From: an uncultured Alphaproteobacteria bacterium
GTDB lineage: Bacteria; Pseudomonadota; Alphaproteobacteria; Rhizobiales; Kaistiaceae
NCBI GenBank assembly: GCA_963762605.1
Contig: CAVXLJ010000025.1
Coordinates: 7,187 to 71,186, forward strand
Length of the DNA stretch: 64,000 nt
Reading direction: 5' to 3'
Shown: positions 1 to 64,000 of the stretch, one piece after another
Position numbering within the stretch: position 1 is the stretch's first letter
Layout: each line of letters starts with the position of its first letter
Translations under genes and position numbers: made by a program
The notes under the pieces: generated by a model
What the model was told of the DNA's origin: nothing
Seen by the model: only the letters and a program-made list of their open reading frames with translations
Databases searched by the model: none

Positions 1-1298
1 ACATCCTGGACCGTGAAGACCACGCTCGCGCGCAGCTCCGGCGATACTCTGTAGCCGTGATCTTCCTTCGAAAAGAAGCGGGCGAGGCGATCCGGCGAAA
101 CCTCTGCCTCGATGGCCTGAGGATAGAAGCCATCGCGGGCACTGGCGACCGCATCCGCATCGACATCGGAGGCAAAGACCTGAAGCTTGACGTTGCTCTT
201 TGCCGTGCTGATCGCCTCGCGGAACAACATGGCCAGCGAGTAGGTCTCCTCGCCGGTGCTGCACCCGGCGACCCAGATGCGCAGGGGCTGATCTGACGAC
301 CGGCGATGGACGAGGTCGGGAATGACCGTCTCCGCCAGGAGATCGAATGCCTGTCGGTCGCGGAAGAAGCTGGTGACATTGATGAGCAGGTCGCTGGCGA
401 GGCGTGAGAGTTCGTCCGGGTCGCGGCGCAGAGCCTCGAGATAACGCTCCATGCCATCGGTCTCGATCGCGGCCATCGCCATGCGCCGCTCGATCCGGCG
501 CTGCAGGGTTCCCGACTTGTACAGCCTGAAATCGTGCCCCGTCGTCGTGTGCAGGAGCTCGATGATCTCGGGCAGCCATTCCGGTGCGCTATCCTTGGCG
601 CGCGATCCGTTCCGCTTCCGCGTGAGGATCATCCGCCGATCGTAAGTGGCCAGCGCATCGGGAATCTTCGCAACCGGCAGCACAAGATCCACAGCACCCG
701 TGGCGATCGCGCTTCGCGGCATGCCGGCAAAGCTGGCCTCATCAGGGTCCTGCGCGATGACCAGGCCGCCGTTCTCCTTCACGGCTTTCAGCCCGAGCGC
801 GCCATCGGCCCCGGTTCCCGAAAGAATCACCGCGACGGCCCGCGGACCACATTCCTCCGCCAGGGAGTGCAGCAGGAAGTCAAAGGGCAGGCGTGCACCG
901 TGACGTGCCTGAGGCCGCGAAAGGTGGAGGGCGCCATTGCCTATCGACAGATAGGTTGCCGGTGGAATGACATAGAGATGGTCCGGCTCAAGCGGCATCC
1001 CATCGGTTGCCTGGCGCACGGCGATCGGCGTGTGCCCGGCGAGCAGGTCCACCATCATGCTCTCGTGGGTCGGATCGAGATGCTGGACCAGAATGAACGC
1101 CATGCCGTTACCGGCGGGCACTCCGTCCATAAGCTTGCTGCAGGCCTCCAGGCCACCAGCCGAAGCGCCTATTCCGACAACCGCGAAGTCGTCGGTGCCG
1201 CGCGGCGGGCCGCGGGCCGCCAGCAGGCGCCGGCTCGACTTGGGGCGCGCGGCCCCGGTCTGTGGCGAACGGGAATGTGGCACTTGCACGGCTTTCAA
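1..1298 (-). CDS. CheB methylesterase / CheR methyltransferase fusion protein, N-terminal part (gene runs off the left edge)
   Basis: Absent from the ORF track because it has no stop in the window. My hand translation of the minus strand is open from ~1298 to 1. It reads FAVVGIGASAGGLEA, LVQHLDP and GGLVIAQDPDEASFAGMPRSAI (CheB-like), then HDFRLYKSGTLQRRIERRM, LLINVTSFFRD and RIWVAGCSTGEETYSLAMLF (CheR SAM-methyltransferase-like). Start uncertain: TTG 1298, GTG 1289 or GTG 1283. Confidence 0.8.
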   Translation of the reverse strand, partial: MKAVQVPHSRSPQTGAARPKSSRRLLAARGPPRGTDDFAVVGIGASAGGLEACSKLMDGVPAGNGMAFILVQHLDPTHESMMVDLLAGHTPIAVRQATDGMPLEPDHLYVIPPATYLSIGNGALHLSRPQARHGARLPFDFLLHSLAEECGPRAVAVILSGTGADGALGLKAVKENGGLVIAQDPDEASFAGMPRSAIATGAVDLVLPVAKIPDALATYDRRMILTRKRNGSRAKDSAPEWLPEIIELLHTTTGHDFRLYKSGTLQRRIERRMAMAAIETDGMERYLEALRRDPDELSRLASDLLINVTSFFRDRQAFDLLAETVIPDLVHRRSSDQPLRIWVAGCSTGEETYSLAMLFREAISTAKSNVKLQVFASDVDADAVASARDGFYPQAIEAEVSPDRLARFFSKEDHGYRVSPELRASVVFTVQD

Positions 1299-1444
1299 AG
1301 CGCTGGCTATCAGCGGGAACTTCGGTCGATCCGATAGGGCCGTATGTTGATGTTATCACAGTTTCCCGAGGCCGGCCGATGCCGCTGCGTTAATTCGGAG
1401 TAACGCTCCGCTTTCAACGCCGAAGTCCCCGCCCTGCCGCCGCG

Positions 1445-1464
1445 GCCAGTTGAGTATTTTCCGA
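1445..1464 (+). repeat. 20-nt motif GCCAGTTGAGTATTTTCCGA, copy 1
   Basis: Identical 20-mer read again at 3459..3478. Both copies are intergenic and in the same orientation. Confidence 0.9.
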
Positions 1465-1717
1465 TCCTGTCTTTGGCGATCTGCATTCGGCTACGGTCGG
1501 GGCCATAGAAGAAACGTGCCTTGCGGAGCGTTCACATGGCCCTCCTTGTGCTCATCATTGCCGCAACAGCCGCACTGCTTGCGGTGGACACCGGCTGTTA
1601 CCTGTGGCTGCGTGCCAACGAAGCCCGCCGCACCTTGCCGATTCGGCACGTCTTGGGCCGTCGCAAACCACAGGTGGGCGCGGCATAGGCATGGTTCGGC
1701 AATCGGGAGCGGCAGCA

Positions 1718-2152
1718 ATGGCGGATGGTCGGTCGAGCGAGCTCCGGGACGCGATTTCCAAGCCGCTTCTGGCAGTGCCTGTTCCAATGCCTGCGCTTCG
1801 CATCCTCCTCGTCGAAGACGAAGCCATCGTCGCCATGCTGTTGGCTGACCTGCTCGTCGCGATGGGGCATGAGGTTTGCTCGATCGAAGCGACCGAGGCC
1901 GGCGCCGTGACCGCCGCCGTTCGGTGCAGGCCGGACCTGATGATTGTCGATGCACACCTCCTGGAGGGAAGTGGCGCCTCGGCCATTGCCGCCATCCTCC
2001 GCGCCGGCTTTGTTCCACACGTGTTCGTCACCGGCGATCCTCTGAGGACGCAACCGCTGGCTCACGGGGCAGTCGTTCTTCAGAAGCCGTTCCGGGAACC
2101 TGACCTCGTCCGGGCGATTGAAAGCGCGTTTGGCGCCACGGTTGGTGCGTGA
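1718..2152 (+). CDS. Single-domain response regulator (CheY-like receiver)
   Basis: ORF 1604..2152. The receiver signature LRILLVEDEAIVAMLLADLL...DLMIVDAHL...VFVTG...LQKPF is present. The ATG at 1718 (MADGRSS) is preferred over the GTG at 1604, but the start is uncertain. Confidence 0.75.
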   Translation: MADGRSSELRDAISKPLLAVPVPMPALRILLVEDEAIVAMLLADLLVAMGHEVCSIEATEAGAVTAAVRCRPDLMIVDAHLLEGSGASAIAAILRAGFVPHVFVTGDPLRTQPLAHGAVVLQKPFREPDLVRAIESAFGATVGA

Positions 2153-2221
2153 TCGAGATCGTCGGCAAGGGCCGCGGACCGAATGCCTGACGACTCGATC
2201 GTCATGGTTCTGCAACTGGCG

Positions 2222-2530
2222 TCAAGCAAGGCGGGCTGCGCTCGCCACCGTCGCAAAGTCGGCTCGAAGCTCCGCAAACGACATGCCGCACTTCGGATTC
2301 TCATGAAGGAGATTTTCGGTCTCCGCGTCGATGTCGAGTGCGGTACCGTTGCGCCTCGCTCGCTCGACGAGGCCGATGGCGCGATCGAGCATGCTCTTGC
2401 GACCTTGGGCTTGCCGATGCGCCGATCGCGCCTTGCGACGCCCCACAGGTACCTTCCGGTTCGCGGAAGGAGTAGCCGGCGGCGCCCGGATCACGGCCGG
2501 CTCGGCGATGCCGGTCCTCAGGATTTTCAT
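2222..2530 (-). CDS. Hypothetical protein
   Basis: ORF 2222..2626. An internal ATG at 2530 (MKILRTG) is preceded by AGAGG about 5 nt upstream. No recognisable domain. Confidence 0.35.
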   Translation of the reverse strand: MKILRTGIAEPAVIRAPPATPSANRKVPVGRRKARSAHRQAQGRKSMLDRAIGLVERARRNGTALDIDAETENLLHENPKCGMSFAELRADFATVASAARLA

Positions 2531-2887
2531 GCCAACCTCTATCTGCTGTTCGGCCGCCGATGCCAAAATCGGGCCGCGCCTACCGAGGCAAAGCCAGAAC
2601 GAACAATTGCCATAGGCAATTTGCAAGTCAGCTTAACCGTCGACCCCGCGCCGGCAAAGTGTCGGAATGTACTCATGATGGCCGCGATAATCCAGAAGTC
2701 GGCGGCAAGAAAGATCTAAAGTTCAGCTGCCGGTTCAGAAGAACAAAATTGGGCAGATATTTCAGGCTGCGCATATAGGTATATTCCGACGCTGTTTTTA
2801 CTGCTGGCAAAGACCCATCTCCTCAATGGTCAATTCCAAACGACGATCGCCATTTTCGCCAATAGATCGTCATACCAGGACTAAAAC

Positions 2888-3307
2888 ATGAATAAGTTCA
2901 TTTCGACCGTCTCGGCAGCAGCGCTGCTCGGCTTGGCCGCACTCGCAGGGATCACGCCTGTTTCAGCAGCTCCCTGGAACCAGAACTACCAGCAGCAGGA
3001 CCGCTACATCGCGAACTTCTGCGACCACAACCCGAATGCCGGGCAATGTAACGACTGGCGCTCGAACCACAGCCGCTGGGGCAACAACCAATATCAGGGC
3101 TTCTATCGGACTCATCGGAACGACAGCCGCTTCGGTGGCAATCTTGCTGCGGGCCTATTCGGCTTCGCCGTCGGTGCCGCGTTGACCGGCAGCCCGGGAT
3201 ATATGAGCAACCACGTCAGCGCCTGTGAATACAGGTATCGCTCGTACAACGCGCGCACCGACACTTTCCTCGGCTTCGACGGCTTCCGTCATGCCTGCCG
3301 GCTCTAG
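2888..3307 (+). CDS. BA14K family protein (secreted)
   Basis: N-terminal signal peptide MNKFISTVSAAALLGLAALAGITPVSA. Gly-rich hydrophobic segment. C-terminal BA14K-type motif HVSACEYRYRSYNARTDTFLGFDGFRHAC. Confidence 0.85.
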   Translation: MNKFISTVSAAALLGLAALAGITPVSAAPWNQNYQQQDRYIANFCDHNPNAGQCNDWRSNHSRWGNNQYQGFYRTHRNDSRFGGNLAAGLFGFAVGAALTGSPGYMSNHVSACEYRYRSYNARTDTFLGFDGFRHACRL

Positions 3308-3458
3308 ACTGCGCCGCACCATCTTCCCTGCCGAATAACGGGAAGAGCCGGCGAGGCGATTGCCCCGCCGGCGCTACACCACCACCAGCCCTGCCCCTTC
3401 GGTGGCGCGGTCGCGAGACGCACTTGAGATGCGCGCCGGCCAGAGCGTCTTCTCCCAA

Positions 3459-3478
3459 GCCAGTTGAGTATTTTCCGA
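3459..3478 (+). repeat. 20-nt motif GCCAGTTGAGTATTTTCCGA, copy 2 (about 130 nt upstream of gadB)
   Basis: Perfect match to 1445..1464. Confidence 0.9.
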
Positions 3479-3609
3479 GTCTACGGCCCCACGCCGCCTG
3501 CGTTTATCGTCAAACCCCTTAGCCAGACGACGCGCACCCTCTCCGATGCGGCCGAAGTCCGGCGCAGCTGCGCGCATGGCGCAGCGGATAGCAGTAAGGG
3601 CAGTCGAAC

Positions 3610-5046
3610 ATGGCACTTCACAAGAGAAACGACATTCGCCAGCAGATCGACGCGGACATCTACGGCACGGTGGCGGCCGACGTGTCGGTGCCCAAGTATC
3701 GGATGCCTGCGGGCGAGCTGAGGGCCGACGTCGCACATGCGCTGGTCAGCGACGAACTCATCCTCGACGGCAACGCGCGGCAAAATCTGGCGACGTTCTG
3801 TTCGACCTATCTCGACGCCGAGATTCACCAGCTGATGGACGTGTCGATCGACAAGAACATGATCGACAAGGACGAATACCCGGCCACGGCGGAACTCGAA
3901 AAGCGCTGCGTCCACATTCTCGCCGATCTGTGGAATGCGCCGAAATCGGCCAATGCGACGGGCTGTTCGACCACCGGATCGAGCGAGGCCGCGATGCTGG
4001 GCGGCCTGGCGCTGAAGCACAAATGGCGCGATCGAATGAAGGCGGCGGGAAAGCCCACCGACAAGCCCAATCTGGTCACCGGTCCGGTTCAGGTGTGCTG
4101 GCACAAGTTTGCCCGCTACTTCGACGTCGAGCTGCGCGAGATACCGTTGGAGCATGGCCGCCTGGGCATGACGCCGGAAGAGGCGCTGAAACGCGTCGAT
4201 GAGAACACCATCGGCGTCATGCCGACCTTCGGTGTGACCTTCACCTGCCAATACGAGCCGGTGGCGGAAATCGCCGAGGCGCTGGACCGCCTGGCGCGTG
4301 AGACGCAGCTGGATGTGCCGATCCACGTCGATGCCGCCTCGGGTGGCTTTGTCGGACCCTTCGTCGAGCCCGACCTGGTTTGGGATTTCCGGATTCCGCG
4401 CGTGCACTCGATCAACAGCTCCGGCCACAAGTTCGGGCTGGCGCCGCTCGGTGTGGGTTGGGTGTTGTGGCGCGAAGAGGCCGACCTGCCGGAAGATCTG
4501 ATCTTCTACGTGAACTACCTGGGCGGCAACATGCCGACATTCGCGTTGAATTTCTCGCGTCCCGGCGGCCAGATCGTCTCTCAGTATTACCTGTTCCTGC
4601 GGCTGGGGCGCGAAGGCTATCGGCGCATCCACCAGAACGCCTACGACACCGCCCAATATATCGGCCAGGAGATCAGGAAGCTCGGTCCGTTCGAGCTGTT
4701 CTTCGATGGCTCCAGCGCCAAGGGTATTCCCGCCGTCTCGTGGGTGATCAAGGACGGCGCCAGGCCGGGTTACACTCTGTTCGACCTCTCCGAGCGACTG
4801 CGCATGCGCGGCTGGCAGGCCGCGGCATACACGATGCCGCCCAATATCACCGACGTGGTGGTGATGCGGCTGCTGATCCGGCATGGCTTCAGCCGTGACA
4901 TGGCCGACATGCTGCTCGAGGACTTCCGGCGCGCGATCGATCATCTGCACAAGCATCCCTCGACCAGGCCGACGTCGGCAGACGAGGGAGCGACCTTCAC
5001 CCATCATGCCCTGCCGAAGGAAAAGCTGCCGGTGCGAACTCCCTGA
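3610..5046 (+). CDS. gadB: Glutamate decarboxylase (PLP-dependent)
   Basis: 478 aa. Reads [11 protein letters not shown]...[29 protein letters not shown]-lysine motif [22 protein letters not shown]. Length and N-terminus are typical of bacterial Gad. Confidence 0.92.
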
Positions 5047-5108
5047 CCTGCACGGAACGGGTTGTTGCTCACGACTTCACGTGCAAAACGAAGATTGGAG
5101 GCCGCGTC

Positions 5109-6572
5109 ATGGCGCAGGCCAAGGACAGCCAGAAAACTCTGGGCGTATTCTCGATCGGCCTCATGACCGCGGCCGCGGTCGTGACCAGCTTGCGCGGCCT
5201 GCCGCTGCTCGCCAAGGAAGAGATGACGATGTTCGCCTATCTGGCGTTCACCGTCGTCTTTTACCTGATCCCGGCATCCCTGGTGTCCGCCGAGCTCGGC
5301 GGTGCGTTTGCCGAGAAAAAGGGCGGAATATACGCCTGGGTCGGCAAGGCCTTCGGCACCCGCTGGGGGTTCCTGGCGATCTGGCTGCAGTGGATTCAGA
5401 ACGTCGTCTGGTACCCGATCACCCTGACCTTCGGCGCCGTTGCCCTCGCCTACACCATCGGCCTGCCCGATCTGGCCAAGAACGGCATCTATGTCGGGCT
5501 GTTCTGCATCGTCGTCTATTGGCTTGCGACGTTCGTGGTTCTGCAAGGCGTCGCGGCGCTCGCCAAGATCGCCAACTGGACATTCCTGATCGGGACGGTC
5601 CTTCCGGGCGCGGTTCTTCTGCTTCTCTTTGGCTACTGGATCGTGTCCGGGCACGCCATCGGATGGCAGCATCTCACCGACCCCGCCGTGTCGGACAATG
5701 GACAGGCGCGCTTCTGGCCGTCGATCAACGGATTGGGCACGGTGGCGTTCCTCGCCGGAATCGTGCTGCTGTTCGCCGGCGTCGAAGTGCAGGCGGTTCA
5801 TGTCGTCGACATGAAGAATCCGAAGACAGGATTCCCGGCGGCGATCGGGCTGGCGGCCATCGTGTCTCTGCTTCTCTATGCGGTCGGCGCCGTTCCGGTC
5901 GCGGCGATCCTGCCCTACGCCAAGATCTCCCTGCAATCCGGCGTCTTCGACACCTTCAACGCGGTGATCACAGACGTCTGGCACATCGGATGGCTCGCGC
6001 AATTCCTGGCGCTGCTGGTGGGAATCGGTGCGATCGCCGGCGTGTTTGCCTGGCTCGGCAGCCCGAGCAAAGGGCTGCTCGCCACCGCGCATGACGGCAA
6101 CTTGCCGCGCGTACTGCACGCGACGAATGCCAACGGCATGCCGACGCATATCCTGATCGTGCAGGGCGCGGTGGTGACGGTCATGTCGAGCCTGTATTTC
6201 GTCATCAAGGACGTGTCGGTCGTGTTCTTCCTGGTTTCGGCGATGACCGTCGCGCTCTATCTGGTCGCTTACATGCTGATGTACGCCGCCGGTATTCGCC
6301 TGCGCTACAGCCAGCCGAAACTCGCGCGGCCATTCAAGGTGCCGGGCGGAATGGTCGGCATGTGGCTGGCCGCCGGCATCGGCTTCCTTGGGGTGCTGTT
6401 CAGTTTCCTGGTGGCGTTCTTCCCGCCCGCTCAGTTGCCGGTGGGTTCGCCCGTTCTCTACGTTACGCTGGTGGTCGTCGGCACCGTGGTGTTCTGCGGC
6501 GTGCCGCTTGTTCTCCATGCGATGCGTCGGCCCGACTGGGTGAAGGACGCGACCGCGCAGCCGGCGGCGTAG
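5109..6572 (+). CDS. gadC: Glutamate:GABA antiporter (APC superfamily)
   Basis: 487 aa polytopic membrane protein directly after gadB. The GGIYAWVGKAFGTRWGFLAIWLQW region resembles the GadC/APC family. Confidence 0.8.
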   Translation: MAQAKDSQKTLGVFSIGLMTAAAVVTSLRGLPLLAKEEMTMFAYLAFTVVFYLIPASLVSAELGGAFAEKKGGIYAWVGKAFGTRWGFLAIWLQWIQNVVWYPITLTFGAVALAYTIGLPDLAKNGIYVGLFCIVVYWLATFVVLQGVAALAKIANWTFLIGTVLPGAVLLLLFGYWIVSGHAIGWQHLTDPAVSDNGQARFWPSINGLGTVAFLAGIVLLFAGVEVQAVHVVDMKNPKTGFPAAIGLAAIVSLLLYAVGAVPVAAILPYAKISLQSGVFDTFNAVITDVWHIGWLAQFLALLVGIGAIAGVFAWLGSPSKGLLATAHDGNLPRVLHATNANGMPTHILIVQGAVVTVMSSLYFVIKDVSVVFFLVSAMTVALYLVAYMLMYAAGIRLRYSQPKLARPFKVPGGMVGMWLAAGIGFLGVLFSFLVAFFPPAQLPVGSPVLYVTLVVVGTVVFCGVPLVLHAMRRPDWVKDATAQPAA

Positions 6573-6576
6573 GTCG

Positions 6577-9096
<2,520 letters not shown>

Positions 9097-9109
9097 TTTC
9101 CGCCGTTTC

Positions 9110-9145
9110 GAAGCTTGGGTAGGAATCGGACAATTCCCAAGCTTT
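9110..9145. terminator. Hairpin downstream of the ATPase gene (possible bidirectional terminator)
   Basis: AAGCTTGGG (9111..9119) pairs perfectly with CCCAAGCTT (9136..9144) around a 16-nt loop, 14 nt after the ATPase stop. There is no clear U-tract. Confidence 0.4.
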
Positions 9146-9284
9146 GGAGAAAAGCGCAGCAGAGAACGCAAAATCGGAGCGAGATTGGCGGTTGCGTAAC
9201 GAGCCAGCGGCGCCAAAACCAAGCGAATCCGCGCCATTTTAGCGGTGATATTGGCGCGCGGCGTTGGATTGCTGAATTCGGGAG

Positions 9285-9360
9285 TGGTGCCGCAAGAGGG
9301 ACTCGAACCCCCGACCCCCGCATTACGAATGCGATGCTCTACCAACTGAGCTATTGCGGC
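9285..9360 (-). tRNA. tRNA-Thr (anticodon CGU)
   Basis: Hand-folded 76-nt cloverleaf. Acceptor GCCGCAA/TTGCGGC, D-arm GCTC-AGTTGGTA-GAGC, anticodon loop TTCGTAA, T-arm GGGGG-TTCGAGT-CCCTC, encoded CCA end. Confidence 0.95.
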
Positions 9361-9439
9361 AATCTGAGCCTTTCGGCACTGCGGCACTGATACAAGCGGA
9401 AAGGGGCCGGTTCAAGTGCGGAAGCGCGGGCGCCTCTCG

Positions 9440-9667
9440 TCAGCTTTCTTCCCGCCCGGCCGCGCGAAGCGCGTCGAGCAGGCCCTGGTGCTCGGGTGCC
9501 AGGCGGCCCTGTTCTTCCAGCCGGGCAAGGATCGACAAGGCTTCGCTCAGCGGTTCGGCCGCATTCGGCGTCTCGAAGGCGGCGAAATTGGAGCAGCTCA
9601 TGGCCAGATCGACCTGCCACGCGGCGTTGGCGGGGTTCCGCGCGTAACGACTTGGGACACCATCCAA
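9440..9667 (-). pseudogene. C-terminal fragment of a TPR-type protein
   Basis: 75-aa ORF. NPANAAWQVDLAMSCSNFA...LSEALSILARLEEQGRLAP resembles the terminal repeat of TPR/NB-ARC-associated proteins. There is no upstream body. Confidence 0.3.
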
Positions 9668-9865
9668 AACGTGGGCTTAGGCGTCTTTTTGACGGCGATG
9701 GGGCTTTTGTCGGCCGTTGTCTTTGTGAATGACACAAGAAAGAAGCGCCAGATCATCACTATCCGGGAAGATGGTTTCGAGGAGACCCGCTGCGGAATTG
9801 GATTCGTGAGGTGGGACGATGTCGAAAAGGTACAGCCTTTCGACATGTACAACGTTCTCGCTGTC

Positions 9866-10072
9866 GACATCACCGTCAAGCGCTTCTACTACGAGAGCCA
9901 CGTTCAACTGCGCCGGCATCTCGTCGACTTAGTCGCCGCCTACAACTTCGGCCGCAGGCTCAAGACCCTCAAAGGCCTCACACCCTACGAGTTCATCTGC
10001 AAACAGAGGACTTCACAGCCCCAGCGGTTCACCTTCAATCCGCTCCAGCAAATGCCGGGACCAAACATCTAG
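9866..10072 (+). mobile_element. C-terminal remnant of a DDE (rve-type, IS481-like) transposase
   Basis: The tail of ORF 9416..10072 reads TVKRFYYESHVQLRRHLVDLVAAYNFGRRLKTLKGLTPYEFICKQRTSQPQRFTFNPLQQMPGPNI, a typical transposase C-terminus. The catalytic core is absent, and unrelated sequence is fused upstream in the same frame. Confidence 0.65.
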
Positions 10073-10972
10073 CTAGCCCGATGCCGCACGGTCGCCTGAC
10101 ACCAGGCGCCCGGGCGCGAGCTTCAGGCGCTCCATCATCGGGCGGCGCTTGGCCAGATAAGCCCCGTTGTGGGGCGACCAGCTGGAGAAGGAATCGTCAA
10201 TCCGGAAGGCCTGTTCGGCGTGATGCGGCCAGTACGGGTCATAGAGCGCCTCACGGCCGATGGCGACGAGGTCGGCCTGGCCGTTCTCGAGTATGGCTTC
10301 CGCCTGAGCAGGATCGACAATCATGTCGACGGCCATGACGTCGTAGGCCGAAACACGGCGACGCCCGTTTTCCAGGGCGAGGGCGTAGAGGTCCACTTGG
10401 TGTCGCAGATCGAAATTGCTGGCGCTGGCCAGATTGCTGCGGAAATCGACCCACATGTTGCGCATCGACTCGAAGTAATTGTCGTTGTTGAGGAGAAATT
10501 TGACCTCAACGCCGCGTTCAACGCGGTTCTGCAGCAAGCTTATTGGTAGGATGACCTGGCTGCCCATCGGGACACTGCCAAAATAGTAGCTGTCCTCGGC
10601 TTCCGCCGATGTACGTGCGCCGACCGTTTCTGCGATCACCTCCTTGGTCTTGCGGGCGTAATTGGCGACGCGCTTCTGCAAGCCGGGGCTGGGATGGAGG
10701 GTGAAGCGGGTGCGCCGATTGTTGGCCGGGCGGCGGACAATCGTGCCGTCGTCGATAAGCCGCTGGATGCGGCGGATCGCCGTCGCATGCGGGAGGCCCG
10801 AGACCAGCGCGAGCGAGGTGATCGAAACGGGATATCCCCCGAGATGGGAATGAATCAGATAGGAGACGATCGACCAATCGGACTCCACCGTGCCGCCGAG
10901 AACCAGTTCCGAATAGGGCTTGCGGATACGATCGATGAAATCGAGGATTCGAAGAAGCTCGTGGTCGTTCAT
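10073..10972 (-). pseudogene. Chimeric ORF: N-terminal winged-helix/solute-binding-type regulator fragment fused to an Old Yellow Enzyme (NADH:flavin oxidoreductase) C-terminus
   Basis: Residues 1 to ~215 look like an HTH (ITSLALVSGLPHATAIRRIQRLIDDG) plus a partial periplasmic-binding-like domain. After ...VSAYDVMAVDM the sequence switches to IVDPAQAEAILENGQADLVAIGREALYDPYWP, the OYE C-terminal barrel strand. Confidence 0.55.
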
Positions 10973-11559
10973 CCTGCCGCAGAACCTTGCTTCTAAAGGG
11001 CTATTCCCGGCGCGCGTCCGTCGCCTGTCCGACCGGCCCCCGCTGAGCGTTCCGCCAGGAATGTTAGTTTAGGGATGACCCTGGCGCCAGCGGCAGCATG
11101 GCCGGCGGAGCGGGTGGAATTTGCGCAGCCGGCCATGCGGCGAGCGCAGGCACGAAGACGTGTCGCGCGAGCGTTGTAGCCGTGCGAGGCAGGAGGCCCG
11201 ACGGTGTTGTCGCGCCGGCGCCGGCACGCTGACCGAGGCGCCGCAGATCTTCGTGCGCGTCCGCGTCAGCGATGACCGCGTCGCGTTGGCCTCCCTCACC
11301 GCCCCCGGCTTTGCCGTCGGCTGCACACCGGATTGGGACGCCATGCGCCCGATAGGGCCGGCCGACCGTGGCGGCGGATAGGTGGACACCAAACCATCCC
11401 TGTGATGTTGTAGCGGTCTCTGAAGCCGCATGAACTGCCCGTGTCGGGGCGGTTCATGCGCAGCTCCGCCTCACATATACAGCGACGAATACGCACAGGG
11501 AGTTGAACAGAACGGGGCGGCCGTCACCTGCAGCGCCACCCTGAGGGAGGGAAGAAACC

Positions 11560-12768
11560 ATGAAACTCACATTTGCAGTGCTCGGTGCCATTCCGGCTCT
11601 GATGCTGTCGACCTCGATCGCCGCCTTTGCCCAGGATAACGTCATCACGCTCGGCGCCTCGGTCCAGGAGACCGGCGGCCAGGCGAATACCGGCCGCTAT
11701 TACGCCAATTCCTATCAGCTCGCCGTTGACACGATTAACGCCAAAGGCGGCATCAAGGTCGGCGACAAGACCTACAAGCTGGCGCTCAAGCTTTACGACA
11801 ACCAGTCCAATCCGAGCCTCGCCGTGCGCCAGTACACGCAGCTGTTGACCTCCGACAAGGTCAACTTCCTGCTCGGCCCCTTCGCCAGCAACTACGTGCT
11901 CGATACCAGCTCGGTGGCCGAGAAGTATCAGGTGCCCATGGTCGAGGGCGGCGGCGCCTCCGGCCAGATCTTCGCCCGCGGCTATAAATACATTTTCGGC
12001 ACCTTGCCGCCGGCCGGGGACTACTACGCCAGCACCATCGACATGCTCGGCAAGCTCGACCCCAAGCCGACGACCGCAGCGCTGGTCGCCGCCGATGACA
12101 GCTTCGACGTCTCGGTCGCCAAAGGCACGCGCGAGCACCTGAAGGCTGCCGGCATCGACCTCGTCGCCGACGAGAAGTTCGCCGACGGCAATGGCGAGTT
12201 CTCCTCGATCCTCTCGATCATCAAGTCGAAGAACCCTGACGTCATCCTGTGGACCGGGCACGAGACCGACGCGCTCAATTTCATCCGCCAGATGAAGAGT
12301 CTCGACGTCAATTCCAAGCTCTATGCGCTGACCGTCGGCGTGCCGACCGACGACTTCCGCAAGTCGCTCGGTAACGACGCCAACTACACCTACGGCATGA
12401 CCACCTGGCTGCCCGACGCCCACCTGACCGACAAGTGGTTCGGCAATGCCGCCGAATTCGCCAAGACCTACAAGGCGAAGTTCGGCGCCGACCCGGACTA
12501 TCACGCCGCCTCCGGCGCCGCCGACGTCGAGACCTATGCCATGGCCATCGAGAAGGCCGGCTCGCTCGACCCGGCCAAGGTGCGCGACGCCATCGCGTCG
12601 GTCAGCTTCGACAGCCTCTATGCCCACGTCAAATACGGCGACAACGGGCAGATCGTCCTGCCCCAGGTCGTCATCCAGATCCAGGACGGCAAGGTCGTCC
12701 CGGTCTACACCACCGACTTCATGACCAAGCCGATGTATCCGACGCCGGCGTGGAACGCCCGCAAGTGA
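11560..12768 (+). CDS. ABC transporter substrate-binding protein (Leu/Ile/Val-binding, LivK-like family)
   Basis: 402 aa with signal peptide [39 protein letters not shown] lies upstream. First gene of a 5-gene Liv-type operon. Confidence 0.85.
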
Positions 12769-12837
12769 CAGCCCTGACCTGATGCGCGGATCGTCCGCCG
12801 CCGGCGTGCCGGCGGTGGACGGTCAGGAGGCACCCCC

Positions 12838-13695
12838 GTGCTGCTCGCCCAGATCATCGTCAACGGCATCCTGCTCGGTGGCCTTTACGGCCTGATGGCG
12901 CTCGGCATGGCGCTGGTGTGGGGTGTTCTCAACATCGTCAATCTCGCCCACGGCGCCTTCATCATGCTCGGCGGCTACGCCACTTATTACCTGTTCACGC
13001 TGGCCGGCCTCGACCCGTTTGTCGCGTTGCCGTTCGCCATGCTGATCATGTTCGGCTTCGGCTACCTGATTCAGATCACCGTCCTCAACCAGATCATCCG
13101 CTCGGCGCAACTCAACACCCTGCTCATCACCTTCGGCCTCGATGTCGTGTTGACCTATCTCGCTCTGCTCGCCTTCAGCGCCGATTTCCGCACCATCAAT
13201 CCGAGCTGGGCCGGCGCCAACGTCACCGTTCTCGGCGTCACCATCCCGCTCGCCCGCCTGGCCGCCTTCGCCATCGCCTGGATCCTGGCGGCGGCCCTGT
13301 GGTTCGTGCTCGTCCGCCTGCCGCTCGGCCGCGCCATCCGCGCCACCGCGCAGAATCTGACGGCGGCACGGCTCTACGGCATCAATCCGCGCCAGGTCTA
13401 TGCTGTCACCTTCGGCATCGGTGCGGCGCTCGCCGGTGCCGCCGGCGGCCTCTACGGCCTGATCTCGCACCTGACCCCCTATGTCGGCGTCAGCCTGACC
13501 GCAAAGTCCTTCGTCATCGCCGTGATCGGTGGCCTCGACAATCCCTTTGCGGTCATCCTCGCGGGGCTCGCCATCGGCGTTGCCGAGTCGCTTGCCGCCC
13601 TCTACCTCGGCCCGACCTATTCCGATGTCATCAGCTTCGGCCTGCTCGTCGTCATCCTGGTCCTGCGCCCGAGCCGCGCCCTGAGGTCGGCCTGA
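12838..13695 (+). CDS. Branched-chain-amino-acid-type ABC permease (LivH-like)
   Basis: 285 aa, polytopic, typical LivH-like sequence (MLLAQIIVNGILLGGLYGLMALGMALVWG). Confidence 0.88.
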   Translation: MLLAQIIVNGILLGGLYGLMALGMALVWGVLNIVNLAHGAFIMLGGYATYYLFTLAGLDPFVALPFAMLIMFGFGYLIQITVLNQIIRSAQLNTLLITFGLDVVLTYLALLAFSADFRTINPSWAGANVTVLGVTIPLARLAAFAIAWILAAALWFVLVRLPLGRAIRATAQNLTAARLYGINPRQVYAVTFGIGAALAGAAGGLYGLISHLTPYVGVSLTAKSFVIAVIGGLDNPFAVILAGLAIGVAESLAALYLGPTYSDVISFGLLVVILVLRPSRALRSA

Positions 13696-14642
13696 TGCGC
13701 GCCTGGATCTGGATCGTGGCCATCGCCGGTGCGGCACTGCTTGCCGCCGCGCCGCTGCTCGGCGACCCGGTGCTCATCCAGTACGGCATCAACGCGCTGC
13801 TCTTTGCCACGCTGGCGCAATCGTGGAACATCATCGGCGGCTTCACCGGCTATCCCTCCTTCGGCAACTCCGTCTTCTATGGGCTCGGCACCTATGGCAC
13901 CGCCATTGCCATGGTTCAGTTCGGCCTGCCCTTCGGCGTCGGGCTCGCCTTCGGCGCGGCGCTGGCGATGCTGTGCGCGCTGCTCATCGGCCTGCCGGTG
14001 CTGCGGCTGCAGGGGCACTACTTTGCCATCGCCACCCTCGGCGTCTCGGCCGCCATGCAGGCGATCATCGCCAATCTCGATATCGCCGGCGCCAATACCG
14101 GCCTCGTTCTGCCGCTGACCCGTGCCGATACCATGTTCTACGAGCTGGCGCTGGGGCTGCTCGTCGCCTGCGTGCTGACGGTGGCGTGGATTGCCAAGAG
14201 CCGCTTCGGCGCCGGGCTGATCGCCATCCGCGAGGACGAGGACGCGGCCGCCGCGATGGGCGTCAACACCACGCTCTACAAGACCATGGCGCTGGTGCTT
14301 TCGGCCCTGTTCACCGCCATCGCCGGCGGCATCAACGCCTACTGGATCACCTTCATCGACCCGGCCAGCGCCTTCGACCTCACCCTCAACGTCCGTATGG
14401 TCATCATGGCGATGTTCGGCGGACCAGGCACCGTCTTCGGCCCCGTACTTGGTGCCTTCGCCCTGTCGGCGATCTACGAGATTCTCGCCAACTGGATTTC
14501 GACGGCCGCCGCACTGCTCTTCGGCCTGGTGATCGTCTTCTCGGTAATCTTCATGCCGCGCGGCCTGGCCGACCTCTTCACCGGCATCCGCCGCCAGGGA
14601 CCGGCCTATCTTCTCCACAACGTCCGGCTGCACCGGTTATGA
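13695..14642 (+). CDS. Branched-chain-amino-acid-type ABC permease (LivM-like)
   Basis: The ATG at 13695 overlaps the livH-like stop (ATGA). The MRAWIWIVAIAGAALL... part of track ORF 12918..14642 is the real gene. The upstream part of that ORF is off-frame read-through. Confidence 0.85.
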   Translation: MRAWIWIVAIAGAALLAAAPLLGDPVLIQYGINALLFATLAQSWNIIGGFTGYPSFGNSVFYGLGTYGTAIAMVQFGLPFGVGLAFGAALAMLCALLIGLPVLRLQGHYFAIATLGVSAAMQAIIANLDIAGANTGLVLPLTRADTMFYELALGLLVACVLTVAWIAKSRFGAGLIAIREDEDAAAAMGVNTTLYKTMALVLSALFTAIAGGINAYWITFIDPASAFDLTLNVRMVIMAMFGGPGTVFGPVLGAFALSAIYEILANWISTAAALLFGLVIVFSVIFMPRGLADLFTGIRRQGPAYLLHNVRLHRL

Positions 14643-15384
14643 GCGCCGCGCCCACGTCCCCGCTGTTCGAGGCGCGCGGTCTCACCAAGCGCTTTCAGGG
14701 CCTCGTCTCGGTGGATGCGGTCAGTTTCACGCTGACCCCTGGCGAGATCCTGGCGGTGATCGGCCCCAACGGCGCCGGCAAGACGACGCTGGTCAACATG
14801 ATCAGCGGCACGTTTGCCGCCGATGAGGGCGAACTGGTTTTCGAAGGCAGGCCGATCGGCAAGCTCCTTCCCTACCGGCGGGCCCATCTCGGCATCGGGC
14901 GAACCTTCCAGGTGATGAAGCCGTTCCTTGGCCTGACGACGCTCGACAACGTCGCCGTCGGCGCGCTGTTCGGCTTCGGTGGTGGCGAGAAGTCGATGCA
15001 CGCGGCCCGCGAGCAGGCCCGCGAATGGCTCGCCTTTGTCGGGCTCAGCGCCCGCGTCGACCAGAAAGCCGGGGCGCTCAGCGGTCCGGATCGCAAGCGG
15101 CTGGAGCTGGCCAAGGCGCTGGCGCTCAGGCCAAAGCTTCTGCTGCTCGACGAGGTGATGGCGGGCCTGAACGCTGTCGAGGTCGAGGAGGTCGTCCGTG
15201 TCGTCGAGCAGATCCGCCAACGCGGCGTCACCATCCTGATCATCGAGCACATCATGAAGGCGGTGCGCAGTCTGGCTGACCGGGTGCTGGTGCTCCACCA
15301 CGGCAAGCCGATCGCCGAGGGCGACACCGCCACCGTGTTCGACGACCCCAAGGTGATCGAAGCCTATCTCGGGACGCGGCGGCA

Positions 15385-15388
<4 letters not shown>
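14639..15388 (+). CDS. ABC transporter ATP-binding protein (LivG-like)
   Basis: The ATG at 14639 overlaps the preceding stop. Walker A GPNGAGKTTL, signature LSGPDRKRLELAKAL, Walker B LLLLDEVMAG. Confidence 0.9.
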
Positions 15389-16116
<728 letters not shown>

Positions 16117-16160
16117 AGCCGCCGAATTCCGAACCGCACGGACATCCAGGAACTGGCGTC

Positions 16161-16859
16161 TCAGGCGTCTTCCTTGGCGAAGTAGTCGTGGCTTTCCTCG
16201 CGGATGGTGGCGATGATCGCGCTGATCCGCGACAGGTGCTCGCGCATGACTTCGGCCGCCTTTTGCGGATCGTGCGCTTTCAGCGCGGCGAGGATCTCGA
16301 CGTGGTCGTCGTAGGCGCTGCGTGCGCCGAAGAACAGGCTGAGATAGCGCACGCGGTCCATGTGCGCCTTGTTCTCCTTGATCACCGTCCAGGCGAATGA
16401 CAGGCCGGCGAACTCGCAGATCAGGCGGTGGAACTCGTCGTCAAGGGCGTGGAAGAAGATCCTCTCGCCGGCTTCCATCGCCGCCTCCTGGCGCTGGACG
16501 AGCGCTTCCAGGCGCTGAAGCTGGTGGTCATCGAGCATGCGCGCCGCCGCCTGCACCGTCTCCAGCTCGATGGCGGTGCGGATGAAGCGGGCCTGCAGCA
16601 CGGCACTCTCCGAGATCGGTGCCACGATCGTCGCCCGCTGCGGCCAGATCGTCAGGAAGCCCAGGCGCGACAGCCGGTAGAAGGCGTCGCGCACCGGCTG
16701 GCGCGACACGCCCATGCTGCGCGCCACCTCCACTTCCGACAGCTTGGCGCCCGGCAGCAGCTCCAGGGTGATCACCCTCTCATAGAGCTCGTCGAAGACC
16801 AGATCGGCCACCGAAGGGGCGCGCTTGGTCTCGATCGCTCTGAGCTGGAGCTTCGCCAT
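16161..16859 (-). CDS. GntR family transcriptional regulator (FadR/FCD subfamily)
   Basis: The HTH reads LPGAKLSEVEVARSMGVSRQPVRDAFYRLSRLGFL, followed by an FCD-like helical domain. It is divergent from uxaC. ATG 16859 (MAKLQL) is preferred over 16892. Confidence 0.85.
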   Translation of the reverse strand: MAKLQLRAIETKRAPSVADLVFDELYERVITLELLPGAKLSEVEVARSMGVSRQPVRDAFYRLSRLGFLTIWPQRATIVAPISESAVLQARFIRTAIELETVQAAARMLDDHQLQRLEALVQRQEAAMEAGERIFFHALDDEFHRLICEFAGLSFAWTVIKENKAHMDRVRYLSLFFGARSAYDDHVEILAALKAHDPQKAAEVMREHLSRISAIIATIREESHDYFAKEDA

Positions 16860-16966
16860 GCCGTTTCCTTGACTCACGTTGTCGACTAGCATATTAGTTT
16901 TTCATAAGATGATAAAGCCCCTTGGTCGCGGGGACACTTCCTGGGGGCAGGAAGGGGAGCTTAGCC

Positions 16967-18374
16967 GTGGGATTGCTGGATCCGGATAGGCTATTTCCGC
17001 TGGATCCGACCGCGCGCGCTCTGGCACGGGCCCTTCATCGCGCGGTCGCACCGCTGCCGATCGTCAGCCCGCACGGCCACACCGATCCGCGCTGGTTCGC
17101 CGAGGACGAGCCCTTCCCCGATCCCGCCCAGCTCTTCGTCGTCCCCGACCACTACGTCTTCCGGATGCTCCATTCCCAGGGCATCCCGCTGGAGGCGCTC
17201 GGCGTCCCGCGCGTCGACGGCGGGCCGGTGGAGAGCGATCCGCGCAAGATCTGGCGCCGTTTCGCCGAGAACTACCATCTCTTCCGCGCCACCCCGAGCC
17301 GCATATGGCTCGACCACTCCTTCTCGGAAGTGTTCGGCATCGATAAGCGCCTGTCCGCCGAGACCGCCGATGAGATTTACGACGCCATCGCCGCGCGACT
17401 GGCCGAACCGGCCTTCCGCCCGCGCGCTTTGTTCGAGCGCTTCGGCATCGAGGTTATCGCCACCACCGACAGTCCCCTCGACGATCTGCGCTGGCATGAA
17501 ATGATCCGCCGCTCCCGCTGGACCGGCCGGGTGATCACCGCCTACCGCCCCGATGCGGTTGTCGACCCCGAATTCGCCGGCTTCGCCGACAATGTCGAGC
17601 GGCTCGGCGCCATCGCCGGGACCAACGCCACCACCTGGAACGGCTATCTCGAGGCGCACCGCATCCGGCGCGCCTTTTTCAAGTCCTATGGCTGCACCTC
17701 GACCGACCACGGCCATCCCACCGCCCGCACCGAGAACCTCCCGCAGTCGGAGGCAGCCGCCCTGTTCGACAAGGCGCTGACCGGCCGCATCAGCGCGGAA
17801 GAAGCCGACGCCTTCCGCGGCCAGATGATCACCGAGATGGCCCGGATGAGCCTCGACGATCATCTGGTGATCCAGATCCATGCCGGCTCGCTTCCGCAAC
17901 CATTCCGGCCAGATCCTGGCGCGCTTCGGCCGCGACAAGGGCTACGACATTCCGCAGCGCACCGACTATGTGCGCGCTCTGCGCCCACTGCTCGAGGCGC
18001 TCGGCGAGGAGCCCGACCTCCGCGTCATTCTGTTCACGCTCGACGAGACGGTTTATGGCCGCGAGCTGGCGCCCTTGGCCGGCGTCTATCCCATCCTGCG
18101 CCTGGGGCCTGCCTGGTGGTTCTACGACAGCGCCGAGGGCATGCGCCGCTATCGCGAGCTGACCACCGAGACCGCCGGCTTCTACAACACCGTCGGCTTC
18201 AACGACGACACCCGCGCATTCACATCGATCCCGGCCCGTCACGACGTGTCACGCCGGGTCGATGCTGCCTTCCTCGCCGAACTGGTCGTTACGGGGCGGC
18301 TTGCTGAGGACGAGGCTTTTGAGGTCGCGCACGACCTCGCATACCGGCTTGTGAAGCAAGCCTACCGGCTCTGA
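16967..18374 (+). pseudogene. uxaC: Uronate isomerase with a +1 frameshift near 17891..17895
   Basis: The frame of ORF 16922..18307 is UxaC-like up to ...VIQIHAGS and then degenerates. The frame of ORF 17880..18374 continues with FRNHSGQILARFGRDKGYDIP...GPAWWFYD...NDDTRAFTSIPARHD. One extra C in tcgcttccgc explains the shift. Probable start is GTG 16967 after GGAAGGGGA. Confidence 0.85.
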
Positions 18375-18400
18375 GCGAGCCACATACGGAGGAAACAGAT

Positions 18401-19381
18401 ATGAGTCTGATCAAAACTGCTCTCAGCGCCCTGGTCTTGAGCGTTGCTCTGACCGGCGCCAGCATGGCGTGCGAGGTGACCCTGCGGTCGTCCGACACGC
18501 ATCCGGACGGCTATCCGACGGTCGAGGCCGTCAAGTACATCGGCAAGGTCATCCAGGAGAAGACCGGTGGCCGCCTGTGCCTCGACGTCTATTTCGGCTC
18601 GCAGCTTGGCGAGGAGAAGGACACCATCGAGCAGACGCAGTTCGGCGTCATCGACATGAACCGCGTCAGCCTCGGGCCGTTCAACGATATCATCCCCGAG
18701 ACCCAGGTCCCCTCGCTGCCCTATATCTTCCGCTCGGTCGAGCACATGCATCACGTCATGGATGGCGCGATCGGTCAGCAGATCCTCGACGCCTTCACGT
18801 CGCATGACCTCGTCGGCTTGGCCTTCTATGACGGCGGCGCGCGCTCCTTCTACAATTCCAAGCGCCCGATCAACACCATGGCCGATCTTGCCGGCCTGAA
18901 GTTCCGCGTCATGCAGTCCGACATCTTCGTGTCGATGGTCCAGGCGCTCGGCGCCAATGCCGTGCCGATGCCCTATGGCGAGGTCTATTCGGCCATCCAG
19001 ACCGGCGTCATCGACGGCGCCGAGAACAATTGGCCGTCCTACGACACCTCGGGCCACTACGAAGTCGCCAAGTACTACACCCTCGACGAGCACCTGATCG
19101 TCCCGGAAGTGCTGGTGATGTCGAAGAAGAGCTGGGAAAAGCTGTCGGCTGACGACCAGGCGCTCATCCGCCAGGCCGCCAAGGACAGCGTGCCGGTCAT
19201 GCGCAAGCTGTGGTTCGCCCAGGAGAAGGTCTCCGAGGACAAGATCCGCGCCGCTGGCAACGAGATCGTCACCAACATCGACAAGGCCCCGTTCATCGCG
19301 GCCATGAAGCCGGTCTACGACAAGTACGTGACCAGCGACGTGCTCAAGGACCTGGTTGCCCGCATCCAGGCCACCGAGTAG
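18401..19381 (+). CDS. TRAP transporter substrate-binding protein (DctP family)
   Basis: 326 aa with a signal peptide. DctP-family features include FRVMQS...[27 protein letters not shown]. The small and large TRAP permease genes follow. Confidence 0.88.
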
Positions 19382-19452
19382 TCCTGCACTATCGGCACGC
19401 GGGGGAAGGTCCCTTCCCCCGCGCGCCACCTAAGTTGGACGGGGAGGACGAC

Positions 19453-19980
19453 TTGCGGAAATTGATGAAGAGGGCGGCCGACTTTACCGGCCTTCTGGCG
19501 GATGCCCTGCTCTGGATATCAGGCATCTGCCTCGTCGCCATGACCACAACGATCGCCGTCCAGGTCTTCTTGCGTTATGTGTTCAATTCCGGCTTCGTCG
19601 GTTCCGAGCCGATTTCGATCATGATCATGGGCTGGTTCATCTTCCTCGGCGCCGCTGTCGGCATCCGCGAAGGCAACCACCTGTCTTTCGATATCGTTCT
19701 TTTGATCATTCCTGATCGGGTGAAGCCTTATCTGCACACCGTGTCCGACATTGCCGTCACCGCATTCGGCTTCGGCATGATCTGGTTCGGCGGGCAACTG
19801 GCGGAGAAAACGGCGCAGAATACGATGCCGTCGCTGGGCATCTCCGGCGCCTTCGAATACGCGCCGATCGTCGCCGGCGGTCTGTTCGCCATGCTGTTTT
19901 CGATCGAGCGCATCCTGCGGCGCTTCGCTGGCCTCCACACGGCGCGTTTCGCCGAAGTCGCGCCACCCCCGGAGCACTGA
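19453..19980 (+). CDS. TRAP transporter small permease (DctQ family)
   Basis: This is the hydrophobic part of ORF 19210..19980 (LADALLWISGICLVAMTTTIAVQVFLRYVFN). Start is TTG 19453 after GGGGAGGA, or ATG 19465. Confidence 0.8.
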   Translation: MRKLMKRAADFTGLLADALLWISGICLVAMTTTIAVQVFLRYVFNSGFVGSEPISIMIMGWFIFLGAAVGIREGNHLSFDIVLLIIPDRVKPYLHTVSDIAVTAFGFGMIWFGGQLAEKTAQNTMPSLGISGAFEYAPIVAGGLFAMLFSIERILRRFAGLHTARFAEVAPPPEH

Positions 19981-19983
19981 GCC

Positions 19984-21267
19984 ATGGTACTCTGGGTCCT
20001 GTTCGGAACTTTCGCCTTCCTGCTCATCATCGGCACGCCGGTTGCGTTCTGCCTCGGCATCGCCAGCTTCGCCACCGTGCTCTATCTCGGCCTGCCGCCG
20101 GTCATCGTCTTCCAGCGCATGAATTCCGGCGTCGAGATCTTCTCGCTGATGGCCATCCCGTTCTTCATCTATTCGGGCGACCTCATGGTGCGCGGCGACA
20201 TCGCCCGCCGCCTGGTTGACCTGGCCGGAGCTCTGGTCGGTCACTTCAAGGGTGGTCTCGGCCAGGTGAACATCCTGACCAGCGTGATGTTCGGCGGCGT
20301 CTCCGGATCGGCGGCGGCCGATGCCTCGGCCGTTGGCACCATCATGATTCCGCAGATGCGCGCCCGCGGCTATGGCGCCGACTATTCGGTCAACATCACG
20401 GTGACGGCCGCCCTCATCGCGCTGATGATCCCGCCGTCGCAGAACCTGATCATCTATTCGATCGCGGGCGGCGGCAAGATCTCCATCGCCGACCTGTTCA
20501 CCGCCGGCATCATTCCCGGCCTGATCCTTGCGTTTTCGCTGATGGTCGCCGCCTATTTCGTGGCTTCGCGCCGCGGCTATCCCACTGAGGAATTTCCCGG
20601 TTTGCGCGCGCTTGGCCGCATCTTCGTCAACGCCGTGCCCGGCCTCCTGCTGGTGGCCATCATCTTCGGCGGCGTCCGCTCCGGCATCTTCACCGCGACC
20701 GAGAGTTCCAACATCGCCGTCGTTTACGCCATCCTGGTGACGACGCTCGTCTACCGCACGCTGACCTTCAAGGCCTTTGTCGAGGCGACGCTTGGCGCGG
20801 TGCGCACCACCGCCATGGTGCTTCTGGTCATCGGCAGCGCCAATGCCTTCGGCTGGCTACTGGCTTACCTTCACGTGCCGGCCGAGTTGATCCAGATGCT
20901 GCAGACGCTCTCGAACAATCCGATCGTCATCCTGATGCTGATCAACCTGGTGCTGCTCGTCCTCGGCACGTTCATGGACATGGCGCCGCTGATCGTCATC
21001 ACCACGCCGATCTTCCTGCCGGTGGCGCAGGCCTTCCACGTCGATCCCGTGCACTTCGGCATCATCCTGATCCTCAACCTTGGCATCGGTCTGTGCACGC
21101 CGCCGGTCGGCACGGTTCTGTTCGTCGGCTGCGCCGTCGGCAAGATTCCCATCCAGGACGCGGTGCGCTCCATCTGGCCGTTCTATCTGGCCGCCTTCGT
21201 CGCCCTGATGATCGTCACCTACATCCCGGCCGCCTCGCTCTGGCTGCCCTCCCTGTTCCACCATTAG
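19984..21267 (+). CDS. TRAP transporter large permease (DctM family)
   Basis: 427 aa polytopic protein with a typical DctM sequence. Confidence 0.9.
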   Translation: MVLWVLFGTFAFLLIIGTPVAFCLGIASFATVLYLGLPPVIVFQRMNSGVEIFSLMAIPFFIYSGDLMVRGDIARRLVDLAGALVGHFKGGLGQVNILTSVMFGGVSGSAAADASAVGTIMIPQMRARGYGADYSVNITVTAALIALMIPPSQNLIIYSIAGGGKISIADLFTAGIIPGLILAFSLMVAAYFVASRRGYPTEEFPGLRALGRIFVNAVPGLLLVAIIFGGVRSGIFTATESSNIAVVYAILVTTLVYRTLTFKAFVEATLGAVRTTAMVLLVIGSANAFGWLLAYLHVPAELIQMLQTLSNNPIVILMLINLVLLVLGTFMDMAPLIVITTPIFLPVAQAFHVDPVHFGIILILNLGIGLCTPPVGTVLFVGCAVGKIPIQDAVRSIWPFYLAAFVALMIVTYIPAASLWLPSLFHH

Positions 21268-21279
21268 AGCGGTGCGATC

Positions 21280-21603
21280 ATGACCCTGCCTGCCCGACCC
21301 TTTCCTCCCGTCGCCGCGGACGCCGGCATCACCCGCCAGGTTCTGGCCGACAGTCCCGATCTGATGATCGTGGCGAACGACTTCGCCGTCGGCGCCCGCG
21401 GCGTCCAACACCATCATCCGCATACCCAGGCGACCCTGGTCCAGTCGGGCCGCTTTTCCTTCACCGTCGCCGGCGAGACCTTCGAGGTCGGCCCCGGCGA
21501 CTGCTTCGTCGTTCCGTCCAATGCCGAACATGGCTGCCTGTGCCTCGAGCCCGGCCGTCTGATCGACAGCTTCACGCCGCGGCGCGACGATTTCCTCGTT
21601 TGA
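21280..21603 (+). CDS. Cupin domain protein
   Basis: 107 aa with a cupin metal-binding pattern (HHHPHTQ...G...VPSNAEHG). Confidence 0.7.
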   Translation: MTLPARPFPPVAADAGITRQVLADSPDLMIVANDFAVGARGVQHHHPHTQATLVQSGRFSFTVAGETFEVGPGDCFVVPSNAEHGCLCLEPGRLIDSFTPRRDDFLV

Positions 21604-21621
21604 CCGGCCAAGAGCACAACA

Positions 21622-22446
21622 ATGACCCCCGTCGAAATCCGCCACGCCGTGGATCCACGAAGCACGCGCGCCCTCGATACCGAGGGCCTGCGCGCCAATT
21701 TTCATATGTCCGGCCTGTTTCAGCCGGGTGCCATCAAGCTCGTCTATACCCACTACGACCGCATGATCGTGGGGGGCGCCGTGCCCAACGGCGGCGAACT
21801 GGTGCTGGACGAGGTTGAGAACACCGGCACATCGACCCTGCTGGAGCGCCGCGAGATGGTCGTCGCCAATATCGGCGAGGCCGGAAAAGTGTCCGCCGCC
21901 GGCGTCGAATACACCCTCGACAACGCCGACATGCTCTATCTGTCGATGGGCTCGGGCCCGGTCACGCTGTCGGGCAAGGGCCGCTTCTATCTGATCTCGG
22001 CGCCCGCCCACCAGGCCTATCCCAGTCGCATCGTCCGGCCCGACGAGGCGACCCGGATCGATCTCGGCAGTGCCGAGGACGCCAACAAGCGCATCCTGCG
22101 CCAGTATGTGCATCCGGGCGTTCTGCCGACCTGCCAGATCGTCATGGGGATGACGACGCTGGCGCCCGGCTCGACCTGGAACACCATGCCCGCCCATACC
22201 CACGACCGTCGCTCCGAGGTCTATCTCTATTTCGGCATGAGCGAGAGCCAGCGCGTCTTCCACATGATGGGCGAGCCCGGCGAGACCCGCCATCTGGTGA
22301 TGGCCAACGAGGAGGCCGTCGCCTCTCCGTCCTGGTCGATCCATTGCGGCGCCGGCACCGCCGCCTACAGCTTCATCTGGGCGATGGCCGGCGACAATGT
22401 CGGCTTCACCGACATGGATCCCGTCAAGATGGAGGATCTCAGATGA
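21622..22446 (+). CDS. kduI: 5-dehydro-4-deoxy-D-glucuronate isomerase
   Basis: 274 aa. KduI-like throughout (IRHAVDPRSTRALDTEGLRANF...YTHYDRMIVGG...HTHDRRSEVYLYF). kduD follows. Confidence 0.88.
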   Translation: MTPVEIRHAVDPRSTRALDTEGLRANFHMSGLFQPGAIKLVYTHYDRMIVGGAVPNGGELVLDEVENTGTSTLLERREMVVANIGEAGKVSAAGVEYTLDNADMLYLSMGSGPVTLSGKGRFYLISAPAHQAYPSRIVRPDEATRIDLGSAEDANKRILRQYVHPGVLPTCQIVMGMTTLAPGSTWNTMPAHTHDRRSEVYLYFGMSESQRVFHMMGEPGETRHLVMANEEAVASPSWSIHCGAGTAAYSFIWAMAGDNVGFTDMDPVKMEDLR

Positions 22447-23189
22447 GCCTCAGTTTCTCTCTCGCCGGGCGCCACGCTTTGGTCACCGGCGCCTCGACCG
22501 GCATCGGCCAGGCGATTGCCGTCGGCATGGCCGGAGCCGGCGCCGAGGTCGTCTGTGCCGACATCGTCCCCTCCGACGACACGGTCAAGCGCATCATCGC
22601 GAATAGCGGACGCGCGGCCCAGGTTCAGGTCGACCTGACCGGGCGCGGCGCCATCGACAGGCTGATGAGCCAAGCCGGCGACGTCGACATCCTGGTCAAC
22701 TGCGCCGGCATCATCCGGCGCACCGACGCCATCGATTTCACCGAGGCGGACTGGGACGCCGTCATGGACATCAACCTGAAGGCCGTCTTTTTCCTGTCCC
22801 AGGCCTTCGGCCGCGCCCTGCTTAAGCGCGGTGGCACGGGTGCCATCATCAACATTGCCTCCCTGCTCTCCTTCCAGGGTGGCATCCGCGTCCCCTCCTA
22901 CACCGCCTCGAAGAGCGGCGTGGCCGGTCTGACCAAGCTCTTGGCCAATGAATGGGCGGCGAAGGGAATCAACGTCAACGCCATCGCGCCGGGCTATATC
23001 GCCACCAACAACACGGCGCCGCTGAGGGCCGACGCAGAGCGCAGCAAGGCGATCCTCGACCGCATCCCGGCCGGGCGCTGGGGCGAGCCTGAGGATATCG
23101 CCGGCGCTGCCGTCTTCCTGGCCTCGCCGGCCGCCGGCTATGTTCACGGCGCCATTTTCAACGTCGACGGCGGCTGGCTGGCTCGTTGA
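22443..23189 (+). CDS. kduD: 2-dehydro-3-deoxy-D-gluconate 5-dehydrogenase (SDR)
   Basis: The ATG at 22443 overlaps the kduI stop. TGASTGIG cofactor motif, YTASKSGVAGLTK catalytic motif, KduD-like C-terminus. Confidence 0.85.
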   Translation: MSLSFSLAGRHALVTGASTGIGQAIAVGMAGAGAEVVCADIVPSDDTVKRIIANSGRAAQVQVDLTGRGAIDRLMSQAGDVDILVNCAGIIRRTDAIDFTEADWDAVMDINLKAVFFLSQAFGRALLKRGGTGAIINIASLLSFQGGIRVPSYTASKSGVAGLTKLLANEWAAKGINVNAIAPGYIATNNTAPLRADAERSKAILDRIPAGRWGEPEDIAGAAVFLASPAAGYVHGAIFNVDGGWLAR

Positions 23190-23437
23190 TTCCTCCCGCC
23201 TGACGGGCGGCGTCGGCGTGCGCGCCGGCGCCGCCCACTTGGCGGAATATCCCCCGCGACATCCCGATTAGACCTGCGCGCAAGCGTTCCGATAACCGTT
23301 GCCGCGCCCCGCGCCGGCGCCGGGCATGGACGCTTAAATGCCGGACGAATCCCCCTAAATCGAGCGATCGCGATGCGTCCGCAGAGCTCTACGCCTGTCG
23401 CGCGTCGCTGAAGAAATCCGGCCCGCGCGGCAGCGTT

Positions 23438-24718
23438 TCAGTTCTTTGCCGCGTCGTCGTGCTCCAGACGCAATCCGTGCGTCGCCAGGCCGCCGACGAT
23501 GCTGCCGCTGGTCGGCAACAGCGGGATCAGGCAGGCCTGCAAGGAATGATAGATGTCCGGCCGGCCGAAGAACGGCCCGGTCGTGGGCACCAGATCGTCG
23601 TTCACCTGCGGCCGCCAGCTGCCATTGCTGCGGTCGATGAGGTGCGTCGCGCACCAGTCCCAGATGCGGCGATACCATTCCTCGTAGACCGGTGCGCCAT
23701 CGATGGCGTTCAGGAAGCTCGCGGCGCCGATCCCCTCGGTGCACGGCCACCAATAGCGGTCGCGCACCAGCGGACGCACATCGTGATCGAGCGTGTAGTA
23801 GAAGCCGCCGGTCACCGGATCCCAGCCGTCGGCCACCGCCTTGCCGAACAGCGCGCGCGATGCGTCGGGCAGCCAATCGAGGCGGCGCCCGCCCAGTTCC
23901 CACAACTGCAACAGCAGGCGGGCCCATTCCAGAGAATGGCCCGGCGTGGTGCCGGGCGGATGGAACATCGGATCGCCGACATAATCGTTGTCGGCCTGCC
24001 AATCCCGGGTGAAATGCTCCGGCAGGTGCCAGCCATTGCCGGCCGCCGCACGGCGGATGAGCAGGTCGGCGATCCGCTCGGCCTTGGCGAGATAAGCGTG
24101 GTCGTCGGTCACCTCGAAGGCCGCCATCAGCGCCTCGGTGAGATGCATGTTGGCGTTCTGGCCGCGATAGCTGCTCTTCGGCTGCCAGTCGCAGGTGAAC
24201 TCCTCGGCCACCGCGCCGTGCTGCTCTTCCCAGAAGTGGTCGTTGAGGATCGCCGTCGCGTCGGCAAGCAGCCGGTCGGCATCCGGATGCCCGGCGGCCT
24301 TGGCGCTCGACGCAGCCAGCAGCACGAAGGCGTGGCCGTAGGCCTGCTTGCTGTCGTCGACCGGACCGTCGTCGCCCATCGCCCAGAAGTAGCCGCCGTT
24401 TTCGCGGTCGCGATGCCGGTTCCACAGGAAGTCCATCCCGTGATCGATTATCGCCTCGGCACCCGGCCGGCCCATCAGATGGGCGATGGAGAAGCAGTGA
24501 ACCATGCGTGCCGTTGCCTGCACCTGGCGGGCAAACGCATCTTTCGGGCCGCCGACAAGGGGGTTGCCGTCGTCACCGAGATCGCGGAAACCGCCGGCGG
24601 GATCGATGCTCGCCCCTTCGAAGAAATCGAGCAGGGCACTGGCATGGTCAAGCAGCCAGGTCCGGTGGCCGGTCAGCGTGACCCATTTCCGGCCAGCCAC
24701 CACATCCCCGGAGTGCAT
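23438..24718 (-). CDS. AGE-family (N-acylglucosamine 2-epimerase-like) sugar epimerase/isomerase
   Basis: This is the MHSGDVVAGRKW... part of ORF 23438..25009. It has (alpha/alpha)6-barrel AGE-like motifs (GGFRDL, ENGGYFWAM, HLPEHF, YWWPCTEGIGA). It is the last gene of the sugar ABC operon. Confidence 0.75.
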   Translation of the reverse strand: MHSGDVVAGRKWVTLTGHRTWLLDHASALLDFFEGASIDPAGGFRDLGDDGNPLVGGPKDAFARQVQATARMVHCFSIAHLMGRPGAEAIIDHGMDFLWNRHRDRENGGYFWAMGDDGPVDDSKQAYGHAFVLLAASSAKAAGHPDADRLLADATAILNDHFWEEQHGAVAEEFTCDWQPKSSYRGQNANMHLTEALMAAFEVTDDHAYLAKAERIADLLIRRAAAGNGWHLPEHFTRDWQADNDYVGDPMFHPPGTTPGHSLEWARLLLQLWELGGRRLDWLPDASRALFGKAVADGWDPVTGGFYYTLDHDVRPLVRDRYWWPCTEGIGAASFLNAIDGAPVYEEWYRRIWDWCATHLIDRSNGSWRPQVNDDLVPTTGPFFGRPDIYHSLQACLIPLLPTSGSIVGGLATHGLRLEHDDAAKN

Positions 24719-24735
24719 GATCCGTCTCCCAATCC

Positions 24736-25501
24736 TCAAGCCACCGCCGCGTCGTCGCGCGCGCCGACCATATATTGCACGAGCTCCTCGGTGGTGGTTT
24801 CCGCGCTCTTCTTCTCGGTCACCTTGCGGCCGCGATGCATGACCATCAGCCGGTCGGCGACGGCGAAGACGTCGGGCAGCGTGTGGCTGATCAGGATGAC
24901 GGGCACCCCCTTGTCGCGCAGCCGCCGGATGAGGTCGAGCACCTTCTTCTGCTCGGGTACGCCGAGGTTGTTGGTCGGCTCGTCCATGATCATCAGCTTG
25001 GCGTCCCAATAGACCGCGCGGGCGATCGCCACCGCCTGGCGTTGGCCGCCCGACAGGTTCTCAATCGGCGCCGTAAGGGTCGGGAAGCGGATGCCGAGCG
25101 CCTGCAAGGCGGCCGCCGATTCGTCCTGCATCCTGCGGTCGTTGAGGGTGTTGACGAGACCGCCGAGATAACGCCGCTTGACTTCGCGCCCGAGGAAGAT
25201 GTTGGCGCCGACGTCGAGATTGTTGGCCAGCGCCAGATCCTGATAAATCGTCTCGATGCCCTCCCGGCGCGCATCGATCGGCGTGGCAAATTCACAGCGC
25301 CGGCCGTGGAAGAAGATCTCGCCGTCGTCCGGCGGATGGACGCCGGCAACGCATTTGATCAGGGTCGACTTGCCGGCACCGTTGTCGCCGAGCAGCCCGA
25401 CGACCTCGCCCGGGAAAGATGTCCCAATCGACGTGATCGACGGCAGTCAGGCCGCCGAAGCGCTTGGTTAGCTTGCGGATGGAAAGGATCGCATCGCCCA
25501 T
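24736..25501 (-). pseudogene. Sugar ABC transporter ATP-binding protein with a 1-nt insertion near 25408..25411
   Basis: ORF 25292..25501 reads MGDAILSIRKLTKRFGGLTAVDHVDWDIFPG and then goes off-frame. Shifting one base restores EVVGLLGDNGAGKSTLIK (Walker A) and runs into ORF 24736..25131, which carries LSGGQRQAVAIARA and LMIMDEPT. The extra base lies in a CCCGGG run. Confidence 0.85.
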
Positions 25502-25503
25502 CG

Positions 25504-26661
25504 CTATGCCCCCGCGTCCTTGCCGCGACCGAGCAGGAGGTCGCGCGACTGGTCGATGAGGACGGCGATGATGACGACCGCCCCGACGACGATGTATTGC
25601 CAGAACGCCTGCACGTTGAGCATGACCAGCCCCGTCGTCAGCACTGCGATGATCAGCGCGCCGATGACGGTGCCCATGATGGTGCCGGCGCCGCCGAACA
25701 GGCTGACGCCGCCGATGATGACCGCGGCGATCGAGGAGAGCAGCAGCGGATCACCGATGACGGCCGAGCCCGCGGTATAGCGGAGCGTCGACAGGAAGCC
25801 GGCGATGCCGGCGGTGGCCGCCGAAAGCGCATAGATGCCGATGATGCGCCGGTCGACGGGAATGCCGGCGCGCCGCGCCGCCTCGATGTTGCCGCCGATG
25901 GCATAGGTGTGCCGGCCGAATTGCGTCCGGTGCAGGATGAACATCGCGATAGCGACCACGACGGCGGTTACCACCACCGGCCAGGACAAGATGCGGTCGA
26001 GCTGGCGCAGCATGTCGGTCGCCAGCGGCGGCGGATGGAGGAAGTAGATGCCCGCCTGGTCGCCGCCGCGCACCAGGTAGAACATCGATTCGTTGCCGTA
26101 GGCGCGGATGTTGGGTAGGCCGATGACAGTGGTGTTCTCCGACCACAGCAGCGCGACACCGCGCATGATGAAGGAGACGCCGAGGGTGACGATGAACGCC
26201 GGGACTTTGAGCTTGGCGATGATGGTGCCGCTGATCGCGCCGACGACAGCCGAGCCGGCGGTGCCGACGACCAAGCCCCAGACCACCGCCAGCCAGACCG
26301 GCGCCCCCATGTGCCAGGCACTGCGAATGGCGAGCGCCGAGATCACCGAGGCGAAGCTCATGACCCAGCCGACCGACAGATCGATGCCGGCCGAGATGAT
26401 GACGAAGGTCTGCCCGAGGCCGAGCAGGACGATCGGCGTGATGGCGACCAGGATGTTCTGGGAATTGCGGACGCTGACGAATGTGGCCGAGCTGAAGAGC
26501 TGGACGCTGACAACGAAGAAAAGCAGCATCAGCGCCAGGAAGGCCCAGGCCCATCCCCGGCTGAGGATCAGGAGGAACCGCGCCGTCGTCGACAGCTGAG
26601 CGCCGGCCGGCGCGGGCGGCTCCATGATTTCCGATTGTTGGGTTGTCACTTCGCTCTCCAC
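25504..26661 (-). CDS. Sugar ABC transporter permease (RbsC/AraH-like)
   Basis: 385 aa polytopic protein typical of the ribose/xylose-type permease family. The start (GTG 26661 or ATG 26625) is uncertain. Confidence 0.85.
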   Translation of the reverse strand: MESEVTTQQSEIMEPPAPAGAQLSTTARFLLILSRGWAWAFLALMLLFFVVSVQLFSSATFVSVRNSQNILVAITPIVLLGLGQTFVIISAGIDLSVGWVMSFASVISALAIRSAWHMGAPVWLAVVWGLVVGTAGSAVVGAISGTIIAKLKVPAFIVTLGVSFIMRGVALLWSENTTVIGLPNIRAYGNESMFYLVRGGDQAGIYFLHPPPLATDMLRQLDRILSWPVVVTAVVVAIAMFILHRTQFGRHTYAIGGNIEAARRAGIPVDRRIIGIYALSAATAGIAGFLSTLRYTAGSAVIGDPLLLSSIAAVIIGGVSLFGGAGTIMGTVIGALIIAVLTTGLVMLNVQAFWQYIVVGAVVIIAVLIDQSRDLLLGRGKDAGA

Positions 26662-26752
26662 TGGTCGGCGCGGCGCCTGTCGGGCAGGCCGGGGCCGGGA
26701 AGCGTGAGCGAGCCCACGCTTCCCGGCGACGCTTGACCTAGAGCCGGCAGTT

Positions 26753-27748
26753 CTAGCCGCCGGGCACCTGGTAGATGAAGCGCGCGTAGTTCGGATCGTT
26801 GACGTTCGACTTGTCGATGATCGCGAACCCGGTGCTCACATGGCGCGGCAGGCTGGTGACGCCGGCGGCATCGGCCGCGGCGAATTCCACCGCCAAATAG
26901 CCCATGTCAAACGGCTTCTGCGCCAGAACCATCGAGACGGTGCCCTGGTTGAGCATCTCGATAGCGGCCTTGGTGGCATCGTAGGCAACCACCTGGATCT
27001 TGCCAGCAAGGCCGGCATTGACCACCGCAGTGCCGGCGCCCTGGGCGCTGAACACGTTGGTGCCGAACACGCCGGCGAGATCGGCGTTCTGCTCGATCAC
27101 GGCGGCCGTCTGCTGGGTGGCCTTGTTCTGGTCGTCGCCGTTGTAGTCGGGGCCGATGACCTTGATGTTCGGATAGTCCTTGGCCATCACTTCCTTGAAG
27201 CCTTCAGCGCGGCCGTCGGTGGAGCTGATGCCCGGATTGACCGAGTTGATGTAGACCGTGCCCTTGCCGCCGATTGCCTTGGCCAGGCCGCGGGCGACGA
27301 TGCGACCGCCCTCGACGTTGTCGGAACCGATGTAGCTCAGCGGAAACTTCACTGGACCGTTGACGTAGTCACCGTTGCCCAGGAACGTGTCGACCGTGAT
27401 GATCTTGATGCCGGCGTCGACGGCTGCCTGCATCGGCGCGATCATCTGATTCTGATCGACCGGCGCGGTAATGATGTAGTTGAGGTCGCCGCGCGCGATC
27501 ATCGCGTTGAGCAGCGGCGTCTCTGCCTCGACGCCCCAGGTCGGCGGCACCTGCGTCACGACGTCGATGCCGAGGTCCTTGGCGGCCGCTTCGACACCGA
27601 GCTGCATGACCTGATAGAACGGGTCTACGGTGCCCGGCAGGAAGCCGATCTTGATCTTGCCTTGGGCATTGGCGCCCTGCGCGCCAAACGCCATCGCACC
27701 GGCAACGGCCAGAGCCGCCACCATCGAAACCTTACGCATGCGTTCCAT
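26753..27748 (-). CDS. Sugar ABC transporter substrate-binding protein (RbsB-like)
   Basis: The ATG at 27748 (MERMRKVS) follows AAGGAGG. It has a signal peptide and a periplasmic binding protein type I fold pattern. Confidence 0.85.
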   Translation of the reverse strand: MERMRKVSMVAALAVAGAMAFGAQGANAQGKIKIGFLPGTVDPFYQVMQLGVEAAAKDLGIDVVTQVPPTWGVEAETPLLNAMIARGDLNYIITAPVDQNQMIAPMQAAVDAGIKIITVDTFLGNGDYVNGPVKFPLSYIGSDNVEGGRIVARGLAKAIGGKGTVYINSVNPGISSTDGRAEGFKEVMAKDYPNIKVIGPDYNGDDQNKATQQTAAVIEQNADLAGVFGTNVFSAQGAGTAVVNAGLAGKIQVVAYDATKAAIEMLNQGTVSMVLAQKPFDMGYLAVEFAAADAAGVTSLPRHVSTGFAIIDKSNVNDPNYARFIYQVPGG

Positions 27749-28109
27749 GTTTTCCTCCTTGTTGCCGACCATTGCTGCGTATCGAGATGAAATCAGCGGT
27801 GGGCTGCCGACGTCATTTCAGGTGTAGGCCCATTTGACCGCGCGACAGTCCTCGTCGCTTGGGCATCGGCCGACCACACGATCGATCGCACCCGGTCGAG
27901 GGCGGATCGTCGCGCGCTCCTGGTAAAATCGGAAAAGACTTTCGACCGGCTCGACCTGAGGGGCGCGGCGACTGAGCGCAGAAAGCGCTTCGGCGGTTCC
28001 GATGCTGGCGAGCATCGTCCGTGCCGACCGCCCTCGCCCGAAAAGTGCGCGGGCTAGCGAGCGCATTCGAATTTTCCTCCCCGGAACTGCTCTATGGCAG
28101 CCCCTTATT

Positions 28110-28145
28110 TTACGCGCGTAACATTACATTTAACGCGAGACGCGT
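28110..28145. promoter_or_regulatory. Candidate LacI-type operator palindromes
   Basis: TTACGCGCGTAA (28110..28121) is a perfect 12-bp palindrome. ACGCG-AGA-CGCGT (28133..28145) is a second inverted repeat. Both lie between the divergent sugar-ABC operon and the LacI gene. Confidence 0.35.
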
Positions 28146-28234
28146 GTCAAGCTTATAAAGTTGCGTTCGCGTGCAGACTCCGTCTACTATGTTGCGGCGG
28201 TCGCAGGCCGTCGCACCAATCAGCATTCCCACCG

Positions 28235-29260
28235 ATGGCCACTGACGCCGCTCACACCATGCAGGACTTCGCCCGACTGATCGGACTGTCACGTCCGACC
28301 GTGTCGCGCTTTTTTGCCGATCCCGATTCGGTGCGCCCGCGCACCCGCAAGCTGATCGAGGAGGGCATCCGCAACTACGGCTACAGCCCGAACTTCTTCG
28401 CCTCCAATCTCACGCGCCGCTCGCCCCGGGCCATCGGCATCATCGTGCCGTCGATCATCGATCCGTTCTTCGGCGAACTGGTCAGCACGATCGAACTCTA
28501 TGCCGAGGATCGCAGCTATCTCACTGTGCTGCAGTGCTCGCACAACGACACGGCTCTGGAGCGCCGGGCACTTTCCCGATTGATGGCGATGGACGTTGCG
28601 GGAATCGCCATGGCCCCCCTCGGGTTCCGCTCCGACATCGCCGCCGTCGAGCATGCCATGGAGCAGGTGCCGATCCTCTTCATGGACTCGCGCCTGCGTG
28701 ACGGGGTGCCCTATGTCGGCACCAACAATCGAACCAGCATGGCGCTCATGGTGGATTATCTGTGCCGCTCGGGTTCGCCGCCGGCGCTGTTCACCATGCC
28801 GGCGGTGAACGCCAACATACGGGAACGGTGCGAGGCCTACTGCGACCGCATGCGCGAACTCGGTCACGAGCCGCGCATCCTCAATCCCGAGGACGGACCG
28901 GTCGGTGACGAGTACGAGCGCTACGGCTTCGAGCGGTTCCTCAGCCTGCCCTCCGAAAGGCTGGCCGGCGTCGATACCATCCTTTGTTCCAACGATCGGG
29001 TGGCGTTCGGGCTGTTGGCGGCGGCAAAACGGCTGGGAATTAGTGTCGGAACCGGGCCGGGCAACACTCTGCGAGTAGGTTCGCACGACGGTCAACGCTT
29101 CGGCGCTTTCGCCTCGCCGTCGCTGACGACATCGGGCCAGAACATCCGCGGAATTGGGGAGCGGGCGGCCAAGACCCTGATCGACCTGGAGAATGGCGGG
29201 GAGCTTCCACAGGAAGATATTCTGCTCGACGGAACGCTGATCTTCCGCGATTCCGCCTAG
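28235..29260 (+). CDS. LacI family transcriptional regulator
   Basis: This is the MATDAAHTMQDFARLIGLSRPTVSRFF... part of ORF 28094..29260, with an HTH plus a periplasmic-binding-like effector domain. Confidence 0.85.
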   Translation: MATDAAHTMQDFARLIGLSRPTVSRFFADPDSVRPRTRKLIEEGIRNYGYSPNFFASNLTRRSPRAIGIIVPSIIDPFFGELVSTIELYAEDRSYLTVLQCSHNDTALERRALSRLMAMDVAGIAMAPLGFRSDIAAVEHAMEQVPILFMDSRLRDGVPYVGTNNRTSMALMVDYLCRSGSPPALFTMPAVNANIRERCEAYCDRMRELGHEPRILNPEDGPVGDEYERYGFERFLSLPSERLAGVDTILCSNDRVAFGLLAAAKRLGISVGTGPGNTLRVGSHDGQRFGAFASPSLTTSGQNIRGIGERAAKTLIDLENGGELPQEDILLDGTLIFRDSA

Positions 29261-30798
29261 TGACCTTCCTCCCGGGCAATGCGCGCCAGCTCGACATCGA
29301 CCGGCCACAGGATCGACTGCAGCTGGTCGAAAGCAGCGCGCCGCACGTCTTGGTAACGTCGGATGAGATCGTCATCCGGCTCGACGACATGTTCGCGCCG
29401 GTCGAGGGCAGCCAGCGCCACCTCAAGATTTGCCCATAAACCGGCGGCAATACCGCCGAGCAGGGCGGCGCCGAGCGCAGTGGCCTCCGATTCGTCGACG
29501 ACGGTAACGGGCCGGCCGAAGGCATTCGCCTTAATGGCGACCAGAAGCGGGTTGCGCGCACCACCACTGATCAGGTGGATGCGGTCAGGCGCCGGCACGC
29601 CCTTCAGCCGGGCGACGGCATCGACGATGAAGGCCGCGCGCATCGCCAGGCCCTCGAGCATGGCGCGATAGAGCGTCCCGCGTGTGGCGTTGGCGGTCAG
29701 CCCGATGAAGGCGCCGCGCACCGGATGCTCCGGGTCGGACGAGGTCTGGCCGAACATGTGCGGCAGGAAGACAATGCCCTCGCTGCCCGCCGGAACCGCC
29801 TCCCCTTCGGCGATGAGCGCCTCGTGCGGCGGATGGCCGACCAGATCGCGGAACCATTCGACGGCGCTGCCGGAATAGGCGACGGCGGCGCCGAGATAGT
29901 AGAGCGAGCGATGCGCTTCAAAGGCGCCCTGAAACAGGTTCAGCCTGGGCAGCATCGGATCGAAGGACGGCTGCGCCATGGCCAGCACCAGCGCTTCCGC
30001 CGTGCCGATGCTGTCGATCATCGTCCCCTGCACGCTCATGCCGGCAGCCATCGCCCCGCAGACGTGATCATGGGCCCCGACGCCGACCACCGGGTTGCCG
30101 GCTATGCCGGTCGCCGCCAGCACATCGGGACGCACCGGCCCGAGCGGTGTGCCGCTGGCTGTGAGCGGCGCCAGCGCCGAGGTATCGAGACCGGAGAGAG
30201 AGATGAGCTCATCGGCCCATTGGCGGCGGCTGAGATCGAGATAGAGCGTGCGCGAGGCGAGCGTGAAGTCGGTGGCCGCCACGCCCGACAGGCGGAAAGC
30301 GATCCAGTCGGCGATCATCAGGACCCTGCGTGCCCGCCGCATGGCGTCCGGCCAGTGCGTGCGCATCCATATCAGCTTGCTGAGCGTGTAGATGTGGTCA
30401 AGCTGCAGGCCGGTGACGGCGAACACCGGCTCGACACCAAGTGTTGTGCGCAGCGTCCGTCCTACCTCTTCGGTGCGCTCGTCGAACCAGGCGATCGACG
30501 GCGCCAGCGGCTTTCCCGCCTCGTCGAGGAGCACGCAGCTCTCGCCGACGCTGGCCACCGCAATGCCCGCAACCGGCCTGCCGGCGAGCGAGCGCGCCAC
30601 CTCGCCAAGGCACTCCGTGACGGCAGTGAACAACGCCTCGGGATCGTATTCGCAACGATCCGGCGCCGGGTGCTGTGCCGGCGTCGGCCGGTGCGCCCAG
30701 GCGACCTGATTGCCGCGCGCGTCGAAGGCCAGCGCCCGCACCGACTGCGTTCCGACGTCGATGCCGATCAGGAAGGGCGGTTGCAAGTCCTCTGCCAT
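29257..30798 (-). CDS. FGGY-family carbohydrate kinase
   Basis: 513 aa. N-terminal FLIGIDVGTQSVRALAFD and a C-terminal FGGY domain. Its stop overlaps the convergent LacI stop (CTAG). Confidence 0.85.
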   Translation of the reverse strand: MAEDLQPPFLIGIDVGTQSVRALAFDARGNQVAWAHRPTPAQHPAPDRCEYDPEALFTAVTECLGEVARSLAGRPVAGIAVASVGESCVLLDEAGKPLAPSIAWFDERTEEVGRTLRTTLGVEPVFAVTGLQLDHIYTLSKLIWMRTHWPDAMRRARRVLMIADWIAFRLSGVAATDFTLASRTLYLDLSRRQWADELISLSGLDTSALAPLTASGTPLGPVRPDVLAATGIAGNPVVGVGAHDHVCGAMAAGMSVQGTMIDSIGTAEALVLAMAQPSFDPMLPRLNLFQGAFEAHRSLYYLGAAVAYSGSAVEWFRDLVGHPPHEALIAEGEAVPAGSEGIVFLPHMFGQTSSDPEHPVRGAFIGLTANATRGTLYRAMLEGLAMRAAFIVDAVARLKGVPAPDRIHLISGGARNPLLVAIKANAFGRPVTVVDESEATALGAALLGGIAAGLWANLEVALAALDRREHVVEPDDDLIRRYQDVRRAAFDQLQSILWPVDVELARIAREEGH

Positions 30799-30833
30799 AC
30801 GCGTTGACCGCGCTTCTTCGTGACCGGCCGCGG

Positions 30834-31820
30834 TCAGCCCTGCAACACCGGATCGGTGATCACGATGTCCTCGGCGAGCGGACGGTCGGGCGTGAGCTTG
30901 TTCTTCGCCAGGCCGTCATGATAGACGCGCACCGCCTCGTCGGGCTTGATCTCACCTTCGACCACGGCGCGCATGAGACGGACGAGCGCGATCGGATCCT
31001 CGGCAAAGTTGATCTTGCGGCCGAACAGGGCAACCCGTGCACCGTACTTCGCCGCCTGCCCGATGAGCTCGAAGGTGTCGCGGGTGGTCCCTTTGGAACC
31101 GCCGAGAATGCCCGGAATCAGATACCCCGGATCGTAGGCGGCCAGCTCCTCCATGGCGCGGGCGCCGTTGTACTTGATTTTCAGGAACGTCGGCTGTTCG
31201 GCGCTCATCACACCGGCGAGCACGCGCACGACGTTGTCGTTGATGAAGGAAGCGAGGTCGGCGCCGTCCTTGAGGCGGATGTCGAAGGTCGGATTGAACA
31301 CCTCGAGGAAGTGCCGCATGCCGTAGGTGGCTGCCTCCGCCCGGAAGGCCGAATAGGCCTCGGCATTGATGACGTCGATGTCGCGCTGATTGGAGAAGGT
31401 GACCGAATAGAGCCCGAGGTCGGCGTATTTGCGCGCCTGGTCGAGACGCGCCGTGCGGTGATGGCGCGACGGCTCCTCGTTGTAGCGCGCGCCACGCGCC
31501 GCCCAGATGTCGGTCGTATCGTTGAGGCGGATGGCCGGCGTCACCGGGCTATCCTTGAACAGGCCCTCCTCCGACAGGCGTTCGGCGGCAGAGGCCGACA
31601 CCAGCATGATGTCGACGAGGCCGGAGCGGGTCATCTCCCGGATTCTGTCGAGATAGACCGACCGTGTGGCAAGGCGGCCGGGCCGCGCCCGGTCCGGTCC
31701 CGGGGAGGTCATCCCGAAACCGACATCTGCGTCCTTGGCGTCGGCCATGATGAAGTCGGCGGGGCCGTATTCGCCGCCGCGAATGCGAGCGAGTTTATGT
31801 TCGAGGCTTTTTTTGTTCAT
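30834..31820 (-). CDS. Uncharacterised predicted (beta/alpha)8 barrel protein, possibly class I aldolase-like
   Basis: 328 aa. It shows an alternating strand/helix pattern with DFIMADAKD, a Lys in FLKIKYNG and ILGGSKG. I recognise no defined family with certainty. Confidence 0.6.
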   Translation of the reverse strand: MNKKSLEHKLARIRGGEYGPADFIMADAKDADVGFGMTSPGPDRARPGRLATRSVYLDRIREMTRSGLVDIMLVSASAAERLSEEGLFKDSPVTPAIRLNDTTDIWAARGARYNEEPSRHHRTARLDQARKYADLGLYSVTFSNQRDIDVINAEAYSAFRAEAATYGMRHFLEVFNPTFDIRLKDGADLASFINDNVVRVLAGVMSAEQPTFLKIKYNGARAMEELAAYDPGYLIPGILGGSKGTTRDTFELIGQAAKYGARVALFGRKINFAEDPIALVRLMRAVVEGEIKPDEAVRVYHDGLAKNKLTPDRPLAEDIVITDPVLQG

Positions 31821-31983
31821 GATTGAGCTGACCTAATGCCGCCGTGACCGCGCTCGGCCCGGATGTGCGAGGGATGTCAAACTTTGGTTGGACGTTGTCA
31901 ATGCGTCCCGGTGCCGTGGGGGCGTTGCGAACGGGACGAGGCAATCAAAGGGGAACACGGAGGCGGTACTGACGCACAAACGA

Positions 31984-33267
31984 TCACTTCTCGACCGTCG
32001 CGCCCCACCGCTCGATCGCCGCTGCCAGCTCCGGATAATCCTTCTCCGATCCGTCGAACCTCCCCTGCCTCATCATCAGGTCGATCCCCTGCCGGAATGC
32101 GGTCGCCCCGGCCGTGGCACCCATCGGGTGCGCGTAGATCGCCCCGCCAGCCCCCACCACGAAGTCTCGCCCCAGGTCAGCGAAGGCCCGCGGCAGGTGG
32201 CCCGGCTTGAACGCGCCGCCGACGATCGGCCACGCCCCGGGCTTATCGTGCAGCGGCGCCCGCAAGCCGAGGCTCATGCGCAGGTATTTTTCGCGCAACA
32301 GCGGGAACTTGCCGAACGGCGTCGGGATGGTCAGCAGGTCAACGCCCGCCAGCCGCGGCAGCTTGCCGTAGAGCAGCGTCGACGTGACCCCGTGCCGCGA
32401 ACTCCCATACAGCGCCCCGCCGAAATCCAGGTGTGCCAGAATCGGCACGTTGACCTTGCGGTTGCGCGCCAGCGACGACAACAGCCCGAGCCCTGCCGTC
32501 AGGAAGTTGATCATCACCCCGGTCGCTCCCGCTTCGACCGCCTTCTCCGCCTTGCTGAGCGCACGCTCGGGCTCATCGGTGACGTTGACCATGTAGAGCT
32601 TCTTCTCGCCCGTCTCCAATTCTGCCTGGCGCAGCTTCTTGGTGAACAGCTCCACCCGCCGCAGCACCGGCGAAAAGTCGGTGTCGGCCAGCACTTCGTC
32701 GTCCTTGATGATGTCCGCACCGCCGATCGCCGCCGCGTACAGCCGCTCGGCCCCCTGCTCGGGCGAAATCCCGATCGACGGCTTGATCATGGTGTTCAAG
32801 AGCGGCCGATCCGGCACCCCGAGCAGCTTGCGGATCCCTTGAATCCCGAACTGCGGCCCGGGCAGCGCGTCCGCGAGCGGCTTCGGGAATGTCAGCTCAA
32901 GGAGCTTGATGTCGCCGATCATCGAGATGTTGCCGAACACCGTCGTCAGCAGCATCGGGATCTGCCCGGCGAAGTTCCTCCACGGAAAGGCCAGCTGGAA
33001 CACGAACTCCCGCTCGTCGCTCCGCTGCGCCGCCTCGTTCTCCACGTCCGGGATCTCGAAGACGTTCACCACCTTCGCCCGGTGGTCGCGCAGCATCTCC
33101 GGCGTCACCCCCGGCACCTCTACCCATGTGCCGGTCGACTGCTCGTTGGCCGCTCCCGCCAGCAACTTCGAGATGTCCGACGACGGCGTGCGCAGCAGAT
33201 AGGTTGCCACCAGATGGTCAGACAATTTCGGGTCCTCGGGCAGGACGAACTGGTCGAGAGCGGCCAT
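31984..33267 (-). CDS. Form IV RuBisCO-like protein (RLP)
   Basis: 427 aa. RuBisCO large-subunit landmarks are present: NTMIKPSIGISPEQ (K175 equivalent kept, K177 replaced by Ser), GGADIIKDDEVL (K201/D203/E204 equivalents) and ILAHLDFGG. No small-subunit or cbb genes lie nearby. Confidence 0.88.
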   Translation of the reverse strand: MAALDQFVLPEDPKLSDHLVATYLLRTPSSDISKLLAGAANEQSTGTWVEVPGVTPEMLRDHRAKVVNVFEIPDVENEAAQRSDEREFVFQLAFPWRNFAGQIPMLLTTVFGNISMIGDIKLLELTFPKPLADALPGPQFGIQGIRKLLGVPDRPLLNTMIKPSIGISPEQGAERLYAAAIGGADIIKDDEVLADTDFSPVLRRVELFTKKLRQAELETGEKKLYMVNVTDEPERALSKAEKAVEAGATGVMINFLTAGLGLLSSLARNRKVNVPILAHLDFGGALYGSSRHGVTSTLLYGKLPRLAGVDLLTIPTPFGKFPLLREKYLRMSLGLRAPLHDKPGAWPIVGGAFKPGHLPRAFADLGRDFVVGAGGAIYAHPMGATAGATAFRQGIDLMMRQGRFDGSEKDYPELAAAIERWGATVEK

Positions 33268-33316
33268 CGCTTGCTTCCTTTCAGTGGATTGCTCGCGCGC
33301 GGTCGGCAGCGTTCCC

Positions 33317-34453
33317 TCAGCGCGGTGTCGCGTCCGGCAGCCCGCCGTCCACCGGAATCGTCGCCCCCGTCGTCGGGGTCTGTCGCGTCACCAGGAAGTT
33401 GACCGCGTTGGCCACGTGCCGCGCCGTAACCCGCGCCTTCAGCAGGTTGCGGTTGCGATAATACTCCTCCAGTTGGGAGGCGCTGAGCCCGCGCGCTTTC
33501 ATCCGGTCCGGGCCGACCTCTGCCCACAATCCGGAATGCACGCCGCCCTCGCTGAACACCGCGTCGGGCGCCACCATGTTCACGCGGATGTCGTGCGGCG
33601 CCAGTTCAAGACTCGCGATTCGCGCCAGCTGGTGGGCCGCCGCCTTCGTCGCGCTGTAGGCTCCGAACCGCGCCCCCGGCGAGAACACGTTCTTGGTCGA
33701 GATCAGCACCATGTCGCCGCCGGTGCCTTGCCGCACCAGCCAGCGCGACGATTCCGAAAGCACCAGCAGCGTGCCTTCGATGTTCACCCGCGCCAGCCGC
33801 TGAAAGTCCTCCAGCTTCAGCTCGTCGAGCCCGGCCACATGCGCCAGCCCCGCGTTTGCGATCACGATGTCGATGCCGCCCCACGTCAGCGTCACCGCCG
33901 CCAGCGCGTCGGTGACCGATTCCGGCTTCGTCACGTCTAGCGCCACCGCCGTGATCGCCGCACCATATTCGCTCTCGAACTCACTGAATGTCTGGTCCAG
34001 GTTGGCGCCGGCCAGGTCGGTCGCCGCCACGCACGCACCCGCATCCAGCAGGCCCCGGCAGATCCCGCGCCCGATCGCCCCGGCCGCGCCGGTCACCACC
34101 GCCACGCGCCCGGCCAGCGGTCGCCACCGATCGACGTGCGGATAATCGACCTTCAGTGCCGCCGCGTTGCCCAGCCACACGGCCTTCGGGGCCCCGTGCT
34201 TGCGGGTGTGGCCGTCGATCGCCGCCCGGATCGCCGCCCGCGCGTCCTCGTCGCTCGAGCCCGTCAACGAATCCTCGAAAATGAGTGGCGTGGTGCCCGC
34301 CGGCGCTTCCCCGGCCGGCTGTACGATCTGCATCAACGGCGGCTGCAACGGGCGATCCTCGTTCTCCTTTCGCCGCGCCAACGCTCCACGAAACAACAGC
34401 GCCATCCGCGCAAGCTCGCTGGTCGCCCCGCCCGTCGCCATCGAAGCATTCAT
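33317..34453 (-). CDS. SDR oxidoreductase resembling the dehydrogenase half of bifunctional aldolase/SDR (YuxG/RhaD type)
   Basis: 378 aa. An N-terminal extension of about 130 aa precedes LAGRVAVVTGAAGAIG. It also carries ISTKNVF...YSATKAAAHQLAR, IRVNMVAPDAVF and a TTGATIPVDGG tail. Confidence 0.8.
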   Translation of the reverse strand: MNASMATGGATSELARMALLFRGALARRKENEDRPLQPPLMQIVQPAGEAPAGTTPLIFEDSLTGSSDEDARAAIRAAIDGHTRKHGAPKAVWLGNAAALKVDYPHVDRWRPLAGRVAVVTGAAGAIGRGICRGLLDAGACVAATDLAGANLDQTFSEFESEYGAAITAVALDVTKPESVTDALAAVTLTWGGIDIVIANAGLAHVAGLDELKLEDFQRLARVNIEGTLLVLSESSRWLVRQGTGGDMVLISTKNVFSPGARFGAYSATKAAAHQLARIASLELAPHDIRVNMVAPDAVFSEGGVHSGLWAEVGPDRMKARGLSASQLEEYYRNRNLLKARVTARHVANAVNFLVTRQTPTTGATIPVDGGLPDATPR

Positions 34454-34737
34454 TGCGGAAAGACCTTCTTCACCGGATGCACCTCAACCGAAGCGTACAC
34501 GCCCCCGGCCACGTAAGGGTCGCCATCGACCCACTGCCGCGCGCCGGCCAGGTCCGCCGCCTGGAAAATGATCACCACCCCGATTGACGTCCCCGCCTCG
34601 TTCTTCAGCGGTCCCGAAAACACGATTCTCCCGTCTTCATTGGCCGACCCGACATACGCCACGTGCGCGTCGCGATTCTCGTCGCGGCGCCGGGCCCCGT
34701 CGGCCCCGTCCTTGGTGTACTCGACAAACAGCGGCAT
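34450..34737 (-). CDS. YciI family protein
   Basis: This is the MPLFVEYTKDG... part of ORF 34450..34854 (95 aa). DPYVAGGVYASVEVHP is typical of the YciI-like fold. Its stop overlaps the SDR start (ATGA). Confidence 0.7.
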   Translation of the reverse strand: MPLFVEYTKDGADGARRRDENRDAHVAYVGSANEDGRIVFSGPLKNEAGTSIGVVIIFQAADLAGARQWVDGDPYVAGGVYASVEVHPVKKVFPQ

Positions 34738-35156
34738 GATGCGCTCCCTCTTCGTTCTTCTGGGTTCTCGCCGGCCTCGCCGACGTCCACTGCTGTGCGC
34801 TTCGCGGATTCGAGAGCGCGGCCGCGGAACGGGATGCGGCGGCCCTCGCGACATCCTCCACCGGAATCCTGACCATTACCCGCCGGCCGGCTCGGATGAA
34901 CTTGCCCGGCCGGCGGCGAAGTCAGCGCGGGAGGCGCCGGCCTGTTCAGGCCGTTACCGAATTCCTGCTGCCGTCTGACGAACGGACGATGCGCGACATC
35001 CGGTGCTTCATCCCCTAGTCTAGGTGCCGGGCCCCCTTGACCCCTCGCTCTTCTGCGGGGCGTCCGTGTGGAAGTTCTTGCCCCGTTTGGCATCGGCTTC
35101 AGGCATGTTCACAAACCTTCTGTTCCAGAGCGTCGGAAGCCGTCGTGCGTCGGTCG

Positions 35157-35876
35157 TCACGCGCCTCGGTCTGCCGACTTGTTGTAGACCTCCACCAGGT
35201 CCTCAGCTTTGCCGTAGCTCGTCAGATAGCGGTGCCGCTCTGCGCGCCACTTTTCCTCGGGGATCGGCGTGATGCCTCCCAGCGCCTGCGCGTGGGCATA
35301 GATCGTCGCCGCCTTCTCAACGAACTGGCAGCATACGGTCGCCTCAGCCAGGTCGCGTCCGCCGCAGATCACTCCGTGGTTCGCGATCATCACCGCCATC
35401 GCGTCCGGCCCGATCGCGCTGCGCACCGCCGCCGCCAGTTCCGGATGCCGTCCGGCCTGAACATACTCGGAGCAATTGACCTGGCCGCCTACGACCTCGG
35501 CCATATCGTCGGTGATCACCGGAATCGGCCGCCGCAGGCAGGCGAACAAAGTCGCGTAGGTCTGGTGTGTGTGGATCAGCGCTCCGATATCCGGCCGCTC
35601 GAGCATCAGCTGCCGGTGCATCTCCAGTTCCGAGGTTGGCACGCGCGCGCCCCGGACCTTGTTGCCGTCCCAGTCGACCACGACCAGGTCGTCCGGACCC
35701 ATCTCGTCCAGCTCCACGCGCGTCGGCGTCAGCAAGAGCCCGTCGGCCACCCGCACCGACACGTTACCCCATGTGCTCACGAACCACCCCAGCCGGTCGC
35801 GCATGGTGAAACACGTGTCGATCAGCTGCTGCCGCAGCTCGGGCGTGTCGGCAAATGGAGTGACGGGTTCGGACAT
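35157..35876 (-). CDS. Class II aldolase/adducin-fold protein
   Basis: STWGNVSVR, the metal-ligand region ALIHTHQTYATLFA, and IANHGVICGG. Start is ATG 35876 (MSEPV) or GTG 35891. Confidence 0.82.
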   Translation of the reverse strand: MSEPVTPFADTPELRQQLIDTCFTMRDRLGWFVSTWGNVSVRVADGLLLTPTRVELDEMGPDDLVVVDWDGNKVRGARVPTSELEMHRQLMLERPDIGALIHTHQTYATLFACLRRPIPVITDDMAEVVGGQVNCSEYVQAGRHPELAAAVRSAIGPDAMAVMIANHGVICGGRDLAEATVCCQFVEKAATIYAHAQALGGITPIPEEKWRAERHRYLTSYGKAEDLVEVYNKSADRGA

Positions 35877-35894
35877 GCGTTGAGGTTTCACATA

Positions 35895-35914
35895 TTGATT
35901 GTCTATGATTGCAT
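35895..35914 (-). promoter_or_regulatory. Leader box TTGATTGTCTATGATTGCAT, copy A (5' leader of the aldolase operon)
   Basis: An identical 20-mer occurs at 40890..40909 in the leader of the dctP operon. It contains the direct repeat TGATTG-N4-TGATTG. Confidence 0.6.
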
Positions 35915-35954
35915 TGACGTGACCGCTCGTCCATCAGCCGCCCGCGACAGCGTG

Positions 35955-36006
35955 ATTCTACGGTAGCATCGTGTTGGGTCAAACCAAATTGTCTGATGGT
36001 TTTTGA
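35955..36006 (-). promoter_or_regulatory. Putative sigma70-type promoter plus upstream inverted repeat, copy A
   Basis: On the minus strand: TTGACC (35982..35977), a 16-nt spacer, then TAGAAT (35960..35955). Upstream lies AAACCA-N10-TGGTTT. A 40-nt block (35967..36006) matches 40961..41000 at 38 of 40 positions by eye. Confidence 0.55.
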
Positions 36007-36081
36007 GTGTCCCGCCTAGAGGGTCGCCAACCCATGCCGACACCGCGTGTGCACGGCATCGGCGACACCCCGGCGCGCCGT

Positions 36082-37383
36082 TCACCCGACGACGTCAGGC
36101 CGCCGGGCCGAAAGGCGAGCGAGATCATCGAACAGGTTCGGGCCGCCCATCTGGCCGCCCTTCAGCGCTATCGGCAGGCCATCGAAACGATTCCCCCCGC
36201 GGAGCTCCACCAGCGGTACGCCCCGGTCGATATCGCCGACGAACGACATGCTCTCGATTCCCAGCGCCGAGATGATGGCGCTCGATGTGTCGCCGCCGGC
36301 GATGAGGACGCACCCCGGACGGACCCGCGCCAGGACGTCGGCGGAAAGCCGGGCCAGCGCTGCGGCAAGCTCGCGGCCACGCAGCGGAGAGGGCGCCGCG
36401 GAGACGGCGAGGAGGAGGTTGCGGCCCTCGGAAAGGACGGTCGCGGCTCGGCCGGCCATGGCGTCGATCGCCTCCTGGCTGCCGGCCAGGTCCGCCGGGT
36501 CGACGGTGACGACATCGTATTGCTGTGCGTGACCGATCTGATCGGCCGTCACCGGCGAGCGGCTGCCGACCAGGACGAAGGCAGGACCCTCAAAGGCGAG
36601 AGGCTTGGCCGACCGGGCAGCCGGCATCGGCTGCGCCTGCGACGTGAGCGCTTCGGCAACGCTGCTGGCGCCAACGCACAGAATCCTCTTCTGGCGGGCG
36701 ACGATATCGAGCGCGGAGCCGATAACCGCGACATCCGCCTGCGACGACACGTCGAACAGAGTGCGTGCCTCGCCCCGCGCAATTCGCTCGAGGATCTGAT
36801 TGGCGAGCATCTCCGCGCCCTGGCTATAGGTGCGGAAATCGATCAGGCCGATGCCGTTCCATCCCTGCTTGCCAAGGTGGAGCCTGAGGTCTGCCTCCCC
36901 CATCGGAGTGATGGGATGGGCCTTCATGACCGGATGGCGGTCGATGCGGTGCACCGAGCCATCGGCGGCCGCGGCATAGAGGGTTCCGAACAGGCAATAG
37001 CGACCGAGCGAGGGCTGCCCGCCGAGGATGGCGATCCATTCAGTCTTGCGGGCGCCGGCGAGGACGTCGACGGCCGCGCAGATGTTCCCGGTATCGGGGG
37101 CACTGTCGAAAGTCGAGCAGACCTTGAAATGGATGAAGTCGGCCTCGATCGTGGCAAGCTGCGCGGCGATGTCCTCCATGGTGGCGCGCCCCGCCTCTGG
37201 GCCAAGGCCGCGCAATCCGGTCGCAATGCCGACGGCGTCGAGCGCCGCCACGTCGGTGTCATTGACGACCTCCGCAACCCGCGGATAGAGGAGCGTCTTG
37301 AGCCCGGCGCGCGACAGCGTTGCCAGCGTGTCGCTCGCCCCGGTGAAATCGTCGCCGACGAAGAGGATCTTCACCGGTTTCAT
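36082..37383 (-). CDS. Four-carbon acid-sugar kinase family protein (DUF1537)
   Basis: This is the MKPVKILFVGDDFTGASDTLATL... part of ORF 36082..37452. It has the family-typical N-terminal DDFTGA motif and a two-domain length of 433 aa. Confidence 0.85.
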   Translation of the reverse strand: MKPVKILFVGDDFTGASDTLATLSRAGLKTLLYPRVAEVVNDTDVAALDAVGIATGLRGLGPEAGRATMEDIAAQLATIEADFIHFKVCSTFDSAPDTGNICAAVDVLAGARKTEWIAILGGQPSLGRYCLFGTLYAAAADGSVHRIDRHPVMKAHPITPMGEADLRLHLGKQGWNGIGLIDFRTYSQGAEMLANQILERIARGEARTLFDVSSQADVAVIGSALDIVARQKRILCVGASSVAEALTSQAQPMPAARSAKPLAFEGPAFVLVGSRSPVTADQIGHAQQYDVVTVDPADLAGSQEAIDAMAGRAATVLSEGRNLLLAVSAAPSPLRGRELAAALARLSADVLARVRPGCVLIAGGDTSSAIISALGIESMSFVGDIDRGVPLVELRGGNRFDGLPIALKGGQMGGPNLFDDLARLSARRPDVVG

Positions 37384-37491
37384 CGCCACCCCGGACCAGT
37401 CAGCGCTGCGTCCGCCTCCGGCCGCCCTTTGCCACGGCAGCCCGGGGCGCACGCGGTTTCGACAAAGTGCGCGGCGGCGATCATGGCGGCC

Positions 37492-38031
37492 TCACGTGGC
37501 GGAGAGCGACGGGAACGGACGGACGGGATCGCTGCCATCCCAGGCCTTGGAGGCTTCGCGGATCGTGTCGAACATGCGCCCCTTGGGGCCGACAACCTCG
37601 GAAAGCTCGATGACGGTGCCGGGATGCATCTCCTTGTCGAAATAGACGAAGCGGCCGTTCGCCCCGACCTCGCCGCTCATCTTCACGCGAAAGCTGCGCC
37701 CTTCCATGACGGCGAGGTCGGCATCGAAATCCTCCGTCCAGTAGGCGACATGCTGGAGCCCGGTGTGGCCGGCCTGCAGGAAATCTCGATACATCGACGG
37801 CGTGTCGCTGCGCGTCTGGATCAGTTCGACCTGGATGAAGCCGGAGTTGGCCAGTGCCACGGAGTTGTGGACCTCATAGGTCCTGCCCTCGTAGCGGTAG
37901 TCCTCGATCGGTACACGCGGATTGTAGAACCACGGGCCCACGCCCATCGTGCCGGCCCAATAGGCCATGGCCTTCTCGATGTCCGTGACCACATAACCCA
38001 GTTGGCGGATTTCGCCGAGCAATCTGCTCAT
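37492..38031 (-). CDS. VOC (glyoxalase/dioxygenase fold) family protein
   Basis: 179 aa. LGYVVTDIEKAMAYW...GLQHVAYWTEDFD shows the paired beta-alpha-beta-beta-beta module pattern. Confidence 0.7.
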   Translation of the reverse strand: MSRLLGEIRQLGYVVTDIEKAMAYWAGTMGVGPWFYNPRVPIEDYRYEGRTYEVHNSVALANSGFIQVELIQTRSDTPSMYRDFLQAGHTGLQHVAYWTEDFDADLAVMEGRSFRVKMSGEVGANGRFVYFDKEMHPGTVIELSEVVGPKGRMFDTIREASKAWDGSDPVRPFPSLSAT

Positions 38032-38037
38032 TTTACC

Positions 38038-39315
38038 TCACTTGAACAGGACACCGGGGAGCCAAGTTGAAATCTGCGGAAAAATGGTGACGGCGAGCAG
38101 CGACAGCAGAAGCGGCAGCAGGAAGGGAAGGACGCCGCGAATGACCGTTTGCAGCGGCATCTTCGCGATGATGCTCACCATGTAGAGGCTCATGCCGATG
38201 GGCGGCGTAAGCAGCCCGATCATCAGGTTGAGCACGAAGACGATGCCGAGCTGGAGCGGATCGACGCCCGCCGCGGTCAACGCCGGCGCAACCAGCGGCG
38301 CGATGATCAGGATTGCCGCAATCGACTCCAGAAACATGCCGACGACGAGAAGAAGCACGTTCAGGCAGAAGAGAAGCACGAGCGGGTTCGACGACAGGCC
38401 GGAGAGCACCGTGCTCGCCATTGCCGGCACCCGGTCGACGGTCAACACCCAGGCGAAAAGCGCGGCCGCCGAGACGATGAAGAGGACGCTTGCCGTCGCC
38501 TCGACCGTATCGAGCCCGGCACGGAGGAATTTGGCCCAGTCGAGCTCGCGATAGACGAAGATGCCGATCAGGATCGCGTAGATGACCGTCACGCCGGCGA
38601 CTTCGGTCGGTCCGAAATAGCCGCTTACCAGCCCGCCGATCAGGAGGACGGGCGCCATGATCGCCGGCAGCGATATGACGAACTTGGTAGCGATCGCGGA
38701 GAGACGCGGCGACACGGTATCGCGCGGCAGCGCGTAGATCCGCGCCGTGACGACGATGTGCAGCATCAGCAGGATGACGATCAGGATGGCCGGAAGCATG
38801 CCTGCGATCAGCAGCTTCACCGCCGACACGTTGGCCGTCGTGGCGTAGATGATGATGGGGATGCTCGGCGGAAAGATGGGGCCGACGGTCGCCGCCGCTA
38901 TGGTAATTCCGGCTGCGTATCCGTCCTTGTAGCCCTGCTCGCGCATCATGCGGATCTGGATGCTGCCGAGCGCGCCGATATCGGCAAGCGCCGCTCCGGA
39001 GATCCCCGAAAAGATCAGGCTGACCAGCACGCTGACCTGTGCCACCCCGCCGCGAACCCTGCCGACGACCAGCCGGACGAGGTCGAAGAGATGACGGGTC
39101 ACGCCGGTCACGCCGAGGAGATTGGCGGCGAAGATGAACAGCGGGACGGCGAGCAGCGGCGAGGAGTCGAGGGAGTTGACCATGCGCTGCGCGAGAACCG
39201 CGACCGGCAGGTGATAGGCGAGAATGACAAGCGCAGAAGAAAGCCCGAGACCGACCGCGATCGGCAGACCCGCAAGCAGAAAGACGCCAAACAACACAAT
39301 CAGTGTCAGGGTCAC
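38038..39315 (-). CDS. TRAP transporter large permease (DctM family)
   Basis: 425 aa polytopic protein, DctM-like. Confidence 0.9.
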   Translation of the reverse strand: MTLTLIVLFGVFLLAGLPIAVGLGLSSALVILAYHLPVAVLAQRMVNSLDSSPLLAVPLFIFAANLLGVTGVTRHLFDLVRLVVGRVRGGVAQVSVLVSLIFSGISGAALADIGALGSIQIRMMREQGYKDGYAAGITIAAATVGPIFPPSIPIIIYATTANVSAVKLLIAGMLPAILIVILLMLHIVVTARIYALPRDTVSPRLSAIATKFVISLPAIMAPVLLIGGLVSGYFGPTEVAGVTVIYAILIGIFVYRELDWAKFLRAGLDTVEATASVLFIVSAAALFAWVLTVDRVPAMASTVLSGLSSNPLVLLFCLNVLLLVVGMFLESIAAILIIAPLVAPALTAAGVDPLQLGIVFVLNLMIGLLTPPIGMSLYMVSIIAKMPLQTVIRGVLPFLLPLLLSLLAVTIFPQISTWLPGVLFK

Positions 39316-39818
39316 GCGTCGGGCTCCACGGTGTGCTCTTCTTTGTCGCGCGGCACGAACAGCAGGTAGGCCGCCACAGCGGCGAAGAAGACGAAGCCGA
39401 GGATGGCTGGCGTATAGAAGACGAGGTTCGGGATGCCCATGGCAGGCGTCGAGAACTTCGCCGCGCGCAGAAGGAACGCGTAGAGCGCCCAGAGCATGAT
39501 GCCGCAGAAGGCCAGCGACAGGAGTCCGCCGATCACGCGGACTCCCGCCTGGGCTTTGCGCGGCAACATCTTCGGGAACAGGTCCATGGCCACGTGCTTG
39601 TCGTCGAGGAGCAGCCGCGGCATTGCAAGGAACACCAGGGCAAGACCGCAGAAACGGGAAAGCTCGTCGGCCCAGGGCAGGCCAAGATCGAAGACGTTGC
39701 GACAGACGACCTGCAACATCACCAAGCCGGCGAGAAGCAGGAGCAGGGCAAATGCCATGTAGAGCATCGCCGAGGCGATGAACGACAAGACGGCACGAAC
39801 GTGCGAAGTCTTCGGCAT
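39312..39818 (-). CDS. TRAP transporter small permease (DctQ family)
   Basis: 168 aa with four hydrophobic segments. It overlaps the dctM start by 4 nt. Confidence 0.85.
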   Translation of the reverse strand: MPKTSHVRAVLSFIASAMLYMAFALLLLLAGLVMLQVVCRNVFDLGLPWADELSRFCGLALVFLAMPRLLLDDKHVAMDLFPKMLPRKAQAGVRVIGGLLSLAFCGIMLWALYAFLLRAAKFSTPAMGIPNLVFYTPAILGFVFFAAVAAYLLFVPRDKEEHTVEPDA

Positions 39819-39858
39819 GCCTGCTCCTGCCTGTACGGCGCGCCCGCTTTGCGGGCCG

Positions 39859-40878
39859 TTAGGCGACGGCCGCTATCTGCTTGTAGAGATCGCCGTACTT
39901 CTCCCCGAACTTCTTCGCGACGGCCGCGTCGACAGACGCCTTGAAGGCATCGAGCTTGAGGCCGTTGTCCGGGCCGATGACGGTCATGCCATGGTCCTTC
40001 AGCGCCTGCAGGTCGGACGCTTCCTTGTCAAGCACGGCCTTGGTAGCGCGCTGGCGCACCGTGTCGGCCGCATCGAGGAAGGCTTTCTGGATGTCCGGCG
40101 AGAACGACTGCCACTTGTCTTCATTGACCAGGACCAGCTCGGCGGCGCGGATATGGCTCGTCAGCATGAGGTGCGACTGAACGTCGTAGAGCTTGTTGTC
40201 GAGGATGACGCTTACCGGGTTCTCCTGGCCAGCGACGACGCCGGTTGCCAGCGATGTCGGTACTTCCGCCCAGTCGACCGGGACCGGCACGGCGCCGAGG
40301 CCTTCGACGGCCGTGAGATAGATGGGCGACGGTATGGCGCAAATCTTGACGCCGCTGAGGTCGGAAGGCTGATAGACCGCCTTATTGCAGGTCAGTTGGC
40401 GGGCGCCGAAATAGAATGCGTAAAGGACGCGCACGCCGCTGGCCTTGATCAGCCCGTCGTTGAGCGTCTTCATGACCGGCGAATCGGGCGCAACGACCTT
40501 CATGAGATGGTCGACGTCGCGATAGAGATACGGCGTATCGAGCGCGGCGATGGGATCGTAGAGGGTCGAGAGGCCACCTGCTGTGTTGTGCGAAAGCGCG
40601 ATCGTTCCGGTCGATACCCCTTCGGCCAGTTCCTTGATCGAGCCAAGCTGCGACGACGGGAAAACCTGAACCGCAACCTTGCCGCCGGTGTTTTTGGCAA
40701 CCTCGTCGGCGAACCACACCGCCTGCAGACCGTTGACGCTGGTCGGCGTGTTCATGTGTCCGTAGCGCAGCGTGATATCGGCGGCAAAGGCTGACCGCGG
40801 CAGGCCCAGCGTGGCAGCGCCGGCGGCCATGCCGGCGAGCGCGAGCACCTGGCGGCGCGACACGCGTGTTTCAAACAT
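39859..40878 (-). CDS. TRAP transporter substrate-binding protein (DctP family)
   Basis: The ATG at 40878 (MFETRVSRRQVLALAGMAAGAATLGLP, Tat-like signal) follows AGGGAGGA. The body is DctP-like. Confidence 0.88.
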   Translation of the reverse strand: MFETRVSRRQVLALAGMAAGAATLGLPRSAFAADITLRYGHMNTPTSVNGLQAVWFADEVAKNTGGKVAVQVFPSSQLGSIKELAEGVSTGTIALSHNTAGGLSTLYDPIAALDTPYLYRDVDHLMKVVAPDSPVMKTLNDGLIKASGVRVLYAFYFGARQLTCNKAVYQPSDLSGVKICAIPSPIYLTAVEGLGAVPVPVDWAEVPTSLATGVVAGQENPVSVILDNKLYDVQSHLMLTSHIRAAELVLVNEDKWQSFSPDIQKAFLDAADTVRQRATKAVLDKEASDLQALKDHGMTVIGPDNGLKLDAFKASVDAAVAKKFGEKYGDLYKQIAAVA

Positions 40879-40889
40879 GATGTCCTCCC

Positions 40890-40909
40890 TTGATTGTCTA
40901 TGATTGCAT
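40890..40909 (-). promoter_or_regulatory. Leader box TTGATTGTCTATGATTGCAT, copy B
   Basis: Identical to 35895..35914. It ends 11 nt upstream of the dctP ATG. Confidence 0.6.
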
Positions 40910-40948
40910 CGGCGGGACCCGTCCTCCATTCCCACCTGTGACAGTTTG

Positions 40949-41000
40949 AGTTTATGAAGACATCGTGTAGGGTCAAACCGAATTGTCTGATGGTTTTTGA
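40949..41000 (-). promoter_or_regulatory. Putative sigma70-type promoter plus upstream inverted repeat, copy B (shared with the divergent LacI gene)
   Basis: On the minus strand: TTGACC (40976..40971), a 16-nt spacer, then TAAACT (40954..40949). The block 40961..41000 is nearly identical to 35967..36006. Confidence 0.55.
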
Positions 41001-41027
41001 TTGCTTTGCGCAAAGGATCAACACACC

Positions 41028-42062
41028 ATGCCGAAGACGAACGGTCCCGTTCTTGCCGATATCGCCGCGCACGCTCGTGTCTCGCCCGCCACCGTCGACC
41101 GGGTCATCAACCGTCGTCCCGGTGTTCGCGAACTGACCGCCAAGCGGGTTCTGCAGGCCGCCGCGGATCTCGGATACCTGCCCCAGAACGACATCACCAA
41201 GACCTTGCGACCGCGCCTCATGCGCCTTGTCTTCCTGCTGCCGGCAGGCACCAATCCGTACCTCAAGCTCCTGGCCGAGACCGTGAAGCGCTTCGCCGCC
41301 GAGCCCGCCAACGCCAACGCGACGGTCCGCTGTTTCTTCATCGACAGTTTCAACCCCAAGATCCTGACCGACGCGCTCAGGCGCTATGGCGACAAGGTCG
41401 ACGGCGTTGCCTTCATGGCGATCGACCATCCGCTGGTTCGCGAGGCAGTCGCCGGCCTCCGCGCCAAGGGCAAGCATGTCATTACCCTCATCTCGGATGT
41501 GTCGAATTCCGAGCGGACGGCCTATGTCGGGCTCGACAATCGCGCGGTCGGACGCACGGCTGCCTATGTCCTTGGCCGGTTGTCGAAGATTGACCACGGC
41601 AAGGTAGCGCTGATCGCCGCAAGTCGCACCTACCGGGCGCACGAGGAACGCGAGATGGGCTTTCTTGGCCTCATGGAGCAGGCCTTCCCGCGGTTCACCG
41701 TGGTTGGATTGCGCGAAGGTCACGATGACCGCGACGAGAACTATCGCCATGCGCTGACGCTACTCGACGAGTACCCCGATCTCATCGGCATCTACAATGT
41801 CGGAGGCTCGTCGGACGGAATCGCGCGGGCCCTGCGCGAGCGCGGTCGCGAGCACGAAGTGCTCTTCATCGGTCACGGCCTGACACCAGACACGCGCCGT
41901 TATCTCGTGGAGGACATCATGGATGTCGTCATCACCCAGAGTCCCGATGCGATCCTGTGGAATGCCATGCAGATCTTCTCCAATGTCCACGTCAGCCTCG
42001 CCCCTCTCGCCGGCGTTCCGCGCTTGCCAATGGAAGTTGTCTTCAAGGAAAACCTGCCATAG
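41028..42062 (+). CDS. LacI family transcriptional regulator
   Basis: MPKTNGPVLADIAAHARVSPATVDRVINRRPGV gives the HTH, followed by a sugar-binding-like domain. It is divergent from the dctP operon. Confidence 0.85.
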   Translation: MPKTNGPVLADIAAHARVSPATVDRVINRRPGVRELTAKRVLQAAADLGYLPQNDITKTLRPRLMRLVFLLPAGTNPYLKLLAETVKRFAAEPANANATVRCFFIDSFNPKILTDALRRYGDKVDGVAFMAIDHPLVREAVAGLRAKGKHVITLISDVSNSERTAYVGLDNRAVGRTAAYVLGRLSKIDHGKVALIAASRTYRAHEEREMGFLGLMEQAFPRFTVVGLREGHDDRDENYRHALTLLDEYPDLIGIYNVGGSSDGIARALRERGREHEVLFIGHGLTPDTRRYLVEDIMDVVITQSPDAILWNAMQIFSNVHVSLAPLAGVPRLPMEVVFKENLP

Positions 42063-42401
42063 GCGCATGAGCCGCATCAGCCGTCGGATGCGCTTGGCGT
42101 TCACCGCGCGGCCCCCGTTCTGCAGGTGCCCGGTCATTTGCCGGACGCCGTGAAGCCGGGTTTTCAGGAACTACCGGTCGATGCGCTGTATCAGGGCGAG
42201 GTTCACCCCGGTCTCGCCATGCGGCGCGTAACAGGACCAGGACCGTGAGATCGACAACAGGCGGCGCGGCGCCCCGATCTTGGCACGCAGCTCCCGGACT
42301 GTCTCCTCACCGACCGCTGCCGCCTCCTTCTTGCTGCCGCGTTCGACGATGTCCGCTGCCCCTTCGAGCAGCGCCTACTTCCATTGATGGATCATCGTCA
42401 T
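42063..42401 (-). mobile_element. Degenerate IS3-family transposase remnant
   Basis: Minus-strand hand translation gives MTMIHQWK*ALLEGAADIVERGSKKEAAAVGEETVRELRAKIG, an internal deletion, LLSISRSWSCYAPHGETGVNLALIQRIDR*, then FLKTRLHGVRQMTGHLQNGGRAVNAKRIRRLMRLM. This is IS3 OrfA/OrfB-like with stops and deletions, truncated at the LacI stop. Confidence 0.65.
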
Positions 42402-42431
42402 GCGCGCCGTGTCCGGCAGCCCGTCGCTTCC

Positions 42432-43829
42432 TCACACGTGTATCGCCCGCTTGGCCACGCCCAGCGCGGCTTCTTTGACCGCTTCAGACATGGTCGGATG
42501 GGCGTGGCACGTGCGGGCAAGATCTTCGGACGAGCCGCCGAACTCCATCAGCACGGCCGCCTCGTGGATCATTTCGCCGGCACCGAAGCCAACGATATGG
42601 ACGCCGAGGACGCGGTCGCTCGCCGCGTCGGCCAGCACTTTGACAAAGCCATCGGTGTGGCGCATCGCACGCGCGCGGCCGTTGGCGGTGAACGGGAACT
42701 TGCCGACGGCGTAGGCGATCCCGGCCGCCTTCAGCTCTTCCTCGGTTTTGCCGACGCTCGCCACTTCCGGGCTGGTGTAGACGACGCCCGGAATGACGTC
42801 GTAATTCACGTGTCCTGCCTGGCCGGCGAGGATTTCGGCGAGCGCCATGGCCTCGTCCTCGGCCTTGTGTGCCAGCATCGGCCCGCGCACGACGTCGCCG
42901 ATCGCGTAGACCGTTGGCACATTGGTGGCGAAACGGCTGTCGATCTGCACGCGGCCGTGCTCCATGGCGACGCCGAGCGCCTCCAGCCCGAGACCCTGCG
43001 TGTAGGCACGGCGTCCGACCGCCACCAGCACCACATCCGCGTCAAGCGTCAGCGGCGCGCCGCCGGCGGCAGGCTCGATCGTCACCTTGACGCCCTTCTC
43101 GCCCTTCTGGACCGCGGCGACCTTGTGCGAGAGGTGGAACTTGAACCCCTGCGTTTCGAGCAGACGCTGCATCTGCTTGCCGACTTCGCCATCCATGCCG
43201 GGCAGGATGTGGTCGAGGAATTCGACGACCGTCACCGCGGCGCCGAGTCGGCGCCACACCGACCCGAGTTCAAGCCCGATGACCCCTGCCCCGACGACGA
43301 TCAGCGACTTCGGCGGCTTCGGTAGCGACAGCGCGCCGGTCGAGGAGATAACCTGATGCTCGTCGATCTCGATCCCTGGCAGCGGGGCGACATCAGAGCC
43401 GGTGGCGATGACGATCGCTTTGGCCTCGTGGATCGTCTCGGTCCCGTCCGCCCCGACGACGGCGACCCTGCCGGGCGCCGCAATCCTCGCTTCGCCTTGT
43501 AGCCAGTCGATCTTGTTCTTCTTGAACAGAAAGGCGACGCCGTTGACGTTGGCGGCCACCGTATCGTCCTTGTGCCGCATCATTGCATGAAGATCGAGTT
43601 TGGGCGGCGCGACGACGACGCCGAGCGCGCCCAAGCCGTGGCCGGCCTCCTCGAACACCTCGGACGCGTGCAGCAGCGCCTTGGAGGGAATGCAGCCGAT
43701 GTTGAGGCAGGTTCCGCCGAGCGTCTTGCGCTTCTCGACCACGGCAACCTTCATGCCGAGCTGCGCAGCGCGGATCGCGCAGACGTAGCCGCCCGGGCCG
43801 GCGCCTATCACCACAACATCGTATGCCAA
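42432..43829 (-). CDS. lpdA: Dihydrolipoyl dehydrogenase (E3)
   Basis: 465 aa. FAD motif [11 protein letters not shown], redox-active [14 protein letters not shown]-terminal HAHPTMSE. Confidence 0.93.
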
Positions 43830-43974
43830 GTCGCTCTCCGTGGTTGGTCACCGCGCAGATATGGCCAGAAGAATAACGGATCGCCCGCTGTCGCCAGAAC
43901 GCGCCACAAGCCGGGCCCCTCCGGATGGAAGTCTCGGCGAAGAAGATAAATACGACCGCCAGCTATCCTCTGCT

Positions 43975-44673
43975 TCAGCCGCTGACGGACAATCCCAGTC
44001 GCCGTGAAGAATTCTGCAGGTGCGCCTTCATGGCTTGCCCCGCGCCTTGCGGATCTCTTGCCCGGATGGCGTCAAAAATGACCTCATGCTCGCGCAAGGA
44101 CACGCGAGCGGTCGAACTCAAATCAAGGCCCCTGAGGGCAACTGAGATGCTTTCCCGAAGATTTGCCGCGACGAAGGAGATGAAGATGACGACGAAGGCA
44201 TTATTGGATGCTCTCGAAATCGCCCCATGAAATCTCACATCCGCCGCCAGGAATGCTGCTTCACTGTCGGTCCCCGAGGCCAGATCCTTCAGGCTTTGCT
44301 CGATCTCGGCAAGGTCGGCGGCGTCGCAATGGCGTGCCGCCAACTCGGCAGCCCCCGTCTCCATAATCAGGCGCAACTCGTAGAGGTGCCGGAAATCTTC
44401 CGCTTTGCTGAGGGATTCCGGTTCGAGGACGAGGGAATTTGACGAGTTCGGCGACGTGACGAAAACGCCAAGTCCCTGACGCGACTTCACCAGTCCTTCC
44501 TGGCGTAACCGGGCGAATGCCTCGCGGATCACCACCCGGCTGACGCCGTGGAACTTCGCCAATTCCTGCTCGGTCGGCAGCTTGTCGCCGGATTTCAGCT
44601 TGCCAAGAATAATCTCCTTGCGCACTGCATTGGCAACGGACAGTGGCAGGGCCTGGCGGTTTGGCTCGATCAT
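43975..44673 (-). CDS. GntR family transcriptional regulator (FCD subfamily)
   Basis: 232 aa. HTH KLPTEQELAKFHGVSRVVIREAFARLRQEGLV plus an FCD domain. Confidence 0.85.
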   Translation of the reverse strand: MIEPNRQALPLSVANAVRKEIILGKLKSGDKLPTEQELAKFHGVSRVVIREAFARLRQEGLVKSRQGLGVFVTSPNSSNSLVLEPESLSKAEDFRHLYELRLIMETGAAELAARHCDAADLAEIEQSLKDLASGTDSEAAFLAADVRFHGAISRASNNAFVVIFISFVAANLRESISVALRGLDLSSTARVSLREHEVIFDAIRARDPQGAGQAMKAHLQNSSRRLGLSVSG

Positions 44674-44826
44674 CGGAATGTCGATCCCTATGGTCTCTCT
44701 GCTATCAAGTTCATGTTCTGCCTTCTCGCTTATTCCGAGCCGACAGCCTGCTCGGGCGACACATTTCAGACGCTCTCAAAAACGGATGCCGAGCGCTGCG
44801 TGAGCGGCGCCCAACGTTCGATGACG

Positions 44827-45606
44827 TCAGACCCCCAATTGAGCCCGCAGTCCGCCGTCAACCGGATAGTCCCCGCCCACGCAGAAACCGGACCGCGATC
44901 CTGCCAGATATGCAATCAGCTCCGCCACTTCCTCGACCGTTCCGATACGCCCGATCGGGTGGCTTTCGCCAAAACCTTGCAGGGTCTTCTCCATCGTCCC
45001 GCCCTCCGGGGTCAACTCCCGCGCCGCGAACTCCAGCATCGGCGTCAGAATCGATCCCGGCGATACCGAATTCACCCGGATGCCATCGTGGGCGCAATCG
45101 ACCGCCATCGCGCGCGTCAGCGCATGAATGGCCCCTTTGGTTGTCGCATAGGCCAGAACATTGCGCTGATTGCAATGGCCTTGCACCGAGGAGACGTTGA
45201 TGATGGAAGGCGACTCCCGACCTTTCATGAGGGGGTACAGAAAATGCGACATGAGATAGTAGGATCCCACGTTGTTGTTGATCGTTCGGTACCATTCCTC
45301 CGGCGACGTCGTCTCGATCGTGCCATAGGGCTGGACTCCGGCGCAGTTGACCAGGATATCCACCCCCGCCTCGCGCTGCCGCAGCTGCTCGGCAAAGCGT
45401 TCCACCGACTCCGCATCGCTGACATCCAGCTTGACCACCTCGACTGGCAAACCTTTGCAATGCTCCGCCGCGGCCGCGTTATGCTTATCGCCACGGCTGC
45501 AGAGATAGACACGAGCGCCATCCGTCGCGAGGCGCACAGCCGCTCCCAGCCCGATGCCGGCGCTACCGGTCACCACCGCCACTTTGCCCTTAAATTCTCC
45601 GACCAT
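44827..45606 (-). CDS. SDR family oxidoreductase
   Basis: 259 aa. Cofactor motif VTGSAGIGLG, catalytic YATTKGAIHALTR. Confidence 0.85.
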   Translation of the reverse strand: MVGEFKGKVAVVTGSAGIGLGAAVRLATDGARVYLCSRGDKHNAAAAEHCKGLPVEVVKLDVSDAESVERFAEQLRQREAGVDILVNCAGVQPYGTIETTSPEEWYRTINNNVGSYYLMSHFLYPLMKGRESPSIINVSSVQGHCNQRNVLAYATTKGAIHALTRAMAVDCAHDGIRVNSVSPGSILTPMLEFAARELTPEGGTMEKTLQGFGESHPIGRIGTVEEVAELIAYLAGSRSGFCVGGDYPVDGGLRAQLGV

Positions 45607-45646
45607 AACGAGACTCCCGCGTTAAGTATACTATTGTGAAGCGCGC

Positions 45647-46699
45647 TCAGGCCCCTCTGTTTCCCATGTACAGAACGCCCTCGTTGACCCGCCGATCAAC
45701 AACAACGGCAGCAATCAGAACCATGCCCTGCGCGACGTATTGCCAGAACGGTTCAACACCGGCCAAGTTGAGCCCATTCGAGAGGACGCCTACGATGAAA
45801 GCGCCGATTACTGTACCGAGGACCCGACCTTCACCACCCGACAGACTTGTGCCGCCGATGATGACCGCTGCGATCACCTGAAGCTCGAAACCAACTCCGA
45901 TATTCGGATCACCCGACCCTACGCGCGACGACAAGACAATACCGGCCAATGCTGCCATGGCCCCGCAGAAGACGTAGAGTATGATCAGGGTGCGCTCGAC
46001 ATTCACGCCCGACAGCCGGGCCGCCTCCTCGTTGCCGCCAACCGCAAAGATGTGTTTGCCGAACTTCGTGTTCGAAGTCAGCCATTGGTAGACAACGACT
46101 ACGATCGCGGCGATGACGATAGGCAGAGGGAACATACCGAAATTCGTAGTCCCGAGGTCTCCCCAGTTCGGCGGCAATCCAACAAGAATCGCGCTGGGCG
46201 TGATCAGGTACGCAACGCCGCGCGCGATATTCAGCATGCCCAACGTGACGATGATCGGACTGACGTTCATCCGGACGATGATGGCGCCGTTGAGGAAGCC
46301 GACGACGCCTCCGAACAGAACGGCCGCAAGGAACGCGAGATAGACCGGCACGCCGCTGACCGCGAGGCTCGCCGCCAGGACCGAAGCGGCCGCCAGAATG
46401 CTGCCCACCGACAAATCCAACCCCCGCGCGACCATGACCGTCGTCATCGCGCAGGCCACGATGACCAAAGGCGCGGTATTGCGCGCGACATTGGCGAAGT
46501 TGGACAAGGTCAGGAATCGATTGCTCAGCGTTCCGAACACCGCAAGCATAACCATCAGCACGAGCAGCGTGACAACCGTCTGCAAACGCTGTCGATCGCG
46601 CGCCAGCCAGGACAACATCCCGCTTTGGTGTCTCACCGTCTTGGACTCCGCAGTTGCAGCTGAAGACATTTGCACTTTGCTTCTCCCGTCTCCGATCAC
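45647..46699 (-). CDS. Sugar ABC transporter permease (RbsC-like)
   Basis: 350 aa polytopic protein. Its start overlaps the stop of the ATPase gene. Confidence 0.85.
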   Translation of the reverse strand: MIGDGRSKVQMSSAATAESKTVRHQSGMLSWLARDRQRLQTVVTLLVLMVMLAVFGTLSNRFLTLSNFANVARNTAPLVIVACAMTTVMVARGLDLSVGSILAAASVLAASLAVSGVPVYLAFLAAVLFGGVVGFLNGAIIVRMNVSPIIVTLGMLNIARGVAYLITPSAILVGLPPNWGDLGTTNFGMFPLPIVIAAIVVVVYQWLTSNTKFGKHIFAVGGNEEAARLSGVNVERTLIILYVFCGAMAALAGIVLSSRVGSGDPNIGVGFELQVIAAVIIGGTSLSGGEGRVLGTVIGAFIVGVLSNGLNLAGVEPFWQYVAQGMVLIAAVVVDRRVNEGVLYMGNRGA

Positions 46700-48219
46700 C
46701 GCGCGCTCAACATCGAGAGTTCCATGACGTCGCTTTCCGAGGAATCACCGGAGAGTTCGCCAACGACGTGGCCCTGATTGAGAACCAAAATGCGATTAGA
46801 CAGCCCAATCACTTCCGGAAGCTCTGACGAGACCAGAAGAATCGCCAGGCCGGCACCTGCAAGTTCCTGCACGGTGTTGTAGATTTCGCGCTTTGCCCCG
46901 ATATCGATGCCGCGAGTCGGCTCATCAAGCAGAAGCACGCTGGTCTGCATCAACAGCCATTTTCCCAATACTACTTTCTGTTGATTGCCGCCGCTCAGCA
47001 GGCTGACGCGCTGGTTGATCGACGGTGTACGCACATCAAGCTTCGCCACCATTTCGGTCGCCACGGTCTTCGCGCTGGAATTTTCACGGCGTCGGGCCGG
47101 AAATTCATTCCAAGGCAGCACGAGATTGTCGAAAACCGAAAGCGCCCCCACGATTCCCTGGGCGCGGCGTTCCTCCGGCACCAGAGCCACGCCAGCGCGT
47201 ATGGCCGCATGAACCGAATTTGGCTGCAACTCGACGCCGTCAATCGCAATGCGGCCTGCGCGAACCTCTTCCGCCCCGAAGATTGTCCGCAACAACTCAG
47301 TTCGACCTGCCCCGACAAGTCCGGCGACGCCCAGAACTTCACCCGAATGAACCACAAAACTAATATCGTGAAGAGCGGCTCCGGTCAGACCGCTGACTTC
47401 CAGAACCGGCTTCCCGACGTGTTGGGCCTTCGGGGGGAAAACATCGGAAAAATCCCGCCCCACCATGAGACTGACGAGTTCCCGGTTGGATGCCTCGCCG
47501 TTCTTCCGCGTGGCCACCCAGCCACCATCCTTCAAGACGGTGATCCGATCCGCGATCTCGTCGATCTCGCGCATCCGGTGGGACACGTAGATGATGCCGT
47601 GCCCTTGGGCCTTGAGTTTTGCAATTACATCGAAAAGCTTGCGCACTTCTTGCTCTTCGAGCGGCGAGGTCGGCTCATCCATAATGATGACTCGGGCGCT
47701 GGAGTTAAGCGCCTTTGCGATCATGACGGCCTGCTTCTGCGCCGATGACAGCCCAGCGACGCGCGCATGAACGTCAAGATCGTCGAAGCCTATTCCCGCC
47801 AGAATTTCGCCGGCCACCTGCTCGGCCGCGCCCACATCAAATTGTCCGAGTTTTCCCGGCTCGGCCCCCAATACGATATTCTCGGCAACCGTCAGTCCGC
47901 CAACAACACTGAGTTCCTGAAATATACACGCGATCCCGGCCGCCTTAGCCTCGCTCGGTCCGCGGAACCGGATGATTTGCCCACCCAGCTCGATCTGCCC
48001 GGAATCCGGCTGCAGTGCACCCGCCAGGATTTTCACCAGGGTCGATTTCCCGGCGCCGTTTTCGCCGATCAGGCAATGCACCTCTCCCGGGTAGAGATCG
48101 AAGCTCACCTCGGACAGCGCGCGCACTCCCGGCCATGACTTCGATATTTTGTCCACGCGCAGGAGCGGTTGTTTCTCCGAGACCTGATCGTCGTGAAGTT
48201 TCTCGGCGCTGGTTTGCAT
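46696..48219 (-). CDS. Sugar ABC transporter ATP-binding protein (duplicated ABC domains, RbsA-like)
   Basis: 507 aa with Walker A GENGAGKST and two ABC halves. Confidence 0.9.
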   Translation of the reverse strand: MQTSAEKLHDDQVSEKQPLLRVDKISKSWPGVRALSEVSFDLYPGEVHCLIGENGAGKSTLVKILAGALQPDSGQIELGGQIIRFRGPSEAKAAGIACIFQELSVVGGLTVAENIVLGAEPGKLGQFDVGAAEQVAGEILAGIGFDDLDVHARVAGLSSAQKQAVMIAKALNSSARVIIMDEPTSPLEEQEVRKLFDVIAKLKAQGHGIIYVSHRMREIDEIADRITVLKDGGWVATRKNGEASNRELVSLMVGRDFSDVFPPKAQHVGKPVLEVSGLTGAALHDISFVVHSGEVLGVAGLVGAGRTELLRTIFGAEEVRAGRIAIDGVELQPNSVHAAIRAGVALVPEERRAQGIVGALSVFDNLVLPWNEFPARRRENSSAKTVATEMVAKLDVRTPSINQRVSLLSGGNQQKVVLGKWLLMQTSVLLLDEPTRGIDIGAKREIYNTVQELAGAGLAILLVSSELPEVIGLSNRILVLNQGHVVGELSGDSSESDVMELSMLSAR

Positions 48220-48329
48220 TTGGCCTCGCGGCGGTAAAAGCGCGCCCGATGGAACCTTGGCGGTAGCATCGGGCGCGGTCAGGTCTTCATTCTCTCCGAG
48301 ATGCGGGTCTTGGGGAACTCATGAGAGCC

Positions 48330-49469
48330 CTAGCGCGGATACTCCTGCGTGACCCAATCGTGGATACCGGCAGCGGTCGGCTTGATCGGCGGGTAGCCAA
48401 CGACGATCTGCGTATCCGGCGTGGTCTCGCCCTTCACGGCGGCCCCCAACAGATTGAAGGTCGCGAGGCTGAATTCGTAAGGCGGATAGCCGCTTTCGGC
48501 TTTCAGCGGCGAATTTTCGGATCCGAGTTCAGCCATGACCGGCTCCGAACCATCGACGGAAGCGACAACGCCCCAATCCGGAGAATACAATCCCGCCGCC
48601 TTCATGGCCGCGATGGCTCCCAGCGAAGAGTTGTTGTTGATACCGAAGATGACGTTGAGTTCCGGGTGGCCTTGCAGCAAGTCGGCAGCAGCCGGATTCG
48701 CCTTATCGATCACCCCGCCGCCGTCAACCGTCTGGACCAGCTTCGCGTTCGGCAACAGAGACTTGAAGCCGTAGAGGAAGCCATTCTTGCGATCCTGCAC
48801 CTGAGGCAGCTGCGGAAGATCGACAACCCCGATATATGCTTGTTTGTCGCCAAACTTCTTCGCAAAATACCGCGCTGCATTGCAGCCAACAATACGCGGG
48901 CCGTCATAATCATTCGCGAAAACGCGCGGCGCCACGACCTGCGCCGGCTGCACGTTATAAGTGACGACGGTCAGCCCGGCGTCGAGCATGCGCTTCACCT
49001 GCGGCACAGCAGCCGCGCTGTCGAGCGGTGCAAAGGCGACCGCGTCGGGTTTGTCGGAGATGATGTCGTCGACCAGCCTCTGGACCGTGCCGGCGTCGAA
49101 ATGACCATCGTACACTTTCAGCTCAAAGCCATAGCGCGCCGCCAGCCGCTCCCAATGGCCCTTGATGGCCAAGAAGTAGGGTTGACCCAGACCCATGACA
49201 GTGAGCGCCACGCGCTTGCCCTTGAGCGGGCTGGCGTCGGGCATTTCAAGCCAATTGCCGGGCGCCGACTTGTAGCCGGTGAAGCCCGATACGGCGGCCG
49301 GTATGTCGGCGACTGCAGATGCATCGACGGGCGTGCAGACATCAGCCGAGAATGTCTCGGCGGCAATTTCGACATTTCCTGCGAGCGCGACTGACGACCC
49401 CGACGCGAATAGCAACAGCGCAGCGGCCGCCACGCCGTTCGAAAGCCAATTTCGATTTGCCATTTCCAT
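48330..49469 (-). CDS. Sugar ABC transporter substrate-binding protein
   Basis: 379 aa with a signal peptide and a periplasmic-binding type I pattern. First gene of the operon. Confidence 0.8.
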   Translation of the reverse strand: MEMANRNWLSNGVAAAALLLFASGSSVALAGNVEIAAETFSADVCTPVDASAVADIPAAVSGFTGYKSAPGNWLEMPDASPLKGKRVALTVMGLGQPYFLAIKGHWERLAARYGFELKVYDGHFDAGTVQRLVDDIISDKPDAVAFAPLDSAAAVPQVKRMLDAGLTVVTYNVQPAQVVAPRVFANDYDGPRIVGCNAARYFAKKFGDKQAYIGVVDLPQLPQVQDRKNGFLYGFKSLLPNAKLVQTVDGGGVIDKANPAAADLLQGHPELNVIFGINNNSSLGAIAAMKAAGLYSPDWGVVASVDGSEPVMAELGSENSPLKAESGYPPYEFSLATFNLLGAAVKGETTPDTQIVVGYPPIKPTAAGIHDWVTQEYPR

Positions 49470-49497
49470 CCCCTTTTTTGTTATGGCCCGATGTCAT

Positions 49498-49514
49498 TTA
49501 TCAGACATCATATG
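49498..49514. promoter_or_regulatory. Candidate GntR operator TTATCAGACATCATATG, site X
   Basis: It lies about 30 nt upstream of the SBP start. The same 17-mer occurs in inverted orientation at 50835..50851. Confidence 0.5.
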
Positions 49515-49789
49515 ACGTAGCAATAACTAAACCGGACCAAATGTCAACCGGCGCCCAATATTGACGTTGTAAACGGCGCCTGAACCGAGGTCGCGACGCG
49601 CAGCTGAATGGACAGGCGGTCGCGTCCGGGCAGTCGCGGCGGACCATGGTCTGCCAGGAAGGGCCGCGCCAACCGCAATTTCTCAACTCCGGAACCCAGT
49701 TCCTCAGCAGATCGCCAGCCGCCCGGACATGTCAGGGGAACAACAAGGCCCTCCGCGGCGCCGACACTTCTTGTTATCCCCTCGCCTTT

Positions 49790-50707
49790 TCAGGCCACCG
49801 ATCGGCTGGGATTGAACAAGTTCTCGCGCCGTCCCGTTACGCCGGGATTAAGGCGGAATAGTCCGCCGGCATCGGGACTCTTGAGGAAATCGGAAGTCTT
49901 GAAGTCGACGGTAGCCGAAGTAAACAGCAAAACATCAAGCGCCTCGCCGCCGAACGCAACACTTGACGGGCGCCGGACCGGCGTGGAAACAGTCCGCAGC
50001 AAGGCTCCCGATGGCGAATACTGCTGAATACACCACCCGTCCCATTTGGCGGTCCAAATGTTACCATCGGCGTCAATAGCCATGCCGTCAGGATAGCCAT
50101 ACGCCTCATCATGCCGGACCAAGACTTCCTGGCCCGAGAGACGCCCAGATTCCGCATCGAAATCAAATACATAAGTCACAAGACCGACGGTGTCGTTGAG
50201 ATACATCCTGGAGCCGTCGGGCGACCAGCCGATGCCGTTGGGCAGCTTCAACTCGAGCCCCATATCTTCCACGCTGCCGTCCGGATCGATCCGAAAGAGC
50301 CGACCGCCGGTGAATGCCTCGGGGCCGTAATAATCGTCGATCATCGAGTTTATCCAGAAGCGGCCGCGCGCGTCGACTGCCCCGTCATTCAGCCGATAGA
50401 TCGTTCCCGCCTGTCTTGGCGCTGCAAACGGCTGCAGCACGCCGGTCTCAAGGTGAAGCAACGAGACATTCATTCCGTTCGCCACGACAAGTTCGCCAGC
50501 GTCGATGGTCAGCCCGATGCAGCCGACGCGCTCGGGCAAGACCCACTGCCCGGTCTGCCGCGCCAGGGCCAAGTTAAACCGGCAAATGCGCTGGCGGCGA
50601 ATGTCGAGCCAAAATAGATCGCCGCTGCGCCAGTCCCAGATCGGTCCCTCGCCGAGTGTCGCATTGCATTGGTGAATGCATTGAATTTCCTGAAGATTTG
50701 GAGTCAC
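49790..50707 (-). CDS. SMP-30/gluconolactonase/LRE family protein (sugar lactonase)
   Basis: 305 aa with a six-bladed propeller pattern (GEGPIWD, DGRFW, PNGIGWSPDG, PDGMAIDADGNIW). Confidence 0.82.
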   Translation of the reverse strand: MTPNLQEIQCIHQCNATLGEGPIWDWRSGDLFWLDIRRQRICRFNLALARQTGQWVLPERVGCIGLTIDAGELVVANGMNVSLLHLETGVLQPFAAPRQAGTIYRLNDGAVDARGRFWINSMIDDYYGPEAFTGGRLFRIDPDGSVEDMGLELKLPNGIGWSPDGSRMYLNDTVGLVTYVFDFDAESGRLSGQEVLVRHDEAYGYPDGMAIDADGNIWTAKWDGWCIQQYSPSGALLRTVSTPVRRPSSVAFGGEALDVLLFTSATVDFKTSDFLKSPDAGGLFRLNPGVTGRRENLFNPSRSVA

Positions 50708-50830
50708 GTCGTCTCTCCGATCTCACCCCTTCGGCGCGGGTCTCGTTTCAGGCGTATCACCTTAGCAGCCAGATAAGACCTGTCGGGCTGGAGAACGCAC
50801 TTGGGCGTGAAGGCGATCTTCTCACTTGCC

Positions 50831-50851
50831 CAGACATATGATGTCTGATAA
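50831..50851. promoter_or_regulatory. Candidate GntR operator, site Y (palindrome CAGACAT-ATG-ATGTCTG)
   Basis: 7-bp perfect inverted arms at 50831..50847. 50835..50851 is the reverse complement of site X. It sits in the divergent lactonase / Zn-ADH intergenic region. Confidence 0.5.
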
Positions 50852-51051
50852 GACGCCGTTATGTCAAGCTGGGGACTAGGGACAGGCTGCGGACCAGGGA
50901 CTCGAAACGGCGAATTGGACTCCTTTGTCGAATGGCGCGGCAGCCACTGCGCCGCCGACATTTGCGCGGGTGCCGTAGTCGCCTTCGCCTCGCTCGACAG
51001 GCTGGTCGCTGCGCCACACCTGCGGTGCATGCGGCTGACCGCATTGATCGA

Positions 51052-52080
51052 ATGAAGGAGGCGAACCTGATCGGCGTCACCAAACGAAGCGAGGCCTGCT
51101 GCGATGTCGGCTTGGTCGAGCGGCCCGAACCCCGGTTGGCGCCGGGCATAGTCATCCTGAAGACCGCGGGCGCAGGGATCTGCGGGACGGATCTGCATAT
51201 CTTCAAGAACGAGTACAAGAGCGTGCCGCCCGTCGTCATGGGTCACGAAGTGTGCGGCTATGTCGAGCAAATCGGCGAAGGCGTCGATTCGTCTCTGATC
51301 GGAAAGAGGTTCGTTGCCGAACCATTCTACTCGACGTGTGGCCGGTGTTCTTATTGTCGTTCGGGCCAACCCAACCTCTGCCTTAGCCGCAAATCGATCG
51401 GCACGCATGTCGACGGCGCCATGGCGCCGCGCGTCGCTGTCCCGGCCATCAATCTTCACACCCCTCCGGAGTCAATGAGCGATGCGGCCGCCTCTTTGGC
51501 CGAACCTCTGGCGTGCGTCACCAATTGCCTCTACGGCGAATTTCCTTACGTCGAGCCGGGCGACGAGGTGTTGGTAATTGGCCCCGGCACCATTGGACTG
51601 CTTGCGGCGCAAGTGGCTCGGATCATGGGAGGCAATGTCGTGATCCGCGGAACCGAGCGCGATCGTCAGAGATTGGACACTGCGGAAAAGCTCGGCTTCA
51701 AGATCAGCCTCGTTGGGGATGACTTGCCAAAAGACAGCGTCGACGTCGCGATCGAATGTTCCGGCAACGCGCATGGATACGCTGAGGCGCTGCAATTTCT
51801 GAGCAAGACGGGCCAGCTGATCCAATTGGGGCTTGCGGGCACCGACCTCACTCTTCCCATGGATCTGGTCTGCTACAAGGAGATCGCGATTACCTCCGGT
51901 TTTGGTTCAACACCCCGTTCATGGCGACGGGCCCTGAAGCTGATGCACTCGGGGAAACTCGATCTGCAGATCCTGGTGACCGCCGTACTACCTCTTTCCA
52001 AATGGAAGGAAGCGTTTGATCGCGGCTTCGCACTCGATGGCATCAAGTTTGTTCTCGATCCCCGGCTCGACGCACGATGA
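51052..52080 (+). CDS. Zinc-dependent alcohol/polyol dehydrogenase (butanediol/sorbitol dehydrogenase-like MDR)
   Basis: This is the MKEANLIG... part of ORF 50932..52080. Catalytic GICGTDLH...GHEVCGYV and the structural-zinc CGRCSYCRSGQPNLC are present. Confidence 0.82.
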   Translation: MKEANLIGVTKRSEACCDVGLVERPEPRLAPGIVILKTAGAGICGTDLHIFKNEYKSVPPVVMGHEVCGYVEQIGEGVDSSLIGKRFVAEPFYSTCGRCSYCRSGQPNLCLSRKSIGTHVDGAMAPRVAVPAINLHTPPESMSDAAASLAEPLACVTNCLYGEFPYVEPGDEVLVIGPGTIGLLAAQVARIMGGNVVIRGTERDRQRLDTAEKLGFKISLVGDDLPKDSVDVAIECSGNAHGYAEALQFLSKTGQLIQLGLAGTDLTLPMDLVCYKEIAITSGFGSTPRSWRRALKLMHSGKLDLQILVTAVLPLSKWKEAFDRGFALDGIKFVLDPRLDAR

Positions 52081-52235
52081 GCGCGCCATCGGACGATGTC
52101 TTCGATCCCTTTCCGCGGTCGACGAGGATTTCGACTTGGAGTGACGGCCTGGCGCCACGATTTTGGATCATCCATCTTCTTTCGGGCACGCCCGTTGCGG
52201 TGCCGTAACACAAGAGCCGAGCCACAGGATCAAAC

Positions 52236-53216
52236 ATGAGCCCCGCAAACAAGAAAAACTCCGCGGACTATTTGCGGCTGTATCGCCAGATGGCGCGCAT
52301 CCGCGTGTTCGAGGAAAATGCCAATCAGCTTTACCTCTCGGCGAAAATGCCGGGGCTGACGCACATGTATGCCGGAGAGGAAGCCGTAGCCGTCGGCATC
52401 TGCGAGGCGCTGGAGGTTAGTGACAAGATCACCTCCACCCACCGCGGCCATGGGCACTGCGTGGCCAAGGGCGCTGAATTCAAACAAATGTTCTGCGAGC
52501 TCCTCGGCAAGGCCGAGGGCTACTGCCGCGGCAAGGGCGGCTCGATGCACATTGCGGATCAGGCTAACGGCAACCTTGGCGCCAATGCGATCGTCGGTGG
52601 CTCCGCCGGCATCGCCACGGGCGCGGCGCTGTCGGCCAAGCGCCTGGGGACGACGGATGTGGTCGTCTGCTTTTTCGGTGATGGCGCGCTCGGTCAGGGG
52701 CTGCTGTACGAGGTCATGAACATGGCGGCGCTTTGGAAGCTGCCGGTGATCTATGCGTGCGAGAACAACCTCTATGGCGAGTACACCAAGGTCGAGGAGA
52801 TGGCCGCTGGCGCATTGACGGCCCGCGCCGCCGCTTTCGGCATCGAGACTCACGTCGTGGATGGGCAGGACGTGCTCGCCGTCAACCAGCTGGCGCAGGA
52901 CCTGGTCATGCGCGCGCGCAAAGGCGAAGGGCCATTCTTCGTCCAGCTCGATACTTATCGCTACTACGGCCACCACGTCGGCGATATCAACCGCGAATAC
53001 TATCGGTCGAAGGAAGAAGAGGCCTTGTGGAAGTCCGAGCGCGATCCGATCAAGAACTTCGGCGCGTGGCTGATCGACCAGAAGATCGCCTCCGAGGACG
53101 AACTGAAAGCGATTGACGAGGCCGTGCGCGCCGAAGCCGAGGCCGCCGTCGCCTATGCGCTGGCCGCGCCCTACCCGGATGCGGCGGAAGTCCACATGCA
53201 CGTCTATGCAGCCTGA
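52236..53216 (+). CDS. Thiamine-diphosphate-dependent dehydrogenase E1 alpha subunit (acetoin/pyruvate dehydrogenase type)
   Basis: 326 aa. ThDP motif FFGDGALGQG...PVIYACENN. AcoA/PdhA-like. Confidence 0.85.
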   Translation: MSPANKKNSADYLRLYRQMARIRVFEENANQLYLSAKMPGLTHMYAGEEAVAVGICEALEVSDKITSTHRGHGHCVAKGAEFKQMFCELLGKAEGYCRGKGGSMHIADQANGNLGANAIVGGSAGIATGAALSAKRLGTTDVVVCFFGDGALGQGLLYEVMNMAALWKLPVIYACENNLYGEYTKVEEMAAGALTARAAAFGIETHVVDGQDVLAVNQLAQDLVMRARKGEGPFFVQLDTYRYYGHHVGDINREYYRSKEEEALWKSERDPIKNFGAWLIDQKIASEDELKAIDEAVRAEAEAAVAYALAAPYPDAAEVHMHVYAA

Positions 53217-53220
53217 GGAG

Positions 53221-54225
53221 ATGGCGGTGCGCGAGATCACCCTGTCCAAAGCGGTCAATGAGGCGATTGCCGAAGAAATGCGTCGCGACCCGAAAGTCTT
53301 CGTGATGGGCGAGGACGTGGCCGAGGCCGGAACGCCTTTCAAGGTTCTGTCAGGCCTCGTCGAGGAATTCGGCACAATGCGTATCGTTGATACGCCCATT
53401 TCCGAGCCCGGCTTCATGGGAATTGCGGTCGGCGCCGCGATGACCGGGTTGCGTCCCATTGTGGACCTGATGTTCGGCGACTTCCTCTTCCTCGTAATGG
53501 ATCAGCTCTGCAATCAGGCGGCCAAGACACATTACATGTCGGGCGGCAAGCTGAAGGCACCCTTGGTGCTGCGCACCAACCTTGGCGCCACCCGACGATC
53601 GGCGGCGCAGCATTCGCAGTCCCTGCATGCCCTGGTGGCTCATATTCCGGGACTGAAGGTCGCCCTGCCGTCCTCCGCCTACGAAGCCAAAGGCCTGATG
53701 AAGACTGCGATCCGAGACGACAACCCGGTCGTGATCTTCGAAGACAAGCTGATGTATAACGACAAGGCACCGGTACCGGAGGAAGAATACTTGATCCCCT
53801 TCGGGGCGGCCAACATTCTCCGCACCGGCTCCGACATCACGCTTGTCGCCACCTCTTCCATGGTGCAGGTCGCCCAGAAGGCAGCAGAGATGCTGGCCGC
53901 CGAGAGCGGCATTAGCGCCGAGGTCATCGACCCGCGCACCATCGTGCCGCTGGATGAGGAAACGATCCTGAGGTCGGTGCGAAAGACGGGCCGGGCCATT
54001 GTCATTGACGAGGGCTACCGGAGCTTCGGCGTTACTGCCGAGATCGCCAGCCGCATCAACGAAAAGGCGTTCTATCACCTCGACGCGCCCGTGCTGCGCA
54101 TTGGGGCCATGGATGTTCCGGTGCCCTTCTCGCCGGCTCTCGAAGATCTGACCGTGCCGACGCCTCAGATTGTCGTCGAGCGCGCACTCCAATCCGTGAA
54201 GGGCGAGCTGTCTGATGCCGCGTGA
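53221..54225 (+). CDS. E1 beta subunit (acetoin/pyruvate dehydrogenase type)
   Basis: This is the MAVREITLSKAVNEAIAEEMRRDPKVFVMGEDV... part of ORF 53113..54225. Confidence 0.88.
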   Translation: MAVREITLSKAVNEAIAEEMRRDPKVFVMGEDVAEAGTPFKVLSGLVEEFGTMRIVDTPISEPGFMGIAVGAAMTGLRPIVDLMFGDFLFLVMDQLCNQAAKTHYMSGGKLKAPLVLRTNLGATRRSAAQHSQSLHALVAHIPGLKVALPSSAYEAKGLMKTAIRDDNPVVIFEDKLMYNDKAPVPEEEYLIPFGAANILRTGSDITLVATSSMVQVAQKAAEMLAAESGISAEVIDPRTIVPLDEETILRSVRKTGRAIVIDEGYRSFGVTAEIASRINEKAFYHLDAPVLRIGAMDVPVPFSPALEDLTVPTPQIVVERALQSVKGELSDAA

Positions 54226-55360
54226 GGTGATCATGCCTGCCCTCGGCATGGCGCAGCAGGCGGGCCTGATCGTCGCTTGGCTCAAGAAGCCGGGCGACGC
54301 GGTGAAGACGGGCGACGCGCTGATGGAAGTCGAGACAGACAAGGCTGTCATGGAAGTCGAAGCCCAGGCCGACGGTTTTCTGACCGACGTCCGGGCTGCC
54401 GCCGGCGACACCGTGCCCATCGGCGACGTCATCGCGATGATTTCGGACAGCCCCGCCGGCTCGGGCTTGGCCCCTGCCCGGCCGGCAGAAGCCAAGCCTG
54501 CCGCAAGCGATCCATCTTCGCTTGTCGCAGACAAGTCGGTCGTCGAGGCACCGGCGGGTCAGACGATCGCGGCGATCACAGCAGCAAATTCCGGGGCTCC
54601 GGCGCCTCGCGAGGCCAAGAGCGCCAACTCCGCCCCGGAACCTGCCCGAGCCGCGCCGGCACAGCCGAAACCCACGCTCCCCGGCGTGATGCGCGCGCCG
54701 AAACCTGTCGCCGCGCCGGAGGGAGGGGTGACCAGCCGGGTTCTCGCCTCGCCCAAGGCGCGCCGCCTGGCGGCGGAACAGGGGCTGGACCTGTCACGCT
54801 TGGTCGCGGCCGGCTTTGCCCAGCCTTATCACGTGCGCGATCTTGAGGTGCTGCGGGCCCTGCCCGCCGCACCCACCGTTTCGGCGACGGCGCCGCTTTC
54901 GCGCCACCTGACGGCCCGCGTGCGCGCCGACGGTTTCGCCGATTTCCTCGAGTGGATGCGCGATGAAACCGGCACCGCTCCAGATGCGACATCAGTTATG
55001 GCGGGCATGGCCGCCGCGGCTTTGCGCCAGGCTGCGTCGAACGAGCCGTTGACCGTCGCGGTAGAGGCCTTCGGCCGACAGCGTCATTTCGCCGATGCGG
55101 ACCGGTGCGGGCTGGGGCTGGCGAAAGCCGCCGAACCCGCCGATGCCCCGGCGCTGATTCTGCGCGACCTACGTGGGACAGGCGTCACGGCCCTGCGGAT
55201 CGGCGCGGAGGCCACGCCCACGCTCAGCGTGTCGCGCGACGGTCCTGAAATCCTCATCACCCTCGAATGCGCCCCCGACCAGTTGCAGCCAGAAGCGGCC
55301 GTGGACTTGATTTCCGGTTTCGCCGGACGGCTGGCTGAGCCGCTCCGGCATCTTCTTTGA
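54215..55360 (+). CDS. Lipoyl-domain + E3/E1-binding-domain protein with a non-catalytic C-terminal domain (E3BP-like)
   Basis: Lipoyl domain with EVETDKAVMEVEA, an Ala/Pro linker, and the peripheral-subunit-binding motif RVLASPKARRLAAEQGLDLSRLV. The C-terminal ~180 aa lack the DHRxxDG acyltransferase motif. Start is 54215 or 54233. Confidence 0.75.
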   Translation: MPREVIMPALGMAQQAGLIVAWLKKPGDAVKTGDALMEVETDKAVMEVEAQADGFLTDVRAAAGDTVPIGDVIAMISDSPAGSGLAPARPAEAKPAASDPSSLVADKSVVEAPAGQTIAAITAANSGAPAPREAKSANSAPEPARAAPAQPKPTLPGVMRAPKPVAAPEGGVTSRVLASPKARRLAAEQGLDLSRLVAAGFAQPYHVRDLEVLRALPAAPTVSATAPLSRHLTARVRADGFADFLEWMRDETGTAPDATSVMAGMAAAALRQAASNEPLTVAVEAFGRQRHFADADRCGLGLAKAAEPADAPALILRDLRGTGVTALRIGAEATPTLSVSRDGPEILITLECAPDQLQPEAAVDLISGFAGRLAEPLRHLL

Positions 55361-55374
55361 CAGCGGAGACAGCG

Positions 55375-56805
55375 ATGGACTTCACCGACCTCTACATCGA
55401 CGGAACGTGGCGCGAAGGCGCGGCGCATGTGCGCTTCGACGTCATCAACCCCGCCACCGAGGAGCCCATCGCCTCCGTCGCGTCGGCCGAAATCGCCGAC
55501 GCCGACGCAGCGCTCGACGCCGCCGATGCGGCATTTGCCGACTGGGCCGGCCGCAAGCCGCGCGAACGCTCGGAAGCCCTGCGCAAGGTGTTCGAGCTGA
55601 TGACCGCGCGGCTGCCCGAATTCGCCCGCTTGATCACCCTGGAGAACGGCAAGGCCCGTGCCGACGCGATGGGCGAGGCGTTCTATGCCGTCGAATTCTT
55701 CCGCTGGTTCGCGGAAGAGGCGGTGCGCGCCGACGGACTCATCACCCACGCGCCTTCGTCTGGCGCGCGGATCATTGCGCAGCAGAAGCCCGCAGGGATC
55801 GCAGTGCTCGTCACGCCGTGGAATTATCCCGCGGCCATGGGCACGCGCAAGATCGCGCCAGCATTGGCCGCTGGCTGTCCCGTGATCATCAAACCGGCGT
55901 CGGCAACTCCGTTGACGATGCTTGCGCTGATGCCGCTGCTGGAAGAGGCCGGCGTGCCGAAGGGGGTCGTCAACGTCCTGCCGTCGAAGAGGAGCGGCGC
56001 GCTGGTCGACCACCTGCTGCATGATCCGCGCGTTCGGGTGGTCAGCTTCACCGGCTCCACCGAGGTCGGCCGCAAGCTGTTGCGCTCCGCCGCCGATCAA
56101 GTGCTGAAGCCGGCTATGGAGCTCGGCGGCAATGCACCGGTGATCGTGTTCGAAGACGCCGATATCGAGGCCGCGGTCGAAGGCGCCATGCTCGCCAAGA
56201 TGCGCAATATTGGCGAAGCCTGCACGGCGGCCAACCGGTTCTATGTGCACGAGCGCGTCGCCGAAGAATTCACGCGCCGGCTCACCGAGAAGATGGCAGC
56301 GCTGAAGATGGGCAACGGACTCGACGACGACGTCGATGTCGGTCCGCTCGTCAACGCCGAGACCCGCGACGCCGTCGCCGCATATGTCGACGACGCAATC
56401 GCCAAGGGCGCCGAGTTGCGGCTGGGCGGGGCGCTCCCCAATCAGCGCGGATTCTTCTACCCGCCGACCGTTCTCACCAAGGTGCCGCGCAACGCGGCCT
56501 GCGTCGCCGAAGAGATTTTCGGTCCCGTTGTGGCGATCCAGACGTTTACCGAACAGGAAGACGTCATTGCGCGCGCCAACGACACGGAATACGGCCTGGT
56601 GGCCTACGTGTTCACCGGCGATATGAAGCGCGGCATGCAGGTTTCCGAGCGGCTGGACTACGGCATGATAGGGCTCAACCGTGGTCTCGTTTCCGACCCG
56701 GCGGCACCGTTCGGCGGAACTAAGCAATCGGGGCTCGGTCGCGAGGGCGGGCACGAGGGCATGCTTGAATTCATGGAAACCCAGTACATATCGACCAACT
56801 GGTGA
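55375..56805 (+). CDS. NAD(P)+-dependent aldehyde dehydrogenase (succinate-semialdehyde dehydrogenase-like)
   Basis: The ATG at 55375 follows GGAGA. ELGGNAP and the catalytic Cys context NIGEACTAANR are present. About 476 aa. Confidence 0.85.
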   Translation: MDFTDLYIDGTWREGAAHVRFDVINPATEEPIASVASAEIADADAALDAADAAFADWAGRKPRERSEALRKVFELMTARLPEFARLITLENGKARADAMGEAFYAVEFFRWFAEEAVRADGLITHAPSSGARIIAQQKPAGIAVLVTPWNYPAAMGTRKIAPALAAGCPVIIKPASATPLTMLALMPLLEEAGVPKGVVNVLPSKRSGALVDHLLHDPRVRVVSFTGSTEVGRKLLRSAADQVLKPAMELGGNAPVIVFEDADIEAAVEGAMLAKMRNIGEACTAANRFYVHERVAEEFTRRLTEKMAALKMGNGLDDDVDVGPLVNAETRDAVAAYVDDAIAKGAELRLGGALPNQRGFFYPPTVLTKVPRNAACVAEEIFGPVVAIQTFTEQEDVIARANDTEYGLVAYVFTGDMKRGMQVSERLDYGMIGLNRGLVSDPAAPFGGTKQSGLGREGGHEGMLEFMETQYISTNW

Positions 56806-56813
56806 GGGACGCT

Positions 56814-57701
56814 ATGAGTTTTGTCGCGAGTCCCGCCGTGCGGGCCTACGCGGGTCGGAAAGGCGTTGACCTTGACGAGCTTGCGGCGGCCACTGGCCGC
56901 ACGATCCTGACGCGCGATGACGTGGACCGTGGCCTGTCGAGCGATGGCGCGGCCCCCGCCGGAGCGAGCTTCACCCGCTATTGGGACGTAGACCACGCCC
57001 AGTTTGGGCCTGTCGAGAGCGAGCCGGTGCCGCGCTTCGCGCAGGTCGCCTCGGCCAATCTGGCTGCGGCGCACGCGCTCATTCCCCAGGTCACGAATCA
57101 CGACCGGGCCGATATGCGACGCATCGAGGCGTTCCGCACCTTGCTTGCCGAGGAAGCCGCCGCGCGCGGCACCAAGCTGACTGCGCTCGCCTTCCACGTG
57201 AAAGCGCTCGCTCGCTGCTTGCTGGAGTTTCCGCGCTTCAATGCCTCGCTTAGCGCAGACGGCGGGACGCTAATTCTCAAACACTATGTGCATATCGGCG
57301 TCGCCGTCGACACGCCGCACGGCCTGATGGTTCCGGTTATCCGCGATGCCGACCTCAAGGGCCTGTGGCGGATTGCGGCTGAACTGGCCGAACTGGCCTC
57401 GCGCGCGCGATCCCGCAAGCTGCGCACCGATGAGATGGGAGGGGCGTCGATGTCGATCTCCAATCTCGGCGGTGTCGGCGGAACCGGATTCACGCCTCTT
57501 GTGAACCCGCCCGAGGTTGCGATTCTGGGGCTGAGCCGCATCGAGGCAATCCCCGTCTGGGAGGAGGATGCGTGGGTGCCCGTGCCCATGGTCCCGCTGG
57601 ATCTGTCATACGATCACCGCGTCATCAATGGGGCCGACGCGGCACGGTTCCTTACGCGTTATGCAGCCCTTTTGGCCGACCCGCGCCGGATGTTGGTCTG
57701 A
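56814..57701 (+). CDS. 2-oxoacid dehydrogenase E2 catalytic (acyltransferase) protein lacking a lipoyl domain
   Basis: It starts with a subunit-binding-like segment (SPAVRAYAGRKGVDLDEL). A full catalytic domain follows, with SISNLGG and LSYDHRVINGADAARF. No ETDK lipoyl domain is present. Confidence 0.8.
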   Translation: MSFVASPAVRAYAGRKGVDLDELAAATGRTILTRDDVDRGLSSDGAAPAGASFTRYWDVDHAQFGPVESEPVPRFAQVASANLAAAHALIPQVTNHDRADMRRIEAFRTLLAEEAAARGTKLTALAFHVKALARCLLEFPRFNASLSADGGTLILKHYVHIGVAVDTPHGLMVPVIRDADLKGLWRIAAELAELASRARSRKLRTDEMGGASMSISNLGGVGGTGFTPLVNPPEVAILGLSRIEAIPVWEEDAWVPVPMVPLDLSYDHRVINGADAARFLTRYAALLADPRRMLV

Positions 57702-57791
57702 CAAGCGGTGCCGTCGGGAGTTGAGTTTCAGGCAATCGAAGGGTCCGGGGAGAATTCGCTTTCTCTTGGCCCCCTTAAGGTTCTCCTCCCC

Positions 57792-60074
<2,283 letters not shown>

Positions 60075-60110
60075 AACACGAAAAAGGGTCACGAGAGTCA
60101 GGGCAGGGAT

Positions 60111-61112
60111 ATGCAGACCTGGACAATCGAAAGTCCCCTCGTTGCCGCCCAAATTCATAGCCTTGGTGGCATGGTCGGGCCCGCCCGTTTCAAACTGGGT
60201 CCGCGCACCGTCAGCCCTCTTGCCGTCGCGCCTTGGGCCGGCGAGCCCGAAGCCGCGACGCTGCCGCCGATCCTGCAGTCCCTGCGCGGCGAATGGCCGT
60301 GCGTTCCCTTCGGCATCGCCAGCGGTGCAAACCTGCCGCCGGAATGGCGTCCAGAGCATAACCTCGAGCCAGACACTTTCGCCCACGGCTATTCGTCCAA
60401 TGGATTCTGGCAGGCCGTAAGCCACACTGCGAGTAGTGTCGAATTGAAACTCGTCTACCCCGAGGCACACCCGATCGCCTGCGTGCGGCGACGGGTGACC
60501 GCCGCGGCCGACCGCCCGGCCCTCGAGTTCACGCTTTGGATCGAGGCGCGGGCCGCCTGTCGGCTACCAATCGGAATCCATCCGACTTTTCGGCTTCCGG
60601 GGACGCCTGGCAGTAATAAGCTCGAAGTCGACCCGGAGCGGGACTGCTGGACACCACCCATATCGGCAGAGCCCGGCATCTCGCGTATGGCGATCGATCG
60701 CCGCGGCGTGGGGCTTGATGCCGTGCCGCTGGCTGACGGCCGCCAGGTGGATTTCACCCGGCTGCCACTGGCCGACCCCGCCGAGGAGCTGCTGCTCGTT
60801 GTCGGGGCGCGCGGTCGCTCCCGCCTGAGCTGCGCCAGCGAAGGCTATTCGGCCGAAGTGCGCTGGGATCCGGCCGTCTTCGCCTCGCTGATGCTTTGGA
60901 TTTCGAACCGCGGGCGCACGATGTACCCGTGGTCCGGTCGGCACCTGGCGCTCGGAATGGAGCCGGTGACGGCGGCCTTCGACCTTGGAACCAGCGTCTC
61001 GGCGAACCGCAATAATCCGCTCGAAAAGGCCGGTCATGCAACAGCCCGCGATTTCGCCGCGGGTGAAATCCTGGAGACGCGTTACAGTATCGAAGTAGCT
61101 TCGCTCGACTGA
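60111..61112 (+). CDS. Hypothetical protein (possibly aldose-1-epimerase-like fold)
   Basis: 333 aa with normal-looking composition. GIHPTFRLPG is reminiscent of mutarotase-fold proteins. No firm family. Confidence 0.5.
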   Translation: MQTWTIESPLVAAQIHSLGGMVGPARFKLGPRTVSPLAVAPWAGEPEAATLPPILQSLRGEWPCVPFGIASGANLPPEWRPEHNLEPDTFAHGYSSNGFWQAVSHTASSVELKLVYPEAHPIACVRRRVTAAADRPALEFTLWIEARAACRLPIGIHPTFRLPGTPGSNKLEVDPERDCWTPPISAEPGISRMAIDRRGVGLDAVPLADGRQVDFTRLPLADPAEELLLVVGARGRSRLSCASEGYSAEVRWDPAVFASLMLWISNRGRTMYPWSGRHLALGMEPVTAAFDLGTSVSANRNNPLEKAGHATARDFAAGEILETRYSIEVASLD

Positions 61113-61753
61113 CCCGCCGTATTCGCGAAGACCTGGACAGTCCCGATATGTCGTCGGGTGGTCAAGACCGCGCCGCTTCGTTGTCCCGGGGCGAACCGCG
61201 CCACGGAATTCACGGATTCGCTCCGCGAACAAGCACTGGGTTTCGGCCGGTTGTGGACGGTTTCGGATGGCCCTGAAGCCCAGGGCGGCGAACCGTCCAA
61301 CCGCTTGAGAGAACGAGCGTTTCTTGGCTAAAGTGGGCTGTTCCTGGGAGAAGCGGGCTGGTGGAGCCGAGGGGGGCGTCCACCATCGTGCCAAAGCCTT
61401 GAGCTAGCTTGGTGTTGCCAGCAGTGGTGGAACACAATGTCCCACCTCGTTGTTCCACCTAGCGCCAGAATTCCCGACTTCGCAATCGCAGGAAACGACG
61501 ACCGCTGAAACCAACTAGTTTGCCCGGCAGGAACGGCCCTCTCATTTCTGCTCGTCCGTGACCGGCAATGGAAGGCACACGGTCCGACCGCGTCGGTGCC
61601 AATTTGTTGTTCGAGACGGTGTGGCGAGATCGACACATTCCTCGGCTTTTTCCCCTTGGGGATAGTCGTGATCTCGACATCAGGTGCCTGCGATGCGATT
61701 TGTTACACTTCCAAACTGGGACCATGTTGGGGCGACGTGAGAGGGATTGGATA

Positions 61754-62608
61754 ATGAAGACACTCCTACTTGCGGGCGCTGCGTTGACGGCGTTGACTGT
61801 TGCAGCGCAGGCAACGGACCTCAGCTATAGCCCGACACCGGCCATGAACTGGGTCAGCGGTGACTTGGCGCTCTACGGTGGCTTGCTCGGCATCTCAAGC
61901 AATGTAACGAAGGAGAACACGAGCGGTTCTCTGTTTGGTGGCTTGGCCCGCGCAAACTTCTGGATGGATCATACGTGGTCAACCCAATTTGACCTTGGGG
62001 CGGAGAATAACTGGGAAACGACGCTCAAAAACAACTATTCTGTCGTGAACCTTGCGGGGCACTTGAGCTATCGCAACGAACCCGGCCACCTTATCGGCGC
62101 CTTTGGCTCTGTTGGATACACCGGCTTCGGCGACAGGCTGGCGACAATCGGCGCCGAGAGCCAGACCTATGTCGGTCCCTTCCTGTTCTACGGACAGGTC
62201 GGCTATACAACGTCCTTTCAGGACAATGGCACCGGGCTGAACGCGCTCTATGTTCACGGTGAAGGGCGCTATTTCTTCAACCCGAACCTGATGCTGGCGG
62301 CCAATCTTGGCTATATGCACGGCAACGAAACAGGCAGCGAGACCGAGCCCCACGACGTGATCCGCTGGGGCGCTGATCTCGAATGGAAGCACGACAGCTC
62401 GCCGTTCGGTGCCTTCGTTTCCTATCAGGGTTACTACGATAACGAGCCCGGCGGCGGTGACCATGTCACCGGCAATGCCGTGCTGGCCGGTCTCAAGATT
62501 CACTTCAACAATGAAACGCTGAAGAGCCAATCCGATACCGGCGCGACGCTCAAGGATTTCAATCCCTACACCGGCACGAATCAGGTGCGCTTCTTCGACT
62601 GGCAGTAG
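61754..62608 (+). CDS. Outer-membrane beta-barrel (porin-like) protein
   Basis: The ATG at 61754 follows GAGGGA. Signal peptide MKTLLLAGAALTALTVAAQA. Alternating aromatic/Gly beta-strand pattern. Paralogous to 62899..63819. Confidence 0.75.
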   Translation: MKTLLLAGAALTALTVAAQATDLSYSPTPAMNWVSGDLALYGGLLGISSNVTKENTSGSLFGGLARANFWMDHTWSTQFDLGAENNWETTLKNNYSVVNLAGHLSYRNEPGHLIGAFGSVGYTGFGDRLATIGAESQTYVGPFLFYGQVGYTTSFQDNGTGLNALYVHGEGRYFFNPNLMLAANLGYMHGNETGSETEPHDVIRWGADLEWKHDSSPFGAFVSYQGYYDNEPGGGDHVTGNAVLAGLKIHFNNETLKSQSDTGATLKDFNPYTGTNQVRFFDWQ

Positions 62609-62669
62609 CGTGGGCGTACCCGGTTTCCGACCACAGGAAACCGCTGATTAGACCGTTTGGTCCGACACC

Positions 62670-62705
62670 GAAACCGGGCGCGAGCGCGCTCGGTTTCTTT
62701 CTTTC
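62670..62705 (+). terminator. Rho-independent terminator
   Basis: GAAACCGGGCGCG-AG-CGCGCTCGGTTTC hairpin followed by TTTCTTTC, about 60 nt after the stop of the plus-strand OMP gene. Confidence 0.65.
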
Positions 62706-62898
62706 GGCAACCTGCCTTCGCCCCCACTTGCATTCTGTTGGCGGGGAGAACTTCTCGACCACCCCAGGCCAAAGAGCGTGGAGCCTCACCGACCGGCTTC
62801 GAGCCTCCCGGCTAGCCATTCCCACCGACCACCCTGCCCGTTGCCGCCAACTAAAACGGAGACGACAAACTGGGGCCATCCTTGCCTTTGCTCTAGGT

Positions 62899-63819
62899 TC
62901 AGAAATTGTAATTGCTCCACGCGAGCGGCCGCACAATCTTTGGCATATCGAGCGTGGCGCCCTCACGATCCTGGGCCAGTAGCGTCGGCTGGTCGATCAT
63001 GAAGCGGAGACCCACCATGAACTGGTGCTCGGTCGACGACGTATAGTGGTTGGTCTCGTTGCTGTTGCTGAAGCCGGCATATTCCCCAAATCCCGAGATC
63101 GGAACGTTGGCGAACTTGTGCTCATAGAGTGCACCCCAATTGAGCGTCCTCGAAATGTCTCCGTCGGCAGCGCCGGAGTAGGTGCCGTCCGCGTAACCGA
63201 ACTCAGCTTGGAACTTGTCGTCTGGCGTCAGGAAATAGCGACCAACTGCGCGCAGAAACCACTCGTTGATGCCGTAGCTGGTGTTGCCGATCACGCCGGT
63301 CCATCCGGCCTGACCATAAAGCGTCGTTTTTCCGAGGTAGGCCTGACCCTCAACGCCGCCAAATCCCTGCCACACCGAGCCACCCGGGTTTATGTTGCTG
63401 TACCAAAATTCGGACGACCCGAATACGCCGCCGAAAACGCCGACGAGGCCCTTGTTTGGGTCTCGCCAAGAAAGGTGCAAGCCGCCGTCTCCGGCAATGC
63501 GATGATCGGTGCTGGAACAGCAAGAGGCAAAGCCATTTGTCGTGGCCTCGCCCTCGATGTCCGCCTGCATGCTCAGATTAGGATGGAGCCAAGTGTTCAG
63601 GCGCGCATCGCCGCCAAGCACGCCAAAGCTGCCGTGTAAAGATAGATCGTTCTGGTTCCACGAGGCCCAACCCGCGTAAAGGCTCAGATAGCCGCTCAGT
63701 GCGTGGTTGAACGTTGGAGCAGGCGTGCTGGAGGTTGGGGCCGCCTCTGACAAATCCGCCGCATTCGCGCCAGTCGCAAATAGGGCGGCAACCGCCGCAA
63801 CAATCGCCAACAGCTTCAT
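62899..63819 (-). CDS. Outer-membrane beta-barrel (porin-like) protein
   Basis: 306 aa. Signal peptide MKLLAIVAAVAALFATGANA, beta-strand pattern, C-terminal ...WSNYNF (terminal Phe). Confidence 0.78.
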   Translation of the reverse strand: MKLLAIVAAVAALFATGANAADLSEAAPTSSTPAPTFNHALSGYLSLYAGWASWNQNDLSLHGSFGVLGGDARLNTWLHPNLSMQADIEGEATTNGFASCCSSTDHRIAGDGGLHLSWRDPNKGLVGVFGGVFGSSEFWYSNINPGGSVWQGFGGVEGQAYLGKTTLYGQAGWTGVIGNTSYGINEWFLRAVGRYFLTPDDKFQAEFGYADGTYSGAADGDISRTLNWGALYEHKFANVPISGFGEYAGFSNSNETNHYTSSTEHQFMVGLRFMIDQPTLLAQDREGATLDMPKIVRPLAWSNYNF

Positions 63820-64000
63820 TTTTCCAACCCAGAGAATGAAGCCGCCCCGCAGCCGGAGGTATCACCGGCTGTAGAAATTGTCACGACGTAGATTAGAAGG
63901 ATAACAATTATTTTTTTGACGCGATGCGGCCAAGCAACAGCTTCACCTGTCAAATGGCTGGGCAACCTTTCGCGAAGCGGGCACATCCCCGAGCGTTGGT

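Follow-up and report, generated by a model that had tools for sequence, protein, structure and literature searches.

A modular RuBisCO-like-protein gene cluster of an alphaproteobacterium that matches no described pathway

Gene content and modules of the locus

The window (the whole stretch of DNA analysed, 64,000 nucleotides) comes from a soil-type alphaproteobacterium. On its minus strand we observed eleven intact genes, for all of which the positions, strand and families given by an earlier sequence-only reading were borne out by Pfam and NCBIfam, as were its motifs: GDDFTGA in the DUF1537 kinase, HTH and ANHG in the class II aldolase-fold protein, and MIKPSIG and IIKDDE in the RuBisCO-like protein (RLP). 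That reading had counted twelve genes; the twelfth position, between the aldolase and YciI genes, holds the remnant of an LsrF-type thiolase gene, which it had missed. The locus consists of three modules rather than one twelve-gene unit: M1, a LacI regulator with the TRAP-VOC-DUF1537 kinase genes; M2, a FucA-like aldolase, the LsrF-type thiolase, YciI, a long SDR and the RLP; and M3, a class I aldolase (the 328-aa barrel) and an FGGY kinase.

M1 starts with a LacI-family regulator (41028..42062, plus strand; Pfam LacI and Peripla_BP_4) divergent from dctP, which is 89% identical to its ortholog in contig L085 and is the probable repressor of the TRAP-to-RLP genes. The minus-strand transporter genes encode the solute-binding subunit DctP (39859..40878; Pfam DctP; 194 bits against the NCBIfam dctP cut-off of 175), the small membrane subunit DctQ (39312..39818; Pfam DctQ) and the large membrane subunit DctM (38038..39315; Pfam DctM, 349 bits). 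The solved structures nearest to DctP are 4P9K, 4PC9, 4PDH, 4PDD and 4NQ8. They are followed on the same strand by a VOC-fold protein (37492..38031; Pfam Glyoxalase_4) and a DUF1537 kinase of the four-carbon acid sugar kinase family (36082..37383, open reading frame to 37452; Pfam SBD_N and NBD_C).

Protein identities show M1 to be orthologous to a compact operon, LacI / TRAP-VOC-RLP-kinase, which is widespread and which many cultured Proteobacteria carry, among them Azospirillum, Paracoccus, Roseivivax and Comamonadaceae; a reading of the sequence alone could not have revealed this. The LacI protein is 51-54% and the kinase 41-44% identical to those of the compact operons, DctP is 61% identical to that of Roseivivax and 59% to that of the clade B locus L003, and DctM is 68% identical to its Roseivivax counterpart. 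The VOC protein shows 70-80% identity to the VOC gene product of 19 plasmid or chromid records (20 records at 65% or more), and in all five such records inspected the gene lies between the TRAP and the RLP-kinase genes. The compact operon, however, has its own RLP, which is missing from M1 and, at about 30% identity to the RLP of the window, belongs to a different lineage.

The seam between M1 and M2 is a 190-bp gap between the DUF1537 and aldolase genes. At the place proposed for a second promoter lies a candidate sigma-70-like match (35955..35982, minus strand; TTGACC-16-TAGAAT, 10 of 12 positions), which is weak evidence for a promoter; the region holds three such sites, where 1.6 would be expected.

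All genes of M2 are on the minus strand. The FucA-like class II aldolase-fold protein (35157..35891; Pfam Aldolase_II) keeps, besides its HTH and ANHG metal ligands, the Glu of PTSE, and among solved structures its closest relatives are L-fuculose-1-P aldolases and the aldolase 6BTD. The thiolase (P-HPD thiolase) gene survives as a frameshifted remnant of about 50 codons (34970..35112, located by tblastn): searching the window with the L005 and L085 thiolases gave matches confined to residues 1-24 and 25-50, and the DNA alignment leaves positions 7471-8249 of L005 unmatched in the window, which puts the deletion at about 780 bp. All three syntenic relatives still have an intact gene. We assign it to LsrF because the intact L005 protein scores 492 bits on NCBIfam NF006081 (cut-off 297) and is 57-61% identical to enterobacterial LsrF. 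The YciI-family protein (34450..34737, open reading frame to 34854; Pfam YCII), 81% identical to a 94-aa ortholog in L085, is placed where, we take it, lsrG follows lsrF in the lsr operon.

The long SDR (33317..34441, or to 34453; about 374 aa) matches Pfam adh_short over residues 116-299 and has a 110-aa N-terminal extension. It scores 395 bits on NCBIfam NF006194 over model positions 434-703, resembling the dehydrogenase half of bifunctional aldolase/SDR proteins. It has 2249 homologs at E <= 1e-40, and is paired with LsrF-like genes in contigs L181 and L183. In L183 the entire order aldolase-LsrF-YciI-SDR recurs, with identities of 65%, 80%, 57% and 63%, respectively.

The first gene of M3 (30834..31820, minus strand) encodes a 328-aa protein without a Pfam match. 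The (beta/alpha)8 fold suggested earlier agrees with its AlphaFold2 model, a predicted barrel of eight beta/alpha units (pLDDT 73.9, pTM 0.78), whose best Foldseek matches are LsrF 3GLC and 4P2V (probability 1.00, TM 0.69), followed by ADH synthase and class I FBP aldolases; we therefore place it in the DhnA/LsrF/LacD superfamily of class I aldolase-fold TIM barrels. Its family, of at least 8000 homologs, occurs beside FGGY or PfkB kinases without any RLP. The FGGY-family sugar kinase (29257..30798, minus strand; Pfam FGGY_N and FGGY_C) has XylB as its best NCBIfam match (277 bits, cut-off 380), and only the window and L005 have its gene next to the RLP operon. The pair is missing from two of the three syntenic relatives, and in the third AKR and DhaKL genes intervene before the RLP; thus the twelve genes are not co-conserved as one unit, and the pair is probably a separate kinase/aldolase module.

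It is probably tied to the adjacent LacI/ABC/AGE-isomerase sugar locus. The second LacI-family regulator (28094..29260; Pfam LacI and Peripla_BP) is convergent with the FGGY gene and divergent from the next operon, whose genes encode an SBP (26753-27772), a permease (25504-26661) and an AGE-family protein (23438-25009), an arrangement kept in L005. Both LacI genes that had been seen as bracketing the cluster are indeed on the plus strand, but the downstream one probably belongs to this ABC-transporter operon.

The order LacI / DctPQM-VOC-DUF1537-aldolase-LsrF-YciI-SDR-RLP is present in three further contigs (L005, L007 and L085) at 64-94% amino-acid identity. Since this synteny holds while the downstream flanks all differ, the gene order is no chance arrangement, although the three relatives are close kin (RLPs 85-89% identical) and the synteny is thus partly inherited. 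Overlaps and short gaps at dctQ/dctM, dctM/VOC and YciI/SDR likewise point to operon organisation. These observations bear on the alternative that the genes lie together by accident, that they are a remnant in decay, or both, with no integrated function in this genome. Thiolase loss by deletion, after which the operon may no longer be under selection here, would fit that account, as would the lack of co-conservation of the 328-aa/FGGY pair with the RLP, the differing evolutionary affinities of M1 and M2, and the neighbouring ABC locus, in which no ATPase gene is visible. However, the remaining M1 and M2 genes are full-length and 77-91% identical to their L085 orthologs, and the M1-M2 fusion persists in four contigs with different flanks. 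We regard juxtaposition or decay as quite improbable.

The RuBisCO-like protein and its neighbours

The form IV RLP (31984..33267, minus strand; Pfam RuBisCO_large and its N domain) belongs by sequence to a lineage nearest to MtnW: its best PDB match is MtnW 2OEK (3.8e-78), and it is 36% identical to MtnW. Homologs at 85-89% identity occur in four loci, and the next ones (60-72%) in Desulfobacterales, Spirochaetaceae and Sumerlaeota; among the RLPs on 374 plasmid or chromid records none exceeds 36%, and those annotated as OiaX show about 28%.

Active-site alignment confirmed that K175, K201, D203 and E204 are kept and that K177 is replaced by Ser. Further conserved positions (RuBisCO numbering) are E60, T65, W66, N123, H294, K334 and G403/G404; R295 is changed to L, H298 to G and H327 to T. 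The protein is thus predicted to retain the carboxylate- and enediolate-handling set, with the Mg site and the proximal P1 phosphate site, and to have lost the distal P2 site. As P1 is kept and P2 lost, this suggests a monophosphate substrate.

In 44 of the 52 non-redundant loci of this lineage the RLP gene adjoins a DUF1537 gene, and six of the eight exceptions have less than 1 kb of contig downstream. The DUF1537 kinase of the window is only about 29-35% identical to these neighbours, so that we pair it with the RLP by operon membership and not by conserved adjacency. Directly upstream of the RLP there is a gene for BKACE, another enzyme cleaving beta-keto acids, in 24 of the 52 loci, and a cupin gene in nine. 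Carboxylate transporters (TRAP, TctABC) accompany these loci, and in the clade B loci L013 and L125 LsrF-like genes come after RLP-DUF1537.

MtnW being the closest characterised relative, the RLP could be an MtnW-like enolase/tautomerase, or a 1,3-proton-transfer isomerase of the R. rubrum type, acting on a diketo- or deoxy-ketose phosphate instead of decarboxylating. In that case dehydration, as by MtnB, would fall to the aldolase-fold protein and a shift of the carbonyl pattern to the RLP, after which YciI and the SDR would hand the product on to the LsrF-type thiolase. This agrees with the aldolase matching the superfamily that includes MtnB (TIGR03328, 71 bits), with a diketone phosphate being the LsrF substrate (NCBIfam name; title of 4P2V), and with the upstream cupin genes, which recall the RLP-cupin pair of the R. 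rubrum MTA-isoprenoid shunt. Yet the RLP is under both MtnW cut-offs (335 bits against 409 in NCBIfam), has Asn at position 123, presumably the site of the catalytic Lys in MtnW, and keeps K334, which MtnW lacks. FucA and epimerase models give the aldolase higher scores than MtnB does, and the near-constant acid-sugar kinase neighbour would be left unexplained, together with the company of TRAP, TctABC and BKACE. We therefore consider such an isomerase role rather unlikely.

Comparison with described acid-sugar pathways

With its DUF1537 kinase, whose top NCBIfam matches are OiaK and OtnK, its RLP and its class II aldolase-fold protein, the locus could represent the described D-apionate (ApnO, OiaK, OiaC/OiaX/OiaT) or tetronate (OtnK/OtnC) route in a divergent host. 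The scores are far short of the cut-offs for OiaX (184 against 700 bits), OiaK (226 against 700), OtnK (172 against 350) and OtnC (89 against 250). The RLP and the kinase thus lie outside the curated isofunctional families OiaX, OiaK, OtnK and MtnW, and the two downstream enzyme types previously recognised, OtnC-like and OiaC-like, stand at the superfamily level only, the aldolase being FucA-like.

The R. etli apionate cluster (oiaX, a kinase, TPI-like, RpiB-like and PGDH-C-domain proteins, a ribose-type ABC transporter and Gfo/Idh/MocA) does not match gene for gene, sharing only the RLP and kinase families with the locus. Its OiaX, the member of the OiaC/OiaX/OiaT group used for comparison, is 28.7% identical to the RLP of the window; uptake in the window is by TRAP, and ApnO-like, TPI-like, RpiB-like and Gfo/Idh/MocA genes are absent from the locus. 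Both described routes are largely refuted and, in our estimation, very improbable. In the literature searched no paper assigns this gene set, in keeping with the earlier reading, which could not map the combination onto a described route. It is a conserved cluster that matches no described pathway.

A proposed route and its substrate

We favour, with somewhat less than even confidence, a composite catabolic system for a carboxylate-bearing sugar acid, in which the RLP would decarboxylate or enolise the kinase product, leading to DHAP and a C2 unit. The imported acid would be isomerised without redox change by the VOC protein, which we propose to be an isomerase or epimerase, and the DUF1537 kinase would phosphorylate a terminal CH2OH beside the carbonyl, giving a monophosphorylated keto-acid. 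The RLP would bind this through its Mg-carbamate and proximal (P1) phosphate sites and carry out enolate chemistry, most likely a beta-keto acid decarboxylation comparable to that of 3-oxo-isoapionate 4-phosphate by OiaC/OiaX, yielding a deoxy-ketose 1-phosphate.

In the ancestral operon, oxidation of the deoxy-ketose 1-phosphate by the SDR would give a 2,4-diketo-3-hydroxy phosphate (P-HPD or a near analogue), the order of SDR and RLP being provisional; YciI would occupy the LsrG position, and the LsrF-type thiolase would cleave the diketone with CoA to DHAP and acetyl-CoA. The FucA-like aldolase may offer a direct route to DHAP and an aldehyde, and an alternative role for the SDR is that of an aldehyde dehydrogenase, by analogy with RhaD/YuxG. 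With the thiolase gene deleted in this genome, either the aldolase branch alone is left to operate or the pathway is in decay. Against this composite scheme, MtnW, the nearest characterised relative of the RLP, is an enolase and not a decarboxylase, and if VOC, RLP and kinase suffice in the compact operon, the need for M2 is hard to explain.

A specific version of the composite scheme takes a branched aldo-acid as the substrate, such as L-aceric acid, the 3-C-carboxy-5-deoxy-L-xylose of rhamnogalacturonan-II (RG-II); we hold it to be distinctly unlikely. Aldose-ketose isomerisation by the VOC protein would give the methyl homologue of 3-oxo-isoapionate, the kinase would phosphorylate it, the RLP would decarboxylate the phosphate to a 5-deoxy-pentulose 1-phosphate, and the SDR and thiolase, or the aldolase, would yield DHAP and acetyl-CoA or acetaldehyde; the RLP of the compact operon could perform an OiaT-type transcarboxylation/hydrolysis to lactate and 3-phosphoglycerate. 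This chemistry calls for precisely an isomerase, a kinase and an RLP and for no redox step, in agreement with the compact operon, the 5-deoxy (methyl) end suits LsrF, FucA-like and YuxG-like enzymes, the carboxylate is compatible with TRAP uptake, and no catabolic pathway for aceric acid turned up in the literature searched. However, the scheme is a paper derivation, other keto- or aldo-acids partly fit (e.g., ascorbate breakdown products, 2-deoxy-5-keto-hexonates), and the compact operon is in many cases carried by marine bacteria (Paroceanicella from the Mariana Trench, Roseivivax, Sulfitobacter), in whose habitat RG-II is scarce.

Glycoside hydrolase neighbours, too, occur in just three of the 52 loci, and GH127 enzymes are mostly beta-L-arabinofuranosidases. 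In favour of this substrate, a Sumerlaeota MAG has RLPs of this lineage surrounded by a GDSL esterase and by GH106, GH2, GH78 and GH127 genes; in L006 the RLP adjoins a GH78-like gene, and in L017 another is near GH127. These families are presumably those used on RG-II chain B.

Gene content and modules of the locus

The sequence-only reading described the locus (29257-42062) as twelve co-directional minus-strand genes between two LacI regulators. This observation is confirmed with corrections: the families, the strand and the order agree with Pfam and NCBIfam matches, but only eleven of the genes are intact. With gene starts adjusted using the orthologs from L085, a contig syntenic with the window, the minus strand carries, in order of transcription, genes for DctP (39859-40878), DctQ (39312-39818), DctM (38038-39315), a VOC (Glyoxalase_4) protein (37492-38031), a DUF1537 kinase (36082-37383), a class II aldolase-fold protein (35157-35891), the remnant of an LsrF-type thiolase (35112-34970), YciI (34450-34737), a long SDR (33317-34441), a form IV RuBisCO-like protein (RLP; 31984-33267), a 328-aa protein (30834-31820) and an FGGY kinase (29257-30798). 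The remnant was not among the genes listed in the sequence-only reading, and the 328-aa protein has no Pfam match. The motifs quoted initially are present in the kinase (GDDFTGA), the aldolase (HTH and ANHG) and the RLP (MIKPSIG and IIKDDE), and LacI genes indeed flank both ends on the plus strand, one (41028-42062) divergent from dctP and the other (28094-29260) convergent with the FGGY gene and divergent from ABC binding-protein, permease and AGE-family genes.

The transporter belongs to the TRAP family, as PF03480, PF04290 and PF06808 are matched in adjoining genes and the solute-binding subunit passes the dctP model (194 bits; cut-off, 175). The nearest solved relatives of DctP are presumably erythronate or pantoate binders; a literature search by PDB code for the ligands of these structures gave no match. 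Another TRAP system is encoded in the window on the plus strand (18401-23189; DctP, 18401-19381; DctM, 19984-21267), followed by an SDR gene (22344-23189).

The genes of the 328-aa protein and the FGGY kinase adjoin the operon in the window and in one syntenic relative only (L005, an alphaproteobacterial MAG and the closest relative), being missing from the other two (L007, a Devosiaceae MAG, and L085), and in L005 an AKR gene on the opposite strand and DhaK/DhaL genes (12027-15097) separate the RLP gene from that of the 328-aa protein. Genes of the 328-aa family are widespread without RLPs, standing beside FGGY or PfkB kinase genes in RLP-free loci, e.g. in Bauldia and in a gammaproteobacterium. 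Given this patchy co-occurrence and the RLP-free loci, we treat the two genes as a separate kinase/aldolase pair, which probably goes with the downstream LacI, ABC binding protein, permease and AGE-family isomerase. Thus, a single twelve-gene pathway is rejected, and the locus is instead put together from three modules (LacI with TRAP-VOC-DUF1537 kinase; aldolase-thiolase-YciI-SDR-RLP; 328-aa protein with FGGY kinase), one enzyme being deleted. The initial interpretation holds in that the pathway is undescribed and the RLP unassigned in the literature searched, but it is not one pathway, the last two genes probably falling outside.

The 328-aa protein is, as suggested initially, a predicted (beta/alpha)8 barrel (pLDDT 73.9, pTM 0.78). 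The best structural matches of its model are E. coli LsrF, ADH synthase, an archaeal class I FBP aldolase and YihT, and the family, with at least 8000 homologs and still no Pfam model, is annotated at JGI as 'DhnA family fructose-bisphosphate aldolase class Ia'. Its invariant lysine (K214) lies on a predicted beta strand and is probably the residue that forms the Schiff base in a class I aldolase. The neighboring minus-strand genes at 23438-27772, from which this LacI gene diverges, code for a Peripla_BP_4 ABC binding protein, a single BPD_transp_2 permease and an isomerase of the AGE/GlcNAc-2-epimerase family; an ORF for an ABC ATPase was not seen among them.

The order LacI, DctPQM-VOC-DUF1537-aldolase-LsrF-YciI-SDR-RLP is common to L005, L007 and L085, with 64-94% amino-acid identity, and the downstream flanks of the three operons are all unlike one another. 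In L085 the operon is directly followed by DndB, QueC and Vut_1 genes (12601-15046), which may constitute a 7-deazaguanine or DNA-modification island.

An apparent gap of 300 bp separates the aldolase and YciI genes in the window, and the same position is filled in all three relatives by an intact DeoC/LacD-family gene of 292-298 aa. What remains of this gene in the window is codons 1-24 and 25-50 in two frames (35112-34970, minus strand), and in the DNA alignment ~780 bp of L005 (7471-8249) have no counterpart there; all the other genes from LacI through the RLP are full-length. The product of the L005 gene is an LsrF equivalog, 57-61% identical to LsrF of Klebsiella, E. coli and Salmonella. 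On NF006081 (3-hydroxy-5-phosphonooxypentane-2,4-dione thiolase; cut-off, 297 bits) it reaches 492 bits, whereas the ~50 frameshifted codons of the window yield no full-length match at or above 297 bits.

The aldolase-LsrF-YciI-SDR order of the window recurs on L183, a Sumerlaeota-like contig ending 250 bp past the SDR gene (65, 80, 57 and 63% identity, respectively), and a PVC-type polysaccharide locus, L181, combines a PfkB kinase and a sulfatase with an LsrF-like protein (80%) and a long SDR (60%). Among solved structures, the window aldolase is closest to L-fuculose-1-phosphate aldolases and to the 6BTD aldolase, and the SDR resembles the dehydrogenase half of bifunctional aldolase/SDR proteins. 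Thus, the four enzymes of this cassette point to deoxy-ketose phosphates ending as DHAP and a C2 or C3 unit. In both L181 (4943-10128) and L183 (2458-5820), LsrF-like genes 80% identical to that of the closest RLP loci (clade A, see below) stand alongside the long SDR gene, in L181 with genes for the PfkB kinase, sulfatases and a GH141-like protein nearby. This pairing suggests that polysaccharide degraders oxidise deoxy-ketose phosphates before cleaving them by thiolysis.

The seam between the first two modules is the 190-bp gap between the kinase and aldolase genes, which contains a weak sigma-70-like match. No LacI operator shared by the lacI-dctP and kinase-aldolase gaps was found: the best palindromes, TGCTTTGCGCAAAGGA (41002-41017) and GATTCTACGGTAGCATC (35954-35970), are unlike, hence the operators provide no support for co-regulation. 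An Rfam search of the locus at gathering scores revealed neither riboswitches nor known RNAs of other kinds. No intrinsic terminators were found on the minus strand in the 163-bp gap that separates the genes of the RLP and the 328-aa protein, overall terminator counts being below the shuffled expectation.

RLP lineages and the transporter-kinase module

The RLP, the only one in the 64-kb window, was searched against protein and contig collections, and the neighbors of the best 80 of ~550 matches per scan were examined. Its homologs form three tiers by identity: clade A (85-89%), clade B (59-72%) and clade C (46-50%). Clade A has four loci besides the window among the matches listed; in one of these, L006, the RLP gene adjoins a GH78-like gene and an AKR gene, with racemase-like and DUF1537 genes 7-8 kb away. 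Hosts of clade B among the matches listed are Desulfobacterales, Spirochaetaceae, Sumerlaeota and many metagenome contigs, and those of clade C (loci L020-L084, L129-L175) include Anaerolineae, Syntrophomonadaceae and Theionarchaea.

A DUF1537 kinase gene is present in 44 of the 52 non-redundant clade A and B loci among the matches listed, nearly always immediately downstream of the RLP; in six of the other eight, less than 1 kb of contig is left downstream of the RLP. Recurrent partners in clade B are TRAP or TctABC transporters, Asp/Glu-racemase-like proteins, cupins, GntR, Zn-ADH, AP_endonuc_2 isomerases, AKR, split transketolase and DhaKL, and in L013 and L125 an LsrF-like gene follows the kinase. 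DctP of L003, a locus of clade B, shares 59% identity with that of the window, and the kinase of L087, also clade B, reaches 414 bits on the OiaK model, below the cut-off of 700. A gene for BKACE, an enzyme cleaving beta-keto acids, lies directly upstream of the RLP, at ~0.9 kb, in 24 of the 52 loci among the matches listed. The BKACE-RLP-DUF1537 trio (L011, L012, L014-L016, L087, L098-L128) is frequently accompanied by TctABC, AKR, an AP_endonuc_2 isomerase, split transketolase and DhaKL. The context of clade C is a different one, comprising genes for an FGGY kinase (beside the RLP in ~29 of 65 genome loci among the matches listed), a PEP-hydrolase-like protein (PF09370), UPF0261, a ComB-like phosphatase and aminotransferase-like proteins.

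The best annotated relatives of the window kinase and VOC protein are found on plasmids or chromids of cultured bacteria, in a compact operon of the order LacI, DctP-DctQM-VOC-RLP-DUF1537 (L176, 4165-10302; L177, 4408-10260; L178, 4148-10293; L179, 7198-13047; L180, 6159-13157). It contains no further conserved genes and, save for an additional SDR in Neorhizobium, no dehydrogenase gene. The operon occurs, for example, in Azospirillum brasilense, Roseivivax marinus, Paroceanicella profunda, a Comamonadaceae leaf isolate and Neorhizobium, with Paracoccus, Sulfitobacter, Variovorax and Burkholderia also among the matches listed. The NCBI curated models leave this operon type generic, and we found no assignment of its function.

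LacI, TRAP, VOC and kinase of the compact operon are orthologous to those of the window and similarly ordered, with identities of 70-80% for VOC, 51-54% for LacI and 41-44% for the kinase; DctP and DctM of Roseivivax are 61 and 68% identical to the window proteins. The RLPs, in contrast, are unlike. That of the compact operon is an ortholog of PDB 3NWR, 41-42% identical to OiaX (385-419 bits on the OiaX model against a cut-off of 700), and the window RLP is only ~30% (30-33%) identical to this type. Between VOC and kinase, where the compact operon has its 3NWR-type RLP, there is no RLP in the window or its relatives, the gap in the window being ~108 bp; instead, an RLP of the other lineage lies 3 kb downstream, behind four additional genes. 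Thus, one transporter-VOC-kinase module has been combined with two RLP lineages. None of the 374 plasmid or chromid records contained an RLP more than 36% identical to the window one.

Active site of the RLP and comparison with known pathways

The window RLP is of form IV, i.e. non-carboxylating (PF00016, 151 bits; PF02788, 39 bits), with residues of RuBP carboxylation substituted and 231 bits against a cut-off of 497 on the form III RuBisCO model. Active-site residues were read off an alignment with C. necator CbbL, Priestia MtnW and R. etli OiaX, in a numbering that we take to correspond, via conserved motifs, to spinach RuBisCO. Relative to CbbL, K177 is changed to S, R295 to L, H298 to G, H327 to T and S379 to G, whereas E60, T65, W66, N123, K175, K201, D203, E204, H294, K334 and the G403/G404 loop are retained; the initial statement that the K175, K201, D203 and E204 equivalents are kept, with Ser at K177, agrees with the alignment. 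It follows that the Mg-carbamate, enediolate/carboxylate-contact and proximal phosphate sites are kept and the distal phosphate site is not. Judging by these residues, the substrate would be a monophosphate carrying or acquiring a carboxylate beside a carbonyl, which would fit the product of an acid-sugar kinase and speak against a bisphosphate made by two kinases.

From its sequence, the locus would seem to work like the DUF1537-plus-RLP apionate pathways, yet it falls outside OiaX/OiaK, OtnK/OtnC and MtnW by every membership test run. The RLP and the kinase score below all curated cut-offs for OiaX/OiaK, OtnK and MtnW, and the apionate, tetronate and MtnW assignments are rejected on these cut-offs, pairwise identities and gene content.

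In the oxidative catabolism of D-apionate, ApnO and OiaK act together with an RLP, either OiaC/OiaX or OiaT (Carter et al. 2018, in the accounts of PMC6302742 and PMC12994016). Like the window, this pathway has a DUF1537-family kinase and a form IV RLP in a sugar-acid cluster, and the expected logic is alike, phosphorylation of a keto-acid sugar being followed by enolate chemistry of the RLP. However, the window proteins are only 28.7% (RLP) and 32.7% (kinase) identical to the R. etli pair, and both are far below the cut-offs (184 bits against 700 on NF042437, OiaX; 226 against 700 on NF042436, OiaK). The RLP keeps N123, E60 and W66, which in R. etli OiaX are Gly, Asp and Phe, respectively. 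No ApnO, TPI-like or RpiB-like isomerase, apiose dehydrogenase, Gfo/Idh/MocA or ribose-type ABC genes are present in the window locus, with TRAP in place of ribose-type ABC uptake and an aldolase, an SDR and a thiolase in place of the isomerases downstream. The OtnK/OtnC route of tetronate catabolism (Zhang et al. 2016, as presented in PMC12994016) similarly has a DUF1537 kinase followed by a class II aldolase-fold gene, but the window proteins score 172 bits against 350 (OtnK) and 89 against 250 (OtnC), and LtnD, DenD and OtnI genes are lacking.

The nearest characterised RLP is MtnW, whose operon, like that of the window, includes a class II aldolase-fold gene. MtnB and MtnW are the dehydratase and the 2,3-diketo-5-methylthiopentyl-1-phosphate enolase of methionine salvage, and an MtnW-like enolase or isomerase role is the main rival to the decarboxylation proposed below. 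Against it, the window RLP is below the MtnW cut-offs (335 bits against 409 and 300 against 513.6), K334 is retained (Ser in Priestia MtnW), and the N123 position, at which Priestia MtnW has the Lys that is reportedly its catalytic base, is occupied by Asn in the RLPs of the window and of clades B and C. Moreover, mtnK, mtnA, mtnX and mtnD are lacking, and the aldolase is FucA-like.

Two further systems resemble parts of the operon. The Lsr processing of AI-2 uses the FGGY kinase LsrK, the isomerase LsrG and the thiolase LsrF; the relatives of the window have an LsrF equivalog followed by a small alpha+beta barrel protein in the lsrG position, and the window itself has an FGGY kinase and an LsrF-fold barrel nearby. 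However, YciI belongs to a family other than LsrG, the FGGY kinase reaches 174 bits against 528 on the LsrK model, uptake is by TRAP, and the window has lost LsrF by deletion. The SDR matches the C-terminal half of the RhaD/YuxG aldolase/dehydrogenase fusions (NF006194, 395 bits against a cut-off of 686; TIGR02632, 223 bits), and a class II aldolase is present in the operon. Here, though, the aldolase and SDR genes are split, with two others between them; the aldolase is FucA-like, unlike the N-terminal half of the fusions, with no RhaD/YuxG models among its best NCBIfam matches; and SDRs of the window type, unlike RhaD/YuxG, are consistently accompanied by an LsrF-like gene.

The RLP of D-hamamelose catabolism is a 3-keto-D-ribitol-1,5-bisphosphate oxygenase acting after two kinases, with O2-dependent cleavage (Kim et al. 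2018, as described in PMC8914248). Two kinases are present in the window as well, but the FGGY kinase is not co-conserved and the distal phosphate residues are lost (R295, H298 and H327 being replaced), which disfavors a bisphosphate substrate; also, the closest relatives occur in Desulfobacterales and other anaerobes. In the literature searched, neither RLP lineage has an assigned reaction, a mention of these clusters without assignment in Carter et al. 2018 or Zhang et al. 2016 being possible, and searches on aceric acid catabolism, RLPs with TRAP transporters and LsrF with deoxy sugars yielded no assignment.

Proposed pathway and candidate substrate

Building on the observed gene content, synteny, family memberships, deletion and active-site pattern, we propose the following scheme. 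A carboxylate would be taken up by the TRAP transporter, isomerised by the VOC protein in a redox-neutral step and phosphorylated by the DUF1537 kinase. By analogy with OiaC/OiaX, the RLP would then decarboxylate the beta-keto-acid phosphate to a deoxy-ketose 1-phosphate, which the SDR may oxidise to a 2,4-diketo-3-hydroxy phosphate; here YciI stands where LsrG would be. Finally, the LsrF-type enzyme and CoA would cleave the diketo phosphate to DHAP and acetyl-CoA. Alternatively, in the last step the FucA-like aldolase would yield DHAP and an aldehyde, and this appears to be the only branch left in the window genome.

One candidate substrate is L-aceric acid, whose keto-isomer is the methyl homologue of 3-oxo-isoapionate, and for which every enzyme would be necessary on paper. 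The deoxy-sugar enzymes and the GH127, GH78, GH106 and GH2 neighbors in three loci agree with it, but such neighbors are rare (3 of 52 loci) and many hosts of the compact operon are marine. We consider it rather improbable that the MtnW-sister RLPs and, independently, the 3NWR-type RLPs apply RuBisCO-like carboxyl chemistry to a branched keto-acid monophosphate originating from L-aceric acid or some comparable deoxy aldo-acid, by decarboxylation or by transcarboxylation and subsequent hydrolysis, with LsrF-type thiolytic cleavage to DHAP and acetyl-CoA at the end and the two ~30% identical lineages exchanged inside one orthologous operon. If true, this would be the first catabolic route for L-aceric acid, a rhamnogalacturonan-II sugar.

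To our knowledge, few RLPs have assigned reactions (MtnW, the R. rubrum isomerase, OiaC/OiaT and the hamamelose enzyme), and every assignment we know of revealed a new capability of the RuBisCO active site. The window lineage retains more residues of carboxylation and hydrolysis (E60, N123, K175, H294 and K334) than MtnW or OiaX and almost always stands beside a kinase of the acid-sugar type; the independent loci number more than 40 and range from anaerobic sediments to soil Alphaproteobacteria. The proposed pathway would be testable, since its TRAP-VOC-kinase module appears to work with either RLP lineage and since it is linked to an LsrF-type thiolase; the compact operon is available in cultured Azospirillum brasilense, Paracoccus and Roseivivax. 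LsrF-like thiolases, currently annotated as quorum-quenching, would thereby gain a role in sugar catabolism; LsrF itself is annotated as an AI-2 enzyme only.

As a general clue to the substrate the glycoside hydrolase context was discarded, being seen in 3 of 52 loci only, and is retained as a lead. In the Sumerlaeota MAG L001 (120-16210), an RLP 72% identical to that of the window and an Asp/Glu-racemase-like protein are encoded among GH106, GH2, GH78, GH127 and GDSL esterase genes, with no kinase gene within 10 kb of the RLP. DhaKL genes are located near the RLP in 5 of the 52 loci in total among the matches listed, which hints at the formation of a free triose or ketose.
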